A stretch of DNA of 64,000 bases from the NCBI GenBank assembly GCA_965204575.1, contig OZ241993.1, positions 384,001 to 448,000 on the forward strand. The letters run 5' to 3'. How positions within the stretch are numbered: the stretch's first letter is position 1; the number at the start of each line of letters is the position of its first letter. The notes under the pieces were generated by a model that was not told the DNA's origin, ran no database searches, and saw only the letters and a list, made by a program, of their open reading frames with translations. The position numbers and the translations under genes were made by a program. This DNA is from an uncultured candidatus Porisulfidus sp. GTDB lineage: Bacteria > Pseudomonadota > Gammaproteobacteria > Poriferisulfidales > Poriferisulfidaceae. Positions 1-64,000 of this stretch are shown piece after piece.

Positions 1-320
1 TAGATCGCCCAAGCCGGAAAGCTGAAAACAATCGCGTAGATCGCGATGCCCAAGGGACCGAACAGCCCGCCAATCAAAACCGACCCAACCGTCGCCGGCG
101 CCAACACGATGAATGCAGCCCATGCCGATACGACATGTCCCCCGCGCCGCAATGCCCGGCAGGCCGATGCCAGCGGAAGACCGAATGGTGCCAGAAAGAT
201 CAATGCCAGCCACGCCTGCGGCTCGACAAACAGGGGAATCCCCCTAGCCGCGGTCACCAGAAGGATCCCGAACGGCAGCCACAGCAAGGCAAGCAGGACA
301 AAAATGGAGAAGCGTTTCAT
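1..320 (-). CDS. Hypothetical membrane protein (runs off window start)
   Basis: Manual translation from ATG 320: MKRFSIFVLLALLWLPFGILLVTAARG..., open to position 1, several hydrophobic stretches. Confidence 0.65.
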   Translation of the reverse strand, partial: MKRFSIFVLLALLWLPFGILLVTAARGIPLFVEPQAWLALIFLAPFGLPLASACRALRRGGHVVSAWAAFIVLAPATVGSVLIGGLFGPLGIAIYAIVFSFPAWAI

Positions 321-340
321 CCGCGATTTTCAGTCGGGAA

Positions 341-901
341 TCAACTCCCGGTTCTGCGCCACTTGATCGAACAGCCCATGCTGGAAACCTGCTCGCTTGG
401 TCCTTCACCGGTCTTTGCGACTTGGACCATCGCTTCGAACAAATCCCGCCGCGCGTCCGGGACCGGGTGCATGCCGCTTTCGTCCAGGCGTCCTCGGTAT
501 TGCAATTTCAACTCGGCGTTGTAGCCGAAGAAATCGGGCGTACACACCGCACCGTACGCCTGTGCCACCTGCTGCGATTCATCCAGCAAATAAGGAAAGG
601 GGAAATCGTATTCGCGTGCAACCGCAACCATGTTGTCGAACGAGTCTTCTTGGTAATCGGTCGGATCGTTCGACATGATGGCCACCGACTGGATTCCATG
701 AGAACGCAATTCGCCCGCATCCCACACGATTCGCTCCCGCACCGCCTTCACGTACGGGCAGTGATTGCAGATGAACATCACCAAGGTCCCGGCTTCGCCA
801 CGGCATTCATTCAGCGACCATTCGCGACCATCAACCCCGGGCAGGGTGAAATCGACTGCCGGCTGGCCAAAATCGCAAACCGGAGTGTGTTTAAGACTCA
901 C
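341..901 (-). CDS. Thioredoxin-fold AhpC/TSA (PRX-like1) protein
   Basis: FICNHCPYV, YGAVCTPDFF, YRGRLD and GCSIKW motifs. Confidence 0.9.
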   Translation of the reverse strand: MSLKHTPVCDFGQPAVDFTLPGVDGREWSLNECRGEAGTLVMFICNHCPYVKAVRERIVWDAGELRSHGIQSVAIMSNDPTDYQEDSFDNMVAVAREYDFPFPYLLDESQQVAQAYGAVCTPDFFGYNAELKLQYRGRLDESGMHPVPDARRDLFEAMVQVAKTGEGPSEQVSSMGCSIKWRRTGS

Positions 902-1668
902 GACCGGACTCCTTTGAGCGCCTGTGACGCCGCCTGCGACAGAAACAGGGTGTCCACTCCGATTCCCACCAAGGTGAATCCCATATTAATGTATTGGGAC
1001 ACCACGTCCGGCGCAATCCCGAAAATGCCCGGAATCTTGCCTACCTCCTGACAGACCTCCAGGACTTCGGCAATCGCTTCCTGCACCGCCGGGTCGTGCA
1101 CTTGGCCCGGGATGCCCATGCTTGTAGACAGGTCGTAGGGCCCGATGAACAGCACGTCCACCCCTTCCACGGCAGCCAGATCCCGGACGTTTTTCACTGC
1201 GTCCTTATGTTCGATCTGGATCACCGTCAGTAGCGAATCGTTTGCCTGAGCCAGATAAGTCTCGAATTCCGCCCCGTAACGATGGGCGCGAGCGATGCCG
1301 ACTCCTCGCTCGCCCCGAGGCGGGTACTTGGCGTAATTGACGACCTGCTCCGCCTGCGCAACCGTGTTGACCTGGGGCGCAATGATTCCGCTTGCCCCGA
1401 CATCCAGCATCTTCTCGATCCAAGTCTCCTCGTGCACCGGGATCCGGACCAGGCAGGGCGTCCGGTCTCCCGTCGCCTGAATGAGGGATTCGACGGCAAG
1501 CGGGTCGTGCGTGCCATGCTCGGCATCAATGAACAGCCAATCGAATCCGGTGTCGCTCAAGATCTCCGCGGCCTGAGGACTGTTGAGGCTGACGATCGTG
1601 CCAACCAGCACCTCGCCGGCACAGGCCCGTCGGCGAAAACCGTTCTCGCAAACCAGCGGGCCGCTCAC
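898..1668 (-). CDS. HpcH/HpaI aldolase family protein
   Basis: [24 protein letters not shown] motifs; probable GTG start overlapping the rpiA stop (GTGA). Confidence 0.88.
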
Positions 1669-2318
1669 GACAGCGACTCCACGCCTTGGTCGGTCCCGAT
1701 CAGCAACACATCCGCGCCGCGTCGAGCAAATAGTCCGACCGTGACCACTCCGGGAATATCGTTCAAGGTGCCTTCCATTTTCGGGGGATCCAGAATTTCG
1801 AGGTTGTGGACATCCAAGATGCAGTTGCCGTGGTCGGTCACGAAACCTTCGCGCCACTCCGGCATGCCGCCCTGCTGGACCAGTTCGCGCGCCACCATGG
1901 AACGTGCCATCGGAATGACTTCGACCGGCAATGGAAAAGCACCTAAACGATCCACCTGCTTGCCATCGTCAATGATGCACACGAAGGTTTCGCTGCATCC
2001 GGCGATGATTTTTTCGCCCGTCAACGCACCGCCACCGCCCTTGATAAGGCTGCGGTGTCGCGTTGCTTCATCAGCTCCGTCCACGTACAGGCGCAAGGGT
2101 CCGGCCGCGTTCAAATCCACCACCGGGATGCCGATCTGGCGCAGTCGCTCAGTGCTCGCCTGCGACGACGATACGGCGGCATCGATCTTACTTTTTACGG
2201 AAGCCAGCGCGTCGATGAAGAAATTGACCGTCGAACCCGTCCCGACTCCCAGCACCTCGCCCGGTTGAATGTAATCCAACGCGGCTTCCGCCGCCCTTCT
2301 CTTCTTTTCGTCGCTCAT
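1665..2318 (-). CDS. rpiA: Ribose-5-phosphate isomerase A
   Basis: [24 protein letters not shown] motifs. Confidence 0.97.
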
Positions 2319-2365
2319 CCCGCGAGTCCCTATAATTGGGCTTCAAAGTTTAACATTGGCAACGC

Positions 2366-2602
2366 ATGCCTTATTTCGTTTTTCAGGTCGAAGGCGCCAA
2401 CCCGGAAAGCCGGGTAATCAATTTTTTGCAGGTCTTCGAGAACTACCGGGAGGCGCGCATGCGTGCCCGGGAAGAGCGGGCGAAACAACCGGATGCGGGG
2501 CCGGAAGCCGTCCGCGTGGTCTTCGCGGAATCCCGGGGACTGGCCGAGGGCCTGCTACGGCAACGGCGCGAAGCCCCGATCCTGAAGGAATGGGAAAAGT
2601 GA
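2366..2602 (+). CDS. Small hypothetical protein
   Basis: 78-aa ORF divergent from rpiA with protein-like composition. Confidence 0.6.
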   Translation: MPYFVFQVEGANPESRVINFLQVFENYREARMRAREERAKQPDAGPEAVRVVFAESRGLAEGLLRQRREAPILKEWEK

Positions 2603-2643
2603 AGGCAAAAACACCTTGATTGGTGGGTGAGCCGATCAGCAGA

Positions 2644-2678
2644 TTGACAAAAAGTTAGTATTGATTTATGCTTACTAA
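2644..2678 (+). promoter_or_regulatory. Sigma70 promoter of the TA pair with an overlapping inverted repeat
   Basis: TTGACA(2644)-17nt-TATGCT(2667); TTAGTA(2655)..TACTAA(2673) inverted repeat. Confidence 0.6.
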
Positions 2679-2709
2679 TACTACCTTTATATACCTTTTT
2701 GGCTGCTCC

Positions 2710-3141
2710 ATGTCTAAATATCAATTGTTGGCGACCCACCTGCATCAATCGGGACAGGATTCCATTGCCATGACTTTCGCCAAGATCGAACGTATTGTCG
2801 GGACCAAACTCCCGCCTTCGGCTTTTAAATATCGTGCGTGGTGGTCGAACAATCCAATGAACAGCGTCATCACTCGTGCCTGGCTTGATGCCGGATACAA
2901 GACCGAGAATGTCGACATGTCCAAACGTAAATTGATTTTCAAAAAGTCTTCGCAGGATACGTCGATGGAAGAATTTCCCGACAAACAACCCTCTTCCCGT
3001 AAAAGCCGTGCGGCTGAAGACTCCAATGCGCGTTCTTTCTCGTTCTCGCGCATTTTTGGTGCGCTCAAGGGTACCGTGACGGTCAGGCCCGGTGTGGACT
3101 TGACACTGTCGACTGGCGAAACGTGGGACGCCGAGAAGTAA
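2710..3141 (+). CDS. Putative antitoxin: DUF7662-like N-terminus plus VapB-like tail
   Basis: MSKY..L...MTF..IE..G..LPPSA...AWWSN...AWL.AG motif; C-terminal FGALKGTVTV..DLT; directly upstream of a PIN gene. Confidence 0.7.
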   Translation: MSKYQLLATHLHQSGQDSIAMTFAKIERIVGTKLPPSAFKYRAWWSNNPMNSVITRAWLDAGYKTENVDMSKRKLIFKKSSQDTSMEEFPDKQPSSRKSRAAEDSNARSFSFSRIFGALKGTVTVRPGVDLTLSTGETWDAEK

Positions 3142-3147
3142 TCGGCA

Positions 3148-3555
3148 ATGGCCGCCCTTCTCCTTGATACCTGTGCCGCCATCTGGATCGCACAAGGGGA
3201 ACGCCTACGGGAACCTGCCGCCAGCGAGCTGAAAAAGAGGCGGAGAGAGCCGCTGTTCGTGTCGCCCATTACCGCTTGGGAAGTCGCCACGCTCGCCTCG
3301 AAAGGCAAGATCGCCATAGCGATTGATCCAGAATCTTGGTTTGAAAGTTTCTGTAGCCTACCCGGAGTCGCTCTAGCGAAGATGCCGCCATCGGTGTTGG
3401 TCGCTTCCGCCAATCTCCCAGGCACCCCGCCCGCTGACCCGGCGGACCGCATCCTGATCGCAACCGCTCGGGCTTCCGGATACGCCTTGGTGACCCGTGA
3501 CAAACTTATTCTGAAATACGGGGAGCGCGGCCATATCCAGGTTATGGGATGTTAA
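3148..3555 (+). CDS. vapC: VapC/PIN domain toxin
   Basis: LLLDTC, SPITAWE, DPADRILIATA, LVTRD motifs. Confidence 0.92.
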   Translation: MAALLLDTCAAIWIAQGERLREPAASELKKRRREPLFVSPITAWEVATLASKGKIAIAIDPESWFESFCSLPGVALAKMPPSVLVASANLPGTPPADPADRILIATARASGYALVTRDKLILKYGERGHIQVMGC

Positions 3556-3644
3556 ACGAAGACCGACACCCCGGTTAATTGAAGAAGCCCAAAAGGATTG
3601 AAACCCTCTCTCGCTTGACAAAGCAATCTGCCTGACAAAAGTGC

Positions 3645-4208
3645 ATGGATGAAGTCCAGTACCGGAATACCTACCACTCGGTCAACGAGCGACGGTGTCA
3701 CTTCGAAAAGACCATCAACGCCCGGGCCTGCACCTGTCGCCACATGCGGCGGTTCAATCTGGCAGACCGGGAAGGCATCGGCTGCACCCACCCCGAAGCG
3801 CACCAGAACTGCGCCGACTGGCTCCGTGCCTTGCGCCGGGCATCTTGTTTTGCGTTGTCACGACCCAATCCGGCCGACATCCTGCCCCACCGCCTGGAAG
3901 CAAAAGTCCAGGCGGGCGGCCTGCTGGGCCTTTCCGAACTGATCGACGGTGCCGCCCGTGTTGAAGACATCGCAGGTTTGCTGGACCGTTCGCTTGAGCG
4001 CTACGGCAACGTGTCCGACATTCCCATGCAGGACATCGTGACGGCAGTCACGGAATATGAACCGCGCCAGCGCAAAACTCTCAGCCCCAAGTCCGCGCTC
4101 CTGAAAGCACAGAAGGTGGTTCGGAAGAAGACTTCCGGAGTCGCATCGCTGGCCGATGAGCTGATTGCCGAAAGACGTGCCGAAGCGCAACGCGAGGCCG
4201 ATGAATGA
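3645..4208 (+). CDS. Conserved Cys-rich hypothetical protein with an antitoxin-like C-terminal extension
   Basis: C.FEK...C.C...LADREG..C N-terminus; tail SLADELIAERRAEA resembles AbrB/MazE-type VapB C-termini. Confidence 0.7.
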   Translation: MDEVQYRNTYHSVNERRCHFEKTINARACTCRHMRRFNLADREGIGCTHPEAHQNCADWLRALRRASCFALSRPNPADILPHRLEAKVQAGGLLGLSELIDGAARVEDIAGLLDRSLERYGNVSDIPMQDIVTAVTEYEPRQRKTLSPKSALLKAQKVVRKKTSGVASLADELIAERRAEAQREADE

Positions 4209-4584
4209 GCGTGGTCATTGACGCCTCGGCAGCACTCGCGGTACTCAATTGCGAACTTGGCGCAGAAAGGACCGAGGATATTCCGGTGGGCGGTCTGATC
4301 AGTGCCACCAACTTCTCGGAGGTGCTTTCGAAGCTGGTGGACGTAGGTCTGACGACGACGCGGCCGTCGGCGCATTTGATGCACTCATGCTGACTGTTGT
4401 TCCCGTCGATGCCGCGCAAGCGCAATATGCAGGACTTCTACGCCGTCAAACTCGCGAGCACGGCTTGTCTCTGGGTGATCGCGCTTGCCTCGCCTTGGCG
4501 GCCACACGAAAGTTTCCGGCGGTCACGGCAGATCGCGTCTGGGCGAAGTTGAACCTCGGCATTGAGATCAAGGTTATCCGATGA
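4205..4584 (+). pseudogene. Frameshifted VapC/PIN toxin
   Basis: N-terminus VVIDASA..ISATNFSEV in one frame, C-terminus GLSLGDRACLALA..VTADRVW in another; shift near 4350 (GACGACGAC). Confidence 0.85.
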
Positions 4585-4654
4585 GTCCGTCAGCCGGCAA
4601 CCACCGAATACAATTTTCTTCTTCTCCGTTCCATCATTTGCACGGTATCCAGCC

Positions 4655-5278
4655 ATGTCTCCGATCCCGGAAGAACTGAGACTCGACCGTCAGGCGCGTG
4701 AACTCCATGTCCGCTTCGACGATGGCGCCGCATTCGTGCTCCCCTGCGAGTACCTGCGCGTCTTTTCCCCCTCCGCCGATGTGAAAACGGCGAGAGCCCG
4801 CGGCGACTTGGTTACGGACAAACAGAGCGTCAACATCGAGCGCATCGAGCCTTGCGGGACGTACGCCGTCCGTCTCTACTTCAGCGACGGCCACAATACC
4901 GGAATCTATTCCTGGGAGTCCCTGTACCAACTGGGCCAAGACCGTCAGAAGAACTGGCAACAATACCTGGTTGATCTCGAACAACGGAGACGATCCCCTG
5001 CGGGAGGCGAGGAACGCGTCGTCACTCTCCTGCTGTTCGGCGCCTTGGCCAAAGAATTGGAGATGGAGCGTGTGGACGTGGCCCTGCCCAGCGAAACGAC
5101 CACTGTCGCTGAATTTTTATATTGGCTGCGCCAGCGCGGGGACGACTGGCACGAAGCCATCGACCCCAGGCGGCTGACTGTCACGGTCAACCGGCAATCC
5201 GCCGAACCGACCACCCGCCTGCATAACGGAGACGAGGTCTCGTTGACCCCGACCTACCAAAAAACGTCAAACGATTGA
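4655..5278 (+). CDS. DUF971 (GBBH-N-like) domain fused to a MoaD/ThiS-like domain
   Basis: EYLRVFSPSA and FSDGHNTGIYSW; C-terminal LLFGAL..TVAE..VTVN..LHNGDEV. Confidence 0.85.
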   Translation: MSPIPEELRLDRQARELHVRFDDGAAFVLPCEYLRVFSPSADVKTARARGDLVTDKQSVNIERIEPCGTYAVRLYFSDGHNTGIYSWESLYQLGQDRQKNWQQYLVDLEQRRRSPAGGEERVVTLLLFGALAKELEMERVDVALPSETTTVAEFLYWLRQRGDDWHEAIDPRRLTVTVNRQSAEPTTRLHNGDEVSLTPTYQKTSND

Positions 5279-5280
5279 CC

Positions 5281-6603
5281 CTAGCCGGCCATGGAACCCA
5301 GTTCGGTCAACAGGATTCCGGTCAACGCGCAGGTCACCATCACCGGGACCACCGGGACCCGCCCGGCGGAGAGAGCCAGCAGCGCCAACCCGGTCATCAG
5401 CACCATGTTGAAGTCGGGCGGAGCTTCCCAGCCATGCGTCCAAATGACATGCCCCGCGAACATCACCGCCAGATTCAGCATGACGCCGACGACGGCTGCG
5501 GTGATGGCGGTCAGCGGAGCGGTGAATGCGGGACGGTGGCGCGTCTGTTCGATATAAGGCGCACCGATGAAAATGAACAGGAACGAAGGCAGGAACGTAT
5601 ACCAGGCCGCGATCGCGGCAGCCAGGATCCCAGCTCCCACCATTTGATCCGGGCCCAGCAACTGCCCTTCCCATCCCCCGACGAAGCCGACGAAAGAGGT
5701 GATCATCACCAGCGGCCCGGGAATCAGTTCCCGCAACGCAAGCCCGTCGATCATCTGAGCGGCCGTAATCCATTGGAAATGTTCCACCGCGCTCTGGTAC
5801 ACGTAGGGAAGAACCGCGTAGGCACCGCCGAAAGACAGGACAGCGGCCTTGCTGAAAAACACCGACATGTCCGTCAGTGTGCCGCTGTCGTCGATCAAAT
5901 GGGCAATCACATACACTCCGACCCACAGACCGGCTCCGGCCACACACAGCCACAGGACTCCGTGCCGAGTGATTGAAAGCGCGGATGCGAAATTGTCTTC
6001 GTCCGCCGTTGCGGTTTGAGGATCGGACGGCGCAACCCAGGCGGGCTTGACCCAATGCACCAACCAGCCCAGAACCCCTGCGGAAATGATGATTAATGGA
6101 AAAGGAAGGTGGAACACGTACAGTCCGGAAAATGCCGCGAGCATCACTGCCCAAAGCAAGGCATTGCGCATGACACGCCGCCCGATCCGCCAAATCGCGT
6201 ACAAAATCACTGCCGTCACTGCCGGCTTGACCCCATACAGCGAGGCAGCTACCCACTCGATGTCTCCGAACGCCAAATACAGCCAGGCCAGCACCACGAT
6301 CATGAGCAGCGAAGGGGCCACGAACAGGATGCCGGCGATCAGCCCGCCCAGCCTTCCATGCAGCAGCCAACCGATGTAGGTGGCCAGCTGTTGCGCCTCC
6401 GGGCCCGGCAGCACCATGGTGTAGTTGAGGGCGTGGAGGAACCGGTGTTCGGAAATCCAGCGCAGGCGCTCCACCAGTTCCAGGTGCATGATCCCGATCG
6501 CACCGCCCGGACCGCCAAAGCTGACCAATCCCAAACGCAGCCAGTAACGCATGGCCTGCCACAGGCTGAGCGACGCCGATGCGGTCTTGTGCGACTCGGT
6601 CAT
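5281..6603 (-). CDS. chrA: Chromate efflux transporter (long-chain CHR)
   Basis: SFGGP, LPGPEAQQLATYIGW, SFGGAYAVL, PGP motifs. Confidence 0.92.
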   Translation of the reverse strand: MTESHKTASASLSLWQAMRYWLRLGLVSFGGPGGAIGIMHLELVERLRWISEHRFLHALNYTMVLPGPEAQQLATYIGWLLHGRLGGLIAGILFVAPSLLMIVVLAWLYLAFGDIEWVAASLYGVKPAVTAVILYAIWRIGRRVMRNALLWAVMLAAFSGLYVFHLPFPLIIISAGVLGWLVHWVKPAWVAPSDPQTATADEDNFASALSITRHGVLWLCVAGAGLWVGVYVIAHLIDDSGTLTDMSVFFSKAAVLSFGGAYAVLPYVYQSAVEHFQWITAAQMIDGLALRELIPGPLVMITSFVGFVGGWEGQLLGPDQMVGAGILAAAIAAWYTFLPSFLFIFIGAPYIEQTRHRPAFTAPLTAITAAVVGVMLNLAVMFAGHVIWTHGWEAPPDFNMVLMTGLALLALSAGRVPVVPVMVTCALTGILLTELGSMAG

Positions 6604-6650
6604 TTGGTGCACACTAGGTTTCCGACCCCTAAACAATATAGGAGGTTTTT

Positions 6651-6968
6651 ATGTCGGATGATATTGTGTCCCGTTCCGGTGCCGTCGTCGGCCAATGGGA
6701 TGGAAAAGACGTCAAGGACCTGCAGGAAGAACTCGCGCGCATCAAGCGCGAAGTTTCGGGTGACAAGGTGGAGCCTACCGGAGTTCCGCACCAGGACCAG
6801 TTCCCGGACGACCTGAAGAATTTTACGGCCTATATCCTGTGGGGCTGCGACCTGAATGGTGTCTGCCTGGTCGGCTCCGGCGCCAACCGCCCCGAATCGG
6901 TGGAGTCCATTCGAGAGTTCTATGGCAACCAGATCGCCAAGGATGCGATGGCCCGGCACGATGAGTGA
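6651..6968 (+). CDS. Hypothetical protein
   Basis: Strong RBS AGGAGG upstream; 105-aa ORF. Confidence 0.75.
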   Translation: MSDDIVSRSGAVVGQWDGKDVKDLQEELARIKREVSGDKVEPTGVPHQDQFPDDLKNFTAYILWGCDLNGVCLVGSGANRPESVESIREFYGNQIAKDAMARHDE

Positions 6969-6996
6969 AATTCCGAATCGAATCTAGTTAGGTAAA

Positions 6997-7065
6997 GCGC
7001 CTGAAATCCTCCGACGAGAGACAACTGCAGGTTGCGTCCTGCTTCTCAGTCGGAGGTTCCGGCGC
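6997..7065. repeat. Long imperfect intergenic hairpin
   Basis: Nested arms GCGCC/GGCGC, CCTCCGAC/GTCGGAGG, GAGA/TCTC, GCAGG/CCTGC. Confidence 0.65.
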
Positions 7066-7163
7066 CAATCTGTAGCGAACTTTCAATGGTCACGAGCCGA
7101 CGGTAACCCCGTCCCGGTTCATTGTACCGGCAGGCTTGGCCGAGGGGCTGTACACTGAGCCCC

Positions 7164-8267
7164 ATGCAGATTTATCTGGTGGGCGGCGCGGTGCGCGATC
7201 AGTTGCTGGGGATTTCAGTCTCGGAACACGACTGGGTCGTGGTCGGTGCCCACCCGGAACAGCTTCTCGAACTCGGCTACCGCCCGATCGGGCGGGATTT
7301 CCCGGTCTTCCTGCATCCAGAGACTCAGGAAGAATATGCACTGGCGCGCACGGAGCGCAAGACCGGTCGCGGCTATCACGGGTTTTCATTTCATGCCAGC
7401 CCGGAAGTCTCGCTGGAGGAAGACCTGCGCCGTCGGGATTTGACCATCAATGCGATGGCCCAGAATGAGGCCGGGGAGTTGATCGACCCGTACGGCGGGC
7501 AACGCGACCTGGAAGCCAAGGTTCTGCGCCATGTCTCCCCCGCCTTCGACGAGGACCCGGTGCGCGTGCTGCGGGTTGCGCGCTTTGCGGCCCGTTTCCA
7601 TGGACTCGGGTTCCAGATCGCCGATGAAACCCTTGAGCGGATGCGCGCCATCGCGGAGACCGGGGAAGTGGATACCCTGACTCCAGAGCGGGTATTCTTG
7701 GAGCTTCAGCGCGCCTTGATGGAGCCTGCCCCCGAGGTGTTTGTTGCCGCTCTCGCCGCCTGCGGCGCCTGGCCTGCAATTTTCCCGCAGCTGCCCGACA
7801 CGACGGCCATCGGACAGACTTTGCGCGAGTCGGCTGCGGCAAAGTCTCCATTGCCCGTGCGCTTTGCCTGTCTCTCCTGGCACAGCCGGGATGTCGATGC
7901 CTGGTGTCAAGCCATTCGCGCACCACGCAGGCTCGCCCAAGCCGCCCGGCTGCTGCACCGGCATTTCTCCACCTGGTCCGATCTGGATTCCAACGATCCT
8001 TCGGCCGTGCTGGCCCTGCTTGAATCCCTTGATGCCGTGAGACGACCGCAACAACTCGAAGATTTCAGTGCCGCCGCTGCCGTTCTCGGCACGGTGCTTG
8101 AACTGGATTGTGAGCAAACAAACCGGCGCGTGCATGCCGCCTGCATTGCTCTTCAAGGTTGCGATGAGAAGTCTGCCGCCCAGCAAACCGACCAAAGGAC
8201 GGTTCGCGAGCGAGTTCACGAGGCACGGCTCGAAACCGTGCGTGCTACTTTAATGGAAAGCCAGTAG
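7164..8267 (+). CDS. cca: CCA tRNA nucleotidyltransferase (no HD domain)
   Basis: [45 protein letters not shown]. Confidence 0.95.
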
Positions 8268-9041
8268 AAGCCCGCCGAGCACCACCCGGTACAACGCGAA
8301 CGGCATCATCCCGATTCGCTTGATCAGGCGCAGAAAGAAGTGGATGCACAGCCAGGCGGAAATCCCCGCGATCAAGGCGCCCAGGATTAATGCCCCCCAA
8401 TCCACTGCTTGAGTCACGTGCAAAGATTTTTGCAGGGACAAGGCTCCGGCGGCGGCAATCGTCGGAATCGCCAAGAGGAAAGCCACCCGTGCGGCAGCGG
8501 TTCGCTGCAGGCCCAGCACCAACGCCGCCGTCATCACGATGCCGGCCCGCGACACTCCCGGCACCAGCGCCAGACACTGCGCGGACCCGATCCATACGGC
8601 ATCGCTCCAGCGCAATTGCTCCTCGGTTCGTGCCCGGGAGCCTTGAGCGTCTGCAACCCACAGCAAGATACCGAACCCTAGCGTCGTCCAGGCGATAAGC
8701 TGCACTTCGCGCAAATCGGCCGACACCACGCTAAACATTGCCGCGCCGACGATCACGACCGGAATCGTCGCAACAACCAGCCAGGCGGCCAGGTAACGTG
8801 CGGATTCCGATTCCGGAGCTTCTCCGGCCACCACGGCACGCAGCATTGCCCCGAGTTCTCGGCGGAAATAGCTCAACATCGCGAGCAGAGTGCCCACATG
8901 CACGGCAACATCGAACGCATGGCCCTGGTCTTCCCAGCCGAGCAGCACTGGAGCCAGGATCAGGTGGGCGGAACTGGAAATCGGCAGGAACTCTGTCGCT
9001 CCCTGCAGCAATGCCAGAACCAGAACTTCAAGCCAGTTCAT
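8250..9041 (-). CDS. uppP: Undecaprenyl-diphosphate phosphatase
   Basis: [22 protein letters not shown]. Confidence 0.95.
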
Positions 9042-10178
9042 TTAGAGTCGATTCCGGTGATCCGGGCAAACGCGATGCGGCAGCTCGACCGGAAAATCGC
9101 GACCCAGCGCCAGTACCCTGAAGCGTTCGCCCATGTGATCGGGATGCGTCAGGGTTTCGATCTGCCCGCGTTGCGCGAGCCACGCGGCTTCATCCGCCGA
9201 GGCGTCGGCAGCTTCCAGCAAGCCGTATTCCAGCAGGAACCCGGCCTGCGAGGTGAACATCAGGATGTCGAATCCCCGCTCCGCCGCCAATTCCGCCACG
9301 TCGGTGAAATCCACGTCCACGCTGATGTCTTCGTGTCCTGGCTGGTGAAACGGGTCCGAATGCGCTTGATGATCCGCATGGCAGCGCAAGGTGCCGGCAA
9401 CACGCTGGGGATGGTAATACTCCCGACGCGGGTAGCCGTAGTCGATGATCAACACAACGCCACGCTGCAGAGATTCATCCAACTCATCCAGCCACGTGCG
9501 CAGAACGTCATGCCGCCACTCCGAGCGATATCCGGTTGCAGGAATCTCCTCAAGTCCGGCAATTAACCGATCCAAGTCCGGGTCGGCCGACGCTCCAAGT
9601 TCCCAACAGAGCCCATCCCCGTCCCGGACGGCAACCATGCGCTCGCGAATGCCTTCGTCGGTCACTTCGAAACAGCGAGCCGGCAGGGCGTCCAGAAATT
9701 CATTGGCCAGCACGATTCCCTCGAACGCCTTGGGCAGCCTGTCGGACCAGTGCGGCAGCGCGCTCCGGCCATCCAGGGTCTCGGCCTGTCGCTTTCGCAG
9801 TCCGGACGAACGCTCCAGCAACCAGTAATTATCAGGTGGAGCTTGCAGTGCGCCCAGAACATCACGCGCCAGCCTGCCGTCTCCGGGCCCATATTCTGCT
9901 ATCGCGCCGCCATCCAGTTCCCCCTGTGCAAGGTCACAGAAACGCGCCACGCAGCGGGCGAGGAAATCTCCCAATCCCGGCGCGGTGACAAAATCCCCGG
10001 ATGTCCCGAATATGGGGTGCGCCCGTTCGTAGTATCCGTAGTCCGGAGCATACAGCGCCTGTTCCATGTACTGGTCGAACCGCAACGGGCCTTCTTGCCG
10101 GATTCGCTCCGCCAAGCGCAGGCGCAAGGCATCCACGGGAATCTCCGATTCGGACACGGGCGAGGAAATGGCAGCCAT
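9042..10178 (-). CDS. MidA/NDUFAF7-family SAM-dependent methyltransferase
   Basis: GDFVTAP, EYGPGDG, ANEFLDALP, IDYG, MGERF. Confidence 0.92.
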   Translation of the reverse strand: MAAISSPVSESEIPVDALRLRLAERIRQEGPLRFDQYMEQALYAPDYGYYERAHPIFGTSGDFVTAPGLGDFLARCVARFCDLAQGELDGGAIAEYGPGDGRLARDVLGALQAPPDNYWLLERSSGLRKRQAETLDGRSALPHWSDRLPKAFEGIVLANEFLDALPARCFEVTDEGIRERMVAVRDGDGLCWELGASADPDLDRLIAGLEEIPATGYRSEWRHDVLRTWLDELDESLQRGVVLIIDYGYPRREYYHPQRVAGTLRCHADHQAHSDPFHQPGHEDISVDVDFTDVAELAAERGFDILMFTSQAGFLLEYGLLEAADASADEAAWLAQRGQIETLTHPDHMGERFRVLALGRDFPVELPHRVCPDHRNRL

Positions 10179-10227
10179 GGCGTTGCTATTATCGCGTTAT
10201 CATGGACAGGAGTTGACAGACAGGAAA

Positions 10228-10980
10228 ATGACCTCCCCTTCCTTGGACGGCCAAGCCATCCTGATTACCGGTTCCGCGCGCCGGTTGGGCGCGCATATGG
10301 CACACCATCTGCACCAGGCCGGCGCCAATATCGTGCTGCATTGCCGGCACTCCGTGGTCGAGGCTCAGCGACTGGCGGAAGAACTGCAGGAACAGCGCCC
10401 GGATTCGGTCGCCCTCGTCACCGCCGACCTCCGCGAGGAGCAGAGTGAATTTTCCATCATTGCGGCAGCCGTGCAGTCGTTCGGGCAACTGGACGTACTC
10501 ATCAACAATGCTTCTCTGTTCGACCCCGGCGGGATAGCCCCGGCAAACCCGGAGCAATGGGAAGAAATCCAAGCCGTCAATGTCCGGGCTCCATGGCTGC
10601 TGGCGGAAGCAGCAACGCCGTACCTGCGCGAGACGCAGGGCTGCATTATCAACCTTCTGGACATTTACGCCATGCGCCCGCTGCGCGGCTACCTGTCGTA
10701 CAGTACCAGTCAAGCCGCCTTGGCCGGACTGACCCGCGCCCTGGCGCTGGAACTCGCCCCAGACGTGCGCGTCAACGGCATTGCGCCGGGCGCGATCCTG
10801 TGGCCGGATGAAGCCGATGGCTGGGACCGCCAAGCCATTATCGACAGCACGGCGCTGAAGCGTCTCGGCCACCCGGACGATATCGCCCGCGCGGCACTAT
10901 TCCTGATTAGGGATGCGGGCTACCTGACGGGAGAAGTCCTGACCGTCGACGGCGGGCGTAGTCTCACGCCCTGGACCTGA
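10228..10980 (+). CDS. folM: Pteridine reductase (FolM-like SDR)
   Basis: ITGSARRLG, NNAS, RVNGIAPG; adjacent to folK/folB. Confidence 0.88.
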   Translation: MTSPSLDGQAILITGSARRLGAHMAHHLHQAGANIVLHCRHSVVEAQRLAEELQEQRPDSVALVTADLREEQSEFSIIAAAVQSFGQLDVLINNASLFDPGGIAPANPEQWEEIQAVNVRAPWLLAEAATPYLRETQGCIINLLDIYAMRPLRGYLSYSTSQAALAGLTRALALELAPDVRVNGIAPGAILWPDEADGWDRQAIIDSTALKRLGHPDDIARAALFLIRDAGYLTGEVLTVDGGRSLTPWT

Positions 10981-11457
10981 TACCGGGCGCAGGGTGACAG
11001 GGTTGTCGTCCTGCCATTCCTGCCACAGTTGCGCAATGGAGATTCCCAGCACCGGGTGCTCCAGGCCCCCGCAGATCTCCGCCAGAGGGCCAAGCACGAA
11101 CTCATGGTGCAGGATTTCTTCGCGCGGCAAGGACAGGACCCCATCCCCCAGTACCCAATCGTCATAGAGCAACACGTCCAGATCGATCGTGCGGGACACG
11201 AAACGATCCTTGCCCCGAACCCGTTCCAGTTCAGTCTCGATCCGGTATAAGGCCTTGTTGACGACATGAGGGTGGTCTTGCGTGTCGAACGCCACGACCA
11301 TGTTGTGAAAATCGTCGCCCTCGAATCCCAGCGCCGGGGATTCGTACAGGGTGGATCGGGTCAGCGGCCCGTAATGCTCCTCCAGCCGCTCCAGAGCTTC
11401 CGCAATCTTGCGCTCCCGGTCGATGTTGCTGCCGAGGCTGACATACACCCGCGCCAT
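10897..11457 (-). CDS. folK: HPPK diphosphokinase
   Basis: SLGSNI, SRTIDLDVL, FVLGPLAE. Confidence 0.93.
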   Translation of the reverse strand: MARVYVSLGSNIDRERKIAEALERLEEHYGPLTRSTLYESPALGFEGDDFHNMVVAFDTQDHPHVVNKALYRIETELERVRGKDRFVSRTIDLDVLLYDDWVLGDGVLSLPREEILHHEFVLGPLAEICGGLEHPVLGISIAQLWQEWQDDNPVTLRPVSGPGRETTPAVDGQDFSRQVARIPNQE

Positions 11458-11807
11458 TAATCCCCTCGCTCGATCTCGACCCCGACTTCCTGCGCGGTTC
11501 GGACTGCAAATGGCTTGGCGATTCGGACTCGCACCCAGCTCACCGAGAATTCTTCACGGACAAGGCCCGCCACCGCCTCGGCCAGCGACTCGACCAACTG
11601 ATACTGGCTGTTCTCCACGAATTCCACCACACGCTGGCTGATCGCCTTGTAGTCGACGGCCTCCTCCAGCGTATCGCTGGTCGCCGTATGCGCCACATCG
11701 GCCCGGAGATCCAGATCCAGCACCAGATTTTGGCGAATCTGCTTCTCCCATTCGAAAACGCCGATTACGGCCTTCGCTTTGAGGCCCCGGATGAAAACTG
11801 TATCCAT
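11457..11807 (-). CDS. folB: Dihydroneopterin aldolase
   Basis: IGVFEWEK, VDY, LVESLAE, KP.AV..VGVEIER. Confidence 0.95.
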   Translation of the reverse strand: MDTVFIRGLKAKAVIGVFEWEKQIRQNLVLDLDLRADVAHTATSDTLEEAVDYKAISQRVVEFVENSQYQLVESLAEAVAGLVREEFSVSWVRVRIAKPFAVRTAQEVGVEIERGD

Positions 11808-11873
11808 GATTCAGCCGTAAAATTTAGGGGAGCTTGGTTGGTTTTCAGAAAGTGTCAAGGATATTATCCTGTG

Positions 11874-11898
11874 GGGAATTATGTAGCAAAATCTGCAA
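11874..11898 (+). mobile_element. Orphan TIR of the GGGAATTATG (IS1595-like) family, facing hicBA
   Basis: GGGAATTATGTAGCAAAATCTGCAA, 24/25 identical to each TIR of the 51784-53062 element. Confidence 0.8.
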
Positions 11899-11911
11899 AA
11901 GGAGAGAAATA

Positions 11912-12145
11912 TCACCTAATTTTCTTTTTCAGTTCAAAAAACCTCTCCCTAGACATCCCCGCTGATCTCATACAGCTTTTAATCACGCCTACTTTCACAT
12001 CCTTCTTCATGGGGATTGTTACAGGTTCGCTATGTCCATCTTTCTCTAAGATGAGATGAGACCCACGCGTATGCTCGTTTGTAAAGCCATCAGCTTTAAA
12101 GATTTTAGAAAGCGTTTGCCATTTATGCGGCGTGAGCCTGTCCAT
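11912..12145 (-). CDS. hicA: HicA-family toxin
   Basis: GF...RGSH.IL.K..VTIP motif. Confidence 0.88.
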   Translation of the reverse strand: MDRLTPHKWQTLSKIFKADGFTNEHTRGSHLILEKDGHSEPVTIPMKKDVKVGVIKSCMRSAGMSRERFFELKKKIR

Positions 12146-12482
12146 GAGCAACCAATGAAATCGGAACACTTATCATATGTTCGTCCTCAAGATTATTATT
12201 CTCATTATGTTCTTGGCTCACAGCTAATTCAAAACCAAGATCGCTCAATACCTTGTCCAAAACATGGCGGCTTAAGCAGGACTCAAGGAAAAATTGAATT
12301 GCTTCCACAAGATTCTCAAGCGCTTCTTCTTCTGTATCGCCTTGGCTGAAAACATCAAGTGGAGGACAAGATGAAACATAAGCGTTTCCATCCTTTTCGA
12401 TTTCATATGGCATGCACACTTCAAACCGTATCAAATAAGGTTCCATGTGTATCCTCTTGAAAGTTAGGTTGATTGACCTCAA
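12123..12482 (-). CDS. hicB: HicB-family antitoxin (upstream of hicA; alternative start 12446)
   Basis: YVSSCPPLDVFSQGDTEEEALENLVEAI. Confidence 0.88.
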   Translation of the reverse strand: MRSINLTFKRIHMEPYLIRFEVCMPYEIEKDGNAYVSSCPPLDVFSQGDTEEEALENLVEAIQFFLESCLSRHVLDKVLSDLGFELAVSQEHNENNNLEDEHMISVPISLVAHGQAHAA

Positions 12483-12630
12483 ACACGCTACTATGTTCGA
12501 GGATAGAGCAAATTCTACCTTAAATGGCGCTTCGCGGAGATTTCTTCTTTCCCCTCTGGCAGGTGCAACTCTTCGACGAGCTTCACCAGTTCATTCTGTG
12601 CCTCTCCTTTAGGAGGGCGCGCGTCATCGG

Positions 12631-12867
12631 TCATAACCGAGAGCACTCTTCATCAAGTCTTTCCATGGCCTTCTCTGAAGACCCCAAGAGCCGCAAGTAA
12701 GCCTGCGACCTTCGCGTATGAAGATATATCTTTATGAGGTTGCTTATGCTTTCAGACGGATAATGCACCTGGCAGAAGGCATCAACAAAAGATGTTTTCC
12801 ATTGTCCCTCCAGCCCAGCCTGATCGCGGTAGGAGTATGGCCGGATTGTTTTATCTTCAGTTTTCAT
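12631..12867 (-). CDS. Hypothetical protein or fragment in a low-GC segment
   Basis: 78-aa ORF co-oriented with hicBA; no recognisable motif. Confidence 0.35.
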   Translation of the reverse strand: MKTEDKTIRPYSYRDQAGLEGQWKTSFVDAFCQVHYPSESISNLIKIYLHTRRSQAYLRLLGSSEKAMERLDEECSRL

Positions 12868-12973
12868 GGTGAAGTCGCATAAAATCTCTCAGGCCGAAAC
12901 TTTTGAATGTTCAATGGTAGGGTTTGCGGGATAATACCACAGACTCAGTTAGATCTCAGCACACCAATCTATT

Positions 12974-14321
12974 GGCGCATCACGGTTTTGTGTGGAATAG
13001 AGGGTCAGGGATAATGCTTCCGCGTTTTAGTCTGGAGTGTGGTCTGATGGAAGCAGTGAACAAGTTTTGCGAGATGCTGATGTTTCTGCATCCGCCGTGG
13101 GAGGTGGTCTCGGTGTCCTGTCGGGAAGGAGGCGAGGATCGCAGCCCGGGGCGCGTCACGATCGAGTTGGCCTATCAGGCGAAGAGCCTGGTGCCGTGTC
13201 CGGAATGCGGGACCTTGTGCAAGCGGCACGACACGAAGGCGCGGGAGTGGCGGGACCTGGATTTGATGGGTTGGCGCACGACCTTGCGGGCCGAGGTGCC
13301 GCGGGCGAACTGCCCGGAGCACGGGATTCGGCAGATCGCGGTGCCGTGGGCGGAGTCCCACGGTCGTTTCACGATGCGCTTCGAGACGGAGGTGATCGAG
13401 GACCTGCTGGCGATGCCGCTGCGGGCGGTGGCGCAGAAGTGGGGGCTGAGCTGGCATCAGGCGGACGGCATCCGCTCGCGGGCGGTGCGGCGCGGATTGG
13501 CGCGACGCGGGCCGCAGGCACCGAAGCGGATCGGCATCGACGAGACCTCGTTCCAGAAGCGGCATGAATATGTCTCGATCGTGGTCGATCAGAAGCCGGC
13601 GTCCGGGCGCAAGGGGGTGGTGCTGTATGTGGGAGACCGCAAGGATCAGGCAGCGGTGGAGCCGTTTTTCAGAGAGTTGGGCGACGCCGCCTGCGCGCAG
13701 GTTGAGACGGCCGCGATGGATCTGGCGCCGGCCTACATCGCGGCGACCCTGAAGTACACCCAGGCCGACATCTGCATCGACCGCTTCCATGTGGTGAGCC
13801 TGCTCAACCAGGCGGTGGACCAGGTGCGCCGGGCGGAGCACAAGAGGTTGCTGGCGCAAGGCGATGCCCGCCTGGCGGGCACCCGTTTCGACTGGCTGAT
13901 GACCGAGGAGCGGATGGGCCCGGCCCGGCGCCAGCGTCTGGAAGCGTTACGCAAGGAGGACCTGAAGGTGGCCCGGGCCTGGATCCTGAAGGAACGGGCG
14001 GCGGAGATCTGGGCGTTGCGCGACCGGACCCTGGCCTACTACGCCTGGGAAGCCTGGCATCAGGCGGCGAAACGCTCGCGGCTGGCCCCGGTGATCAAGG
14101 CGGCGGAGACGATCTGGAAGCATGTGGAAGAGATCCTGAACGCCGCCGTGCTGGGCATCAGCAATGCCCTGTCGGAATCCATCAACGCGAAAGTGCAGTG
14201 GATCAAACGCCAAGCCTGCGGCTACCGCAGCCGCGAGCGCTTCCGTGAAGCCATCTACTTTCACTTGGGCGGACTCGACCTGTATCCGAGACCTCCGTTC
14301 CACACAATTCCGTGAAGACCC
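12974..14321 (+). mobile_element. ISL3-family insertion sequence, complete
   Basis: 24-bp TIRs GGCGCATCACGGTTTTGTGTGGAA / TTCCACACAATTCCGTGAAGACCC (19/24); perfect 8-bp TSD AATCTATT (12966-12973, 14322-14329). Confidence 0.96.
13047..14315 (+). CDS. ISL3 transposase
   Basis: CPECG/CPEHG zinc finger, IGIDE, AMD, DRFHVV, SNALSESIN..KRQACGYR. Confidence 0.95.
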   Translation: MEAVNKFCEMLMFLHPPWEVVSVSCREGGEDRSPGRVTIELAYQAKSLVPCPECGTLCKRHDTKAREWRDLDLMGWRTTLRAEVPRANCPEHGIRQIAVPWAESHGRFTMRFETEVIEDLLAMPLRAVAQKWGLSWHQADGIRSRAVRRGLARRGPQAPKRIGIDETSFQKRHEYVSIVVDQKPASGRKGVVLYVGDRKDQAAVEPFFRELGDAACAQVETAAMDLAPAYIAATLKYTQADICIDRFHVVSLLNQAVDQVRRAEHKRLLAQGDARLAGTRFDWLMTEERMGPARRQRLEALRKEDLKVARAWILKERAAEIWALRDRTLAYYAWEAWHQAAKRSRLAPVIKAAETIWKHVEEILNAAVLGISNALSESINAKVQWIKRQACGYRSRERFREAIYFHLGGLDLYPRPPFHTIP

Positions 14322-14388
14322 AATCTATTTAGCGGGGACACCTTAAAGGTACGGTAAAATTGCGCGTTCAGGGCGGGCTCACCGCCGT

Positions 14389-14476
<88 letters not shown>

Positions 14477-14590
14477 TCGCTCCAAAACCAGAAGGAAAGA
14501 CCGGGCAATGCCCGGCCTAGCCCTGTCTGCAAGGCAGTGTGTCCGCCTGTCTGACCCAACGCTTTCCGTCAAGACTCCCGTCTCACCGGA

Positions 14591-14971
14591 TCAACTGTGG
14601 CGAAGATAGGCAAACCGGGGATCATCCGGAGTGCCTTCGAGTGCCGAACCTTCAGGGGGCTGCCAGGTCATGGCCTCCTCGATCCGGGCCGCCAACTCAA
14701 AGTCCCGGTTGGTCACCCCTTTCTTCGCATGGGTGGTCAGTTTGACGATCACGAACGCATATGAAACGGTCAGGTCCGGATGATGCCAGCCCTGTTCCGC
14801 CAGGTGTCCGATCGTGGTCACGGCCATGAGCGTACCCTTCCAGCTTGCCGTGCGGTATTTGCGACGGATCCAGCCGGATTCCAAATACCATTCGGGCAGT
14901 TCTTCCTTGAGCCGCGCCTCGATTTCCTCGTCCGTGTAGGTCGCGTCGTTGTCTTCTTTTTTCAGGCTCAT
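14591..14971 (-). CDS. Pterin-4a-carbinolamine dehydratase family protein
   Basis: AEQGWHHPDL, LTTH..GVT.RDFELA. Confidence 0.9.
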   Translation of the reverse strand: MSLKKEDNDATYTDEEIEARLKEELPEWYLESGWIRRKYRTASWKGTLMAVTTIGHLAEQGWHHPDLTVSYAFVIVKLTTHAKKGVTNRDFELAARIEEAMTWQPPEGSALEGTPDDPRFAYLRHS

Positions 14972-15137
14972 GATTTTCCCTCGTGCTGCATCCTCCCATT
15001 CTACTCTTGCGCGGTCATAAAATAAGAGAGCCTGCGCCGGCCCTGTATGCCCCGCACCGTGCGAGTGCGGATGTGGAACCACGTGCCAGTGCCGGCAGAA
15101 AATTCGGGAAAGAGAATATCCGCCAACAAATACTGAC

Positions 15138-15602
15138 ATGTGCCTGAATCCATGCCGAATCCGGCGGGTGCTCCTGCCTCCAGCCATCCTTGCGGCGGTT
15201 ATTTTCCTGTTGCCCGCATGCAGCGGGGAAAGAACCGACCTGACGGGCGCCCAAGCCTGGATACTCGAGCCCTCTGCCGAAGGCATTTCCACTGGCGGCC
15301 TGACCGTGCACAACCGGACCGATGAAGCGCGAATACTGCTGCACATCATGGCGGCTGACTTCAGGCAGGCGGGCATCCACGCAAAAACACGTTCCAGCTC
15401 CCCACCTTCCATCATCGTCGAAGCCCACCAAACCACCGGACTGCCCCCGGATGGCATCGTTTTCCTGCTGGAAGGACCTGAACGTCCCCTTCACGCCGGT
15501 GACAAGACCTTGCTCGCACTTCATTTCGACGACAGCCAAGCGATTTTCATCAACGCGGAAGTCCAAGCGTCTTCCCCGCCCTCCCCCGAGCCTGAGCCAT
15601 GA
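15138..15602 (+). CDS. PCu(A)C-like lipoprotein with a degenerate metal motif
   Basis: Lipobox LPAC; AWI..P, GLTVHN, L.AGD...L.LHFDD pattern. Confidence 0.65.
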   Translation: MCLNPCRIRRVLLPPAILAAVIFLLPACSGERTDLTGAQAWILEPSAEGISTGGLTVHNRTDEARILLHIMAADFRQAGIHAKTRSSSPPSIIVEAHQTTGLPPDGIVFLLEGPERPLHAGDKTLLALHFDDSQAIFINAEVQASSPPSPEPEP

Positions 15603-16300
15603 GCGATTTCGGCGATGCCCTGATTGCCTCAGCCGGTCTCTTGACGGGACTGAACCCTGATCTCCTGGAGATCATCCGGTTGTCATTGTTCGTCACCCTG
15701 ACTGCCGTCTGCATCGCGACCGTGATCGGTATTCCGCTGGGAGGCCTGCTTGCAGTCAAGCGATTCCCGGGGCGCGCGTTCGTCGTGCTCATAATTGACA
15801 CTTTCATGGGGCTACCGCCCGTTGTCGTCGGATTGATCGTCTATCTGTGGCTGTCACGTTCCGGCCCTCTCGGCGTGCTGGGCCTGCTGTACACCCCAAC
15901 CGCGATGATCATTGCGCAGTGCCTGTTGGTCACACCCATCATTGCCGCATTGTCCCGCCAAGTCATTGCCGATGCCCACGGCCAATATGACGAACAGCTT
16001 CGTTCCTTGGGCGCGGCACGTTGGCAGCGCATCGCCACCCTGCTCTGGGAGACCCGGACCAGCCTTCTTGTGACGGTGCTGGCCGGCTTCGGACGAGCCA
16101 ACGCGGAGGTCGGCGCCGTCATGATCGTGGGTGGAAACATCAACCATGTCACCCGTGTAATGACGACCAGCGTCGCCTACGAAACCAGCCGCGGCAACCT
16201 CACCCAAGCCCTGGCACTCGGCATCGTGCTGATCCTGATCGCCATGCTGTTGACCCTGCTGCTGCACCAGTTGCGCAGGCTCAACGTGGAGCCCGGATGA
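15599..16300 (+). CDS. tupB: Tungstate ABC permease
   Basis: MGLPPVVVGL, GFGRA.AEVGAVMIVGGNI...TRVMTT. Confidence 0.92.
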   Translation: MSDFGDALIASAGLLTGLNPDLLEIIRLSLFVTLTAVCIATVIGIPLGGLLAVKRFPGRAFVVLIIDTFMGLPPVVVGLIVYLWLSRSGPLGVLGLLYTPTAMIIAQCLLVTPIIAALSRQVIADAHGQYDEQLRSLGAARWQRIATLLWETRTSLLVTVLAGFGRANAEVGAVMIVGGNINHVTRVMTTSVAYETSRGNLTQALALGIVLILIAMLLTLLLHQLRRLNVEPG

Positions 16301-17040
16301 TGCGGCATTCCCCGGATTCCCTGTTTCCTCTCGCCGTATCCGGCCTTGATTTCTCTGTCGGCGAAGAACGGCTGTTGTCCGGGTTGTCGTTCGAACTGGA
16401 AGGAAAAGGCTGTACGGCAATACTCGGCCCAAACGGTTCCGGCAAAACCCTTCTGTTGCGCCTGTGCCACGGCATGCTCACGCCGACTGCCGGTTCTATC
16501 CGGTGGGGAGAAGCCACGCCAGTTCAAGCCCTGCCGTCGCAGGCCATGGTCTTTCAGTTGCCCGCCATGCTCAACCGCAGCGTGCGAGCCAACATCGACT
16601 ATGCGCTGAGGCTGCGCCGTATCCCTCGCGATGAACGACAACGGCTTGTCCAAGAGGCCGTTAAGCTCTGCGGCCTGACAGAAGTCGTCGGGCGCAATGC
16701 CCGCGTCCTGTCCGGCGGTGAGCGGCAGAAACTGGCCATCGCGCGGGCCTGGGTCACCCGGCCACGCGCCTTGCTGATGGACGAGCCGACTTCGGAACTG
16801 GATCCCCTCGCCACCCGGGAGATCGAATCCATGATCCAGCGGGTCGTTGCCCAAGGCGTTCGCGTCATCTTGGCGACGCACGATATGAATCAAGTCCGTC
16901 ACCTGGCAGACGATGTCCTGTTCCTGGAATACGGCCGTTTAAGGGCTCACCTGTCGATCGGGGACTTTCTGAATTATCAAGGCGACGACACGATGCGCGA
17001 TTTTGTTGCTCATCCGACCCGTTCCGGAGCCATCTCATAA
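16297..17040 (+). CDS. tupC: Tungstate ABC ATPase
   Basis: GPNGSGKT, LSGGERQ, MDEPT; operon context. Confidence 0.88.
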   Translation: MMRHSPDSLFPLAVSGLDFSVGEERLLSGLSFELEGKGCTAILGPNGSGKTLLLRLCHGMLTPTAGSIRWGEATPVQALPSQAMVFQLPAMLNRSVRANIDYALRLRRIPRDERQRLVQEAVKLCGLTEVVGRNARVLSGGERQKLAIARAWVTRPRALLMDEPTSELDPLATREIESMIQRVVAQGVRVILATHDMNQVRHLADDVLFLEYGRLRAHLSIGDFLNYQGDDTMRDFVAHPTRSGAIS

Positions 17041-17045
17041 GTCTC

Positions 17046-17858
17046 ATGCGCCTTACATTCGCCTTTCTCTTGGGCTGCCTGGCATTCCCTTCCGCAATGG
17101 CGGAGTCGGAATTCCTGACCATCGCATCCACCACTTCGACGGATCACTCCGGGCTGTACGATTACCTGTTGCCGATCTACGAGAAGAAATCCGGCGTAAG
17201 TTTCCGGGTTGTGGCCGTCGGCACCGGCCAGGCCATTCGCAATGCGATGCGGGGAGATGCCGACCTGCTGATCGTTCACCACCGCGAATCGGAAGAACGT
17301 TTCGTCGCCGAAGGCTACGGATTGCAGCGGGATGACCTGATGTACAACGAGTTCATGCTGATCGGGCCGCGCGAAGATCCCGCGAAGGTTTCAGAAGCGG
17401 ACAGCATCGCGGAGGCCCTGCATCGTATTTCCCGATCGGGTCTTACTTTCGTCTCTCGTGGCGATGACAGCGGAACCCATAAGCGGGAATTGGAGCTGTG
17501 GGAAAAAGCGGAGGTTCAGGTTCGCCCTGCCAGCGGGGACTGGTACTGGGAGGCCGGGGCCGGAATGGGGCCGACCCTGAACATGGCCGCCGCGCGCAAC
17601 GCTTATGTCTTGAGTGACGGCGCCACCTGGGCCGCGTTCGGCAATCGGCAGGACCTAGTCGTGTTGTATCGGGATGATCCGCTACTGCACAACCAGTACG
17701 GCATCATCGTGGTCAACCCCGACCGACATTCGCACGTCAAGTGGGAACTGGCTCAAGCGTTTTCGGAATGGCTGCTGTCGGAAGACGGACAGCAGAGGAT
17801 CGCGGATTTCAAAATTGTTGGCGAGCAGGTGTTTTTCCCGAATGCCCAGCCGCGCTGA
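17046..17858 (+). CDS. tupA: Tungstate-binding protein
   Basis: STTSTDHSGL, VGTGQA, SRGDDSGTH..E. Confidence 0.93.
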   Translation: MRLTFAFLLGCLAFPSAMAESEFLTIASTTSTDHSGLYDYLLPIYEKKSGVSFRVVAVGTGQAIRNAMRGDADLLIVHHRESEERFVAEGYGLQRDDLMYNEFMLIGPREDPAKVSEADSIAEALHRISRSGLTFVSRGDDSGTHKRELELWEKAEVQVRPASGDWYWEAGAGMGPTLNMAAARNAYVLSDGATWAAFGNRQDLVVLYRDDPLLHNQYGIIVVNPDRHSHVKWELAQAFSEWLLSEDGQQRIADFKIVGEQVFFPNAQPR

Positions 17859-18011
17859 GTGCTCGGACAGTGTAGCTTAGGGAAAGGAAGAATCTTCCTC
17901 ATAAAGTAAATTTAAATATTTTTTGTTGTATTTGTACTTTTAGTGCAGTATAATTCACATTGAAAATGATTTTATGGCGGAATAACGCCATATATCTTGT
18001 GGGAGAGCGCC

Positions 18012-19244
18012 ATGCTGTACAGACTGGAAATCGAAAACTTCCTGTGCTTCCGGGAGCGCCAAGTTATTGATCTAACCGTCTCAAAAACAGCGGCTTTGGA
18101 TGAAGCGCATTTCGCCCCGATTTTTGCGGGTGCAACGGTCAAAGCCCCCAAAACCGTTGTCATCTATGGCGCAAACGCTTCGGGCAAGTCCACGGTAGTC
18201 AAGGCCATATCCTTGTTGGCGTATTTCGTAATCAACAGTTATGAAAATAGAAACGCGGTCGATCTCATCTATCAGCCATTCGCAGACGAGGACATGCCCA
18301 AGAAACCGGTATACCTGGCAATTGAATTCGGCGACACCATGGATCTGGTTCCCGAAATCAACCCCGAAGAAGTCTCTGACGACAGAACCTATGGAGTCTG
18401 GCGCTACGAACTCGAAGTAGTCAGAGTCGATGCGAAAACCGTGCGAGTGCACAAGGAAGTCCTACGCCAGAAACCCAATGGTGCTGGCAAATGGAGAAGG
18501 GTCTTTGAGTGGAACGGAGAAAGCCTGCAAGGATCGAAAGTTTTCCCTCTCGGCAACCATGCACAAGAGATCGAGAAAATCCCTGCTGTTTCAAGCGTCA
18601 TCGGTACACTAGCGTGGTATGAGCACAAGGCATCCAAGGTCCTTGTTAATGCTGCACGGGGGATTATTGGCAATATTTTGCTCGACAAATTTGAAGGGGA
18701 TCCCTTCTTAAAGTATTGTTTAGAATTTTACCTGGCAAATCCTGATGCCATAAAAAGCCTGAATCAGGAAATTCAGCGACTTGATATAGGAATCAGGCAG
18801 ATGAGCATTGTTCCCGGGATGAATGACCCTTTTGCTACATTCGAACACTACGGATTGACCGCCCCCGTGATATGGATGATGGAAAGCCAAGGAACACGTT
18901 CTTTCGTCCGATCATTCTTCCAAATCTACGCCGCGCTTCAGTCCGGCGGAGTCGCGGTCATGGACGAACTGGATCAGTCCCTCCACCCCAACCTTCTCCC
19001 CGAGATTCTGCACTGGTTTCACTCGCAGACAGACAATCCCGATGGCGCCCAATTGTGGGCGACCTGCCACACTGCTCCACTGATGGATGATCTTTTGAAA
19101 GAAGAGATCATCTTCTGTGAAAAAGACCGGCGTGGGCGCGCTCAAGCATACTGCCTCAAGGAAATTCAGGGGGTTCGAAGAAACGAGCATTTCACAAAGA
19201 AATATCTGGGCGGGGTCTATGGAGGAATCCCCAACATCGGATGA
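18012..19244 (+). CDS. AAA_21 / RloA-like ATPase
   Basis: IENF..F, IYGANASGKS, ESQGT, MDELDQSLHP, TCH, YL.G.YGGIP. Confidence 0.9.
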   Translation: MLYRLEIENFLCFRERQVIDLTVSKTAALDEAHFAPIFAGATVKAPKTVVIYGANASGKSTVVKAISLLAYFVINSYENRNAVDLIYQPFADEDMPKKPVYLAIEFGDTMDLVPEINPEEVSDDRTYGVWRYELEVVRVDAKTVRVHKEVLRQKPNGAGKWRRVFEWNGESLQGSKVFPLGNHAQEIEKIPAVSSVIGTLAWYEHKASKVLVNAARGIIGNILLDKFEGDPFLKYCLEFYLANPDAIKSLNQEIQRLDIGIRQMSIVPGMNDPFATFEHYGLTAPVIWMMESQGTRSFVRSFFQIYAALQSGGVAVMDELDQSLHPNLLPEILHWFHSQTDNPDGAQLWATCHTAPLMDDLLKEEIIFCEKDRRGRAQAYCLKEIQGVRRNEHFTKKYLGGVYGGIPNIG

Positions 19245-19810
19245 ATGCCTCTCGACGCAACCTGCAGAAACGAAAATTGATTCTGCTCGGCTGCGAGGGG
19301 AAGTCCGAACGTGCGTACGTCGCCCTACTGAACCGATTCGCACACGATGCCAGCCTTCCGGTGCAGATCCGGTCCCTGGGCTTGGAGCATGCCGGCGACC
19401 CTCTAGGCCGGGTGCGACTGCTACTGAAAAAAATAAGAGCGGAGAGAAAACAATATCACTGGGTGGGCATCCTTTTGGATTCCGACCAGACCCAAAGCAA
19501 ACACACGGAACCTCGCGTCCGTGAAGCTCGCCGTCTAGCGAAAGAGCACGATATCAACTTGGTTTGGCAAAACCCGTGCCACGAAGGATTGCTTCTCAGG
19601 CACATGCCGGGGCAGGAAAAAATCCAGCCGGTCAACTGTGCCGACGCACAGAAGAAGCTTGTCGTCATCTGGCGCGAATACCGAAAGCCCATGGCCGCAA
19701 ATCAACTGTCGAGCAGAATTCGTCTTGAAGATGCACAACGGGCGGCCCGCGTAGAGCCTGACTTGAAGGAACTTCTAAAGGCAACGGGACTACCGCTCTC
19801 TACTCGGTAG
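19241..19810 (+). CDS. RloB-like (TOPRIM-type) protein
   Basis: LGCEGKSE..Y, LDSD, NPCHEGLLLRH; ATGA-coupled to the ATPase. Confidence 0.82.
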   Translation: MNASRRNLQKRKLILLGCEGKSERAYVALLNRFAHDASLPVQIRSLGLEHAGDPLGRVRLLLKKIRAERKQYHWVGILLDSDQTQSKHTEPRVREARRLAKEHDINLVWQNPCHEGLLLRHMPGQEKIQPVNCADAQKKLVVIWREYRKPMAANQLSSRIRLEDAQRAARVEPDLKELLKATGLPLSTR

Positions 19811-19842
19811 CCTCCGCACATACGTTGCCACGTTCTACTGAT

Positions 19843-20118
19843 TCATGACTCAGGCTTGCGAGCCTGGGCGATATCGTAGCTGTTTTGCATCCTCAACAGT
19901 GTGCCCTTGGAAACACCAAACGCCTTCTCAATCTTACCTGCCATTTCAGGAGAGAGAGCCGCGTATTCGTCGAAGAATGCAGACAACTCAGGGCGCGTGA
20001 CTCCCAGCACTCGTGCCGCCTCGGCCACCGACAAGCCCAACGGCTCGACAATCTCATACCTCACGAACCCTCCCGGGTGAGCCGGATTTTTCATCCGGAT
20101 TCCTTGCGTCTGGCTCAT
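19843..20118 (-). CDS. higA: HigA/VapI-family antitoxin (orphan)
   Basis: NPAHPG, LSVAEAA..LGVTR, SPEMA, LLRMQ..YD. Confidence 0.9.
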   Translation of the reverse strand: MSQTQGIRMKNPAHPGGFVRYEIVEPLGLSVAEAARVLGVTRPELSAFFDEYAALSPEMAGKIEKAFGVSKGTLLRMQNSYDIAQARKPES

Positions 20119-20211
20119 CGCTGATTTCCTGTTTTTATTTTGCGGCAGTCCCGATGAAAATTATAGGCTGGATTCAGCACCCTACCCTCTTTGTTCAATT
20201 GGGATTTTGGC

Positions 20212-20238
20212 AACAGATTTGTTGGCAACAAATCTGTT
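20212..20238. promoter_or_regulatory. Perfect 13-bp inverted repeat
   Basis: AACAGATTTGTTG-G-CAACAAATCTGTT upstream of higA and downstream of potC. Confidence 0.55.
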
Positions 20239-20300
20239 TCAAACCTGTGCCGCCCGTCTACTTGCCCTATAACACCCAGTATTTGATCTGGCCACTTTCC

Positions 20301-21527
20301 TCAGTGTGCCGATACGCCATGCAGCCGCTCGGCACGACGGCGCAATAAGGCCACAGTCGCCAGCAAAAGAATCGAAATCAGGACGAAAATCGTCGCCACT
20401 GCCAGGATGGTCGGCGAGATCTGCTCCCGGATGCCGGAGAACATTTGGCGTGGAACCGTTCGCTGGGTCACGTCGCCGAGTTGCAGGATTACCACCACTT
20501 CGTCAAATGAAGTGATAAAGGCGAACAGGGCTCCGGATACCACGCCGGGAAGAATGATCGGCGTCTGTATCTTGAAGAAGGTCCGCACCGGCGAAGCACC
20601 GAGGCTGGTCGCCGCACGCACCAGGTTGTGGTCAAACCCGGCCAAGGAGGCCGTCACCGTAATCACCACGAACGGGACCCCAAGCACTGCATGCGCGAAG
20701 ATCAGTCCGGGATAAGTCTTGGCGAGCCCGACCTGGCTGAACGCGAAAAACAACCCGGATGCCGTAATGACCAATGGCACCACCATCGGTGAAATCAGCA
20801 ATGCCATCACGGTGCGCTTGAACGGCATTTCCGAACGACTGAGGCCGACCGCGGCCATCGTCCCGAGTGCCGTGGCCAAAAGGGTTGCCGGAATGCCGAT
20901 GATGAAGCTGTTCTTGATGGAACGCACCCACTGCGCGTTGTTCCACATGTCGGCCCACCAACCGACCTCCGCATCCGGCGCCACCATCCCATTGCGCACG
21001 ATGTCGGCATACCAGCGCAGGCTGAAGGCATCCGCTTCCAGATTCAGCATGCCGGCGGTAAAACTGAAATACGGTTCCTGGTTGAAGGACAAGGGCACCA
21101 CGACGAAGATCGGCACCACCAAGAACACGAAGATCAGCGCGCACACTCCCCGGAACATGTAAAACAGGAACACTTCGCGCGGCCCGGCATACTCCGGCAG
21201 GCCTGCCCGGTAGCGCCCGGTGGCAAGCCAAGCGGACGCCGATGCCAAAACCCACCCAAGTGCCAGCATCAGCAAGGCGAACGCCACGCCGTGTGTCGCG
21301 AGCCCCACCAGCGCGAGCGCAAGCATGCAGAACGAGCGTGCGACTCTAGGCGATTCGGGGTGAATCGCGGCCGGAAGCGACAGCAGGGCGAACAGCAAAG
21401 CGCCTGCCAGCATGTACGGCAACATCAACGCGGTGTCGCCGTATGCCGTGAGCAGCCCGACCAAGGCGCCCGCCAGACCGCACCAGGCCGCGGCAAATCG
21501 AACCGGGGGACGGATCGCCTCAAGCAC
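20301..21527 (-). CDS. Polyamine-type ABC permease (PotC-like, N-terminally extended)
   Basis: SLRWY, AA.SLGA, FITSFDEVV. Confidence 0.9.
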   Translation of the reverse strand: MLEAIRPPVRFAAAWCGLAGALVGLLTAYGDTALMLPYMLAGALLFALLSLPAAIHPESPRVARSFCMLALALVGLATHGVAFALLMLALGWVLASASAWLATGRYRAGLPEYAGPREVFLFYMFRGVCALIFVFLVVPIFVVVPLSFNQEPYFSFTAGMLNLEADAFSLRWYADIVRNGMVAPDAEVGWWADMWNNAQWVRSIKNSFIIGIPATLLATALGTMAAVGLSRSEMPFKRTVMALLISPMVVPLVITASGLFFAFSQVGLAKTYPGLIFAHAVLGVPFVVITVTASLAGFDHNLVRAATSLGASPVRTFFKIQTPIILPGVVSGALFAFITSFDEVVVILQLGDVTQRTVPRQMFSGIREQISPTILAVATIFVLISILLLATVALLRRRAERLHGVSAH

Positions 21528-21530
21528 GCC

Positions 21531-22787
21531 TCAGCCCAGCCTCATCCGGTCGATGCCGGATACGCGGTCGTACAGCCAGTACAGGAACATGACCAGCACC
21601 AGCAGGACGAAGCCCATTGCCGCCGCCAACGGCCAGTTGAGCGATCTCCGCATGTGGAAATCGATCAGGTTGGAAATCATCTGCCCATCCTGTCCCCCCA
21701 CCAAGGCCGGAGTGATGTAGTAACCGGTGGCAAGAATGAACACCAGCACCACGCCCGCACCGATGCCCGGCAGGGTCTGCGGCAGGTATACCCTCCAGAA
21801 GGCCACCCAACCGTTTGCGCCCAAACTATGCGCCGCCTGAACGTACGCCTTCGGTATGGTCCGCATGACCGCATACAGCGGCAGGATCATGAACGGCAAG
21901 AGAATGTGCGTCATGGCGACCAGGGTCCCGGTCCGGTTGTAGACCATGCTGAACCGGCTGTCGTCGCCGATGACCCCAAAAGCGACAAACAGGTCGTTCA
22001 GCACCCCGTTGCCCTGCAGGATCGCGATCCAGGCGGTGGTGCGCACCAGGATCGAGGTCCAGAACGGCAGCAGCACCAGAATCAGAAGCAGGTTCGTGCT
22101 TCGCTGAGGCAAGTTGGACAGCAGGTAGGCCACCGGATAGCCCAGCAGCAGGCAGAAGATCGTGACCAGTGCGGAGATCTCGATCGTACGCCAAAACAAC
22201 GTGAGATGGATGCGGCGTTTCTCATCCTGGCGACGAATGGAACCGTCGCCGCGGTACTTGAGATCCACGGAAGTCGCCAGATAGGTTGGCGTATACCGAG
22301 CGGCGGCGACGCGAAGCGCTTGCCAGGTCTCAAGCTGGCCCCATGCCGGTTTATGGTCAACCATCGCCTCCCTGTAAGGGGCCTCGAAGCGTGCCGCCTT
22401 GCGCGCCGTGGAAGTGAACAGGGACCGCCCCCCGGGCAGTTCCCGGTTGACCCGGGTCGCCACTTTGCCGATGGTTTTGTCTTTCCTCGCCTGCGCCAAG
22501 TCCTTCTGCAGGGCTGCGTACATGGCTTCGGTCGGCTCCGACACGCCGTCCCACGCCTCCAATACGGGCGTGCTGTGCGGCATGTATCGTGCGTAGGTGT
22601 CGTCATGGACTCCCTGCCACAGGAACACCAGCACCGGGATGATGAAAGCCGCGAGCAGGAAGGCCAGCAGCGGCAAGGTCAGCCCCAGGGCCCTGAGCCG
22701 GCGGACCATGAGCGCCCGTGCGAGTTTTGTTTTAAGTGGGACGCCGTCGACGATAATTGCCGGCTCGGGTGGGGCTGACGGAGTCAC
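21531..22787 (-). CDS. Polyamine-type ABC permease (PotB-like)
   Basis: LLPFWTSILVRT, HILLPFMILPLY, GYYITPALVGG. Confidence 0.9.
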   Translation of the reverse strand: MTPSAPPEPAIIVDGVPLKTKLARALMVRRLRALGLTLPLLAFLLAAFIIPVLVFLWQGVHDDTYARYMPHSTPVLEAWDGVSEPTEAMYAALQKDLAQARKDKTIGKVATRVNRELPGGRSLFTSTARKAARFEAPYREAMVDHKPAWGQLETWQALRVAAARYTPTYLATSVDLKYRGDGSIRRQDEKRRIHLTLFWRTIEISALVTIFCLLLGYPVAYLLSNLPQRSTNLLLILVLLPFWTSILVRTTAWIAILQGNGVLNDLFVAFGVIGDDSRFSMVYNRTGTLVAMTHILLPFMILPLYAVMRTIPKAYVQAAHSLGANGWVAFWRVYLPQTLPGIGAGVVLVFILATGYYITPALVGGQDGQMISNLIDFHMRRSLNWPLAAAMGFVLLVLVMFLYWLYDRVSGIDRMRLG

Positions 22788-22794
22788 GATCAAA

Positions 22795-23907
22795 CTATCC
22801 CTCGACCAGCCAAGCATTGAATCTTTCGTTCAACTCATCCAAGTAATCCGCCCAGAACTCCACGTCCTGCCAAATCACGGTCTTCAGGTGGCCCGGCCAG
22901 GTCGGCATATGCGGCTGCATGTCCAGCTCGGGGTTGGAATGATGGGACCCGATCATTTCGGAAGCGGTGCGCCGTACCGGCGCATAGGAGATCCACGACG
23001 CCTGCACCGCCATGTTTTCAGGCTTGGAGGCGAATGCGATGAAGTCGAGTGCCAGATCCCGGTTCGGGGCTCCCTTCACAATCGCCCAATGCCCGATCTC
23101 CAGCACCTGTGCATCCCAAACGATGGCCAAGGAACGGCCTTCCAACTCGGATGCGTCGAAGATCCGCCCGTTGTAGGCCATACTCATCACCACTTCGCCA
23201 TCCGCCAGCAACTGCGGCGCATGAGAGCTGGCTTCCCACCACACGACTTGCTCCTTGATGCCGTTCAACCGAGCGAAGGCACGATCGACCCCTTCCGGAG
23301 TTGCCAACACCTCGTAGACCTGATCCGGGGGGACTCCGTCGGCCACCAATGCCATCTCCAGGGAGGCCTTGGGACTCCTGCGCATACCCCGTCGACCAGG
23401 AAATTTTTCCAGATCGAAAAAATCGCGGATGGTGGTCGGCCCCGGTGACAGCCGATCCTGATCGTAGGCGAACACCATTGACGCCACTATGTGTCCGATC
23501 ATGCAGGAGCTAATGGCCCTCTCGGGAAAATCCTGCTCGGCGGGAGTCCCGTTCGGTGCCGGGGGCAGGATGGAAGGATCAATCTCCTCCAGCAATCCTT
23601 CATCGCACCCTAAAAGTCCCTCGGCAGCCTCGATATCCACGACATCCCAAGTGACGTTTCCGGCCAGGACCTGCGACTTGATTTCGGACAAGCCCCCACT
23701 GTAGTCCTCGGACAGGATCCGGTGGCCGGCGCGAGCCATCCACGGCTTGTGGTAAGCCTCCACCTGGCTCTGGGTATAGGGACCGCCCCAAGAGACCACA
23801 GTCAGGTCGCCCGCCACCGCGCCCGATACCGTAAGCCAAGCTCCTGCAGCAAGAAAAAAGACAACAAAGAGCCTCTTCGGCGGTCGTGTCCGCGCCACCT
23901 CACTCAC
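22795..23907 (-). CDS. Polyamine-type substrate-binding protein 1 (PotD/PotF-like)
   Basis: SWGG.Y, WDVVD, FPGRRG, AYNGRI; GTG start overlapping the upstream stop. Confidence 0.88.
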   Translation of the reverse strand: MSEVARTRPPKRLFVVFFLAAGAWLTVSGAVAGDLTVVSWGGPYTQSQVEAYHKPWMARAGHRILSEDYSGGLSEIKSQVLAGNVTWDVVDIEAAEGLLGCDEGLLEEIDPSILPPAPNGTPAEQDFPERAISSCMIGHIVASMVFAYDQDRLSPGPTTIRDFFDLEKFPGRRGMRRSPKASLEMALVADGVPPDQVYEVLATPEGVDRAFARLNGIKEQVVWWEASSHAPQLLADGEVVMSMAYNGRIFDASELEGRSLAIVWDAQVLEIGHWAIVKGAPNRDLALDFIAFASKPENMAVQASWISYAPVRRTASEMIGSHHSNPELDMQPHMPTWPGHLKTVIWQDVEFWADYLDELNERFNAWLVEG

Positions 23908-24980
23908 TCGATCAGCCAGGCATTGAAGCGTTCGTTCAATTCGTCGACATGATCGGCCCAGAATTCCTCGTCGTGCCAAATCACGGTCTTCATGTTGCCC
24001 GGCCAGGTGGGAAGGTGCGGCCCCATCTTCAGGTCGGGGTCGGCATGGTAGCTCCCGACCAGTTTGGCGGCAGACTTGCGTACCGGTGCATAGGAAATCC
24101 ACGACGCCTGGACGGCCATGTTTTCAGGCATGGAGGCAAATCTGATGAAGTCCAATGCCAGTTCCAGATTCGGGGCCCCCTTCACGACCACCCAGTTGTC
24201 CATCGCCAGCACCTGTGCATCCCAGACCATGGCGAGCGGCTGGCCTTCCGCCGCAAACGCATTGAAGATGCGGCCGTTGTAGGCCGTGCTCATGACCACC
24301 TCGCCATCGACCAGCAACTGCGGCGGCTGGGCACCCACCTCCCACCACAGGACATGCGCCTTGATGCTGTCCAGCTTGGCAAAAGCGCGGTCGATCCCCT
24401 GCGGGGTCGCCATCACCTCGTAAACCCGGTCCGCCGGGACGCCGTCGGCCACCAGTGCGATCTCGAGATTGACCTTGGGAGTTTTGCGCATGCCGCGCCG
24501 ACCCGGGAACTGCTCCAGGTCGAAGAAATCCTGAATGGTGCTCGGAGGTGGCGACAATCGTTCCTGGTTGTAGGCATAGGCTGTCGACCAGATGACGGTG
24601 CCGATGGCGCAGTCGCCGATGGTGCCCTCAAGAAAATCCTCTTCGGCCGGCGTCCCGTCCGAAGCCGCAGGCAGGATGGCTGGATCAATTTCTTCGAACA
24701 ATCCCTCGTCGCACCCCAAGATGGCTTCGGCGTCCTCGACATCCACGATGTCCCAGGTAACGTTGCCAGCCTCAACCTGCGCCTTGACTTCGGACAGGCC
24801 GCCGCTGTAGTCCTCGGACAGGACCCGGTGGCCGGTGCGGGCCATCCACGGTTTGAAATAAGCCTCGGTCTGGCTCTTGGTGTAGGCACCGCCCCAGGAG
24901 ACGATGGTCAAGTCGTCCGCCGATGCGGTCGTTACCGCGAAACAGAGACCTGCAGCGCAGAACAACGCGAAAGACTTCAT
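23904..24980 (-). CDS. Polyamine-type substrate-binding protein 2
   Basis: Signal peptide; paralogous to 22795-23907. Confidence 0.9.
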   Translation of the reverse strand: MKSFALFCAAGLCFAVTTASADDLTIVSWGGAYTKSQTEAYFKPWMARTGHRVLSEDYSGGLSEVKAQVEAGNVTWDIVDVEDAEAILGCDEGLFEEIDPAILPAASDGTPAEEDFLEGTIGDCAIGTVIWSTAYAYNQERLSPPPSTIQDFFDLEQFPGRRGMRKTPKVNLEIALVADGVPADRVYEVMATPQGIDRAFAKLDSIKAHVLWWEVGAQPPQLLVDGEVVMSTAYNGRIFNAFAAEGQPLAMVWDAQVLAMDNWVVVKGAPNLELALDFIRFASMPENMAVQASWISYAPVRKSAAKLVGSYHADPDLKMGPHLPTWPGNMKTVIWHDEEFWADHVDELNERFNAWLIE

Positions 24981-25008
24981 GGTTACCTCACAAATTCGAC
25001 GGGTTTCG

Positions 25009-26088
25009 CTATGGTAGTGCATCCAGTGCGCGACAGTCCTCGGTATTCCAGCTGACCGGCGTCTCCTGGCCCACTTTCAGGTGCTCATGGCCTGCCGCGT
25101 TGGGCATCTTGACAATAAAATCGTCATGGCCCAGCACCCTCATGCGGCAACGGATGTGGTCGCCAAGGTAAATCAATTCCTCCACCACCGCATCGAACCG
25201 GTTTTCTCCTGCTTCGCCGATAAACACCCGCTCCGGACGGATCGACAACGTGGTCGGAGTGCCCATGCCACTGCAATTGACCGCCAAGGCCCGGCCGCGG
25301 CCGGAGTCTTCGATCGAGACCTCGGCCACGCCGTCGTGGACGCTTTCGACCCGGCCGTACAATCGGTTGTTCTCTCCGATGAAGCGCGCGACAAAAGCAG
25401 TCTCCGGGCATTCGTAGAGGGTTTCCGGGTCGGAATCCTGCTGGATGGAGCCATCCTTGAACACGGCGATCCGGGTCGACATGGTCAGGGCCTCGGATTG
25501 GTCGTGCGTCACATAGACGATGGTCACGCCCAACTGGTCGTGCAGATGCTTGATTTCGTACTGCATGTGCTCACGCAATTGACGGTCCAGTGCCCCCAAA
25601 GGCTCATCCATCAGCACCAGTTCCGGTCGGAACACCAAGGCGCGGGCTAACGCGGCGCGTTGCTGTTGCCCTCCCGACAGCTCGGACGGGCGGCGATTGC
25701 CGAACCGCCCCATCTCCACCATCTGCAATGCCTCGCGCACTCGCTCCTCGACCTCGGAGCGTCCCATCCGGCGCACTTGCAACGGGAATGCAAGATTCTC
25801 ATTGACCGTCATATGCGGGAACAGGGCGTAATTCTGGAATACCACGCCGATGCCCAGTTGGTGCGGAGGCACGGAATTCACCGGGCGGCCGTCGAGACGG
25901 ATCTCCCCATGCGTGACGGTCTCGAATCCAGCCAACATCATCAGGCTGGACGTCTTGCCCGAGCCGGACGGCCCGAGCAGGGTCATGAATTCACCGCGGG
26001 GGATGCTCAGGTTGAGGTTCGCAACCGCCAGAGTCTCACCGTCATAGCTTTTCTGAACCTGGTCGAACTCCACGAACGGGCGCATCAT
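25009..26088 (-). CDS. PotA-like ABC ATPase; start codon now supplied by the element end
   Basis: GPSGSGKT, LSGGQQQR, MDEPLGALD; original N-terminus stranded at 27537-27557. Confidence 0.9.
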   Translation of the reverse strand: MMRPFVEFDQVQKSYDGETLAVANLNLSIPRGEFMTLLGPSGSGKTSSLMMLAGFETVTHGEIRLDGRPVNSVPPHQLGIGVVFQNYALFPHMTVNENLAFPLQVRRMGRSEVEERVREALQMVEMGRFGNRRPSELSGGQQQRAALARALVFRPELVLMDEPLGALDRQLREHMQYEIKHLHDQLGVTIVYVTHDQSEALTMSTRIAVFKDGSIQQDSDPETLYECPETAFVARFIGENNRLYGRVESVHDGVAEVSIEDSGRGRALAVNCSGMGTPTTLSIRPERVFIGEAGENRFDAVVEELIYLGDHIRCRMRVLGHDDFIVKMPNAAGHEHLKVGQETPVSWNTEDCRALDALP

Positions 26089-27536
26089 AATGTGTGGAAA
26101 TCGGGGGGTGAGCCCCGGTAATTCCACGACATCGTTGACGGATCACTGACGGTGTCCACTAGGCATTCCATGAAGAATGCCCCCGCTTCGTTGTCCTCTC
26201 CCCGTCCCGTCACCGGAGCGCCTCCGGCCAGGAGCCTGTTCAATCCCAGGTCCAGGATGTTTCGCGCGGCATTGATGTCCGCGTTGTCCATGTGTCCGCA
26301 GGCCAGGCACTTGAAGTGCGCCTGCTCCTTTCGGTTGTCTTTGTCCACGTGCCCGCACTCCGCGCACGCCCGGCTGGTGTTCCGCGCTGGCACCCTGATG
26401 AGGTCCATCGCCTTGTACTGCAGGAAGCGGTTCATCAGCCCCATGCATGCCTTCTGCGCCAGCTTCCGGTTCAGCCCCGACTTCGCGTTCACGTGTCGCC
26501 CCGGCTTCTCTTTCGTGCCCCGAGCCGACTTCATCATGGCCTTCACGTCCAGGTCCTCCAGCACAATGTGCTGAAAGTTCTGTGCCAGCCAAGCCGAGGC
26601 GTGGTGGCTAAAGTCCTGACGCACCCCGGCCGCCTTGCGTTTCGCCTTCGCCGCACGCTGCTGCAACCGCAGCCGCCGGTTCGAGGCCACCTTGACCACC
26701 CGGCCCGACTTCGTGCGCACCGCCTCCCCGTTGGCACCCTTCAACTCGAGTAACTTCCGATGGCTCGCCCGCCACTGGTAATGCCGGGCCCGTGACTCGT
26801 GCTTCTCAATCAATTCATGTGGAATCAGGATGATCTTTCTTCCCCCGGCCCACGAAATGGCAATGTTTTCGGTATTACGGTCGACTCCGCATACTCCGCC
26901 ATGCCAGCGCCAGTCCGGGTCTTCCACCTCCCACAGCACCGACACGTACCACTTGTCTCCTTCCTGGTACACCACCGCGGTCCGCGCTTCGCCATCGCCC
27001 CAAGGATCAACGCCCCGCGTCCGCGACTGGGCCTTGCGGTTCATTCGCACCCAGCCCACCTTCGGAACCCGCAGACGCTTGTTCTGCACCTTCACGTCAT
27101 CCGGGATCGTGAACGACTCCCGGCTGATGCCCTTGACCTTGAAGCGTGGCGGCCCGGCTTCCTTCCCGCGCTTGCCTTCCCGGAGCCGTCGGCGAAAATG
27201 GGAGAAAGCGACCCCCAAGGAAAACGCGCCCGAGCTGCGCACGATAGGACAAGACAACTCTCGCAGCCACTCGTTGCCTTCCTGCGCCTTCAGTTGGATG
27301 AACCGCCTCCCGAATTCAAACGGGAAAGCCCCTGGCTTCTCCCTCTCGCCGGCCTTGAACCGCTTGTATTCTCGCTTTTGCTCGGCCAGCAACTCGTTGT
27401 AGACGAACCGGGCGGCTCCGCACAACCGGGCGAACTGGCGCTCCTGCGTCTGGTTCGGATACAGACGGTAGCGGGAGGCTCGGTGCATGATGGACCTACT
27501 CTAGCACGGGTGTTTCACACGAAATCTTTAAGCCCC
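26079..27536 (-). mobile_element. Non-autonomous cassette with ISL3-type TIRs carrying only tnpB
   Basis: Ends GGCGCATCATAATGTGTGGAA and TTTCACACGAAATCTTTAAGCCCC resemble ISL3 IRL/IRR in this window; TSD CACGAACG(26071)/TACGAACG(27537). Confidence 0.85.
26085..27488 (-). CDS. tnpB: TnpB RNA-guided nuclease family, RuvC D-E-D intact
   Basis: YRLYPN, GVDRN, VLEDL, CAECG..CLACG, NADINAARNI. Confidence 0.95.
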   Translation of the reverse strand: MHRASRYRLYPNQTQERQFARLCGAARFVYNELLAEQKREYKRFKAGEREKPGAFPFEFGRRFIQLKAQEGNEWLRELSCPIVRSSGAFSLGVAFSHFRRRLREGKRGKEAGPPRFKVKGISRESFTIPDDVKVQNKRLRVPKVGWVRMNRKAQSRTRGVDPWGDGEARTAVVYQEGDKWYVSVLWEVEDPDWRWHGGVCGVDRNTENIAISWAGGRKIILIPHELIEKHESRARHYQWRASHRKLLELKGANGEAVRTKSGRVVKVASNRRLRLQQRAAKAKRKAAGVRQDFSHHASAWLAQNFQHIVLEDLDVKAMMKSARGTKEKPGRHVNAKSGLNRKLAQKACMGLMNRFLQYKAMDLIRVPARNTSRACAECGHVDKDNRKEQAHFKCLACGHMDNADINAARNILDLGLNRLLAGGAPVTGRGEDNEAGAFFMECLVDTVSDPSTMSWNYRGSPPDFHTL

Positions 27537-27878
27537 TACGAACGCAGTATCCGTCATGATCGGCACTCCCGATGCCGGCAAACCCCTCTCGGTTTCGTCC
27601 CGCGGGTGCCGGAGAGAACACTCCCCTGCTTCAATCTCGCGGCAACCCGCAGTCCGAGGAAAACGATACGTTTTATTGTACATAGATGCGAAGCAGGCAA
27701 AGCCTAGGGTGGCGTCCGACAGCCCCCGGTCGTCATAAAACATTCATCTCTTATTTTTATGCTCCTGTCATGCGCATCCGCGAATCTAGCCACCAAGAAG
27801 TCCGGGACCCAGGGGCAAAGGGCCGTATGTTTCCTGATTAAAAGGTCAGGGCTTTCGCTTTTGACCCGCATGGCTCGG

Positions 27879-28643
27879 CTACCTTGAGCCGCACCAGTAT
27901 CGTCCGACATCCTCCGCATACAGAGGCCAGCAATGGACTCTCTGAGGGTTGAAGTCCCCGTAGTTACTGGGGTGGAAGGTATGAAGCCAAAGGAATGTCT
28001 TTCCGTCCGGCTCGAGTTCGATAAGGCCTTTTTCGTAGTAAGCATCCCGTTTGAACCGACGACGATCGCTTTTCACGGTCCGCTTGACATGCCCTCGGAC
28101 ATCGAAACTACGGCGCAGGTTCTCCTTCGCCCAACCGCCTTGCGTCACGCAGACATCCGGCTTCAGAACGTGTAATTCTCCAGGAAGGAAGCGGCGGCAG
28201 TTCTCGAACAGGATAGAGTCGGCCTGCTTGTTTCCCCCCTTGTTCGAGCAGCACTTCGCGCTGTTCACGTGTGCGAAGTGGAGACGCGTGTCCGCAACCG
28301 TGAGATGCGGCTCGAACTGGCGGAGTAACTCCCTTGCCATTTCATGGGTGCGGTACCAATGGCGGTTCTTCGGAAGTGCCGCCACGTCGCATTCAAGAGC
28401 CCGCCTGCGGACGGCTTCGCCAGTGCGTTGTTGCGGATCCGGGCTGCCTCTGCCGGAGTCCAGCGAGAGAAAAAGCAAGCGCGGGAGCGTTCTCTCTTCC
28501 TCTTCATAGCGTGGACCCACGAAACTCGCCTTGGCTTCCGTGAATTGCGGGGCTTTTGCCGAGCATTCCTCACGCCAAGGACAGCGAAAGCCGATCGATG
28601 ATATTCCATGCGAATCATAGAACGCGGCAAGCTTTTCAAGCAT
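27879..28643 (-). CDS. Uracil-DNA glycosylase-like superfamily protein
   Basis: FVGPRY, LLFLSLD, NSAKCC, EL.VLKPDV.VTQG, FHPS. Confidence 0.6.
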   Translation of the reverse strand: MLEKLAAFYDSHGISSIGFRCPWREECSAKAPQFTEAKASFVGPRYEEEERTLPRLLFLSLDSGRGSPDPQQRTGEAVRRRALECDVAALPKNRHWYRTHEMARELLRQFEPHLTVADTRLHFAHVNSAKCCSNKGGNKQADSILFENCRRFLPGELHVLKPDVCVTQGGWAKENLRRSFDVRGHVKRTVKSDRRRFKRDAYYEKGLIELEPDGKTFLWLHTFHPSNYGDFNPQRVHCWPLYAEDVGRYWCGSR

Positions 28644-28716
28644 GTGAATCCCCCCACGTGCAGGCGTGAACCATGGTGCTGCCGGGATCAGGACAAGAAT
28701 CAGGAGCAAAAGGCCC

Positions 28717-29016
28717 CTATTTATTGTAAGCACTATAGTACTGCTTCTTGGCCCCGAACACCCCCACGTCGTAGGCACCCCCGGAAAAGTACTCGAAGGT
28801 TCCCGCCGTTTCCTCGTGGCTCGACCCATAGAACGCGCCGCGAAGGCTCATGCCCGAAGCCATGTCCGACCCACTGAACCGGCCAGAGTTGTTGCTGTCC
28901 AGACTCAGTTCGTTGGGCCTGAAGGAAATGTCCGACGGGCTGACGGAACTTCCATCGTCCAAGAAAAACCATTTCTCGATTGAAACCAGCAGATCCGGCT
29001 CATTGTCAGTGCCCAA
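28717..29016 (-). pseudogene. C-terminal beta-barrel fragment of a TbpB-like surface protein
   Basis: GAFYGSSHEETAGTF...GVFGAKKQ; no signal peptide or N-terminal part. Confidence 0.6.
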
Positions 29017-29064
29017 TCCGTATGCCCCGTCGGGTGCGACACGGATGTCGAGCCTCGGACCGGT

Positions 29065-29616
29065 TCAATCTTCCTCGGGGCAGGACGCCCCTTGCCAAAA
29101 TCGTTCCGGCTCCCCCTTTTCCTTGGCCAGCGTCCGTGCCAGAACAAACAACAGGTCCGACAATCGGTTCAGGTAGACTCGCACCGTTTCCGGCAAATCA
29201 TCCAGCACGACAACCCGCCGTTCGGCACGCCGGCAAACCGCGCGCGCCACGTGGCATTGCGCCGCCTCGACGCCCCCGCCCGGAAGGACAAATTCCTCAA
29301 GCGGCGGCAACGCGGCATTCAATTCCTCGGTCCAGCGTTCCAATTGGGCTGATTTCTCTTCGCCTTTCCAATCCAACTTCCCCTGCGCAATGGTTGCGCC
29401 CAAGTCGAACAAGTCCTGCTGCACCTCTTCGACCTGCCGGCAGGCCTCCATGCCTGACGCCAAGGCCAGCAATAGCCCCAGCTGGCAGTTGAGTTCATCG
29501 ACTGCCCCCAATGCTTCGACTCGTGGATCGTCTTTAGACAGTCGGGCGCCTCCTGCAAGGCCCGTCGTCCCATCGTCCCCGCTTCGGGTTGTCACACGCG
29601 AGATGCGGTAAGCCAT
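29065..29616 (-). CDS. PduO-type cob(I)alamin adenosyltransferase
   Basis: TRSGDDGTT, GAVDELN, FVLPGG, RRAER, YLNRLSD. Confidence 0.93.
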   Translation of the reverse strand: MAYRISRVTTRSGDDGTTGLAGGARLSKDDPRVEALGAVDELNCQLGLLLALASGMEACRQVEEVQQDLFDLGATIAQGKLDWKGEEKSAQLERWTEELNAALPPLEEFVLPGGGVEAAQCHVARAVCRRAERRVVVLDDLPETVRVYLNRLSDLLFVLARTLAKEKGEPERFWQGASCPEED

Positions 29617-29624
29617 GTCGCACC

Positions 29625-30149
29625 CTATCGGAAGCCATCCAAAACGGCAATGACGTCCTGGGCATGCCCTCTTACGGGCACCGTCCTCCAGATGTGGCGG
29701 ATGATGCCTTCCGGGTCGATCAGGAAGGTCTGGCGCTTGGCGTACGACATGCCCAGCATCCCGCTGTGCGCACCGTAGCGCTCGGCGACCCTTCCTTCCG
29801 GGTCCGATAGTAGCGTGAACGGCAGGCTGTATTTGTCGATGAATTTCTGGTGGTTGTTCGCGTTGTCTATGCTGATTCCGACCACCTTGGCATTCCGCTC
29901 GTGGAACGGCGCGATCTCGTCCCGAAATGCGCAGGCTTCCATGATGCAGCCCGGCGTATTGTCTTTCGGGTAGAAGTACAGCACCAGCCACTGCCCGTAA
30001 TAATCCGAAAGATGGTGGGGCGCCTTGTTCTCATCGGTCAAGGTGAAGCCGGGAGCCGGCATGCCTACGTCCAAGGATACGGGGCTTGGCGGTGTGCTCA
30101 ACCCCAGCATCGCCAGGCTCCGGCGGAATCCCGACAGGAAGTCGCTCAT
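29625..30149 (-). CDS. bcp: BCP/PrxQ peroxiredoxin
   Basis: YFYPKDNTPGCIMEACAFRD. Confidence 0.92.
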   Translation of the reverse strand: MSDFLSGFRRSLAMLGLSTPPSPVSLDVGMPAPGFTLTDENKAPHHLSDYYGQWLVLYFYPKDNTPGCIMEACAFRDEIAPFHERNAKVVGISIDNANNHQKFIDKYSLPFTLLSDPEGRVAERYGAHSGMLGMSYAKRQTFLIDPEGIIRHIWRTVPVRGHAQDVIAVLDGFR

Positions 30150-30222
30150 TGGGGCACCTTCCCCATCCGTCCCGCCACACGGCAACGCGGCTGCCGGAAA
30201 TTTTCGAGCCGGAAGCGAGAGA

Positions 30223-31623
30223 TCACGGTGCGGCAATATCCCCGCCGGTCTGGAACCAGCGGAGCTGTTCGCGCAAGCGGACGACCTCGCCGACCACGAT
30301 GAGGGTGGGCGGTTCAACATTCTGTGATTGCACCAGTTGCGGGAGATCCTCCAGAGTGCCGGTGAGCACCCGCTGCTCCGGAGTGGTGCCCCGGGTAATC
30401 AGCGCAGCCGGAGTGCCGGCGTCCAAGCCGTGCTGCACCAACTGCCTGCAGATTTCCGGGCAGCCAGCCAAGCCCATGTAGAACACCAGCGTCTGGCGCG
30501 GGTGCGCCAGCATGTCCCAGTTAAGGTCGACGCTCCCGTCCTTGAGGTGTCCGGTCACGAAAATGCAGGCCTGCGCGTAATCGCGGTGGGTCAGTGGAAT
30601 GCCCGCGTAACTGGCACAACCGTTGGCAGCGGTGATGCCGGGGACAATCTGGAACGCGATGCCTTCTTCCATCAAGGTCGCGATTTCCTCGCCCCCGCGA
30701 CCGAACACCAGCGGGTCGCCCCCCTTCAGGCGCAGGACCCGCTTGCCTTCCCGGGCAAGACGAACCAGCAGGGCGTTGATCGATTCCTGCTCGATCGTGT
30801 GCTGGGCGCGCTCCTTGCCTGCGTAGATCTTCTCGATGTCTTTCCGCAGCAGGGCCATGATCGGATCCGACACCAGCCGATCGTAAACCACCACGTCGGC
30901 CTGCTGGATGAGACGCAGCGCGCGAAACGTCAGGAGATCCGGGTCGCCAGGCCCCGCGCCGACCAGGTAGACTTCCCCGGTGCCCGGCACCTGTCCGCGC
31001 TCCAATTCCTGCCTCAGGGTTTCGTCCGCTTCCGCCTCGCGACCGTCCAGCACCTGCTCGGCAATTGGCCCGGTCAGGACCGCTTCCCAGAAGCGGCGGC
31101 GCAACCGGCGTTCGGGGAATTTCTCCCGCGCTGCGCCCCGGAACCTCTCGACCAGTGCCGCCAGTCTCCCGAACGCGCCGGGAATGCGGCTTTCCAAGTG
31201 GTTTCGCAACAGCCGCCCGAGCACCGGCGAAGCGCCGTCGGTGCAGATCGCGACCTGAATCGGGTCCCGGTGAATCACCGACGGCAGCAGCACGTCCCCG
31301 GCATCGGCTTTATGGGCGGCATTGACCAAGAGACCCCGCCCCCGTGCTTCCTCTGCGATCCTGTCGTTCAGCGCCGCATCGCTGCTGGCAACCACAACCA
31401 GGAAGACCCCCTCCAGGTCCTCTTCCTGGAAGTCCCGGGCCTGATAATCGATGCGGCCCGCCTCGGCATGGTCGCGCACCGAGTCGACGGCTTCGGGGGC
31501 GACCACCCGGACCGGCGCACCCGCGCGCACCAGTGCTTCGATCTTCCGCGCAGCGACCGGTCCCGCTCCGACCACCAGGCAACGGCGATCCGCAACATTG
31601 GCGAACAGGGCGAGCGAAGCCAT
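30223..31623 (-). CDS. cysG: Siroheme synthase
   Basis: VVGAG.VAARK; GAGPGDPDLLT, RLKGGDP..FGRGGEE. Confidence 0.96.
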   Translation of the reverse strand: MASLALFANVADRRCLVVGAGPVAARKIEALVRAGAPVRVVAPEAVDSVRDHAEAGRIDYQARDFQEEDLEGVFLVVVASSDAALNDRIAEEARGRGLLVNAAHKADAGDVLLPSVIHRDPIQVAICTDGASPVLGRLLRNHLESRIPGAFGRLAALVERFRGAAREKFPERRLRRRFWEAVLTGPIAEQVLDGREAEADETLRQELERGQVPGTGEVYLVGAGPGDPDLLTFRALRLIQQADVVVYDRLVSDPIMALLRKDIEKIYAGKERAQHTIEQESINALLVRLAREGKRVLRLKGGDPLVFGRGGEEIATLMEEGIAFQIVPGITAANGCASYAGIPLTHRDYAQACIFVTGHLKDGSVDLNWDMLAHPRQTLVFYMGLAGCPEICRQLVQHGLDAGTPAALITRGTTPEQRVLTGTLEDLPQLVQSQNVEPPTLIVVGEVVRLREQLRWFQTGGDIAAP

Positions 31624-31690
31624 ATCTTCTTATGATGGAGTTGGAGTAAAATTAGTCTTATTATCAACCTAAAAAGAATCTTTTGAAGCC

Positions 31691-31765
31691 ATGTTTCGAT
31701 TGATCGCGGTCCTGATCGGCCTTGCCATCCTTGCCTCGGCCATCTACTTTGCGCTGGTCGGCTAG
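31691..31765 (+). CDS. 24-aa single-TM peptide (putative)
   Basis: Manual translation MFRLIAVLIGLAILASAIYFALVG*, followed by a hairpin. Confidence 0.45.
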   Translation: MFRLIAVLIGLAILASAIYFALVG

Positions 31766-31794
31766 AAGCCGAAACAACAGGACACGCAAAGTAG

Positions 31795-31829
31795 GCGGGC
31801 ATCACCTGCTTGAGGTGATGTCCGCTTTA
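31795..31829 (+). terminator. Hairpin, probable intrinsic terminator
   Basis: GCGGGCATCACCT-GCTTG-AGGTGATGTCCGC then TTT. Confidence 0.55.
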
Positions 31830-31933
31830 CACATTCTGCTTGAACCCTAAAATCATTGTTTCATTAAGAATGGGACGAAACTCTCCTACGGTTTCTGTCG
31901 TGCCCATGCCATTCTCGAACGCAGGAGAACAGC

Positions 31934-33418
31934 ATGACTGCACGAAAAATTCGAGACGCAGAAACACCACCCACCTCGACAGAAGAAACCGGAACATTTG
32001 GGGGCCTTCAAATGGAGCCCGAACTCATGCGGGATCTTGCGCAAAAGGCGGCAGAGCTTGTAGTGGAATGGATGGAAGAGATGCCCAAGCAGAATGCCTG
32101 GGATGGAGAGTTCAAGAAGGAGCTTGAAGATCGATTGATGGAGGACGCGCCGGAGGAAGGAAGACCTGCGACGGAAATCCTCGAACAGGTCGCGCACGAC
32201 ATTCTTCCCGTTGCGGCACGGCATGCGCACCCCCGGTTTTTTGCGTTTATCCCGTCGTCTCCCACATGGCCCGGAGTGCTGGCCGATTTCATGGCGGCGG
32301 GATACAACATCAATTCGGCGACCTGGCTGACCGCAAGCGGACCAAGCCAGATCGAACTGACGGTCATCGACTGGTTCCGGCGCTGGCTGGGTTACCCGAA
32401 TAGTGCCGGCGGGCTTCTCACAAGCGGGGGGTCGGCGGCCAGCCTGGATGCTCTCGTTGCGGCACGGGAAGCCGCGGGCAACCCCGAGCGGGGAGTCGTG
32501 TATATGAGCGATCAGAGCCATACCGTGCAGGTCCGAGCGGCAAAGATCGTGGGCGTGCGACCGGAACACATACGCATGATTCCATGCGATGAGTGCTTCC
32601 GCATCGATATGAAGGCTCTGGTCCGTGCCGTAGCCGAAGACCGTGCTGCGGGGCTCAACCCTATTGCCGTGTGCGCCAATGCGGGAACCTCCAGTACCGG
32701 GGCGGTCGACCCGCTTGAGGCCATGGCGGACTTCTGCGAGAAACAGGGCATTTGGTTGCACGTGGATGCCGCCTACGGAGGTTTTGCGGTCGTGACCCAG
32801 AAAGGAAAGAAACTATTGCGTGGAATCGAACGTGCGGATTCGGTTGTGCTGGATGCCCACAAGTGGTTTTTCCAGCCGTATGAAGCGGGCGGCCTCTTGG
32901 TCAAGGACATCCGTACTCTTGAGCATGCATTCACAATCCACCACGATGTTCTCCAGGACACGCTTTGGGGCGCGGATCACCCGAATTTTTCTGATTACGG
33001 CCTGCAGCTGAGCCGTTCGTTCAGAGCCTTGAAAATCTGGATGTCCGTCCAGACCTTCGGTCTGGCGGCATTCCGGAAGGCGGTATCAAAAGGAATGGAA
33101 CTGGCCAGCCGGGCGGGCGAATATGTCGAAGAAAACAAGAATTTCGATCTCCTGGGCCCGGTAACCCTGAGTGTCGTCTGTTTTCGGATTAATCCCGCTG
33201 AGGCTCATCTCGACGAGGAGGCTTTAGAAGCAATCAACCGGGCCGTGCTGGCTCGCATCTTCTGGGACAACCGTGCACTCATGTCGTCGACAACGCTTGG
33301 AAAGACCTTTTCGCTCAGGCTTTGCATCCTGAACCACACGACCGCCTGGAGCGATGTGCGTGAAACCTTGGAAGCAATTGAACGGTTCGGGGAAGAAGCG
33401 TTGGAGGCCCAAAAATAA
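31934..33418 (+). CDS. PLP-dependent group II decarboxylase (aromatic-L-amino-acid decarboxylase-like)
   Basis: HPRFFAFIP, SGGS, GTSSTGAVD, HVDAAYGG, DAHKW, QLSR.FRALK. Confidence 0.9.
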   Translation: MTARKIRDAETPPTSTEETGTFGGLQMEPELMRDLAQKAAELVVEWMEEMPKQNAWDGEFKKELEDRLMEDAPEEGRPATEILEQVAHDILPVAARHAHPRFFAFIPSSPTWPGVLADFMAAGYNINSATWLTASGPSQIELTVIDWFRRWLGYPNSAGGLLTSGGSAASLDALVAAREAAGNPERGVVYMSDQSHTVQVRAAKIVGVRPEHIRMIPCDECFRIDMKALVRAVAEDRAAGLNPIAVCANAGTSSTGAVDPLEAMADFCEKQGIWLHVDAAYGGFAVVTQKGKKLLRGIERADSVVLDAHKWFFQPYEAGGLLVKDIRTLEHAFTIHHDVLQDTLWGADHPNFSDYGLQLSRSFRALKIWMSVQTFGLAAFRKAVSKGMELASRAGEYVEENKNFDLLGPVTLSVVCFRINPAEAHLDEEALEAINRAVLARIFWDNRALMSSTTLGKTFSLRLCILNHTTAWSDVRETLEAIERFGEEALEAQK

Positions 33419-34340
33419 TGGACTGATATGAAATCTTACAGAAGGCTGATATGAACGATATGGCGAGAACCATTCTTCCTTATAGCAGTTTGATTTTGGC
33501 CTTCTGATTATAGTTCTATCAGCGAACAGGCGGTGCAGAAAATATAGCCCCCTCTCGATATGAAGAACGATGTGATTCTTGTTCTTCCTTTATGTGTTCT
33601 TCCTCAATAATGTCATGCGTGACATCCTCATGGCGTGAATTAAACAAAAAAATGCCCGCAAGCAACACTACAAACATGACTATAACCCACATCGGATAAG
33701 ACGGCCTTGATGATGATTCAGAATCTGGTGTCTCTGCGCCGTGCACAGAGCGGGGCGCACTGTATATGTATAGGGACTGAGGTGTGGTTACAGGTTCAGA
33801 ATTATCAACTTTAACAGCCTTATCCTTGACATTGACAGAATGCCATATCCTTTTCTTTTTGCCATGCTTCCAAGCCCTAGGGTCGTAAGCAGTTTTGTCT
33901 CTCCACATTCCTTTCTTGTTGAAATAGGCAAAAGCTTCATCTTCCCAGTACTGTTCCCCAAAGGCAGAAATTGCCCATCCTTCTCTGACCATAAATTGAT
34001 TTATGTTCTTACCCCCATAAAACACAGTCCCAATTTTCCTTCCAAATTTATCCTCTCCATGAACCATTACCTCTACACGCTTGTTACCTATTTTCTTGCA
34101 CAACATTCTTTTTACGACTTCACCTTGCGGGTACTCCGTACCATCCCAACGCACCGCTATCTGGTCGCTTTCCGGCGCATCTAACCCGGCCAGCCTTATG
34201 CGCTCTCCATTTACCGATATATCATCGGCATCGACAACCCAACACTTGCCACGAATGGTATAGGTTGAGTCCGTCTCCCTTGCCCTAGCCATTCAAATCC
34301 CGCACAAATCCTGAAAAAAAGCCTTCTGTAAGATTGTCCC
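33419..34340. mobile_element. Non-autonomous TIR cassette carrying a thermonuclease gene
   Basis: Perfect 16-bp IR AATCTTACAGAAGGCT(33432)/AGCCTTCTGTAAGATT(34320); TSD AAAAATAA (33411, 34341); low GC. Confidence 0.8.
33519..34292 (-). CDS. Thermonuclease (SNase) family protein with a C-terminal TM segment
   Basis: VVDADDI, RIRLAGLDAPE, DKFGR, INQFMVREGWA, KGMW. Confidence 0.9.
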   Translation of the reverse strand: MARARETDSTYTIRGKCWVVDADDISVNGERIRLAGLDAPESDQIAVRWDGTEYPQGEVVKRMLCKKIGNKRVEVMVHGEDKFGRKIGTVFYGGKNINQFMVREGWAISAFGEQYWEDEAFAYFNKKGMWRDKTAYDPRAWKHGKKKRIWHSVNVKDKAVKVDNSEPVTTPQSLYIYSAPRSVHGAETPDSESSSRPSYPMWVIVMFVVLLAGIFLFNSRHEDVTHDIIEEEHIKEEQESHRSSYREGAIFSAPPVR

Positions 34341-34373
34341 AAAAATAACTCTGATATTCGTTGACCCGCTCCA

Positions 34374-35801
34374 TCAGTTGGAGCAACCCAGGACCACCTT
34401 GACTTCGAGGAACTCCTCTAGACCGTATCGCCCCGCCTCACGGCCGTTGCCGGACTGTTTATACCCCCCGAACGGTGCTTCGCTGGATGGTTGCGCTCCA
34501 TTGAGGTAAACGTTGCCGGTCCGAATGCGACGGGCTATGGCCTGCGCATGCTCAAGATTGCCCGAGGAGATATAGCCAGACAACCCGTATACCGTGTCGT
34601 TCGCAATCCGCACGGCATCCTCCTCGTCCGCATAACCGATCAGAGAGAGCACCGGACCGAAAATTTCCTGCCGTGCAATCTTCATTTCATTGTTCACGCG
34701 GGAGAACACCGTCGGCTTCACATAGTAGCCAACATTCAGGCCGTCCGGGCGACCGATGCCGCCCGTCACCAACTCGGCACCTTCGTCTATGCCAGCCTGA
34801 ATCAAGCCCTGAACCCGGTCGAACTGCGATTCGGAAACAACGGGACCCATCGTTGTGCCCGCGGCATTGGGATCCCCCACCTTCACTCCTTCTGCCGCTT
34901 CCCTGGCAATCGCCGCCGCTTCCTCCATGCGCGATTCAGGCACCAGCATCCGCGACGGAGCAATGCAGGACTGGCCCGAGTTCGTGCACAACCAAGAGAC
35001 ATCGCGTGGAATCGCTTCCCGGAAATCCGCGTCGTCGAGCAGAATATTGGCGGACTTGCCGCCCAACTCTTGTGCGACCCGCTTGACGGTCTGCGCCGCA
35101 TTGCGCGCAACCTCGATGCCCGCTCGCGTCGAGCCGGTGAATGAAACCATGTCGATGTCGGGGTGCGAGGCAAGGGCCGCACCGACCGTGGGGCCTTCGC
35201 CGTTCACGAGGTTGAACACCCCTGGCGGGACCCCTGCGGCATCCAGGATTTCGGCGAACAGAATTGCGTTGAACGGGGCAATTTCGGAAGGTTTCAAGAT
35301 CATCGTGCAGCCCGCCGCCAGTGCCGGCGCGACCTTGCAGGCGATCTGGTTCATGGGCCAATTCCACGGAGTGATAAACCCGCAAACTCCAACAGGTTCG
35401 CGCATGATGCGGGAAGAACCCAAGCCTTCCTCGAATTTGAATTCACGCAAAACGTCAAGCGTTGTGATCAGGTGGTCCAATCCCATGGGGACTTGGGCCG
35501 AATGCGCGAGATTGATCGGCGCACCCATTTCTTCGCTGATCGTTGCCGCAATCTCATCGGAACGAGCCTTGTAGTGATCGATGATGTTTCCCAACAATTC
35601 AACCCGCTCCTTCCGCGAGGTCCGCGAATAGGAATCAAAGGCGGATTTTGCTGCAGCGACGGCTTTGTCGACATCTTCTGGGTTCCCCATCGCCACGGAA
35701 CCGATAATTTCCTCTGTCGCAGGATTAATGACTTCCAGGGCCTGATTTGCCAGGGACTCGACCCATTCACCATTGATATAAAACTGGGTCCGGTTCTTCA
35801 T
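34374..35801 (-). CDS. Aldehyde dehydrogenase
   Basis: TPWNWP, KPSE, FTGS, ELGGKS, GQSC, EIFGP, PFGGYKQSG. Confidence 0.95.
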   Translation of the reverse strand: MKNRTQFYINGEWVESLANQALEVINPATEEIIGSVAMGNPEDVDKAVAAAKSAFDSYSRTSRKERVELLGNIIDHYKARSDEIAATISEEMGAPINLAHSAQVPMGLDHLITTLDVLREFKFEEGLGSSRIMREPVGVCGFITPWNWPMNQIACKVAPALAAGCTMILKPSEIAPFNAILFAEILDAAGVPPGVFNLVNGEGPTVGAALASHPDIDMVSFTGSTRAGIEVARNAAQTVKRVAQELGGKSANILLDDADFREAIPRDVSWLCTNSGQSCIAPSRMLVPESRMEEAAAIAREAAEGVKVGDPNAAGTTMGPVVSESQFDRVQGLIQAGIDEGAELVTGGIGRPDGLNVGYYVKPTVFSRVNNEMKIARQEIFGPVLSLIGYADEEDAVRIANDTVYGLSGYISSGNLEHAQAIARRIRTGNVYLNGAQPSSEAPFGGYKQSGNGREAGRYGLEEFLEVKVVLGCSN

Positions 35802-35989
35802 CAGAGTTTCTCCGTTTTATGCAGAAGACTTCGCAAGTTGCATAAGGTAAACGAGCATACAAAATTCTACAGGACATTTAGCCCCGATTTATCAGAATCG
35901 CTCTTTCAAATTAAAAGCAGAAGCTGTGTCCCTCAGGGTCAGGGTCGAATCCCTAAGGTGAAGCGCGGCGCGGCTGGATCAACCTCTGC

Positions 35990-37066
35990 TCACTTGAGCA
36001 GCCAAGCGTTGAATCGTTCGTTCAATTCGTCGATCCGGTCCGCCCAGAACTCCTTGTCGTTCCAGACTGCGTTGCGAATGTTGTCCGGCGCGGTCGGCAT
36101 GAGCGGGCGCATGTCCAGCCCCGGGTCGGCATGATAGGCGCCGATCATCGCAGACGCGGAGCGGCGCACCGGCGCGTAGGAGATCCACGAGGCCTGCACC
36201 GCCATGTTCTCCGGTGCAGAAACGAATGCCAGGAAATCCAAGGCCAGTTCCAAGTCCGGCGTATCCTTCACGATCGCCCAACTGTTGACCGTCAGCACCT
36301 GTGCGTCCCAGACCACCTCCAGCGACTGTCCTTCCGCTACGGCTGCGTTGAAGATGCGTCCGTTGTAGGCGGTACTCATCACCACCTCGCCATCCACCAG
36401 CAGTTGCGGAGGCTGCGCCCCGGACTCCCACCATACGACGTGCTCCTTGATGGTGTCCAGTTTGGCGAATGCGCGGTCCACCCCCTCCGGCGTCTGCAAC
36501 ACCTCGTAGACTTTTTCCGGCGATACGCCATCGGCAACCAGCGCCATCTCCAGGTTGGCCTTGGGAACCTTGCGCATGCTGCGTCGCCCGGGAAACTTCT
36601 CTAGATCGAAAAAATCGCCGATCGTGGCCGGCGCAGGCGACAACCGGTCCCGGTCGTAGGCGAACACCGTCGACCACACGATGGTGCCGACCGCACAGTC
36701 GCTGATCGTGCCATCGTAAAAGTCCTCTGCGGCCGGGGTGCCATCTGGCGCCGACGGCAGGATGGCGGGGTCGATCTCCTCGTGCAGCCCTTCGTCACAA
36801 CCCAGCAACACTTCAGCGGCCTGGGAATCCACGACGTCCCAAGTCACCTGGCCGGCCTGGACCTGCGCCTTGATTTCGGCAAGCCCACCGTTGTAGTCCT
36901 CGGACAGGATGCGGTGTCCGGTCTTGGCCATCCACGGCTTGTGATAGGCCTCGACCTGGCTCTGAGTGTAGGCGCCCCCGAAGGAAACCACGGTCAGTTC
37001 GCCCGCCAACGCGGTGCCTGTTACGAGGCCTAGAACCGCAACATAAGGAAACAGACGGGGTTTCAT
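35990..37066 (-). CDS. Polyamine-type substrate-binding protein 3
   Basis: Paralogous to the two SBPs at 22.8-25.0 kb. Confidence 0.9.
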   Translation of the reverse strand: MKPRLFPYVAVLGLVTGTALAGELTVVSFGGAYTQSQVEAYHKPWMAKTGHRILSEDYNGGLAEIKAQVQAGQVTWDVVDSQAAEVLLGCDEGLHEEIDPAILPSAPDGTPAAEDFYDGTISDCAVGTIVWSTVFAYDRDRLSPAPATIGDFFDLEKFPGRRSMRKVPKANLEMALVADGVSPEKVYEVLQTPEGVDRAFAKLDTIKEHVVWWESGAQPPQLLVDGEVVMSTAYNGRIFNAAVAEGQSLEVVWDAQVLTVNSWAIVKDTPDLELALDFLAFVSAPENMAVQASWISYAPVRRSASAMIGAYHADPGLDMRPLMPTAPDNIRNAVWNDKEFWADRIDELNERFNAWLLK

Positions 37067-37092
37067 GATGACATCACAGGCATTGCGCAACC

Positions 37093-37566
37093 TTATGGCG
37101 AAGTCCGGCGAAGACTCAGGAAAATAAGCACAACGACTCCTATGGTAATGGCCGAATCGGCTAGGTTGAAGGTCGGCCAGTGCCAACCGCGGTAATGCAG
37201 CACGATAAAGTCCGTTACCGCGCCCGTGGATAGACGGTCGACCAAGTTGCCAGCCGCACCGCCCAAGATTAACGCAAGCGGCCACAGCAACCGCCGTTCC
37301 TCGGAGGTCAGGCGATGAATCCACACGCCCAGCCAAGTCATGATCGCGATGCTGACCACCGACAGGAATCCACGCTGCCAGCCCCCGGCATCGTGCAAAA
37401 GGCTGAACGCGGCCCCCGTGTTGTAGGTGAGTTGCAGGGACAGGAAGGGAAGCAGCACTAATTCCTGATGCAGCGCAAAAGCACGTTCAATCAATAACTT
37501 ACTCAGCTGATCCAGCACCAGCACTCCGCCCGCCACCGGAAGTGCCAAGCGCCACGAATCAGACAT
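37093..37566 (-). CDS. lspA: Signal peptidase II
   Basis: NTGAAFS, GNLVDR, FNLAD. Confidence 0.96.
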
Positions 37567-40366
37567 ATTGCCGTTCCTCGCCTTCTCCTTCTATATTGGT
37601 GAGGCAGCGCGCGCACAACTCCGGATGGCCGTCGAGGCTGCCGACCGTCGGGTCATGGTGCCAGCACCGGACGCATTTGGAATGCGGACTGGGAACGGCC
37701 GCGACACGCAGCGTGCCGGCCCGGGGCATTTGATGGGTTTGCGCGTCGGGGGCGGGGGTGTCGCCCAGTCGTGCGTCGGAGGTGATGAACAGGAAGTGCA
37801 GTTCCGGCCCGAGTTTCTCCAGCAACTCGGCCGCCTCAGGTTCCGCGGTCAGCACTACCTCGGCATCCAGTGCGGCCCCGATCACATCGGCCTGACGCAT
37901 GGGCTCCAGCGTCTGGCTGACCGCCTGGCGGACTTCTAGGAGGGTCTCCCAGTCCTCGTCGGAAAATTCGGAGGAAACGTCACGGTAGGCTTCGAGATCA
38001 AACCATTCGGTGAGGTGCACCGAATCCTCGCGCGGCCCCGGGAGATGTTCGTAGATCTCGTCGGCGGTGAACGGGCAGATCGGCGCAAGCCAGCGGCACA
38101 TCGCTTCGGCCAGAAGGAACATGGCGCTCTGCGCGCTGCGCCGAGCCGGGTGGTTGGCCGAGAGCGTGTAGGTGCGATCCTTGGTCACGTCGAGATACAG
38201 GCTGCCGAGCTCATTGACGCAGAACGTGTGCAGGCGCTGGCAGATGGTGTGGAACCGGTAGCACTGGAAATCCTCGCGGATCGCCGCATCATGGGCGGCG
38301 GCTTTCTTCAGGATCCACTGGTCCAGGGCCAGCATGTCCGCCGGTGCGCACAAGTCGACGGCAGGGTCAAAATCGTGCAGGCTCGCCAGCAGGTAGCGCG
38401 CGGTGTTCCGGATCCGGCGATAGGTCTCGGCGGTATGCCCCAGGATCTCATCCGATACCGCCAGTTCGCCACTGGTATCGGTGGAGGCTACCCACAGGCG
38501 CAGGATGTCCGCACCCAGGCTATCCACGATCTTCTGGGGTTTAACAATGTTTCCGCGCGACTTGGACATCTTGTGGCCATGCGCGTCAACGACAAAACCG
38601 TGCGTCAGGACCTGCCGGTACGGCGGCGCATCGTTCAGCGCCACACCGGTCAACAGCGAGGACTGGAACCAGCCGCGATGCTGGTCCGACCCTTCCAGGT
38701 AAAGATCGACTTGCGTGCCCTCGCCGTACTCTTCGGCCATCACGGTGCGGTGGGTCACTCCGGAATCGAACCAGACGTCCAGGGTGTCTTGCGACTTCGC
38801 GTACTCGGATGCCTGATCGCCCAGCAATTCTTCCGGTTCCAGGTCGAACCACGCATCGATGCCATCCTGCTCGATGCGGCGCGCCACCTCTTCGAGCAAT
38901 GCCGGCGTGTCCGGATGCAGCTCGCCGTTGTCATGGCGCCAGAACAACGGGATGGGCGAACCCCAGTTGCGTTGCCGACTGATGCACCAGTCCGGGCGCC
39001 CCGTCAGCATCCCGCGAATGCGCTCCCGGCCCCAAGCCGGGTACCAGGCCACTTGATCCGTGGCGGCCAAGGCATGGTCGCGCAAGTCGTGCGTGTCCAT
39101 GTCGATGAACCACTGCGCGGCGGCGCGATACAACAAGGGCGTGTGATGCCGCCAGCAGTGCGGATAGCTGTGCGAATACTTGGCCTCCGCCAACAGCCGC
39201 CCAGACTGTCCTAATACTTCAAGGATGCGCGGGTTGGCCTCGGCCACGCCGAGACCGCCGACTTCCGGCGTATCGGCGCGGAAGCGTCCATCCTCTTCCA
39301 CCGGGCAGTCCACCGGCAAGCCGAACCGGAGCCCGACCGCATGGTCTTCCGGCCCGTGCGCGGGTGCCGTATGCACGCAGCCCGTGCCTTCTTCGGCGGT
39401 GACGTGCTCCCCGGTGATGATCGGCACGGTCTTGTCCAGAAACGGATGCTGGAGGGGAATGCCTTCCAGCCGGTCTCCGCGAACCGAAGCCCCCTTGATT
39501 GCATCGGCGCCGACCCGCTCGCAGAAAACCTCGCGAAGGGCTGCGGCCACCAGCAGCCGGCGCCCTTCCCGTTCGACCAGCACATACTCGAGCTCCGGAT
39601 GCAGGCAGACCGCTTCGTTGGCCAACAGGGTCCAGGGGGTGGTCGTCCAGATCGCCACCGAGACCTCGAAATCCCCTGATATATCAAAGGCCTGTACCAG
39701 TGCCGAATCGGCCGCGTCGAAGCAGACGTCGATCGACGGAGAAACATGATCCTTGTATTCGACTTCGGCCTCGGCCAGGGCCGAACGGCAATCAGCGCAC
39801 CAGTACACGGGTTTGTAACCCCGCGTCAGATAACCGGACTCCAGCAGCTTGCCCAATGCCCGCACGATGCCGGCCTCGGTCTTGGGCGCCATGGTCAGGT
39901 AGGGATCGTCCCACTGCCCCAGCACACCTAGTCGGACGAAATCCTGACGCTGTTCGTCCACTTGCTGGGTTGCATAGTTGCGGCAGGCAAGCCGGAATCT
40001 GCGGCCATCCGCCTGCTCCTTATCCGACAAAGTTTTTTCGATCTGCAACTCGATCGGGAGACCGTGGCAGTCCCAGCCCGGGCGGTACGGGGCGTCCAAA
40101 CCGTCCAGGCTCCGAGAACGCACCACGATGTCCTTTAGCGTCTTGTTCACCGCGTGGCCCATGTGGAGCTTGCCGTTGGCGTACGGCGGGCCGTCGTGCA
40201 GGACGAAGCGGTCCCGGCCCCGCCGGGCATCTCTCAGACGGCCGTAGAGGTCCAGTTCCTGCCACCGTTGCAGTCGCTCGGGTTCGCGTTTCGCGAGATT
40301 CCCGCGCATCGGGAAATCGGTGCGCGGCAGGTTCAGCGTATCGCGGTACGGGTTAGGTGGAGCCAT
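37559..40366 (-). CDS. ileS: Isoleucine-tRNA ligase
   Basis: [27 protein letters not shown]-terminal zinc finger. Confidence 0.98.
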
Positions 40367-41321
40367 CAGCAAAAAACTCTCGGGCGGCTTCTATGTCGTA
40401 GCCGATCTGTTCGCGCAGGCGATCGACCGAGTCAAAACGCTGCTCGGCGCGCAGACGCTGGTGAAAGCGCACGGTCATGCGCTGACCGTACAGATCGCCG
40501 GCAAAGTCTAACAGGTGGGCCTCGATCAGCAAGCGCGTGCCGTCCACGGTCGGTCGGGTCCCCACGTTGGCGACGCCTTGGCAAAAACGGTCGCCCAGTT
40601 GGCAGGTCACCGTGAAGACGCCCCGCATCGGCGGGTTATGCGGAAAATCGAGGTTGGCGGTGGGGAAACCGATTTCGCGCCCGCGCCGGTCTCCTTCGAC
40701 CACTTCGGCGCAGATCTCGAACGGATGCCCAAGCAAATATTCCGCCTCTGGAACATTGCCGTCTGCAAGTGCCGCACGAATGCGGGTGCTGCTCACCCGG
40801 CTTCCGTCCAGCTCGAAAATGGGGGTTGCCTCAAGCTCGAAGCCGCAGGCCGAAGATTCAGTCCCAAGCAATGCAAAATCCCCAACGCGATCACGACCGA
40901 AGCGGAAATCCTCGCCGATCGTGAGATAGCGCATGCCGAGGCGACCGACCAGCAGGTCCCGCACGAACTCCTGCGCGCCGATGGCAGCGGTTTTCGCATT
41001 GAACGGAAGCGCCACAAAGTGGTCGAGCGCAGGAAACATCTGTTCGGCAAGCCGTTTTTTGTCGTCAAGCGATCCGATCCGCGGCGCGTTTTCCATGCCC
41101 CTGAAGAACTCCTGAGGCGAGGGTTCCAGAGTCAGCAGTATGGATTCCAACCCGCGGTCAGCGGCGGCGTTCAAGAGTTGTTTCAACACCGACTGGTGCC
41201 CAAGATGCAGCCCGTCGTAGTTGCCAATCGTGACCGCACAGGGCCGATGGGCCGGCAACAGCGCATCAAACGCTGGTTCCTGCCCCTGGGCGCCAGAGGA
41301 AGATTCTGAGGAAGCGTTCAC
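40353..41321 (-). CDS. ribF: Riboflavin kinase/FAD synthetase
   Basis: [26 protein letters not shown]. Confidence 0.96.
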
Positions 41322-42901
41322 GCGGCGGTTTTCCCGGACAGAGACTGAATTCGAAAGTCGCTAATGCGGACACCTGAAATCCATAGCGTGGCCGTGTAGA
41401 CGACTGCACCCAGAAGAATCAACTCGACCAGTTGAAGCAGGCGCCCGGCAAACTCGAGGCGGGTCCACTCGAGGGTTTCCGGAATGAGCGGCCACAGCAC
41501 GGCCGCCATGGCCGCGCAGGACAAGCTGACTCGTATCGACAAGGCAGCTGTCGCCCGGTTGCCGGAATAAAAGTCGCGCGCGCGCAGTTTGCGATACAGG
41601 AGCCCGGCGTTCAGGTAGGCCGCGAGGGCCGTTGCGAGGGCCAAGGCAACGTGCGGGCCTTCCAGATCCGCGGTGAACCAGACCAGCAAACCGATGCCGG
41701 TCAACGCCATGTTGGCCAGCATCGCAATCACGCCGATTCGCACCGGGGTGCGGGTGTCCTGGTGGGCGAAGAACCCGGGCGCGAACACCTTGACCAAGAT
41801 GAACGCAGGCAGGCCCAGTGCGAACGCGGTCAGCGCGAGCCCGGCCATGCGGGTGTCGAACATCGAGAACTCCCGGTACTGCAGCAGCGTCGCCAGAATC
41901 GGCTCGGCCAGTAGTGCCAGACCGACGGCGGACGGCAGCGCGACAGCCAGCCCGACCCGGACCCCCCACTCAAGCCCGGCCTGGAACCCTTCCCCGTCAC
42001 TGCGGGCGCTGCACTCGGACAGCCGGGGCAGCAGGACCGTGGCCGTGGAAATCCCGAACAACGCCAGCGGCAACTCCACGAACCGGTCCGACAGGTACAG
42101 CCAACTGATGCTGCCGACCGCCAGGAAGGAAGCCACCAGGGTGTCGAACAGCAGGTTGATCTGAACCACCGAAGAACCGAACAGGGCCGGGAGCATCAGC
42201 TTGGCGATACGGCGGAACCCGGGGTGATGCCAATCCAGCCGGGGCCGTGGCAACAGCCCCTGCCGATGCAGCCAGGGCAACTGGACCGCCAGCTGCAGGA
42301 CGCCGGCCCCGAAGACCCCCCAGGCCAGCGCGTACACCGGCTGCTCGAGCCTCGGCGCGAGCCACAGCACGGCCGCGATCAGCGACAGGTTGAGCAGTGC
42401 CGGCGTGATCGCGGGCAAGGCGAAGCGCCCGAGCGCGTTGAACATGCTCCCCGCCATGGCGGTCAGCGAAATGAACAGGACGTAAGGAAAAGTGATGCGA
42501 AGCAGGTCGCCGGCGACGTCGGCGCGCGGGTCGCCGTCCATCGCGAAACCCGGCGCGAAAATCATGATCAGCAGGGGTGCCGCGAGGATGCCGAGCGCGG
42601 TGATGAGGACCAGTACCGCCGCCAGCGCACCGGCCGTGGCATCGATGAGGGAATTGAGTTGTTCGGGTTTTTGCTCGCGGTATTCCACGAACACCGGTAC
42701 GAACGCTTGCGAAAACGCGCCTTCGGCGGACAGGCGGCGCAGGAAATTCGGAATGCGGAAAGCGACGAAAAACGCGTCCAGCGCACCATGCGCGTTGCTG
42801 ATGAAGATGAACACCACCGCATCGCGGGCATAGCCCAGCAACCGGGAAAGCGATGTCATGAACGCCGTGGTGGCCAGAGAACGGAATAGCCGGATCATCA
42901 A
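41318..42901 (-). CDS. murJ: Lipid II flippase
   Basis: SRLLG..RD, FRIPN.LRR..AEGAFSQAFVP. Confidence 0.96.
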   Translation of the reverse strand: MMIRLFRSLATTAFMTSLSRLLGYARDAVVFIFISNAHGALDAFFVAFRIPNFLRRLSAEGAFSQAFVPVFVEYREQKPEQLNSLIDATAGALAAVLVLITALGILAAPLLIMIFAPGFAMDGDPRADVAGDLLRITFPYVLFISLTAMAGSMFNALGRFALPAITPALLNLSLIAAVLWLAPRLEQPVYALAWGVFGAGVLQLAVQLPWLHRQGLLPRPRLDWHHPGFRRIAKLMLPALFGSSVVQINLLFDTLVASFLAVGSISWLYLSDRFVELPLALFGISTATVLLPRLSECSARSDGEGFQAGLEWGVRVGLAVALPSAVGLALLAEPILATLLQYREFSMFDTRMAGLALTAFALGLPAFILVKVFAPGFFAHQDTRTPVRIGVIAMLANMALTGIGLLVWFTADLEGPHVALALATALAAYLNAGLLYRKLRARDFYSGNRATAALSIRVSLSCAAMAAVLWPLIPETLEWTRLEFAGRLLQLVELILLGAVVYTATLWISGVRISDFRIQSLSGKTAA

Positions 42902-43154
42902 AAAGGCGGCCGGGCGGCGCAGGTGGAGAGTCTGCCTATTATAGGGAGTACAGGTCGCATAACCGGGTTGGAATCAGGCCACGAAAGAGCCGTGGCTGAC
43001 TCGCGGAGAACGGTTTAGGGTTGTGCTATTGACAAGGGTTGGTCTGGAGGTTTCAATAAGGCTCAAGCGATTTTCGCAGGAGATCAACCCCCCTTTGTCG
43101 CAAATATGACAGAACTAAAATAGAGGTTGAACATCATTCGCTGGAAATCCCAAC

Positions 43155-43709
43155 ATGACTCTCCCCTCTGAAAACCAGGAACGACCGGAAGTCGACGAGA
43201 CTGTTGGAAAGGCGCGACATGTCTTCGAGAGTACGAAAGCATATCTTGAATCAACTGTAGCAGAAGCCCGCGTCATCGAGAATAAGACTCGTTATCTGCT
43301 GGTCCTCACGTTGTCGGTTTCGTTCGGGCTGGTAGGTTTCCTGACAGTGACTGTCGGGAGTAAGCCCCCTCCCACCTCTTTGCCGGGTTTGACATGGGTC
43401 GGAAGCATATTGCTATTAGTGCTAGCAGTCGTTTCGTTCGTTCTGATATGGAACCTCCTGCCGCAACATAAAGTCCATCATCCGGGAAGCGAACTTGACA
43501 GTTTTATAAAAAATGATGCTATCTCAAAACCCCTGTGGAAAATGGTCATTATGGAAGTCGTCGCTCACCAAGATCGCATCAATGCCAACACCAGATTGAA
43601 TGAACAGCGAGGTATACGGCTGAAATGGAGCACGTATACCGTGCTTTGGTCCCTAGCACTCGCGCTGGCAGGGTTCTTAATATTGTTGATAGTAGAGGTT
43701 TTCAAATAA
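43155..43709 (+). CDS. 3-TM hypothetical membrane protein
   Basis: Three hydrophobic segments; low-GC island. Confidence 0.7.
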   Translation: MTLPSENQERPEVDETVGKARHVFESTKAYLESTVAEARVIENKTRYLLVLTLSVSFGLVGFLTVTVGSKPPPTSLPGLTWVGSILLLVLAVVSFVLIWNLLPQHKVHHPGSELDSFIKNDAISKPLWKMVIMEVVAHQDRINANTRLNEQRGIRLKWSTYTVLWSLALALAGFLILLIVEVFK

Positions 43710-43720
43710 AGAGAAACGCT

Positions 43721-43900
43721 TCAACCCCAGTGTGGCCGCGAGGGAGGCATTTTAGGGATTTTCGTCCCGTCAGGCATAACGAACTCGTCTTCTGAATCCA
43801 ACTCTGTTTCCGGTTCGTCCGGATCAGCTTTTAGCCCTTGAATTCCTTTTAAATAAGATTTCAACCACTTTCTCCACAAAATTTCTTTTATATCCAACAT
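43721..43900 (-). CDS. 59-aa peptide with a Pro-rich C-terminus (not in the ORF track)
   Basis: GGAGG RBS; MLDIKEILWRKW...FVMPDGTKIPKMPPSRPHWG*; paralogous to 45264-45446. Confidence 0.7.
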   Translation of the reverse strand: MLDIKEILWRKWLKSYLKGIQGLKADPDEPETELDSEDEFVMPDGTKIPKMPPSRPHWG

Positions 43901-44142
43901 AGCGTCCTCCTAGCGCCACCTGCCATGTGGATGTGCAGTAGGATACCACGAAGTGGTTTTAGCCGCCGCATTCATTCTTGCGCCAATCGCGCCTCGATGG
44001 TTGACGACGACTTGGAGGATGCAGACTGGGACAACATGATGATAAACAACGACACGGTACGCGTGGCCTCAGAGAAGATTCAGGATCTTCTAATGGAGGA
44101 CATCGCATATAGCATCGGATAGCGGACGCTATCCAACGATAG

Positions 44143-44170
44143 AACGGGCGGCATCAGTGTCGCCCGTTTT
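44143..44170. terminator. Hairpin terminator between convergent ORFs
   Basis: AACGGGCG-loop-CGCCCGTT followed by TT. Confidence 0.6.
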
Positions 44171-44177
44171 GCGTTTG

Positions 44178-44663
44178 CTACTTGCAGAACTCGGCGTTTG
44201 CTTCCAAGTACTTATCAATAAATTCATCTACATATTGCGAGAGACCTTGCATGATGATATCTGATCTTCCGCCGTGGCCTCCTGTGCCACCATTCCACCA
44301 TGTAACAGCATCGCCGCTAGTTCCATCCGGCCGACGGAGCCACCTTGTAAATTGCAACGATACGTTAGCTGCTAAGCCCGATACGTGTATATTTATGTAG
44401 AGATATGGTACGAGAGTTTTATCATAAATTCGAGCGGCGCGTAATCTGCTACGCGCCAGCATCTCGATGGCTTCTCTTTTCAACCCAATAGCGGTTGCAT
44501 CTTTGTTTAAAAGCTCTACCGCAAAGTCAATCGGTTTACACTCATTCCCAAGTTGCCACTCCAAGCGCGACGTCCGATTCTCATCTTCATCGGAGACAGC
44601 CGCCGTTGGCGTGGCTGAAATTGCGAGAGCGACCGAGACCAGACAGAGAGAAAGTTTGCGCAC
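44178..44663 (-). CDS. Secreted hypothetical protein
   Basis: N-terminal signal peptide MRKLSLCLVSVALAISATPTAA. Confidence 0.75.
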   Translation of the reverse strand: MRKLSLCLVSVALAISATPTAAVSDEDENRTSRLEWQLGNECKPIDFAVELLNKDATAIGLKREAIEMLARSRLRAARIYDKTLVPYLYINIHVSGLAANVSLQFTRWLRRPDGTSGDAVTWWNGGTGGHGGRSDIIMQGLSQYVDEFIDKYLEANAEFCK

Positions 44664-44690
44664 GATACCGCCAGTTTAGCACCAGCGCAA

Positions 44691-45164
44691 TCAATCATCC
44701 GCGCCATCCGTCAGGCCGCAGATTCTCGCCGCCGCGTCTTTGTCGATTCCCTTTTCGCCGTTCGTCATGGACTGATACGCGCGTGCGCGGCCTTGCAGAT
44801 CGGATGCGAACAGATTATGGAAATCGAGTCGAATATCCGAATCGAGCTTGGCCGTGAACTCGGCGGATACCGTCTTGCTCAGCGGCTCGACCGACCCATG
44901 TAGAAACTGCCGCCATGCCTCTCTCTGCATGGATGCCTGGCCTGAGGTCGAGATCAACCCGGGCGGAACGCCAGCCGCCACACATACCGTCTTTTCCACG
45001 CCTTCGCGGAGCTGGATCAATGCGTCTGGCAGATCGGCACCGATGCGCCGCGGCTTCCAATCTCCCTGAGGCTGGCCGCCTCTGTCTCCCCATCCGCCGG
45101 CCGTCGTCTCGACCAGTGCCGTGTTCCCTTTCAGCGCGGCGATCGTGTCGCGGAGATTCGTCAA
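44691..45164 (-). pseudogene. Phage portal protein C-terminal fragment
   Basis: A.GVPP.L, REAWRQFLHG.V.PL, LFASDLQGRARA pattern; N-terminal half absent. Confidence 0.6.
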
Positions 45165-45263
45165 TCTATCATCGTCCGAACCGTCGCCCGGATCTTCCGG
45201 AAATAGTAGGTGGCGGGTTCCTGTATCTGTGGAGGCCTCACATGCGGGGCTGAGTAAAGCACA

Positions 45264-45446
45264 TCAACCACAATGAGGTGGAGAGGGTGGCATGGGAGGA
45301 ACGACCCTGCCGTCAGGCAGAACAACCTTGTCCGGAGAGTAGCCATCGGTTTCCGGTCTGTTTGAGCCCGGCTGGTCGGGCTTCCGGCCTCCGCCGGTTA
45401 GAGGTTTTCCGCTAATCCGGTGCCAAAGATTTTTTAAACTTTCCAT
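45264..45446 (-). CDS. 60-aa peptide with a Pro-rich C-terminus
   Basis: MESLKNLWHRI...VVLPDGRVVPPMPPSPPHCG*; paralog of 43721-43900. Confidence 0.65.
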   Translation of the reverse strand: MESLKNLWHRISGKPLTGGGRKPDQPGSNRPETDGYSPDKVVLPDGRVVPPMPPSPPHCG

Positions 45447-45631
45447 TTTCCCCCCGCAACATGCGAAGCCAACTCTAATAGCGGTAGTAGCATACTGCGG
45501 GCGGCTCACCTTTACCAAAACATTGTCTCCCGGTCTTCCCTAGCCTCCGAGCTAACGCGATTTTTTGTTTGGGAACTACACACTGACGATCCCGTCTAGA
45601 TTTGAATGGAAACCCTGAAGCCCCAGCCATT

Positions 45632-46600
45632 TCACTCGCTAGTGGGTGGTTGATTTTCCACGGCATCCTGCGGCACCACCCAAACGGCCTCGTAGCCCAA
45701 GCGCTTCAAATCCTCTACGGTATCTTCGATGCTTCGAGTAGGTGTAACCCGCATCTTCAGGCGGTACCACAGCATGCCATCGTGGCGAAACTCCTCCAGG
45801 AACACGTCGTGGCCAAGCTCCCGAAGCCGCGCAAGCTCCTTCTCAGCCTTTCCCTTGTCCTGGGCGGACAGGATTTGGAGTACGGGCCCGGGGGAGGCCG
45901 GGCTGGAAGCCGTCTCCTGCTTCTCGGCCGGCGCGATACGATCCTGAGGATTTGCCGGATCTCCGGAAGACTCCGGAGCCTTGCCGTCCTGGATCTCCTG
46001 CCTCGTAGACAGTTCGGTCGCAGGGGCCTGCTGCTCGGCAACCTCCGCCGGCACAGGCGTCACCGGCTCGGCCCCTTCGCTTTCCCACGCCTGGGGAAGT
46101 TCAAGCATCCGCACCGTTTTCTTTTTATCCTCGAATGGCGGAGGCTCGGGCGGAGTCGTCGATTCCAGGTCCGGCTCGAAATCCAGTTCCGTAGACCACC
46201 GCAGACCCTCCTCGCCCTCGGAGTCCGGTGTGCCCTCCCCCGGAGTTCCCGGGCCCGCAGCCGTGACGCGTACGATCTTTCTCTCCTGATCAAGAACCGT
46301 CGAGAATGTGTCTTCGTACGGCGCAAAGATTTTCGACAGGGCCGCCTCCAGCGACGGGTTGGCCATATCGAAGGTGTGAATAATGATGCGGTCCTCTTCG
46401 GAGGCCCATTCAAGGGACCATCCATGGGAATGGACCAGCGCCCGTACGTTCTCGGAAAGATGCCCGATCTCGACTTTGAATGTCGCGTCGCCTTCATTCG
46501 CCATCGCACTCGTGGCGACAAGCAGATTCCCGGCCAGCGCGAGGCCCGGCAGAAGGCCAACCGCCTGTTGCCACATTCTCCGGGATTTCGGGGTTTTCAT
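45632..46600 (-). CDS. Exported protein: TcpQ-like domain, acidic linker and SPOR domain
   Basis: Signal peptide; GWSLEW..D.II..F; C-terminal VLQI.S...A...L..LG...WYRL...LG. Confidence 0.65.
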   Translation of the reverse strand: MKTPKSRRMWQQAVGLLPGLALAGNLLVATSAMANEGDATFKVEIGHLSENVRALVHSHGWSLEWASEEDRIIIHTFDMANPSLEAALSKIFAPYEDTFSTVLDQERKIVRVTAAGPGTPGEGTPDSEGEEGLRWSTELDFEPDLESTTPPEPPPFEDKKKTVRMLELPQAWESEGAEPVTPVPAEVAEQQAPATELSTRQEIQDGKAPESSGDPANPQDRIAPAEKQETASSPASPGPVLQILSAQDKGKAEKELARLRELGHDVFLEEFRHDGMLWYRLKMRVTPTRSIEDTVEDLKRLGYEAVWVVPQDAVENQPPTSE

Positions 46601-46802
46601 TGGGCTACGGGCATTGTACAGGCTAAGTCCCGGGACTTCGGAAAAATCATTCCGGCGAGATCACGAGATTCGGCGGCTTCAGGCTCGAAGAACGTGCCTG
46701 AAACCCCTCTCCCGCCGTGTCCGATTCCGGGCGCAACGGCGCATGGCTATGCTAAAATTTAAAAGTCCGACATCTAGGTGTCGCAGACAAGGGTGCTGAT
46801 CT

Positions 46803-47162
46803 GTGATGGCGGCATTGCCGGTCGGCCGGATCCTTGCCGCGCAGCTGCTGATAACCCTGCTCTGTATGGCAGGGGTTTTTTATGACTGGAACCTCGGTCT
46901 TTCGGCAGCAGCAGGAGGAGCGCTGTGTCTGTTTCCCAATGCGTTGGCGGCCTGGAGCCTGTTTCGGAAGGACCGGGCGCGGGGGATTCGGGAAGAACAA
47001 CGACGGATGCATCGCGCCTGGGCGGTCCGCTGGCTCGGCACGTTGCTCGGCCTGGGATTGATCTTCGGGTTCTACCGCGAGGTTCAGCCCTTGACCCTGT
47101 TCGCGGCCTATGCGGCGGCCCAGGCGGCGCACCTGATCGGACATTTGTCATTTAAAAACTGA
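46803..47162 (+). CDS. atpI: ATP synthase protein I
   Basis: Hydrophobic, SAAAGG...PN motif; first gene of the atp operon. Confidence 0.8.
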   Translation: MMAALPVGRILAAQLLITLLCMAGVFYDWNLGLSAAAGGALCLFPNALAAWSLFRKDRARGIREEQRRMHRAWAVRWLGTLLGLGLIFGFYREVQPLTLFAAYAAAQAAHLIGHLSFKN

Positions 47163-48041
<879 letters not shown>

Positions 48042-48046
48042 CCTGA

Positions 48047-48319
<273 letters not shown>

Positions 48320-48338
48320 TCCGCGGGGAGACCTCCCG

Positions 48339-48809
48339 ATGAACATCAACCTTACGCTGATCGGACAGGCGATTTCATTCACGATCTTCGTCTGGTTCTG
48401 CATGCGGTTCATCTGGCCGCCCGTGATCAACGCGCTGGAGGCCCGCAAGAAACGCATCGCCGACGGCCTGGCGGACGCGGATGCGGCCAAGACCGAGCGC
48501 GAGCGGGCCGAACAGGAAGCCCAGCAGACCACCGGGCAGGCCCGGGAAGAAGCGTCCCGAATCCTCGCCCAGGCGGAACGCCGGGCCGGCGAGATCGTGG
48601 CGGAAGCCCGGACCACGGCCAAGACCGAGGGCGAGCGCATTCTCACCCAGGCCCAGGAGGAAATCGACAAGAACACCCAGCAGGTGCGCGAGCAGTTGCG
48701 CGGTGAGGTCGCGACCCTGGCCGTCGCCGGCGCCGAGGCGGTGCTGCGGCGCGAGGTCGATGCCAAAGCCCACGCCGAGGCCCTGGACCAGTTGGCGGAG
48801 CGCCTGTGA
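48339..48809 (+). CDS. atpF: ATP synthase subunit b
   Basis: [18 protein letters not shown]. Confidence 0.97.
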
Positions 48810-49336
48810 GCAACGTCACTGCCGCACGCCCCTATGCCCGCGCCGCGTTCGGCTACGCGCGCGAATGCAATGCATTGGACGCATTTTCGGGCATGCTGGA
48901 AACGGCTGCCGCGCTGGTTGAAAGCCCGCGTCTGCGCACCCTGCTGGCGGATCCGCGCCTGAGCCGCGCACGCCGCGCCGAAATGCTGGAGACGATCGGC
49001 GGCGACCGCTTCGACGAACCGATGCGGCAACTCCTCCGGGTGCTCGGAGAGCGCGACCGGCTCCCGATCCTGCCCGAAGTCCGTGAGCAGTTCGAGGAAT
49101 TGCGGGCCGAACATGAACAACGCCTGACCGCCGAGGTGGTCAGCGCCCGGGAGCTCGACCCGACCCAGCAGGAACGCATCCGTGCGGCCCTGGCTGAGCG
49201 GACCGGGCAAACCGTGGAACTGGTTTCGAAAATTGATGAACAACTGCTGGGCGGTGCGGTGGTCCGCGCCGGCGACCGGGTGCTGGACGCCTCGCTCCAG
49301 AGGCGCCTGCAGCAACTCGCGCAAAGCCTGGCCTGA
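48806..49336 (+). CDS. atpH: ATP synthase subunit delta
   Basis: [22 protein letters not shown]. Confidence 0.97.
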
Positions 49337-49359
49337 CCCCCTGACTGGAGTAGAACCGA

Positions 49360-50904
<1,545 letters not shown>

Positions 50905-50911
50905 CACGCAA

Positions 50912-51778
50912 ATGGCGGGCGAGAAGGAAATTCGCAGCAAGATCGCGAGTATTCGCAATACTCAGAAGATCACCAAGGCGATGGAGATGGTCGCGGCCAG
51001 CAAGATGCGCAAGGCCCAGGACCGCATGGCCGCCACCCGCCCGTATGCGATGAAGATCCGCGAAGTGATCGGCCATCTGGCTCATGCCAGCGCCGAATAC
51101 CGCCATCCGTTCCTCGAGGGCCGCGAAGAAGTGCGCGGTGTGGGCTTTATCGTGGTCTCCACCGATCGCGGCCTGTGCGGCGGGCTCAACATCAACCTGT
51201 TCAAGACCGTCCTGCGGGAAATGCACGAATGGCGGCAGAAGCAGGTGCCGGTGCGGCTTTGCCTGTTCGGCGCCAAGGGGACCGCGTTCTTCAAGCGCAT
51301 CGGCGGCATCGAGATCGTTGCGCAGACTTCGCACCTGGGCGACGCGCCGAGGCTCGAAGAGGTCATCGGGCAGGTCAAGATCATGCTGGACGACTACATC
51401 GAGGGGCGCATCGACCGGGTCTACCTGGCCGAGAACGAGTTCGTCAACACCATGACGCAGAAGCCGAACATCTCGACACTGCTTCCGACCCCCCCGGCAG
51501 AACTGGAAACACTTGAACACCATTGGGATTACATCTACGAGCCCGGCGCACCCGAAGTGCTGGACGGGCTGCTGATGCGCTACATCGAGTCGCTGGTGTA
51601 CCGCGGCGTGATGGAGAACATCGCCTGCGAGATGGCCGCGCGCATGGTCGCGATGAAGAGCGCCTCGGACAATGCCGGAAACCTGATCGACGAGTTGCAA
51701 CTGATCTACAACAAGGCGCGACAGGCGGCGATCACCCAGGAAATCTCGGAAATCGTCGGCGGAGCCGCTGCCATATAG
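50912..51778 (+). CDS. atpG: ATP synthase subunit gamma
   Basis: [32 protein letters not shown]. Confidence 0.99.
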
Positions 51779-51783
51779 CCGAA

Positions 51784-53062
51784 GGGAATTATGCAGCAAA
51801 ATCTGCAAGCATATAATCTTGCCCAATGAAAGTCCCCCGCACCGTCCGCTACCGCCTGCATCCGGGTTCTGCACGAAAAAACCAGCAGTTGCACGGCACC
51901 GCCGGGGCCTGCCGCTTCGTCTGGAACCACATGGTCGGGAAGCTCAGGGACGAGTACGAATTCGGAATCAAGCCGGACTTTCGGCACTATTCCCTGTGTC
52001 ATGTCTTCACCGTCATGCGGAGGGAGGACGGCACGACGAAGTGGCTGCAGGACTATTCGTCCAAGGTGGTCCGGATCTCCCTGAAGCCCATCGAGACGGC
52101 CTACAAGGAATTCTTCAAGGATCGGGAGACCGGCGGGAAACTGAACCGGAAACTGCCGCAGTTTCACGGCAAGTACAGTACGATTCCAAGTTTTCCGATT
52201 GATTATCAATCCGCACGAGTAGCAGGAGAGAGCCTGTACGTTCAGAAGGTCGGCTGGATGAAACTGGTCGGCAGCAACCCGTACCCGGACGGCGAGTTCA
52301 AGTCCGGGCGGATCAGATACGAATGCGGCAAGTGGTACGCCTACCTGACCTATGAAGTCCAGGCGGAAGCGAGTCTTCCGCACAGCATTCGGGAAGTCGG
52401 AATCGACCGCAATGTAAACGAGAATGGTTGGGCGGTTCTTTCGGACGGCACGAAGTACCCGGGCCCGGACTTGGGGAGGAAGGTGGCAAAACGTAGGCGC
52501 TACCAGCGCAAGATGGCACGGCAGGTGAAGGGAAGCAACCGTAGGGCGATCACCAAGGTGAAGTTGCAGAAGGCGTACCAGGCGGAACGCTTCGCCCGCC
52601 TCAACTGGGCGCACCACGTCAGCAAGAGCATTGCCTCCGAGTACGATGTCGCTTACGTAGAAAAACTGAACATCCGGGGCATGACGAAGTCGGCCAAGGG
52701 CACGGTGGAGAAACCCGGCAAGAACGTGAAACAGAAGTCAGGACTCAACCGGAAGATCCTGGCCAGCGCATGGGGCACGCTGGAGCTGTGTCTGAACTAC
52801 AAGATGGAAATGCGCCATGTGCATCCGGCGTACACTAGCCAGACGTGCCATTCATGCGGGCACGTCGATGAGAAAACAGAAATGGAACAGACTTCAAGTG
52901 CACCGCTTGCGGGCACGCGGACGATGCGGACGTGAATGCCGCATTGAACATACTGGCCTTTGGGAGTGGGGCAACTGGACGTGGAGGTGGCGACACTAGT
53001 CGGCCTGAGAAACGTCAAGAAATGGGCAGTGAATCCCTTGCGGATTTTGCTACATAATTCCC
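51784..53062 (+). mobile_element. Non-autonomous cassette with IS1595-like TIRs carrying only tnpB, inside the atp operon
   Basis: 26-bp TIRs 24/26 (51784-51809, 53037-53062); TSD TAGCCGAA(51776)/TAACCGAA(53063). Confidence 0.93.
51826..53057 (+). pseudogene. tnpB: TnpB, frameshifted in the zinc finger region
   Basis: A4 at 52873-52876 versus A5 in the paralog; CTACG and DADVNAALNI continue in another frame to TAA 53055-53057. Confidence 0.9.
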
Positions 53063-53083
53063 TAACCGAAATCGATCAATTAA

Positions 53084-54478
<1,395 letters not shown>

Positions 54479-54485
54479 GCCGGAC

Positions 54486-54911
54486 ATGAGCACCCTGCAA
54501 GTCGAGATCGTCAGCGCCGAGCACGAAATCTATTCGGGCGAGGCCCATTGGGTGGTGGCGCCCGCCGCCATGGGCGAGGTCGGCATCTATCCCCAGCACA
54601 CGCCGCTCATCACCCACCTCAAGCCCGGCGAAGTGCGGGTCAGCGCGGTGGAGGAAAACGAGGAGCTCCTGTTCTTCGTCTCCGGCGGCATGCTGGAGGT
54701 GCAGCCGCACCAGGTCACCGTGCTGTCCGATACCGCCATGCGGGGAGCGGATTTGGACGAGGCGAAGGCCGAGGAGGCCAAGAAACGGGCCGAGCAGGCA
54801 CTGTCCGACCGCAAGGCTGATTTCGACGAGGCCCGGGCCTTGGCGGAGTTGGCCGAAGCCGCGGCACAGCTGCGGATGATCCAGAAACTGCGCAAGACCG
54901 GTCGCGGCTGA
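54486..54911 (+). CDS. atpC: ATP synthase subunit epsilon
   Basis: [21 protein letters not shown]. Confidence 0.98.
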
Positions 54912-54915
54912 TCCC

Positions 54916-54936
54916 CGGGGGCGTAAAATGCCCCCG
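54916..54936 (+). terminator. Hairpin after atpC
   Basis: CGGGGGC-GTAAAAT-GCCCCCG, weak U tract. Confidence 0.4.
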
Positions 54937-54959
54937 TTACTGCAAATATCGGTTATCTC

Positions 54960-56327
54960 ATGGGAACCGAAGCTGTCATTCTTGCCGGAGGCGTCGGCAA
55001 ACGCCTAGCGCAAGCCGTACCGAAACCCCTGCTCGACCTGTGCGGAAAGCCCCTGCTCGGGCACGTCATGGAAACGGCCGCGGCCGTGGCGGACAAGATC
55101 CATGTCGTGTACGGCCCTCCGTTGGCGGAGCCGCTCGCCGGGCTGGAAGAGACGTCTTCGATTCCGTTCGCGTCTCACCTGCAGCCTGAGCCCCGCGGCA
55201 CGGCCGACGCGCTCGGCTGCGCTCTCCCGGCGATAGAAGATTCCGCCACCGTGATCGTGCTGTGCGCGGATGTCCCGCTGCTGCAACCCGGCACCCTCGC
55301 TCAACTGCTGTCCGCCCGCCCCGAGACCGGCCTCGCGCTTCTGACCATGCGCCAGAACGGCAGCCAGCTTGGGCGGATCGTGCGCGGCGACGACGGGCAG
55401 GTCCTCGCCATCCGGGAGCACGCCGACGCCACGGAAGAGGAACGCGGCATCGACGAGTGCAACACCGGCGTGATGGCGGCAAGCGCGGGGCAGTTCCGTG
55501 AATGGTGCGCCCGCGTCACCGACCGCAACGCCCAGGGAGAGTTCTACCTGACCGACTGCATCGCCGAAGCGGTGCAAGACGGAATCCCCATCGAAACCCG
55601 GGAATGCAACCCGATTGAGGGCCTCGGCGTCAACACGATGCGGGAATTCGCCGTGGTGGCGGAACATTGGCAGCAGCAGGCGCGCGAGCGGCTGATGGCG
55701 CAAGGCGCCCTGATGGAAGCACCCGATACGGTTTGGCTGTCGGCGGGAGTGATGCTGGAAGAAGATGCGACGGTTCGCATCGGGCCGCATGTCGTATTTC
55801 GGGAGTCGGCCCGACTGGCTGATGGAGCCAATATCGGACCGTACACGCTGCTGAGAAACTGCAGAATCGGCGCCGGCACCGAGATCGAGCCTTTCACCGT
55901 CATAGAGGAAGCCCAGGTCGGAGCCCGTTGCCGCATCGGGCCCTATGCGCGAATCCGCCCGGAAACCGAACTGGCCGAAGGCGTGCAAATCGGGAATTTC
56001 GTCGAAGTCAAGAAGTCCAGGATCGGAGAACGCACCAAGATCAACCACTTGTCGTACGTCGGCGACAGCGAGGTCGGCCGCGGCGTCAACCTCGGGGCGG
56101 GCACCATCACCTGCAACTACGACGGAGCGCAAAAACATGCAACCGTAATCGGGGACGACGTCTTCGTGGGGTCTGGTACCCAGCTGATTGCCCCGGTCAC
56201 CATTGGTGCGGGTGCGACCATCGGTGCCGGCTCGACCATCACCCGGGATACCCCTCCCGGAGAACTGACCCTGTCACGCAGCGAACAGAAAACGCTTCAG
56301 GGCTGGAAGCGGCCACGGAAAGGCTAA
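54960..56327 (+). CDS. glmU: Bifunctional GlmU
   Basis: EFYLTD, GNFVEVKK, HLSYVGD, CNYDG. Confidence 0.97.
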   Translation: MGTEAVILAGGVGKRLAQAVPKPLLDLCGKPLLGHVMETAAAVADKIHVVYGPPLAEPLAGLEETSSIPFASHLQPEPRGTADALGCALPAIEDSATVIVLCADVPLLQPGTLAQLLSARPETGLALLTMRQNGSQLGRIVRGDDGQVLAIREHADATEEERGIDECNTGVMAASAGQFREWCARVTDRNAQGEFYLTDCIAEAVQDGIPIETRECNPIEGLGVNTMREFAVVAEHWQQQARERLMAQGALMEAPDTVWLSAGVMLEEDATVRIGPHVVFRESARLADGANIGPYTLLRNCRIGAGTEIEPFTVIEEAQVGARCRIGPYARIRPETELAEGVQIGNFVEVKKSRIGERTKINHLSYVGDSEVGRGVNLGAGTITCNYDGAQKHATVIGDDVFVGSGTQLIAPVTIGAGATIGAGSTITRDTPPGELTLSRSEQKTLQGWKRPRKG

Positions 56328-56375
56328 AACGATCAAGTTGCAAACAAGCTCATTGATTCCGGGGCAATGAAATTA

Positions 56376-56408
56376 TTGACATATGTTGTCAATTATGACA
56401 ACATATGT
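56376..56408 (+). promoter_or_regulatory. TA operator: perfect 13-bp IR overlapping a TTGACA -35
   Basis: ACATATGTTGTCA-ATTA-TGACAACATATGT (56379-56408). Confidence 0.75.
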
Positions 56409-56764
56409 ACATGGAACGTGATACGAGACCGATTGGATGGGTTCGAGCGGCACGAAAAGTGTATGAAAGGTTCCCCATAGCGGTTCGAGATCGCGTCAAT
56501 ATTGCCTTAACTATTGCTGCCGAAGGCTCAAAAGCGGATATCGCCAAACCCCTTAAAGGTCTTGGGTCGGGCATTATGGAGATAGCGGCACGCTACCGAA
56601 CAGATGCATATCGTGTTGTCTATACCACTAAGATTGCTGGAATGCTGTGGGTAATCCACGCATTTCAAAAAAAATCTAAAATAGGAGTACGAGCCCCGAA
56701 GGCGGAAATCGACCTTGTCCGAGAGCGGCTGAAGCAATTGAAAAGGGAGTTTCCCCAGCAATAA
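56405..56764 (+). CDS. RelE/HigB-like (Gp49) toxin
   Basis: KPLKGLGSG..EI, AYRVVY, HAFQKKS. Confidence 0.9.
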   Translation: MYMERDTRPIGWVRAARKVYERFPIAVRDRVNIALTIAAEGSKADIAKPLKGLGSGIMEIAARYRTDAYRVVYTTKIAGMLWVIHAFQKKSKIGVRAPKAEIDLVRERLKQLKREFPQQ

Positions 56765-56790
56765 GGTGATGAAAATTGCGGAGAGTGAAT

Positions 56791-57123
56791 ATGGACGATG
56801 ACAAACTAGAGGTTACCCATGGGAGCGGAAATGTTTTCCGCGACTTTGGTGATCCTTACGCAGACCTGAAACAGGCCAAGGCTATTCTTGCAGCCCAGAT
56901 CATCTCGGTGCTGGACGAACGTAGCCTGTCGGTGCGCAAGGCAGCAAACATGACTAGCTTTGCTGCAGCAGACTTCTCCCGTGTCCGCAGTGCAGACCTA
57001 GGACGTTTTACTTTAGATAGATTAATGAAAATGCTTGTAGCCTTGGATAGCGAAGTTAGAGTCACTGTTCACATTGGCACAGGATCAGCAGAAGAAACAC
57101 CCATACCTAACCCTGCCCAGTGA
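56791..57123 (+). CDS. XRE/HigA-like HTH antitoxin
   Basis: GSGNVFRDFG, ADFSR, FTLDRL. Confidence 0.88.
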   Translation: MDDDKLEVTHGSGNVFRDFGDPYADLKQAKAILAAQIISVLDERSLSVRKAANMTSFAAADFSRVRSADLGRFTLDRLMKMLVALDSEVRVTVHIGTGSAEETPIPNPAQ

Positions 57124-57160
57124 CTGGATCTAGGAAAGTAGGACCGCTTAGGAAAGACTA

Positions 57161-58996
57161 ATGTGTGGAATCGTCGGTGCAGCGGCCCGTCAGGACGTGA
57201 CATCCGCGTTGCTGGAAGGCCTGAAACGTCTGGAATACCGGGGTTATGACTCCGCCGGAATCGCAGTGCTCAACGACCATGGCCTGCAGCGTCTGCGTTG
57301 CAACGGCAAGGTCGCTGAACTGGTGCAGGAAACCGAATCGACCGGCCTGAGCGGACAGGTCGGCATCGCGCATACCCGCTGGGCCACCCATGGCGCACCC
57401 TCAGACCGAAACGCGCACCCCCACGTGGCCGGCACGGACGGGCGTATTGCCGTCGTGCACAACGGGATCATCGAAAACCATGCCGCCCTGAGAAAGCAGC
57501 AGCAAGACCGGGGAATCACGCACGACTCGGACACCGATTCCGAAATCCTGGCTTGCCAGATTGCCGGGCACCTAAGCGCACAGAATGGCCTGATCGATGC
57601 GGTTCGGGCGGCCGTGGACGAAGTGGAAGGAAGCTTCGCGTTCGGCGTGATCGACCGCGAGGACCCAGAGCGGATCATCGGTGCCCGCCGTGGCAGTCCC
57701 CTGGTCGTGGGGCATGGCGACAGCGGTTACTACCTGGCTTCCGACCCGCTGGCGCTGGCGGAAGTCTCATCCCGGTACTGCCTGCTGCAGAACGGCGACA
57801 TCGTGATGATCAGCGAAGGGGAAGCCGTGGTCTGGAACGGGAGCGAGACGGTGGCCCGGGAGTGGCGGGAATTCCAGGACACGGAGGTGGAAAGCGGGCT
57901 CGGCGACTACGAGCACCATATGCAGAAGGAAATCTTCGAGCAGCCGGATGCCGTGGCGCAGACGCTGGAAGGAAGAATCGAGACCGGGCGGGTCGACGAC
58001 GGGATTCTCGGCCCGGACGCCGGTGCCATCCTCGATGCAACCCGCGCCGTGCAGATCGCCGCCTGCGGAACCAGCTATCACGCCGCACTGGTGGCGCGCC
58101 ACTGGCTTGAACGGCATGCGGGAATCCACTGCCGAGTCGAGATCGCCAGCGAATTCCGCTACCGCCAGCATGCCCAGGATCCCGACACCCTGTTCATCGC
58201 CATCTCCCAGTCCGGAGAAACGGCAGACACCCTGGCGGCACTGGAGATGGCGAATCAGGACCCGAACTACCACGCAACCCTGGCGATCTGCAACGTCGCG
58301 CACAGTTCCATGGTCCAGGAATCCGACCTGACCCTGCTGACCCACGCCGGGCCCGAGATCGGAGTGGCCTCCACCAAGGCTTTCGTCACGCAGTTGGCTG
58401 CGCTGATGCTGGTGGTGATCCTGCTCGGCCGACGCCGGGCATTAACCGCCGAGGCGGAATCGGACCTGGTCGCACAGTTGGCCAACCTGCCGACCCGGAT
58501 CGGCCGGGCGCTCGAACTGGATGCAGGAATCGCAGACTTGTCGAAACAATTCGCGAACCGGCATCACGCATTGTTCCTGGGCCGGGGTTCGCACTACCCG
58601 ATTGCGATGGAAGGCGCCCTGAAACTGAAGGAGATCTCTTATATCCATGCCGAGGCTTATGCCGCCGGCGAGCTCAAGCACGGTCCGCTGGCACTGGTGG
58701 ACGAGGACATGCCCGTGGTGGCGGTCGCACCGAACAATCGCCTGCTGGAGAAGCTCAAGAGCAACCTGGAAGAAGTGCGCGCGCGGGGGGGACGCTTGTA
58801 CGTATTCGCGGACCGGCGTTCAGGATTCCAGAGTGACGACCTGATGACCGTGTTCGAACTGGATGCGCCGGAAAACGCGGTGGCGCCGATACTGTTTACG
58901 GTCCCGCTGCAGTTGCTGGCATACCACTGCGCCAAAATCAAAGGGACCGATATCGACCAGCCCCGCAACCTTGCGAAATCGGTCACGGTTGAATGA
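57161..58996 (+). CDS. glmS: Glutamine-fructose-6-phosphate transaminase
   Basis: MCGIVG, HTRWATHG, PRNLAKSVTVE. Confidence 0.99.
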   Translation: MCGIVGAAARQDVTSALLEGLKRLEYRGYDSAGIAVLNDHGLQRLRCNGKVAELVQETESTGLSGQVGIAHTRWATHGAPSDRNAHPHVAGTDGRIAVVHNGIIENHAALRKQQQDRGITHDSDTDSEILACQIAGHLSAQNGLIDAVRAAVDEVEGSFAFGVIDREDPERIIGARRGSPLVVGHGDSGYYLASDPLALAEVSSRYCLLQNGDIVMISEGEAVVWNGSETVAREWREFQDTEVESGLGDYEHHMQKEIFEQPDAVAQTLEGRIETGRVDDGILGPDAGAILDATRAVQIAACGTSYHAALVARHWLERHAGIHCRVEIASEFRYRQHAQDPDTLFIAISQSGETADTLAALEMANQDPNYHATLAICNVAHSSMVQESDLTLLTHAGPEIGVASTKAFVTQLAALMLVVILLGRRRALTAEAESDLVAQLANLPTRIGRALELDAGIADLSKQFANRHHALFLGRGSHYPIAMEGALKLKEISYIHAEAYAAGELKHGPLALVDEDMPVVAVAPNNRLLEKLKSNLEEVRARGGRLYVFADRRSGFQSDDLMTVFELDAPENAVAPILFTVPLQLLAYHCAKIKGTDIDQPRNLAKSVTVE

Positions 58997-59457
58997 TCGG
59001 CAAGGAAATGCTGGACACCAAAATCCCTCCACCGATTGTCGCCATACTCATTGGCGTCTGCATCTATTTTTCACGGGACTGGCTGCCGCAGTTTGACTCC
59101 GGCTACCTCTTCTATGTGGGACTCGGCTGTGAACTTTTGGCCGTCGTGATCAACCTCACGGCTATCTTTTCCTTCATCAAGAACAAAACCACGATCAATC
59201 CGGTAAAACCTCATGCCGCGACCTCACTGGTGACTTCCGGGGCATTTACATTTTCCCGGAACCCCATGTACCTGGGGCTGCTGCTGTTCCTTTTCGGTTT
59301 TGCGCTTCAGGTCAACATCGTCGGAGGGGTGCCGCTGTTGGTTCTTTTCGTCCTCTACCTGAACGCGTTTCAAATCCTCCCCGAGGAGCGTGCCATGCTG
59401 GAGGTTTTTGGAGATGAATACCGGGAATATATGAAAAAAGTCAGAAGGTGGATATAG
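58993..59457 (+). CDS. ICMT/PEMT-like membrane methyltransferase
   Basis: TTINP, SRNPMYLG, PEE..FG..Y..Y..VRRWI. Confidence 0.9.
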   Translation: MIGKEMLDTKIPPPIVAILIGVCIYFSRDWLPQFDSGYLFYVGLGCELLAVVINLTAIFSFIKNKTTINPVKPHAATSLVTSGAFTFSRNPMYLGLLLFLFGFALQVNIVGGVPLLVLFVLYLNAFQILPEERAMLEVFGDEYREYMKKVRRWI

Positions 59458-60770
59458 GGAACGCACGAAAGTTGACAAACAGGGAGCCTTGAAGACAATC
59501 TTCCCATGAAAGTCCTCCGCACCGTCCGCTACCGCCTGCATCCGGGTTCTGCAAGAAAGAATCAGCAACTACACGGCACCGCCGGGGCCTGCCGCTTCGT
59601 CTGGAACCACATGGTCGGGAAGCTCAGAGACGAGTACGAATTCGGTATCAAGCCGGACTTTCGCCACTATTCCCTGTGTCATGTCTTCACCATCATGCGG
59701 AGGGAGGACGGCACGACGAAGTGGTTGCAGGGCTATTCGTCAAAAGTGGTCAGGGTCTCTCTAAAGCCCATCGAGACGACCTACAAGGAGTTCTTCAAGG
59801 ATTTGAAAACCGGCGGCAAACTGAATCGGAAGCGCCCGCAATTCCATGGCAAGTACGCTGTCGCACCTTCGTTTCCGGTGAATTACGAATGCGCGAAGGT
59901 AGCGGGAGAAAGCCTGTACGTGCAGAAGGTCGGTTGGATGAAGATGGTCGGAAACAACCCGTACCCGGACGGCGAGTTCAAGTCCGGGCGGATCAAGTAC
60001 GAATGTGGCAAGTGGTACGCCTACCTGGCCTATGAAGTTCAGGCGGAAGCCAGTCTCCCCCACGCCATCAAGGAAGTCGGCATCGACCGCAACGTGAACG
60101 CGGATGGGTGGGCGGTATTGTCGGACGGCACGAAGCATCCGGGCCCGGACTTGGAACGCAAGGTGGCACGGCGCAAACGATACCAGCGCAAGATGGCACG
60201 GCAGACGAAGGGAAGCAACCGCAGGAAGATCACCAAGATTCGGTTACAGAGGGCGTTCCGTGCGGAACGCTTCGCCCGGTTAAACTGGGCGCACCACGTC
60301 AGCAAGGACGTGGCTTCACAGTATGACCTAGCCTACGTAGAGAAGCTGAACATCCGGGGCATGACGAAGTCGGCCAAGGGCACCAGAGAGAGACCCGGCA
60401 AGAACGTAAAAGCGAAGGCAGCCCTGAACAGAAAGATTCTCGCCTCCGCATGGGGCACGCTGGAGTTGTGCCTAGACTACAAAATGGAAGTGCACCATGT
60501 GCATCCAGCGTACACCAGCCAAACGTGCCATTTGTGCGGGCACGTCGATGAGAAAAACAGAAATGGAACAGACTTCAAGTGCACCGCTTGCGGGCACGCG
60601 GACGATGCGGACGTGAACGCCGCATTGAACATTCTGGCCTTCGGGAATGGGGCGGCTGGACGTGGAGGTGGCGACACCGGCGGGGCATCCTGCCACAGTC
60701 GGCCTGGGAAGCGTCAAGAAATGGTGAAGGTTGACGAGAAATCCTCTGCCAACTTTCATACATAATTCCC
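59457..60770 (+). mobile_element. Non-autonomous cassette with IS1595-like TIRs carrying an intact tnpB
   Basis: Left end GGGAA---CGCACGAAAGTTGACA versus right-end reverse complement GGGAATTATGTATGAAAGTTGGCA; perfect TSD TGGATATA (59449, 60771). Confidence 0.9.
59506..60765 (+). CDS. tnpB: TnpB, RuvC D-E-D intact
   Basis: GIDRN, YVEKL, CHLCG..CTACG, DADVNAALNI. Confidence 0.95.
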   Translation: MKVLRTVRYRLHPGSARKNQQLHGTAGACRFVWNHMVGKLRDEYEFGIKPDFRHYSLCHVFTIMRREDGTTKWLQGYSSKVVRVSLKPIETTYKEFFKDLKTGGKLNRKRPQFHGKYAVAPSFPVNYECAKVAGESLYVQKVGWMKMVGNNPYPDGEFKSGRIKYECGKWYAYLAYEVQAEASLPHAIKEVGIDRNVNADGWAVLSDGTKHPGPDLERKVARRKRYQRKMARQTKGSNRRKITKIRLQRAFRAERFARLNWAHHVSKDVASQYDLAYVEKLNIRGMTKSAKGTRERPGKNVKAKAALNRKILASAWGTLELCLDYKMEVHHVHPAYTSQTCHLCGHVDEKNRNGTDFKCTACGHADDADVNAALNILAFGNGAAGRGGGDTGGASCHSRPGKRQEMVKVDEKSSANFHT

Positions 60771-60791
60771 TGGATATAGGGTGAATGCCTT

Positions 60792-61475
60792 TTAGGGCGA
60801 CGGCACATACTCCCAGCTTTCGGACTGTTCTGCCGCAGCAGTTTTCTCCTCATCGGTCATCTCTTCTTCTATGCCCCGGATCAAATCTCGGATCTCCTTC
60901 CGCGTGATCGCGCACTGCGCATGGCTCGTTTCGCGATAAAGCGTCCGGGAGTCCGTATCACATGCCTCGATCATCTTGAATTCCGAGAGTTTCCGTACAT
61001 TGTCGGCAAGCAGCCAGGCGCGAATGATGTCGTAGCGTACGCCACTGCCTTTCCAGTAATGGTGGGCAAGAAAATAGCGGGCAGCCAAAGCATCGTCCCA
61101 CTGCCGGAAGAACCCGCGCCGGTTGGACAATCCAACCAGGATCGCAAGACCCATGCCGTCCCGTTCGGCAAACTGACCCGCCGCCTTCCGGTACCAGTCG
61201 ACCGCTGCCGCATCATCCTGCGCCACGCCTTCGCCCAGTTCGTGGAACATCCCCATCCGCAACTGCGCCCACGGGAACCCTTTTTCCGCGGCCTCCCGGG
61301 CGATCGCCAGCGCCGACTCCATCTCGTCCTCACGCCACAGGATATCGACCTCCGCCTCACCGGGATTGGCTTCCAGCGCCCGCGCAGGCGCCTCCATGAC
61401 TCCGGCGGTGCAACCCGCCGCCAGTGACGCCCAAAGCATCAGGAGAATTGTTCGGGATCCTGGAGACGCGGACAT
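60792..61475 (-). CDS. Sel1-like repeat lipoprotein
   Basis: LAAGC lipobox; AQ..G..G.GVAQD..A..WY.KAA.Q. Confidence 0.85.
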   Translation of the reverse strand: MSASPGSRTILLMLWASLAAGCTAGVMEAPARALEANPGEAEVDILWREDEMESALAIAREAAEKGFPWAQLRMGMFHELGEGVAQDDAAAVDWYRKAAGQFAERDGMGLAILVGLSNRRGFFRQWDDALAARYFLAHHYWKGSGVRYDIIRAWLLADNVRKLSEFKMIEACDTDSRTLYRETSHAQCAITRKEIRDLIRGIEEEMTDEEKTAAAEQSESWEYVPSP

Positions 61476-61514
61476 GATTGTTCGGGCAGGAAATGCCCGG
61501 GGCCGAATGGAGGG

Positions 61515-61943
61515 CTAACTCCGGTAAGCCTGTTCGATGGCCTCTTGCCGGTTCTTCTCTTCTGCGCTGAATGCGGCAGTGGGGCGAAGCAGCAGACGTT
61601 CGATTCCGATCGGCGCGCCGGTCGCCTCGCAATAACCGTAAGAGCCGTCTTCGATCCGGCGAAGCGCTTCTTCGATCTTTGGCAACAACTTCGAGTCCCG
61701 GTTGAGCGCACGTACCTTCAGGTTGATGTCTTCCTCGACAGAGGCACGATCCAGCTCGTCGCATTCCCGGTGCTCTTCGGACAACTCCGCCTTGGCGCGT
61801 TCCAGCCGAACGCCCAATTCCTTGCGCAGATCAAGCAGGCGCTGCCGGAAGAATTCCAGCTGATCGCCGTTCATGTAATCCTTGCGCGGCGCACGAAGCA
61901 GTTGCTTTTCAGTAAGCATTTTCAAGACTCTTCCCGTGCTCAT
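61515..61943 (-). CDS. dksA: RNA polymerase-binding protein DksA (single-Cys type)
   Basis: YMN..QL.FFR, DELDRAS, YGYCEATG..IG..RL..RPTA. Confidence 0.93.
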   Translation of the reverse strand: MSTGRVLKMLTEKQLLRAPRKDYMNGDQLEFFRQRLLDLRKELGVRLERAKAELSEEHRECDELDRASVEEDINLKVRALNRDSKLLPKIEEALRRIEDGSYGYCEATGAPIGIERLLLRPTAAFSAEEKNRQEAIEQAYRS

Positions 61944-62022
61944 GAAATCAATAGTTTTATAGCCGGTGTCTATTTTACTTGTTGCCGCGGTCCGCGCAAA
62001 ATGCCTCCCGGCGGAGAAGCCT

Positions 62023-62595
62023 TCAGGCTACCGCCTCTGTTCCCTGAGGCCGCAGCAGCGCAGCTTCCACTTCCACGCGCACCTCGTGCCCCTCAAGCCT
62101 TTCAATCAGGGCCAGCGCGAAGTCCATGGCCGTGCCGGGACCGCGCGAGGTGATGACCGGGCCGTCGACCTCCACCGGCGAACCGGTGAACACGACTTCG
62201 CCGTAATCTTCCGCATTGATGCAGCCCGGGTAGCAGGTCGCCTTGCGTCCGTCCAGCAGGCGGCTGCTTGCCAGGACTTTTGGAGCCGCGCAGATTGCCG
62301 CCACAGTGCGATCCTGGTCGACTTGGCTTCGAAGCAATTCGTGAATGCGGGGATCCGCGTCCAGGTAATCAGCCCCGGGCAGGCCGCCGGGGAGCACCAC
62401 CATGTCGAAGGTTTCGCCCATCGCCTCGTCGAGCGTCGTGTCCGGGACAAGCCTTGTCCCGCGCGAGGCCGTGACCGCGCCATCGCCCAGGCCAGCAGTG
62501 ACGACTTCGACCCCCGCACGGCGGAGAAGGTCGATCAGGGTGACCGCTTCAAGTTCTTCGCAACCATCCGCCAGCGGAATCAGGACCCGGCTCAT
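62023..62595 (-). CDS. DJ-1/ThiJ (YajL) family protein
   Basis: EELEAV, LPGG.PG, AICAAP, TSRGPGT. Confidence 0.93.
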   Translation of the reverse strand: MSRVLIPLADGCEELEAVTLIDLLRRAGVEVVTAGLGDGAVTASRGTRLVPDTTLDEAMGETFDMVVLPGGLPGADYLDADPRIHELLRSQVDQDRTVAAICAAPKVLASSRLLDGRKATCYPGCINAEDYGEVVFTGSPVEVDGPVITSRGPGTAMDFALALIERLEGHEVRVEVEAALLRPQGTEAVA

Positions 62596-63845
62596 TGGGA
62601 GCGGGCCTCCTGCTGGCTTTGCCTCAACTTGCCGTGCTTGAGCAACTCGAGCGCAGACTGCACCTGGTTATCCTCAAGGATCGTTTCTTTAATCGACGGG
62701 TTTGATTTATCCGATTCGTCTTTCTCCGGCGCGACGAACTCCACCTCGTAGTCCGGCTCGATCCCTTTCTCATGGATCGTCTGTCCGGACGGCGTGTAGT
62801 AGCGCGCCGTGGTCAACTTGAGCGCGGCATTCTGGTTGTTCAGCGGCACCAGGGTCTGCACCGATCCCTTGCCGAACGTTTGCGTGCCGAGCAACTTCGC
62901 CCGTCCGTTGTCCCGCAAGGCGCCGGCCACGATTTCTGAGGCCGAGGCCGATCCCCCGTTGATCAGCACGACGACCGGCACGCCACCCGTCTGATCGCCG
63001 CTGCCAGCATGTTCCTGGACGTTCGATTTCTCCGTGCGCCCTCGGGTGGAAACGATCAATTGCTTATGACTTAGGAAGGCATCCGAAATCTCGATTGCCG
63101 CAGTGAACAACCCTCCCGGGTTATTGCGAAGATCCAGGACGATCCCTTGCAGTTCATCATCCGATTCGTCCTGCAGCCGCTCCAGGTGATCCATGAAATC
63201 AGCGCTGGTGCGAAGCTGGAAGTTGCTGATGCGGAGGTAGGCATAACCGGGTTCCAAGACCTGCCCGCGCACGCTCTGCACTTTAATGATGGCCCGCGTG
63301 ATCTCCACCTCGAAAGGCTCCTCGACATCCTCGCGGGAAACGGTCAGGGTAATGGCGGTCCCGGGCTTTCCACGCATGATCTGCACGGCATCATGCAGGG
63401 TCAGGTCGTGCACCGGCTCCCCGTCCAGTTCCAGAATCATGTCGCCGCTGAGCATTCCTTCACGCTGGGCCGGCGTGTCGTCAATCGGCGAGACGACCTT
63501 GATCGCGCTGTCGTCCTTGTCCTTGGTGACCACGATGCCGAGTCCGCCGAATTCCCCGGAAGTCGTGACTTCCCAATCGTCCAGTTCTTCGCGATCCAGG
63601 TAAGTCGTGTAAGGATCGAGTTTGGAGGCCATGCCGCGCATGGCGTTTCGCATCAGGGTGCTGTCGTCGACTTCATCGACGTACTGGCGTTTGATCAGGG
63701 CGAAGGCCTCGGAAAAGTTGCGCAGTTCCTGCAGCGAGACGGATGCCTGGCTGGCCGGCTTCGCGATAACCGCGTGACCCAATGCGCCTGCAACCACCAG
63801 CAACAGGGCCGGAATCAGCAGTCCGGAAGAGGGGATTTTGGGCAT
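62592..63845 (-). CDS. ctpA: S41 carboxyl-terminal protease
   Basis: LDPYT.Y, PDZ domain, DLRNNPGG, SASASEI, FGKGSVQ. Confidence 0.95.
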   Translation of the reverse strand: MPKIPSSGLLIPALLLVVAGALGHAVIAKPASQASVSLQELRNFSEAFALIKRQYVDEVDDSTLMRNAMRGMASKLDPYTTYLDREELDDWEVTTSGEFGGLGIVVTKDKDDSAIKVVSPIDDTPAQREGMLSGDMILELDGEPVHDLTLHDAVQIMRGKPGTAITLTVSREDVEEPFEVEITRAIIKVQSVRGQVLEPGYAYLRISNFQLRTSADFMDHLERLQDESDDELQGIVLDLRNNPGGLFTAAIEISDAFLSHKQLIVSTRGRTEKSNVQEHAGSGDQTGGVPVVVLINGGSASASEIVAGALRDNGRAKLLGTQTFGKGSVQTLVPLNNQNAALKLTTARYYTPSGQTIHEKGIEPDYEVEFVAPEKDESDKSNPSIKETILEDNQVQSALELLKHGKLRQSQQEARSQ

Positions 63846-64000
63846 AATTCCTGAAAAAACGGCGGAAAAGGCATTGTAGAGCAATACTTGAATGCGTCAA
63901 ACCTCCACTTGTCGGCCCCAAGCGATAGAGAAAGCCGGTTACAAGCCGGGATGACGGCCTGAAACCAAGACAAAACTAATGGTATGTTCGAATTTTCTAA

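Follow-up and report, generated by a model that had tools for sequence, protein, structure and literature searches.

Three tnpB genes in the stretch of DNA analysed here (the window, 64,000 nt) raise the question of what use an RNA-guided nuclease can be to a transposon that makes target-site duplications (TSDs) and has no fixed target motif, and the analysis of these genes offers a testable answer to it. In the accessible text of a 2026 review, the role of TnpB on TSD-leaving prokaryotic transposons is treated as open (PMC13565253). Each of the three genes stands alone between imperfect ~24-bp terminal inverted repeats (TIRs) and 8-bp TSDs: cassette 1 (26079..27536, minus strand) has ISL3-type TIRs and belongs to what we call family A, and cassettes 2 (51784..53062, plus strand, between atpG and atpD) and 3 (59457..60770, plus strand) have IS1595-type TIRs and belong to family B. 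These cassettes are non-autonomous DDE-type insertion units in which tnpB is the only gene and which inserted from TIR to TIR with 8 bp being duplicated. Non-autonomous IS derivatives that bear passengers are termed MICs or tISs, and the source genome contains 16 tnpB loci of this kind, two of which are broken.

A preliminary description of this DNA had stated that no Y1 or serine transposase lies beside any of the three genes, and this extends to the whole source genome (98.75% complete), where zero matches were found to PF01797 for Y1 (HUH) TnpA and zero to PF00239 for the serine TnpA/resolvase family. The same description had presented tight brackets made of TIRs and 8-bp TSDs, which stands for the duplications (7/8, 7/8 and 8/8 identical in cassettes 1, 2 and 3, respectively) and for the empty sites found in relatives, but not for all of the repeats: the TIR pair matches at 22/24 positions in cassette 2 but is decayed in cassette 1 (11-12/24 in register) and in cassette 3 (9/24 in register, with a small deletion in the left TIR). 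Also, the tnpB frame ends inside the right TIR as had been claimed for tnpB-1 (26085..27488, minus strand; 467 aa, with the RuvC D-E-D residues) and tnpB-3 (59506..60765, plus strand; 419 aa, with D194/E279/D369), but not for tnpB-2 (51826..52935, plus strand), which is frameshifted near 52872, stops at 52935 short of the TIR, has no RuvC-III in its frame and is probably inactive, judging from its sequence; contigs of run X1 contain no inserted base at this frameshift.

Related genomes hold, for all three sites, empty alleles with a single TSD copy and no TIR, a sign of insertion. For cassette 1 (left TSD copy 27537..27544 and right, downstream copy 26071..26078, minus strand, with a register shifted one base to the left fitting equally well), these are L131, L132 and L145, and the left copy is the same as in L131 and L145. 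For cassette 2 (left copy 51776..51783, which includes the atpG stop; right copy 53063..53070, identical to the empty allele of L094; both on the plus strand), they are L094 and L095, and L096, L110 and L100 carry diverged spacers of 7-bp and 6-bp at this site. For cassette 3 (59449..59456 and 60771..60778, plus strand), they are L155 and L174, and run X5 contigs join precisely across the sites of cassettes 2 and 3. Among 101 distinct full loci (the collected set left out 4 loci without the stem-2 motif described below), 68 have TSDs matching at 7/8 or better, compared with 22/6806 pairs when left and right TSDs of different loci are combined, a null that is lenient since the left boundary had been optimised for each locus; TSD matches are thus more frequent than expected by chance. 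Boundaries of the sibling tnpB copies also map to TIRs rather than to TIR-less CGTCAA/TAM ends.

Five end types were distinguished: ISL3-type (A), IS1595-type (B, C and D) and a third type (E). The assignment of ISL3 ends to one cassette and of IS1595-type ends to the other two, already made in the preliminary description, is upheld by TIR matches to intact elements. An intact autonomous ISL3 with an 8-bp TSD lies in the window (12974..14321, plus strand; NF033550), is present as three identical intact copies in the genome and is a candidate helper for family A: the right ends of family A match its 5' end at 19-22/24 positions in 5/6 genome copies, and family A cassettes are flanked by 8-bp TSDs as is this ISL3, cassette 1 itself having decayed ends (12/24 and 17/24). 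Intact IS1595 elements (NF033547) were found in three congeners only, two of them with called TIRs that match cassette 2 at 23/24 positions (23/24 for the element of L117), and the right end of cassette 3 matches intact IS1595 elements at 20/24. The preliminary description suggested the ISNwi1 subgroup for the IS1595-type ends, a putative label, the family-level assignment being what NF033547 supports. Matches to IS1595 transposases occur in 10/15 congeners, but the only copy of the source genome is broken, which leaves its B and C cassettes with no visible helper and counts against the explanation that we favour below. Among 43 IS1595/ISL3 transposase loci, none proved to be an element that holds tnpB as well as a DDE transposase; one candidate at L273 was rejected, the nearby pair being two separate elements. 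We infer that family A is mobilised in trans by the ISL3 transposase and families B, C and D by an IS1595 transposase, and we hold this architecture and trans-mobilisation, taken together, to be highly probable. Family B gave no match at E<=1e-55 in a phylum sample of 400 other genomes, and the plasmid collection yielded only distant TnpBs (<60%), of which 4/6 of those fetched have an annotated IS200/IS605 tnpA.

That TnpBs ride on DDE ends, with solo copies mobilised in trans, has been published before, and this limits the surprise of our finding. Altae-Tran 2023 described six DDE-linked TnpB branches (DDE-1 to DDE-6) with inverted repeats, as well as solo TnpBs with the same ends for which movement in trans was proposed; its main text names IS630 as sole family and mentions neither ISL3, IS1595 nor TSDs (PMC10691335). 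The cassettes resemble DDE-1 to DDE-6 as described there in that a prokaryotic tnpB lies within inverted terminal repeats with its 3' end <=250 bp from the transposon end, and they resemble the solo TnpBs in that their ends are like those of transposase-bearing elements. They differ from DDE-1 to DDE-6 in that no co-encoded transposase was found in the 43 loci and, as far as that account is known, in having ISL3 and IS1595 as partners, an RNA loop predicted to be adapted to the TIR end, and a candidate TAM adjoining a variable 8-bp TSD. The review cited above lists ISL2, IS630 and IS1031 in its accessible text as TnpB carriers (PMC13565253). We found no paper on TnpB with IS1595 or ISL3 ends in the openly accessible literature, although the supplements of PMC10691335 may name them; these partners and the details below are apparently unpublished.

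What the TIRs may do for the nuclease is suggested by the predicted omegaRNAs. In ISDra2, as described in the accessible text of PMC10097598, the stem-1 loop is joined in a pseudoknot to nt -6..-2 before the guide. Across four end types, the right TIR of the cassettes terminates in 6 nt to which a stem-1 loop is complementary: in the predicted scaffold 1 (26079..26230, minus strand), the loop hexamer 26217-26222 is complementary at 5/6 positions to 26079-26084; in predicted scaffold 2 (52953..53062, plus strand; stem-2 motif 53010-53018), 52962-52967 pairs with 53057-53062; in predicted scaffold 3 (60634..60770, plus strand; stem-2 motif 60709-60717), 60643-60648 pairs with 60765-60770. Within families, the mean number of loop:end pairs out of six is 5.97 for B (n=64), 5.50 for C/D (16; often with one mismatch), 5.96 for A (23) and 6.00 for E (3), versus 3.0-5.0 across families; since loops and ends were located by motifs written from the same sequences, pairing within a family is circular and the real evidence is the four between-family states. 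This compensatory loop:end series represents the omegaRNA adapting to a new carrier. Stem 4 also folds better with its own TIR (-12.9 kcal/mol) than with the TIR of another copy (-8.0 kcal/mol). Since the stem-1 loop pairs with the right TIR end, the guide is probably the TSD plus its flank. Rfam gave no match at E<=1 in the three loci.

In all families, a [C/T]GTCAA motif followed by family-conserved bases lies a constant distance inward from the right TIR, and the preliminary description had regarded CGTCAA as an IS605-type boundary. This would fit an IS605/IS1341 element inserted into pre-existing MITEs, with CGTCAA as real end and a guide fixed 43-59 nt inside the right TIR, a scenario that we find highly improbable: 16 such guides had no convincing target in the genome (best 16/20, with no common 5' motif), the segment after CGTCAA folds into a hairpin with the inner TIR, no IS605 left end is found in the 26-53 nt between TIR and ATG of the genome's A and B copies, and the flank bias reported below lies outside the cassette. 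In canonical IS605 relatives, moreover, the motif that corresponds to CGTCAA is an internal one, with the true hairpin-TCAA end lying well downstream of it, and CGTCAA is, on this comparison, best read as an internal omegaRNA stem. A fixed internal guide after CGTCAA was thus rejected, given also the pseudoknot fit.

The right TSD copies (26071..26078 on the minus strand; 53063..53070 and 60771..60778 on the plus strand) are where the guides are predicted to start. On the 5' side of the left TSD, the cassettes have a one-sided, TAM-like bias that transposase-only controls lack: the patterns, which are short and were picked post hoc from loci filtered for good TSDs, are RNR in family B (36/42, versus 13/42 on the mirror flank and 12/48 for IS1595-only elements), G at -1 in families C/D (9/9, versus 2/9 and 10/48) and G at -1 in family A (14/15, versus 3/15 and 2/14 for ISL3-only elements), the IS1595 control consisting mostly of young copies (a single element of one genome supplies 8/24) and the ISL3 control of 7 elements. 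In the window, the candidate TAMs preceding the left TSDs are CTG (27545-27547, minus strand), ATA and AGG for cassettes 1, 2 and 3, respectively. The bias might instead come from target choice at insertion, through asymmetric ends or TnpB-aided targeting, rather than from later selection by cleavage; cassette TIRs are unequal and the first TSD base is skewed (A/C in 34/42 B sites), but transposase-only IS1595 and ISL3 elements with like ends are unbiased on both sides, making this distinctly unlikely.

The mechanism that we favour would work as follows. The omegaRNA would keep the IS605-type core (stems 1-3), with the right TIR standing in for the right-end hairpin and TCAA end of IS605: stem 4 would be made by the inner TIR, and the terminal 6 nt would form the pseudoknot with the stem-1 loop, so that the guide would consist of the right TSD copy and the host DNA downstream. 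The target would be the empty allele, made of a TAM, one TSD copy and the flank, with a short TAM directly 5' of the TSD (about RNR and often RTR in B; G at -1 and often CTG in A; G at -1 in C/D). TnpB would cut alleles that never carried the cassette or that lost it, for example by precise deletion between TSD copies, and insertions adjoining a TAM would thereby be kept, or recopied by recombination. Cutting of empty alleles is the likely role, and the whole chain, from DDE-moved cassettes with a TIR-built omegaRNA and a TSD guide to TnpB cutting empty alleles, is in our judgement fairly probable. Each cassette comes with an exact prediction of guide, target and TAM as well as with natural empty alleles, and purine TAMs of one to three bases, as predicted here, would be of use in compact editors, if confirmed.

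The left junction also carries a candidate TAM and an 8-nt match, and could be self-targeted, which counts against the favoured mechanism. The TnpB ribonucleoprotein might then mainly bind there, beside its own promoter and TIR, for self-repression or to block excision: TAM and TSD make a partial target at most copies, a -35 box lies within the left TIR of B copies, and left ends decay faster (1.23 mismatches in the terminal 9 nt, versus 0.26 on the right; n=43). In cassette 3, the decayed left TIR retains the -35 box TTGACA and, because the -10 box lies only 7 nt upstream of the ATG, the promoter layout suggests a leaderless tnpB transcript. Binding as main function is unlikely, though it may coexist with cleavage, considering that the catalytic D-E-D is kept in 97/98 aligned long ORFs and that constraint on the right end as RNA accounts for the faster left decay too.

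That tnpB would be plain passenger cargo, doing nothing where the cassette has inserted, is another view, in line with the other passengers of IS1595 elements here, such as a methyltransferase, and with a tnpB-free cassette with B-type TIRs (G000 16580-17145). We consider it very unlikely in the face of the intact catalytic residues, the loop:end covariation, the flank bias and median dN/dS values among genome copies of 0.19, 0.15 and 0.11, even if this purifying selection could reflect past spread of the element rather than activity at these loci.

All three genes match Pfam HTH_OrfB_IS605/OrfB_IS605/TNB and NCBIfam guided_TnpB. In two trees, one quick tree with SH-aLRT and one FastTree in which the canonical label was set by a loose motif, the TnpBs of types A to E are separated from all 48 rows labelled canonical IS605 by a strongly supported branch (SH-aLRT 100; FastTree 99), with 16-29 in-clade homologues entering by sequence alone. 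This leaves the proposal that TnpB was captured at least twice without support: all the TIR-borne TnpBs fall into a single clade, so that one capture followed by end-switching, with the loop retuned to each new end, would fit at least as well. The names of distant in-clade homologues include Caldilineaceae, Rhodospirillales and Rhodobacteraceae MAGs. In L358, an in-clade CRISPR-linked TnpB, the end of the repeat and the loop are complementary, as read by eye, and the register is the same. We tentatively advance a broader reading, to which we give a little less than even weight: one TnpB clade would have left IS605 for good and would serve DDE ISs as a retention module that can be passed on, between IS1595 subtypes, ISL3 and one further family or more, with the 6-nt omegaRNA loop being recoded to each TIR end; the TAM would not be chosen by the transposase but enriched later by selection, making the flank bias a population-level record of guarding against precise loss, and the clade would also be the source of the phage CRISPR-linked nuclease.

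Compared with known systems, the cassettes share with IS200/IS605 and IS1341 elements, as exemplified by ISDra2 in the accessible text of PMC10097598, the RuvC D-E-D (in cassettes 1 and 3) and, as predicted, an omegaRNA that overlaps the gene's 3' end and has stems 1-4, a pseudoknot before a flank-derived guide and a TAM 5' of the target; they differ in that predicted stem 4 and the pseudoknot strand are TIR-derived and that the transposase would not set the TAM, which would be very short. Unlike these elements, they have TIRs and 8-bp TSDs, and neither Y1 TnpA nor left-/right-end hairpins with TCAA; TIRs and TSDs also set them apart from IS607, with no PF00239 match in the genome. They resemble non-autonomous passenger derivatives of IS1595/ISL3 in TIR sequence, AT-rich 8-bp TSDs and the need for a helper transposase, but their cargo is an RNA-guided nuclease whose predicted RNA uses the TIR itself. 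The suggested prokaryotic parallel to Fanzor holds for a DDE-borne TnpB but is not new in principle, going by the main text of PMC10691335. As outlined in the accessible text of PMC13565253, Fanzors on eukaryotic DDE transposons are likewise TnpB-family nucleases borne by TIR/TSD elements whose transposases belong to several unrelated families; however, six residues separate the RuvC-II Glu from the zinc finger in Fanzor versus 62 in tnpB-3 (E279 to the first zinc-finger Cys), the host here is bacterial, and the TSD is the predicted guide seed here versus part of TAM and scaffold in Fanzor.

Finally, cassette 1 sits within the opening codons of a gene for a potA-like ABC ATPase (25009..26088, minus strand), whose original start (27555-27557) it displaced. 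The altered right TIR supplies new in-frame ATGs, the first of which overlaps the tnpB stop (ATGA), and the ATPase is presumably translated from this new start.

The three ORFs of the window do encode TnpB proteins, as the preliminary description had proposed, since they match Pfam and NCBIfam profiles, and tblastn searches of the source genome (a single contig of 1.82 Mb) revealed three families of tnpB with 16 full-length loci in total, plus fragments. Family A has six loci, including cassette 1 (26079-27536, minus strand; tnpB-1 at 26085-27488); family B has seven, including cassettes 2 (51784-53062, plus strand) and 3 (59457-60770, plus strand; tnpB-3 at 59506-60765); and family C has three. 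When family motifs were used to anchor the ends, 12/16 loci showed an 8-bp TSD with a match of 7/8 or better; in cassettes 1 and 3, the TIR pair has decayed. Profile searches of the genome detected no Y1 TnpA and no match to the resolvase family. The tnpB-2 frame was described as ending inside a TIR, but it stops outside it, at 52935, because of a frameshift near 52872; contigs from sequencing run X1 are identical to the window sequence at this frameshift. The cassette 2 region (51776-53070) separates atpG from atpD in the ATP synthase operon, and its left TSD contains the atpG stop codon. A second broken family B copy (contig positions 1618204-1619459) has an internal stop at codon 140, and its alignment is split where that of cassette 2 is split. 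A solo IS1595-type TIR, for which no partner was found, lies at 11874-11898 of the window and is almost the same as the TIR on the left of cassette 2; a cassette without tnpB (contig positions 16580-17145) has the same IS1595-type TIRs as cassette 2 around different internal DNA.

Searching 15 congeners uncovered empty alleles for all three cassette sites: among the loci fetched from these genomes, L131, L132 and L145 (cassette 1), L094 and L095 (cassette 2) and L155 and L174 (cassette 3) have a single copy of the 8-mer between the flanks and no TIR. Two contigs from another sequencing run, X5, also join 51775 directly to 53063 and 59448 directly to 60771. Thus, what inserted was the whole segment from one TIR to the other, with duplication of 8 bp; the outcome named beforehand as contrary, empty alleles retaining TIRs or both 8-mers, was not seen. 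The cassette 3 site (59449-59460) carries other insertions in four related genomes, G002, G012, G008 and G009 (L159, L173, L171, L161 and L162), as read from gaps between flank matches, and may therefore be an insertion hot spot.

Relatives were found in 10/15 congeners and 9/19 sister-family genomes. The comparison covered 101 distinct full loci (63 of family B, 23 of A, 8 of D and 7 of C). A TSD of at least 7/8 is present in 68 of them (perfect in 42), a TIR match of at least 15/24 in 88 and both in 61; TSD pairs taken across different loci reached at least 7/8 in 22/6806 cases. An ORF of at least 375 aa is kept in 98/101 loci, 97 of which retain the D-E-D residues, and tnpB is under purifying selection, with median dN/dS values among genome copies of 0.19 (A), 0.15 (B) and 0.11 (C), computed on the part of tnpB upstream of the RNA overlap. 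These values speak against the alternative that tnpB is a neutral cargo. One family A tnpB (L312, G009:C1:921700-925600) is split by ~1.4 kb of DNA foreign to the gene.

Concerning the origin of the ends, the genome carries ISL3 in three intact copies that are identical to one another and have 8-bp TSDs, one of them at 12974-14321 of the window. The right ends of 5/6 family A genome copies match the 5' end of ISL3 at 19-22/24 positions, so that tnpB is opposite to the ISL3 transposase in orientation, while the ends of cassette 1 have drifted from this match. For families B and C, the only IS1595 transposase of the genome is a broken copy, and intact ones (NF033547) are present in congeners, where the TIRs of the IS1595 elements in L117 and L122 match cassette 2 at 23/24. 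Overall, for 51/80 right ends of families B, C and D there is an autonomous IS1595 TIR with a match of at least 20/24, copies differing in the IS1595 subtype that they match. None of 43 transposase loci showed an element that encodes a DDE transposase together with tnpB. The cassettes are probably mobilised in trans. A very small element at ~624978-625020 of the contig resembles a fusion of two ISL3-type TIRs.

The window cassettes are real, but the arrangement of TnpB between DDE-type ends is already published: Altae-Tran 2023 (PMC10691335) reports six branches of TnpB that are DDE-linked and have inverted repeats, and also solo TnpBs that have the same ends and are mobilised in trans. IS630 is named there, as opposed to ISL3 and IS1595 here, which in the portions of that source considered appear only as profile-list rows in one supplement file; a 2026 review lists ISL2, IS630 and IS1031 (PMC13565253). 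In our literature searches, no paper turned up that deals with TnpB between ends of IS1595 or ISL3.

The earlier idea that TnpB was captured at least twice is not supported by phylogenetic analysis, since TIR-borne TnpBs group together in both trees. In a quick IQ-TREE tree (59 rows), families A to D and 29 homologues of unknown context are split from six plasmid IS605-type TnpBs (SH-aLRT 100), and in a FastTree tree (92 rows) the same group is joined by group E and the phage TnpB L358 (support 99), with all 48 canonical-labelled rows outside. Branching order within the group is poorly supported; compared with two captures, one capture followed by end-switching would fit equally well or better. 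Exchange of sequence between cassettes is evident: the copy at 1618204-1619459 has 93-100% identity to cassette 2 over most of the ORF, whereas their ends are 53% and 63% identical, and it resembles the same-site copy in G011 at its ends (98% and 95%) with only 83-94% in the ORF, suggesting gene conversion. The group E TnpBs (L194-L197; 42-47% to tnpB-3) have a third TIR type starting with GGTAGTG and poor TSDs; their ends may resemble those of the IS1 family.

In every family, a [C/T]GTCAA motif that resembles an IS605 end lies 43-59 nt inside the right TIR. We first read CGTCAA as an IS605-type end with a fixed internal guide, a reading that was dropped since the following bases have no convincing genomic target. 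In the ISDra2 scaffold, which has stems 1-4, the stem-1 loop forms a pseudoknot with nt -6 to -2 before the guide (PMC10097598). The motif that canonical IS605 relatives have at the position of CGTCAA (GAAGCAGGAA, GAACCGTGAA, GAAGCGCCAA) forms the 3' strand of stem 2; further sequence, a hairpin and then the true TCAA end come after it. In the cassettes, the bases after CGTCAA pair back to the inner TIR (mean -12.9 kcal/mol with their own TIR, n=64, vs -8.0 with that of another copy). The omegaRNA would then be closed by the TIR. The last six bases of the element have their complement in the stem-1 loop, whose sequence varies with end type: GGGAAT:ATTCCC in family B, GGGACT:AGTCCC in C/D, GGCGCT:AGCGCC in A and GGTAGT:ACTACC in group E (L194-L196). 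Mean pairing is 5.5-6.0 of 6 within families, figures that involve circularity, since the motifs were derived from the same sequences, and 3.0-5.0 across families; it is the four compensating states that argue for this predicted pairing. In B copies, the terminal 9 nt are more conserved at the right end (0.26 mismatches) than at the left (1.23 mismatches; n=43, p=8e-5), as expected if the right end also serves as RNA.

The phage TnpB of the same clade (L358:1702-3076, IMGVR_UViG_3300007151_000001), which scored below the cut-off of the named Cas12 models, is followed by a CRISPR-like array of 4 repeats of ~33 nt spaced by 65-69. Read by eye, its loop complements the end of the repeat and leaves a single base free ahead of the spacer; from this register the cassette guide is predicted to start at TSD base 1, base 2 being the alternative. 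ORF-less mini-elements (contig positions ~775890-776170 and ~1028755-1029040; L313, L314 and L319) combine a promoter with an omegaRNA scaffold that is family-A-like but altered in its loop:end pair, and they carry a terminator-like hairpin at the guide position; in L313, the TIRs are of IS1595 type and the TSD is 8 bp long. Another orphan scaffold, the third, lies at ~1479680 of the contig.

If the guide consists of the TSD and flank, a TAM is expected only 5' of the left TSD. Among loci with a TSD of at least 7/8 and a TIR of at least 12, and with patterns picked post hoc and control sets that are small and young, 36/42 left flanks of family B carry a purine at both -1 and -3, vs 13/42 mirror flanks and 12/48 flanks of 24 transposase-only IS1595 sites. 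Likewise, G is found at -1 in 9/9 C/D loci (mirror, 2/9; IS1595-only flanks, 10/48) and in 14/15 family A loci (mirror, 3/15; ISL3 flanks, 2/14). This one-sided asymmetry is seen in three lineages, and cassettes 1, 2 and 3 conform to it, with CTG, ATA and AGG before the left TSD. TnpB probably cleaves empty alleles, so that insertions next to a TAM would be kept; less probably, TnpB might bind the left junction without cutting, or the bias might reflect a biased target choice, against which the transposase-only flanks speak.

Cassette 1 severed the first codons of a gene for a potA-like ABC ATPase (25009-26088 and 27545-27557). Its right TIR, the most altered among family A, has ATG ATG where sibling copies have GTG AAG, in frame with the potA-like gene. 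The first new ATG overlaps the tnpB stop codon (ATGA), and translation of the host gene may now be coupled to that of tnpB.

Follow-up and report, generated by a model that had tools for sequence, protein, structure and literature searches.

Elements of the IS200/IS605 group are not known to carry inverted ends or target-site duplications. IS607 is described in the same terms (PMC6188088), and the TnpB proteins of both groups combine a D-E-D active site with an omegaRNA that overlaps the 3' end of the gene and contains a loop-tail pseudoknot, which in ISXfa1 has been shown at the end of the scaffold (PMC10711439). A different setting has been reported by Altae-Tran et al. (2023; PMC10691335) for the DDE-associated TnpBs, branches DDE-1 to DDE-6, together with solo tnpB genes that share their ends; there, inverted terminal repeats surround tnpB and the solo genes are proposed to be mobile in trans. 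The text of that paper names IS630 as the sole partner, has ISL3 in its list of search profiles only and describes no rescue of a host gene. Sparing of an interrupted gene is described for the IStrons, which join a group I intron to TnpB and whose right end serves transposition, guide RNA and host rescue alike, with a trade-off between RNA fates (PMC13521648). Mycobacterial MIRUs are short repeats that insert at start codons by design, coupling their own ORF to the host gene through a −4 overlap and thereby limiting the damage (PMC12548453).

Here we analyse a stretch of 64,000 nucleotides (hereafter the window) from an uncultured candidatus Porisulfidus sp., in which a tnpB-only element interrupts a potA-like gene that is probably still made through it. 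The features of the locus are collected in Table 1. As in the IStrons, a TnpB element lies within a host gene that would be spared, perhaps with a trade-off between RNA fates, and its right end would likewise have three roles; unlike them, it has no intron, its ends are of ISL3 type, and the rescue would proceed by a restart of translation, which can succeed near the gene start only and in one frame of three. It resembles the MIRUs in sitting at a gene start with its own ORF in a −4 overlap with the host gene, but the ORF that would couple encodes a 467-aa nuclease, a new start stands in for the one severed from the host gene, and the ATGs are peculiar to this copy. The element belongs to neither group. 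With the DDE-associated TnpBs it shares the inverted terminal repeats round tnpB, and with those of IS200/IS605 and IS607 the D-E-D residues; its predicted omegaRNA and pseudoknot would lie where theirs do.

Table 1. Coordinates of features at the interrupted potA locus (positions in the window)
Feature	Position	Strand	Basis or remark
Autonomous ISL3-family IS, 1,348 bp	12974..14321	+	Matching inverted ends; three identical genome copies
Remaining operon genes, each an open frame: two permeases, two solute-binding proteins	20301..24980	−	ORF list, Pfam
potA-like polyamine ABC ATPase, MMRPFVEF... form, 359 aa	25009..26088	−	TIGR01187, 361.2 bits (cut-off 355.6)
Predicted guide: right duplication copy plus flank; also codons 4-9 of MMRP-PotA	26063..26078	−	
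Target-site duplication, right copy CGTTCGTG	26071..26078	−	8 bp, one mismatch to left copy (7/8)
Right terminal inverted repeat	26079..26099	−	3 nt shorter than family consensus
Predicted omegaRNA scaffold over tnpB 3' end	26079..26230	−	Copy alignment, fold, loop-tail pairing
ATG ATG, two in-frame replacement starts	26083..26088	−	Overlap tnpB TGA as ATGA and TGATG
tnpB, 467 aa	26085..27488	−	NF040570, 194.7 bits (cut-off 100); Pfam; zinc finger intact
Extended −10-like motif TGCTAGAGT, candidate element promoter	27498..27506	−	9 nt before tnpB ATG
Left terminal inverted repeat, ISL3-type	27513..27536	−	4 mismatches to consensus pattern used; among the most decayed of the family
Stranded potA start, 9-codon stub MTDTAFVGA	27528..27557	−	TAA within left end
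Target-site duplication, left copy CGTTCGTA	27537..27544	−	8 bp
Predicted target-adjacent motif CTG	27545..27547	−	Across the family, G at −1 and preferentially T at −2
Stranded native ribosome-binding site of potA, GGAG	27566..27569	−	Anti-SD pairing −6.9 kcal/mol; corresponding region present in empty orthologs

The element measures 1,458 bp (26079-27536, minus strand) and has tnpB as its only gene. Its 24-bp inverted repeats are common to the tnpB elements of this family and to a 1,348-bp insertion sequence with a Pfam-confirmed ISL3 transposase, whereas no DDE_Tnp_ISL3 transposase is encoded between the ends of the element itself. It is thus a non-autonomous ISL3-ended derivative. This identity had been missed in the first-pass annotation. 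Since the ends are shared, we infer mobilization in trans by an ISL3 transposase, for which the autonomous IS in the window is the likely source. Like ISL3 insertion sequences, the element has 24-bp inverted repeats, AT-rich 8-bp duplications and an ORF that ends inside the repeat; unlike the autonomous ones, it has tnpB in place of any transposase and shows a one-sided G bias beside the target. IS256, our initial guess for the partner, was dropped once the IS protein matched the ISL3 transposase, and IS1595 gave a weak split match elsewhere only, the matching ends being those of the ISL3 IS. The inverted ends, the 8-bp duplications and the lack of a second gene and of a Y1 or serine TnpA set the element apart from IS200/IS605 and IS607.

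Five further full copies are present in the same genome, and 23 matches were found across 8 of 15 congeners. As the copies of the window genome are only 75-92% identical to one another, no very recent move is visible there. Left and right ends could be paired for 27 of the 32 left ends, the five partnerless ones being excluded from the duplication count; the duplications of the family are 8 bp long, perfect in 16 cases, with one mismatch in nine and two in two, and have 73% A+T. Mismatches between duplication copies may reduce self-targeting or may simply reflect age.

On the minus strand, the native potA start lies at 27555-27557 and opens with ATG ACG GAT ACT G..., encoding MTDTAFV down to 27537; the frame then runs through GGG GCT TAA into the left end of the element, leaving a stub of nine residues. 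The gene is interrupted at codons 5-7. The first-pass annotation had placed the ribosome-binding site GGAG, the ATG and MTDTAFV, all stranded, at 27537-27569, and these positions hold on the minus strand. The genome has no second close potA copy, the next match showing 34% identity. The operon block is collinear and 88-91% identical in all five congeners searched.

Empty sites show what the gene looked like without the element. A potA match was found in 12 of 30 relatives, and 11 of these 12 loci were readable with the start motif used. A comparison with PotA orthologs, as proposed together with the first-pass annotation, gave MTDTAFVEF at nine of the 11 loci; by the same start-motif reading the other two, which are more distant, differ. 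None of the 11 shows an MRPF start, so that the native MRPFVEF named at first as a refuting observation did not turn up, and none carries the element. In a protein cluster, 13 of the 15 members listed begin MTDTAF or MTETAF and two begin MMRPF. Of four sequencing runs, all represented by contigs, one contains a contig joining across the element (depth 16.5) in addition to element contigs, and in a second run contigs bridge both element junctions. Related proteins carry the source label Gammaproteobacteria, and several of the matching runs are labelled sponge metagenome; none of the runs listed was an RNA run. A metagenome scan for extra loci confirmed none, and two loci from a scan of the genome collection were excluded as duplicates of those of genome G012. 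No potA was found in four of the 15 congeners, one of these four genomes being 76% complete; given this absence, the gene may be dispensable.

At the right junction the sequence reads ...TTA TGA TGC GCC followed by CGTTCGTG GAG, with ATGs at 26086-26088 and 26083-26085. Read as ATG ATG CGC C, completed by CG TTC GTG GAG from the duplication and flank, the junction encodes MMRPFVE, and MMRPFVEFDQ is the N-terminus of a 359-aa potA frame that stays open to 25009. The claim that the element end re-creates the potA start in frame was therefore borne out. The tnpB stop (26085-26087), inside the right inverted repeat, had been said to overlap the new ATG and in fact overlaps both. Because the ATPase family profiles begin to align at PotA residue 2-6, the exchange of MTDTA for MMRP should spare the ATPase fold. 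In the window genome, potA has six private synonymous and two non-synonymous changes, over a span that includes time before the insertion.

We compared this junction with the other right ends of the family. Among 32 right ends, an ATG at −10 or −7 occurs in the potA-inserted copy only. The codon at −7 is AAG in 30 copies and CGG in one, with ATG in the potA-inserted copy; at −10 the family has GTG (10), CTG (10), GCG (6) and others (5), again with a single ATG. In the remaining 31 right ends, seven of 248 terminal bases deviate. In half of the copies (16 of 32) the last base of the tnpB stop is at −6, so that the GTG variants already form a GTGA overlap. The closest sister TnpB, with 85% identity across 335 aa, has the C-terminus FHTIS*, found also in two GTG-type copies; at the protein level, this suggests that a GTG start was probably available immediately in the ancestor of the potA-inserted copy. 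The base responsible for the second ATG belongs to the usual variation of ISL3 ends, being present in eight of 23 transposase 5' ends and in one of 32 tnpB left ends.

The potA insertion is also the only one among 27 rebuilt sites that can be placed in the 5' end of a verified gene, with the qualification that nine of the 27 have a flank of 63 nt or less, where gene interruption cannot be judged, and that intergenic status was assigned by eye from mechanical ORF lists. A few other copies may clip the 3' ends of genes. The ATG ATG starts are specific to the potA-inserted copy beyond chance, the chance of an ATG end coinciding with an insertion in a 5' gene end being about 1 in 30 (a post-hoc figure). 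Taken with the decayed left end (4 mismatches), the ATG gain could be part of a general decay of the ends. No other members of this sub-lineage were seen at other sites, so that ATGs derived after the insertion and ATGs present before it are inseparable.

The bases that form the new starts also belong to a predicted guide RNA. The scaffold would comprise a hairpin with a GGCGCT loop (26213-26227), a terminal hairpin (26094-26127) and a 3' tail that pairs with the loop; its fold (z −1.48) is not significant on its own. In 31 of 32 copies the invariant GGCGCT loop, about 145 nt upstream, is complementary at six of six positions to the terminal six bases of the element; loop and tail also match in a second tnpB clade of the genome, where they differ from these and read GGGAAT and ATTCCC. 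We describe the loop-tail pseudoknot as predicted, since no compensatory change in the pairing was found within the tnpB-element family. With the base of the second ATG, the sixth loop-tail pair becomes a mismatch, which happens in none of the other 31 copies.

A G lies immediately 5' of the duplication in 31 of 32 tnpB elements, preceded by T in 20 of 32. The corresponding base is G in six of 23 and eight of 24 cases at the two ends of the ISL3 controls (14/47), and in ten of 32 cases in the opposite flank of the tnpB elements, giving a Fisher p of about 1e-7 to 1e-8, which is overstated because related copies are not independent. Being one-sided and absent from the insertions of the transposase itself, the bias matches the trace expected of a TnpB target motif, and would imply a flank-derived guide that starts at the first base of the duplication. 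A guide of 16 nt, the length described for TnpB, would cover 26063-26078. With the near-invariant G, the predicted target motif of this TnpB would be very short. Its position agrees with the geometry of DDE-5, for which an invariant motif is reported at the same distance, 8 bp upstream of the element end; it is TA there, unlike the G (TG in 20/32) found here (PMC10691335).

Pairing energies, calculated with an assumed anti-SD sequence, are −1.8 kcal/mol for the new ATGs, which thus have no Shine-Dalgarno sequence, and −6.9 for the original start. Translation was coupled in most of the −4 and −1 overlaps examined by one study, in nine of nine Haloferax and four of five E. coli pairs, with a variable need for a Shine-Dalgarno sequence (PMC6728339); overlapping pairs of proteobacteria mostly still carry one (PMC6728339), which counts against a coupled rescue. 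The first-pass annotation had suggested that potA may be translationally coupled to tnpB and that this could select for an intact tnpB. The overlap geometry (ATGA, TGATG), which comprises the two forms most common in coupled pairs, and the missing Shine-Dalgarno sequence speak for the coupling itself; as an explanation of why tnpB is kept, it found no support, since an intact tnpB under purifying selection is the norm at all sites.

Transcription would have to cross the element. The extended −10-like motif is conserved in 21 of the 27 left ends with a correctly located tnpB start; a scan for TTGACA/TATAAT consensus promoters returned no site. A terminator-like match inside tnpB (27242-27224) lies within shuffle expectation (four found, mean 2.8). 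Elsewhere in the family, the distance from a copy to the ATG downstream is 2 nt for polA, 3 nt for cysS and 13 nt for coaBC, and copies precede ilvA and tsaD by 36-40 nt; the survey of downstream genes covered 15 ORFs, of which 11 were named, and several of these genes are presumably essential. From these placements, transcriptional read-through looks like a property of the family. The downstream operon genes require such read-through and not the translation of PotA. That no splicing is involved, as also proposed at first, agrees with the absence of Rfam matches at E<=5 and with the mere 48 nt between the left end and the tnpB ATG, and an intron was rejected on these grounds.

The insertion is found on more than one potA background. 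MMRP-PotA is intact on two, and the two proteins differ at eight residues. One of them (P0074) is one residue away from an empty-type protein and two from the empty allele of congener G011; the protein of the window is three residues from P0070. Six sites divide the two MMRP proteins by their affinity to empty alleles, and none unites them. Between sequencing run X4 and the window, the potA side differs at 80 of about 1,220 bases, and the element with its upstream flank at about 2%; the upstream flank of G011 is identical to that of the window over some 125 bp. Empty alleles that offer the G and a target with 0-2 mismatches per 20 nt occur in eight of ten congeners. The contig of P0074 apparently carries tnpB split into 254 and 193 aa (the two were assigned to the same contig because of their equal length), and may represent a true nonsense allele or an assembly error; the 193-aa rear fragment ends at the same stop as the intact tnpB. 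The pattern of the potA alleles fits a transfer of the insertion between potA alleles by homing, and ordinary recombination fits it equally well.

In the best reading of these data, which we hold with moderate confidence, PotA is rescued by a restart at the element end that is translationally coupled to tnpB. It is favoured because empty sites encode MTDTAFVEF, the ATGs are copy-specific, the MMRP alleles are intact and the overlap geometry is suitable. One could argue instead that potA is silent or barely expressed, the ATGs being chance products of end decay and breaks having yet to accumulate. The new starts without a Shine-Dalgarno sequence, the decayed left end and the failure to find the gene in four of 15 congeners all agree with this, and the two insertion-bearing strains, about 2% apart in the element, are too young to demand breaks. 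We nevertheless consider silence unlikely: the two codons that changed within the last 10 nt both became in-frame ATGs, and did so in the sole copy where this is relevant, one of these ATGs costs a pair kept in 31 of 31 other copies, and both MMRP alleles as well as the four downstream genes are open. An equally low probability is given to PotA being made by SD-independent or alternative initiation without translation of tnpB, from the new ATGs alone, from a GTG at 26127 or from the GTG of the duplication. All candidate starts are weak in anti-SD pairing (−1.8 to −4.7) and lie in or beside the predicted terminal hairpin, although in-frame GTGs do exist at 26127 and 26073, and among five overlap pairs of E. 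coli, one showed no coupling even though its Shine-Dalgarno sequence was weak (PMC6728339). The strain with the split tnpB seems to retain MMRP-PotA, which would point the same way, but coupling could persist there through the 193-aa fragment and its unchanged stop.

Less probable still is that the host's need for PotA, acting through the coupling, keeps the tnpB frame intact. The geometry would permit it, and the frame is whole while the ends have decayed. Coupling, however, protects a frame and not its amino acids, and the RuvC residues D203, E311 and D404 are all present, as is the D-E-D triad in 26 of 26 aligned tnpB copies. Moreover, dN/dS of the potA-inserted tnpB against its own clade is 0.19-0.30, compared with a median of 0.245 among the other copies. 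All six copies in the window genome are open, with one internal stop in seven of 29 matches overall, and another assembly seems to combine MMRP-PotA with a split tnpB, if this is not an assembly error.

For the coupled restart, we propose the following course of events. The tnpB-only element entered potA at codons 5-7, presumably moved by an ISL3 transposase in trans, and did so beside a G that may serve as the TnpB target motif. The register of tnpB stop and GTG, as present in ten of the other 31 copies, would by chance have been in frame with potA, making low-level re-initiation available from the first day. The copy now has ATGs at both −10 and −7, which it would have acquired later or been kept for, and one predicted pseudoknot pair was given up in exchange. 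Transcription starting at the native promoter or at the extended −10 of the element would cross tnpB into the operon, and ribosomes that finish tnpB may restart at the overlapping ATG to give MMRP-PotA, whose altered residues would lie before the ATPase fold. The start codons would at the same time lie within the predicted omegaRNA tail, and binding by TnpB with 3' trimming could destroy many potA messages, which speaks against the rescue. What keeps tnpB intact here would be what keeps it intact at the other sites, most likely that TnpB cuts empty alleles and so promotes its own retention or spread.

A more far-reaching interpretation, which we offer only tentatively, sees a splicing-free counterpart of the IStrons: an RNA-guided homing element that installs itself as first gene of host operons and whose last ten bases would act as transposase end, pseudoknot strand and host starts. 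Each transcript would either yield PotA or be trimmed by TnpB into guide RNA, tuning the host transporter, and TnpB-driven homing would have moved the element between the potA alleles of co-occurring strains.

The open-access literature yielded no paper on an ISL3-borne TnpB or on such a rescue, although the figures or additional files of PMC10691335 may list an ISL3 branch. What appears new is that one copy gained ATGs at the cost of a predicted guide-RNA pair, that the insertion occurs on two allele backgrounds and that copies are placed in front of core genes. If the coupled restart is true, it would provide a second route, besides splicing, by which an RNA-guided transposon can sit in a host gene and spare it, and selection would have been caught exchanging a base pair of the guide RNA for a start codon, within ten bases that serve three purposes. 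The habit of sitting just before cysS, coaBC and polA suggests how such elements become hard to lose.

Ten further tnpB genes are carried on C1, a contig of the genome that holds the window (G000), and are 30-39% identical. At six of these ten loci, 8-bp duplications accompany inverted ends of other types, and these loci have their own loop-tail complement, a predicted scaffold hairpin loop able to pair with the 3' tail of the element. The autonomous ISL3 insertion sequence is flanked by perfect 8-bp duplications, and its inverted repeat contains the end of the ORF (FHTIP*), as is likewise the case for tnpB. No duplication was seen around a 40-bp element, which is possibly a deletion remnant or a circle junction. 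Upstream of potA, the congeners differ in gene content.

Coordinates of features in the window and on contig C1 of G000
Feature	Location	Strand	Remarks
Autonomous ISL3 insertion sequence	window 12974-14321		three identical copies in genome
316-aa ORF upstream of potA	window 27879-28829	-	weak uracil-DNA glycosylase superfamily match, below cut-off
Additional tnpB loci	G000:C1 near 66782, 227846, 261552, 267927, 363459, 435838, 443518, 521798, 835460, 1619447		
One of the ten additional tnpB genes	window about 59518-60636		
40-bp element	G000:C1 624981-625020		two repeat ends fused

Several copies of the element adjoin host genes, with polA, cysS, coaBC, tsaD, ilvA and ftsK directly downstream in the right flanks of loci L017/L074, L020, L023, L015, L019 and L026, respectively. 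Since the ATG falls within the duplication itself at the polA and cysS sites, their old ribosome-binding regions are stranded. The left junction of L023 lies in the final codons of the ORF upstream of coaBC, whose end and the start of coaBC formed an ATGA overlap, and this end of the element appears to supply the interrupted ORF with a new stop.

The two whole alleles of the potA-site tnpB show nine differences, and seven of these are clustered at residues 260-275 (window about 26660-26710), where they agree in part with a sister protein; this pattern suggests gene conversion among tnpB copies. Left and right flanks are mismatched within loci L017/L073/L074, L016, L022 and L042. For L017, the ends find their partners in a different copy, which suggests either that copies have recombined with one another or that the locus is misassembled. 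Within one genome, tnpB copies have a median dS of 0.47, which exceeds the divergence of potA between congeners (6-11% of nucleotides), and despite this they are still intact. Many old tnpB lineages coexist.
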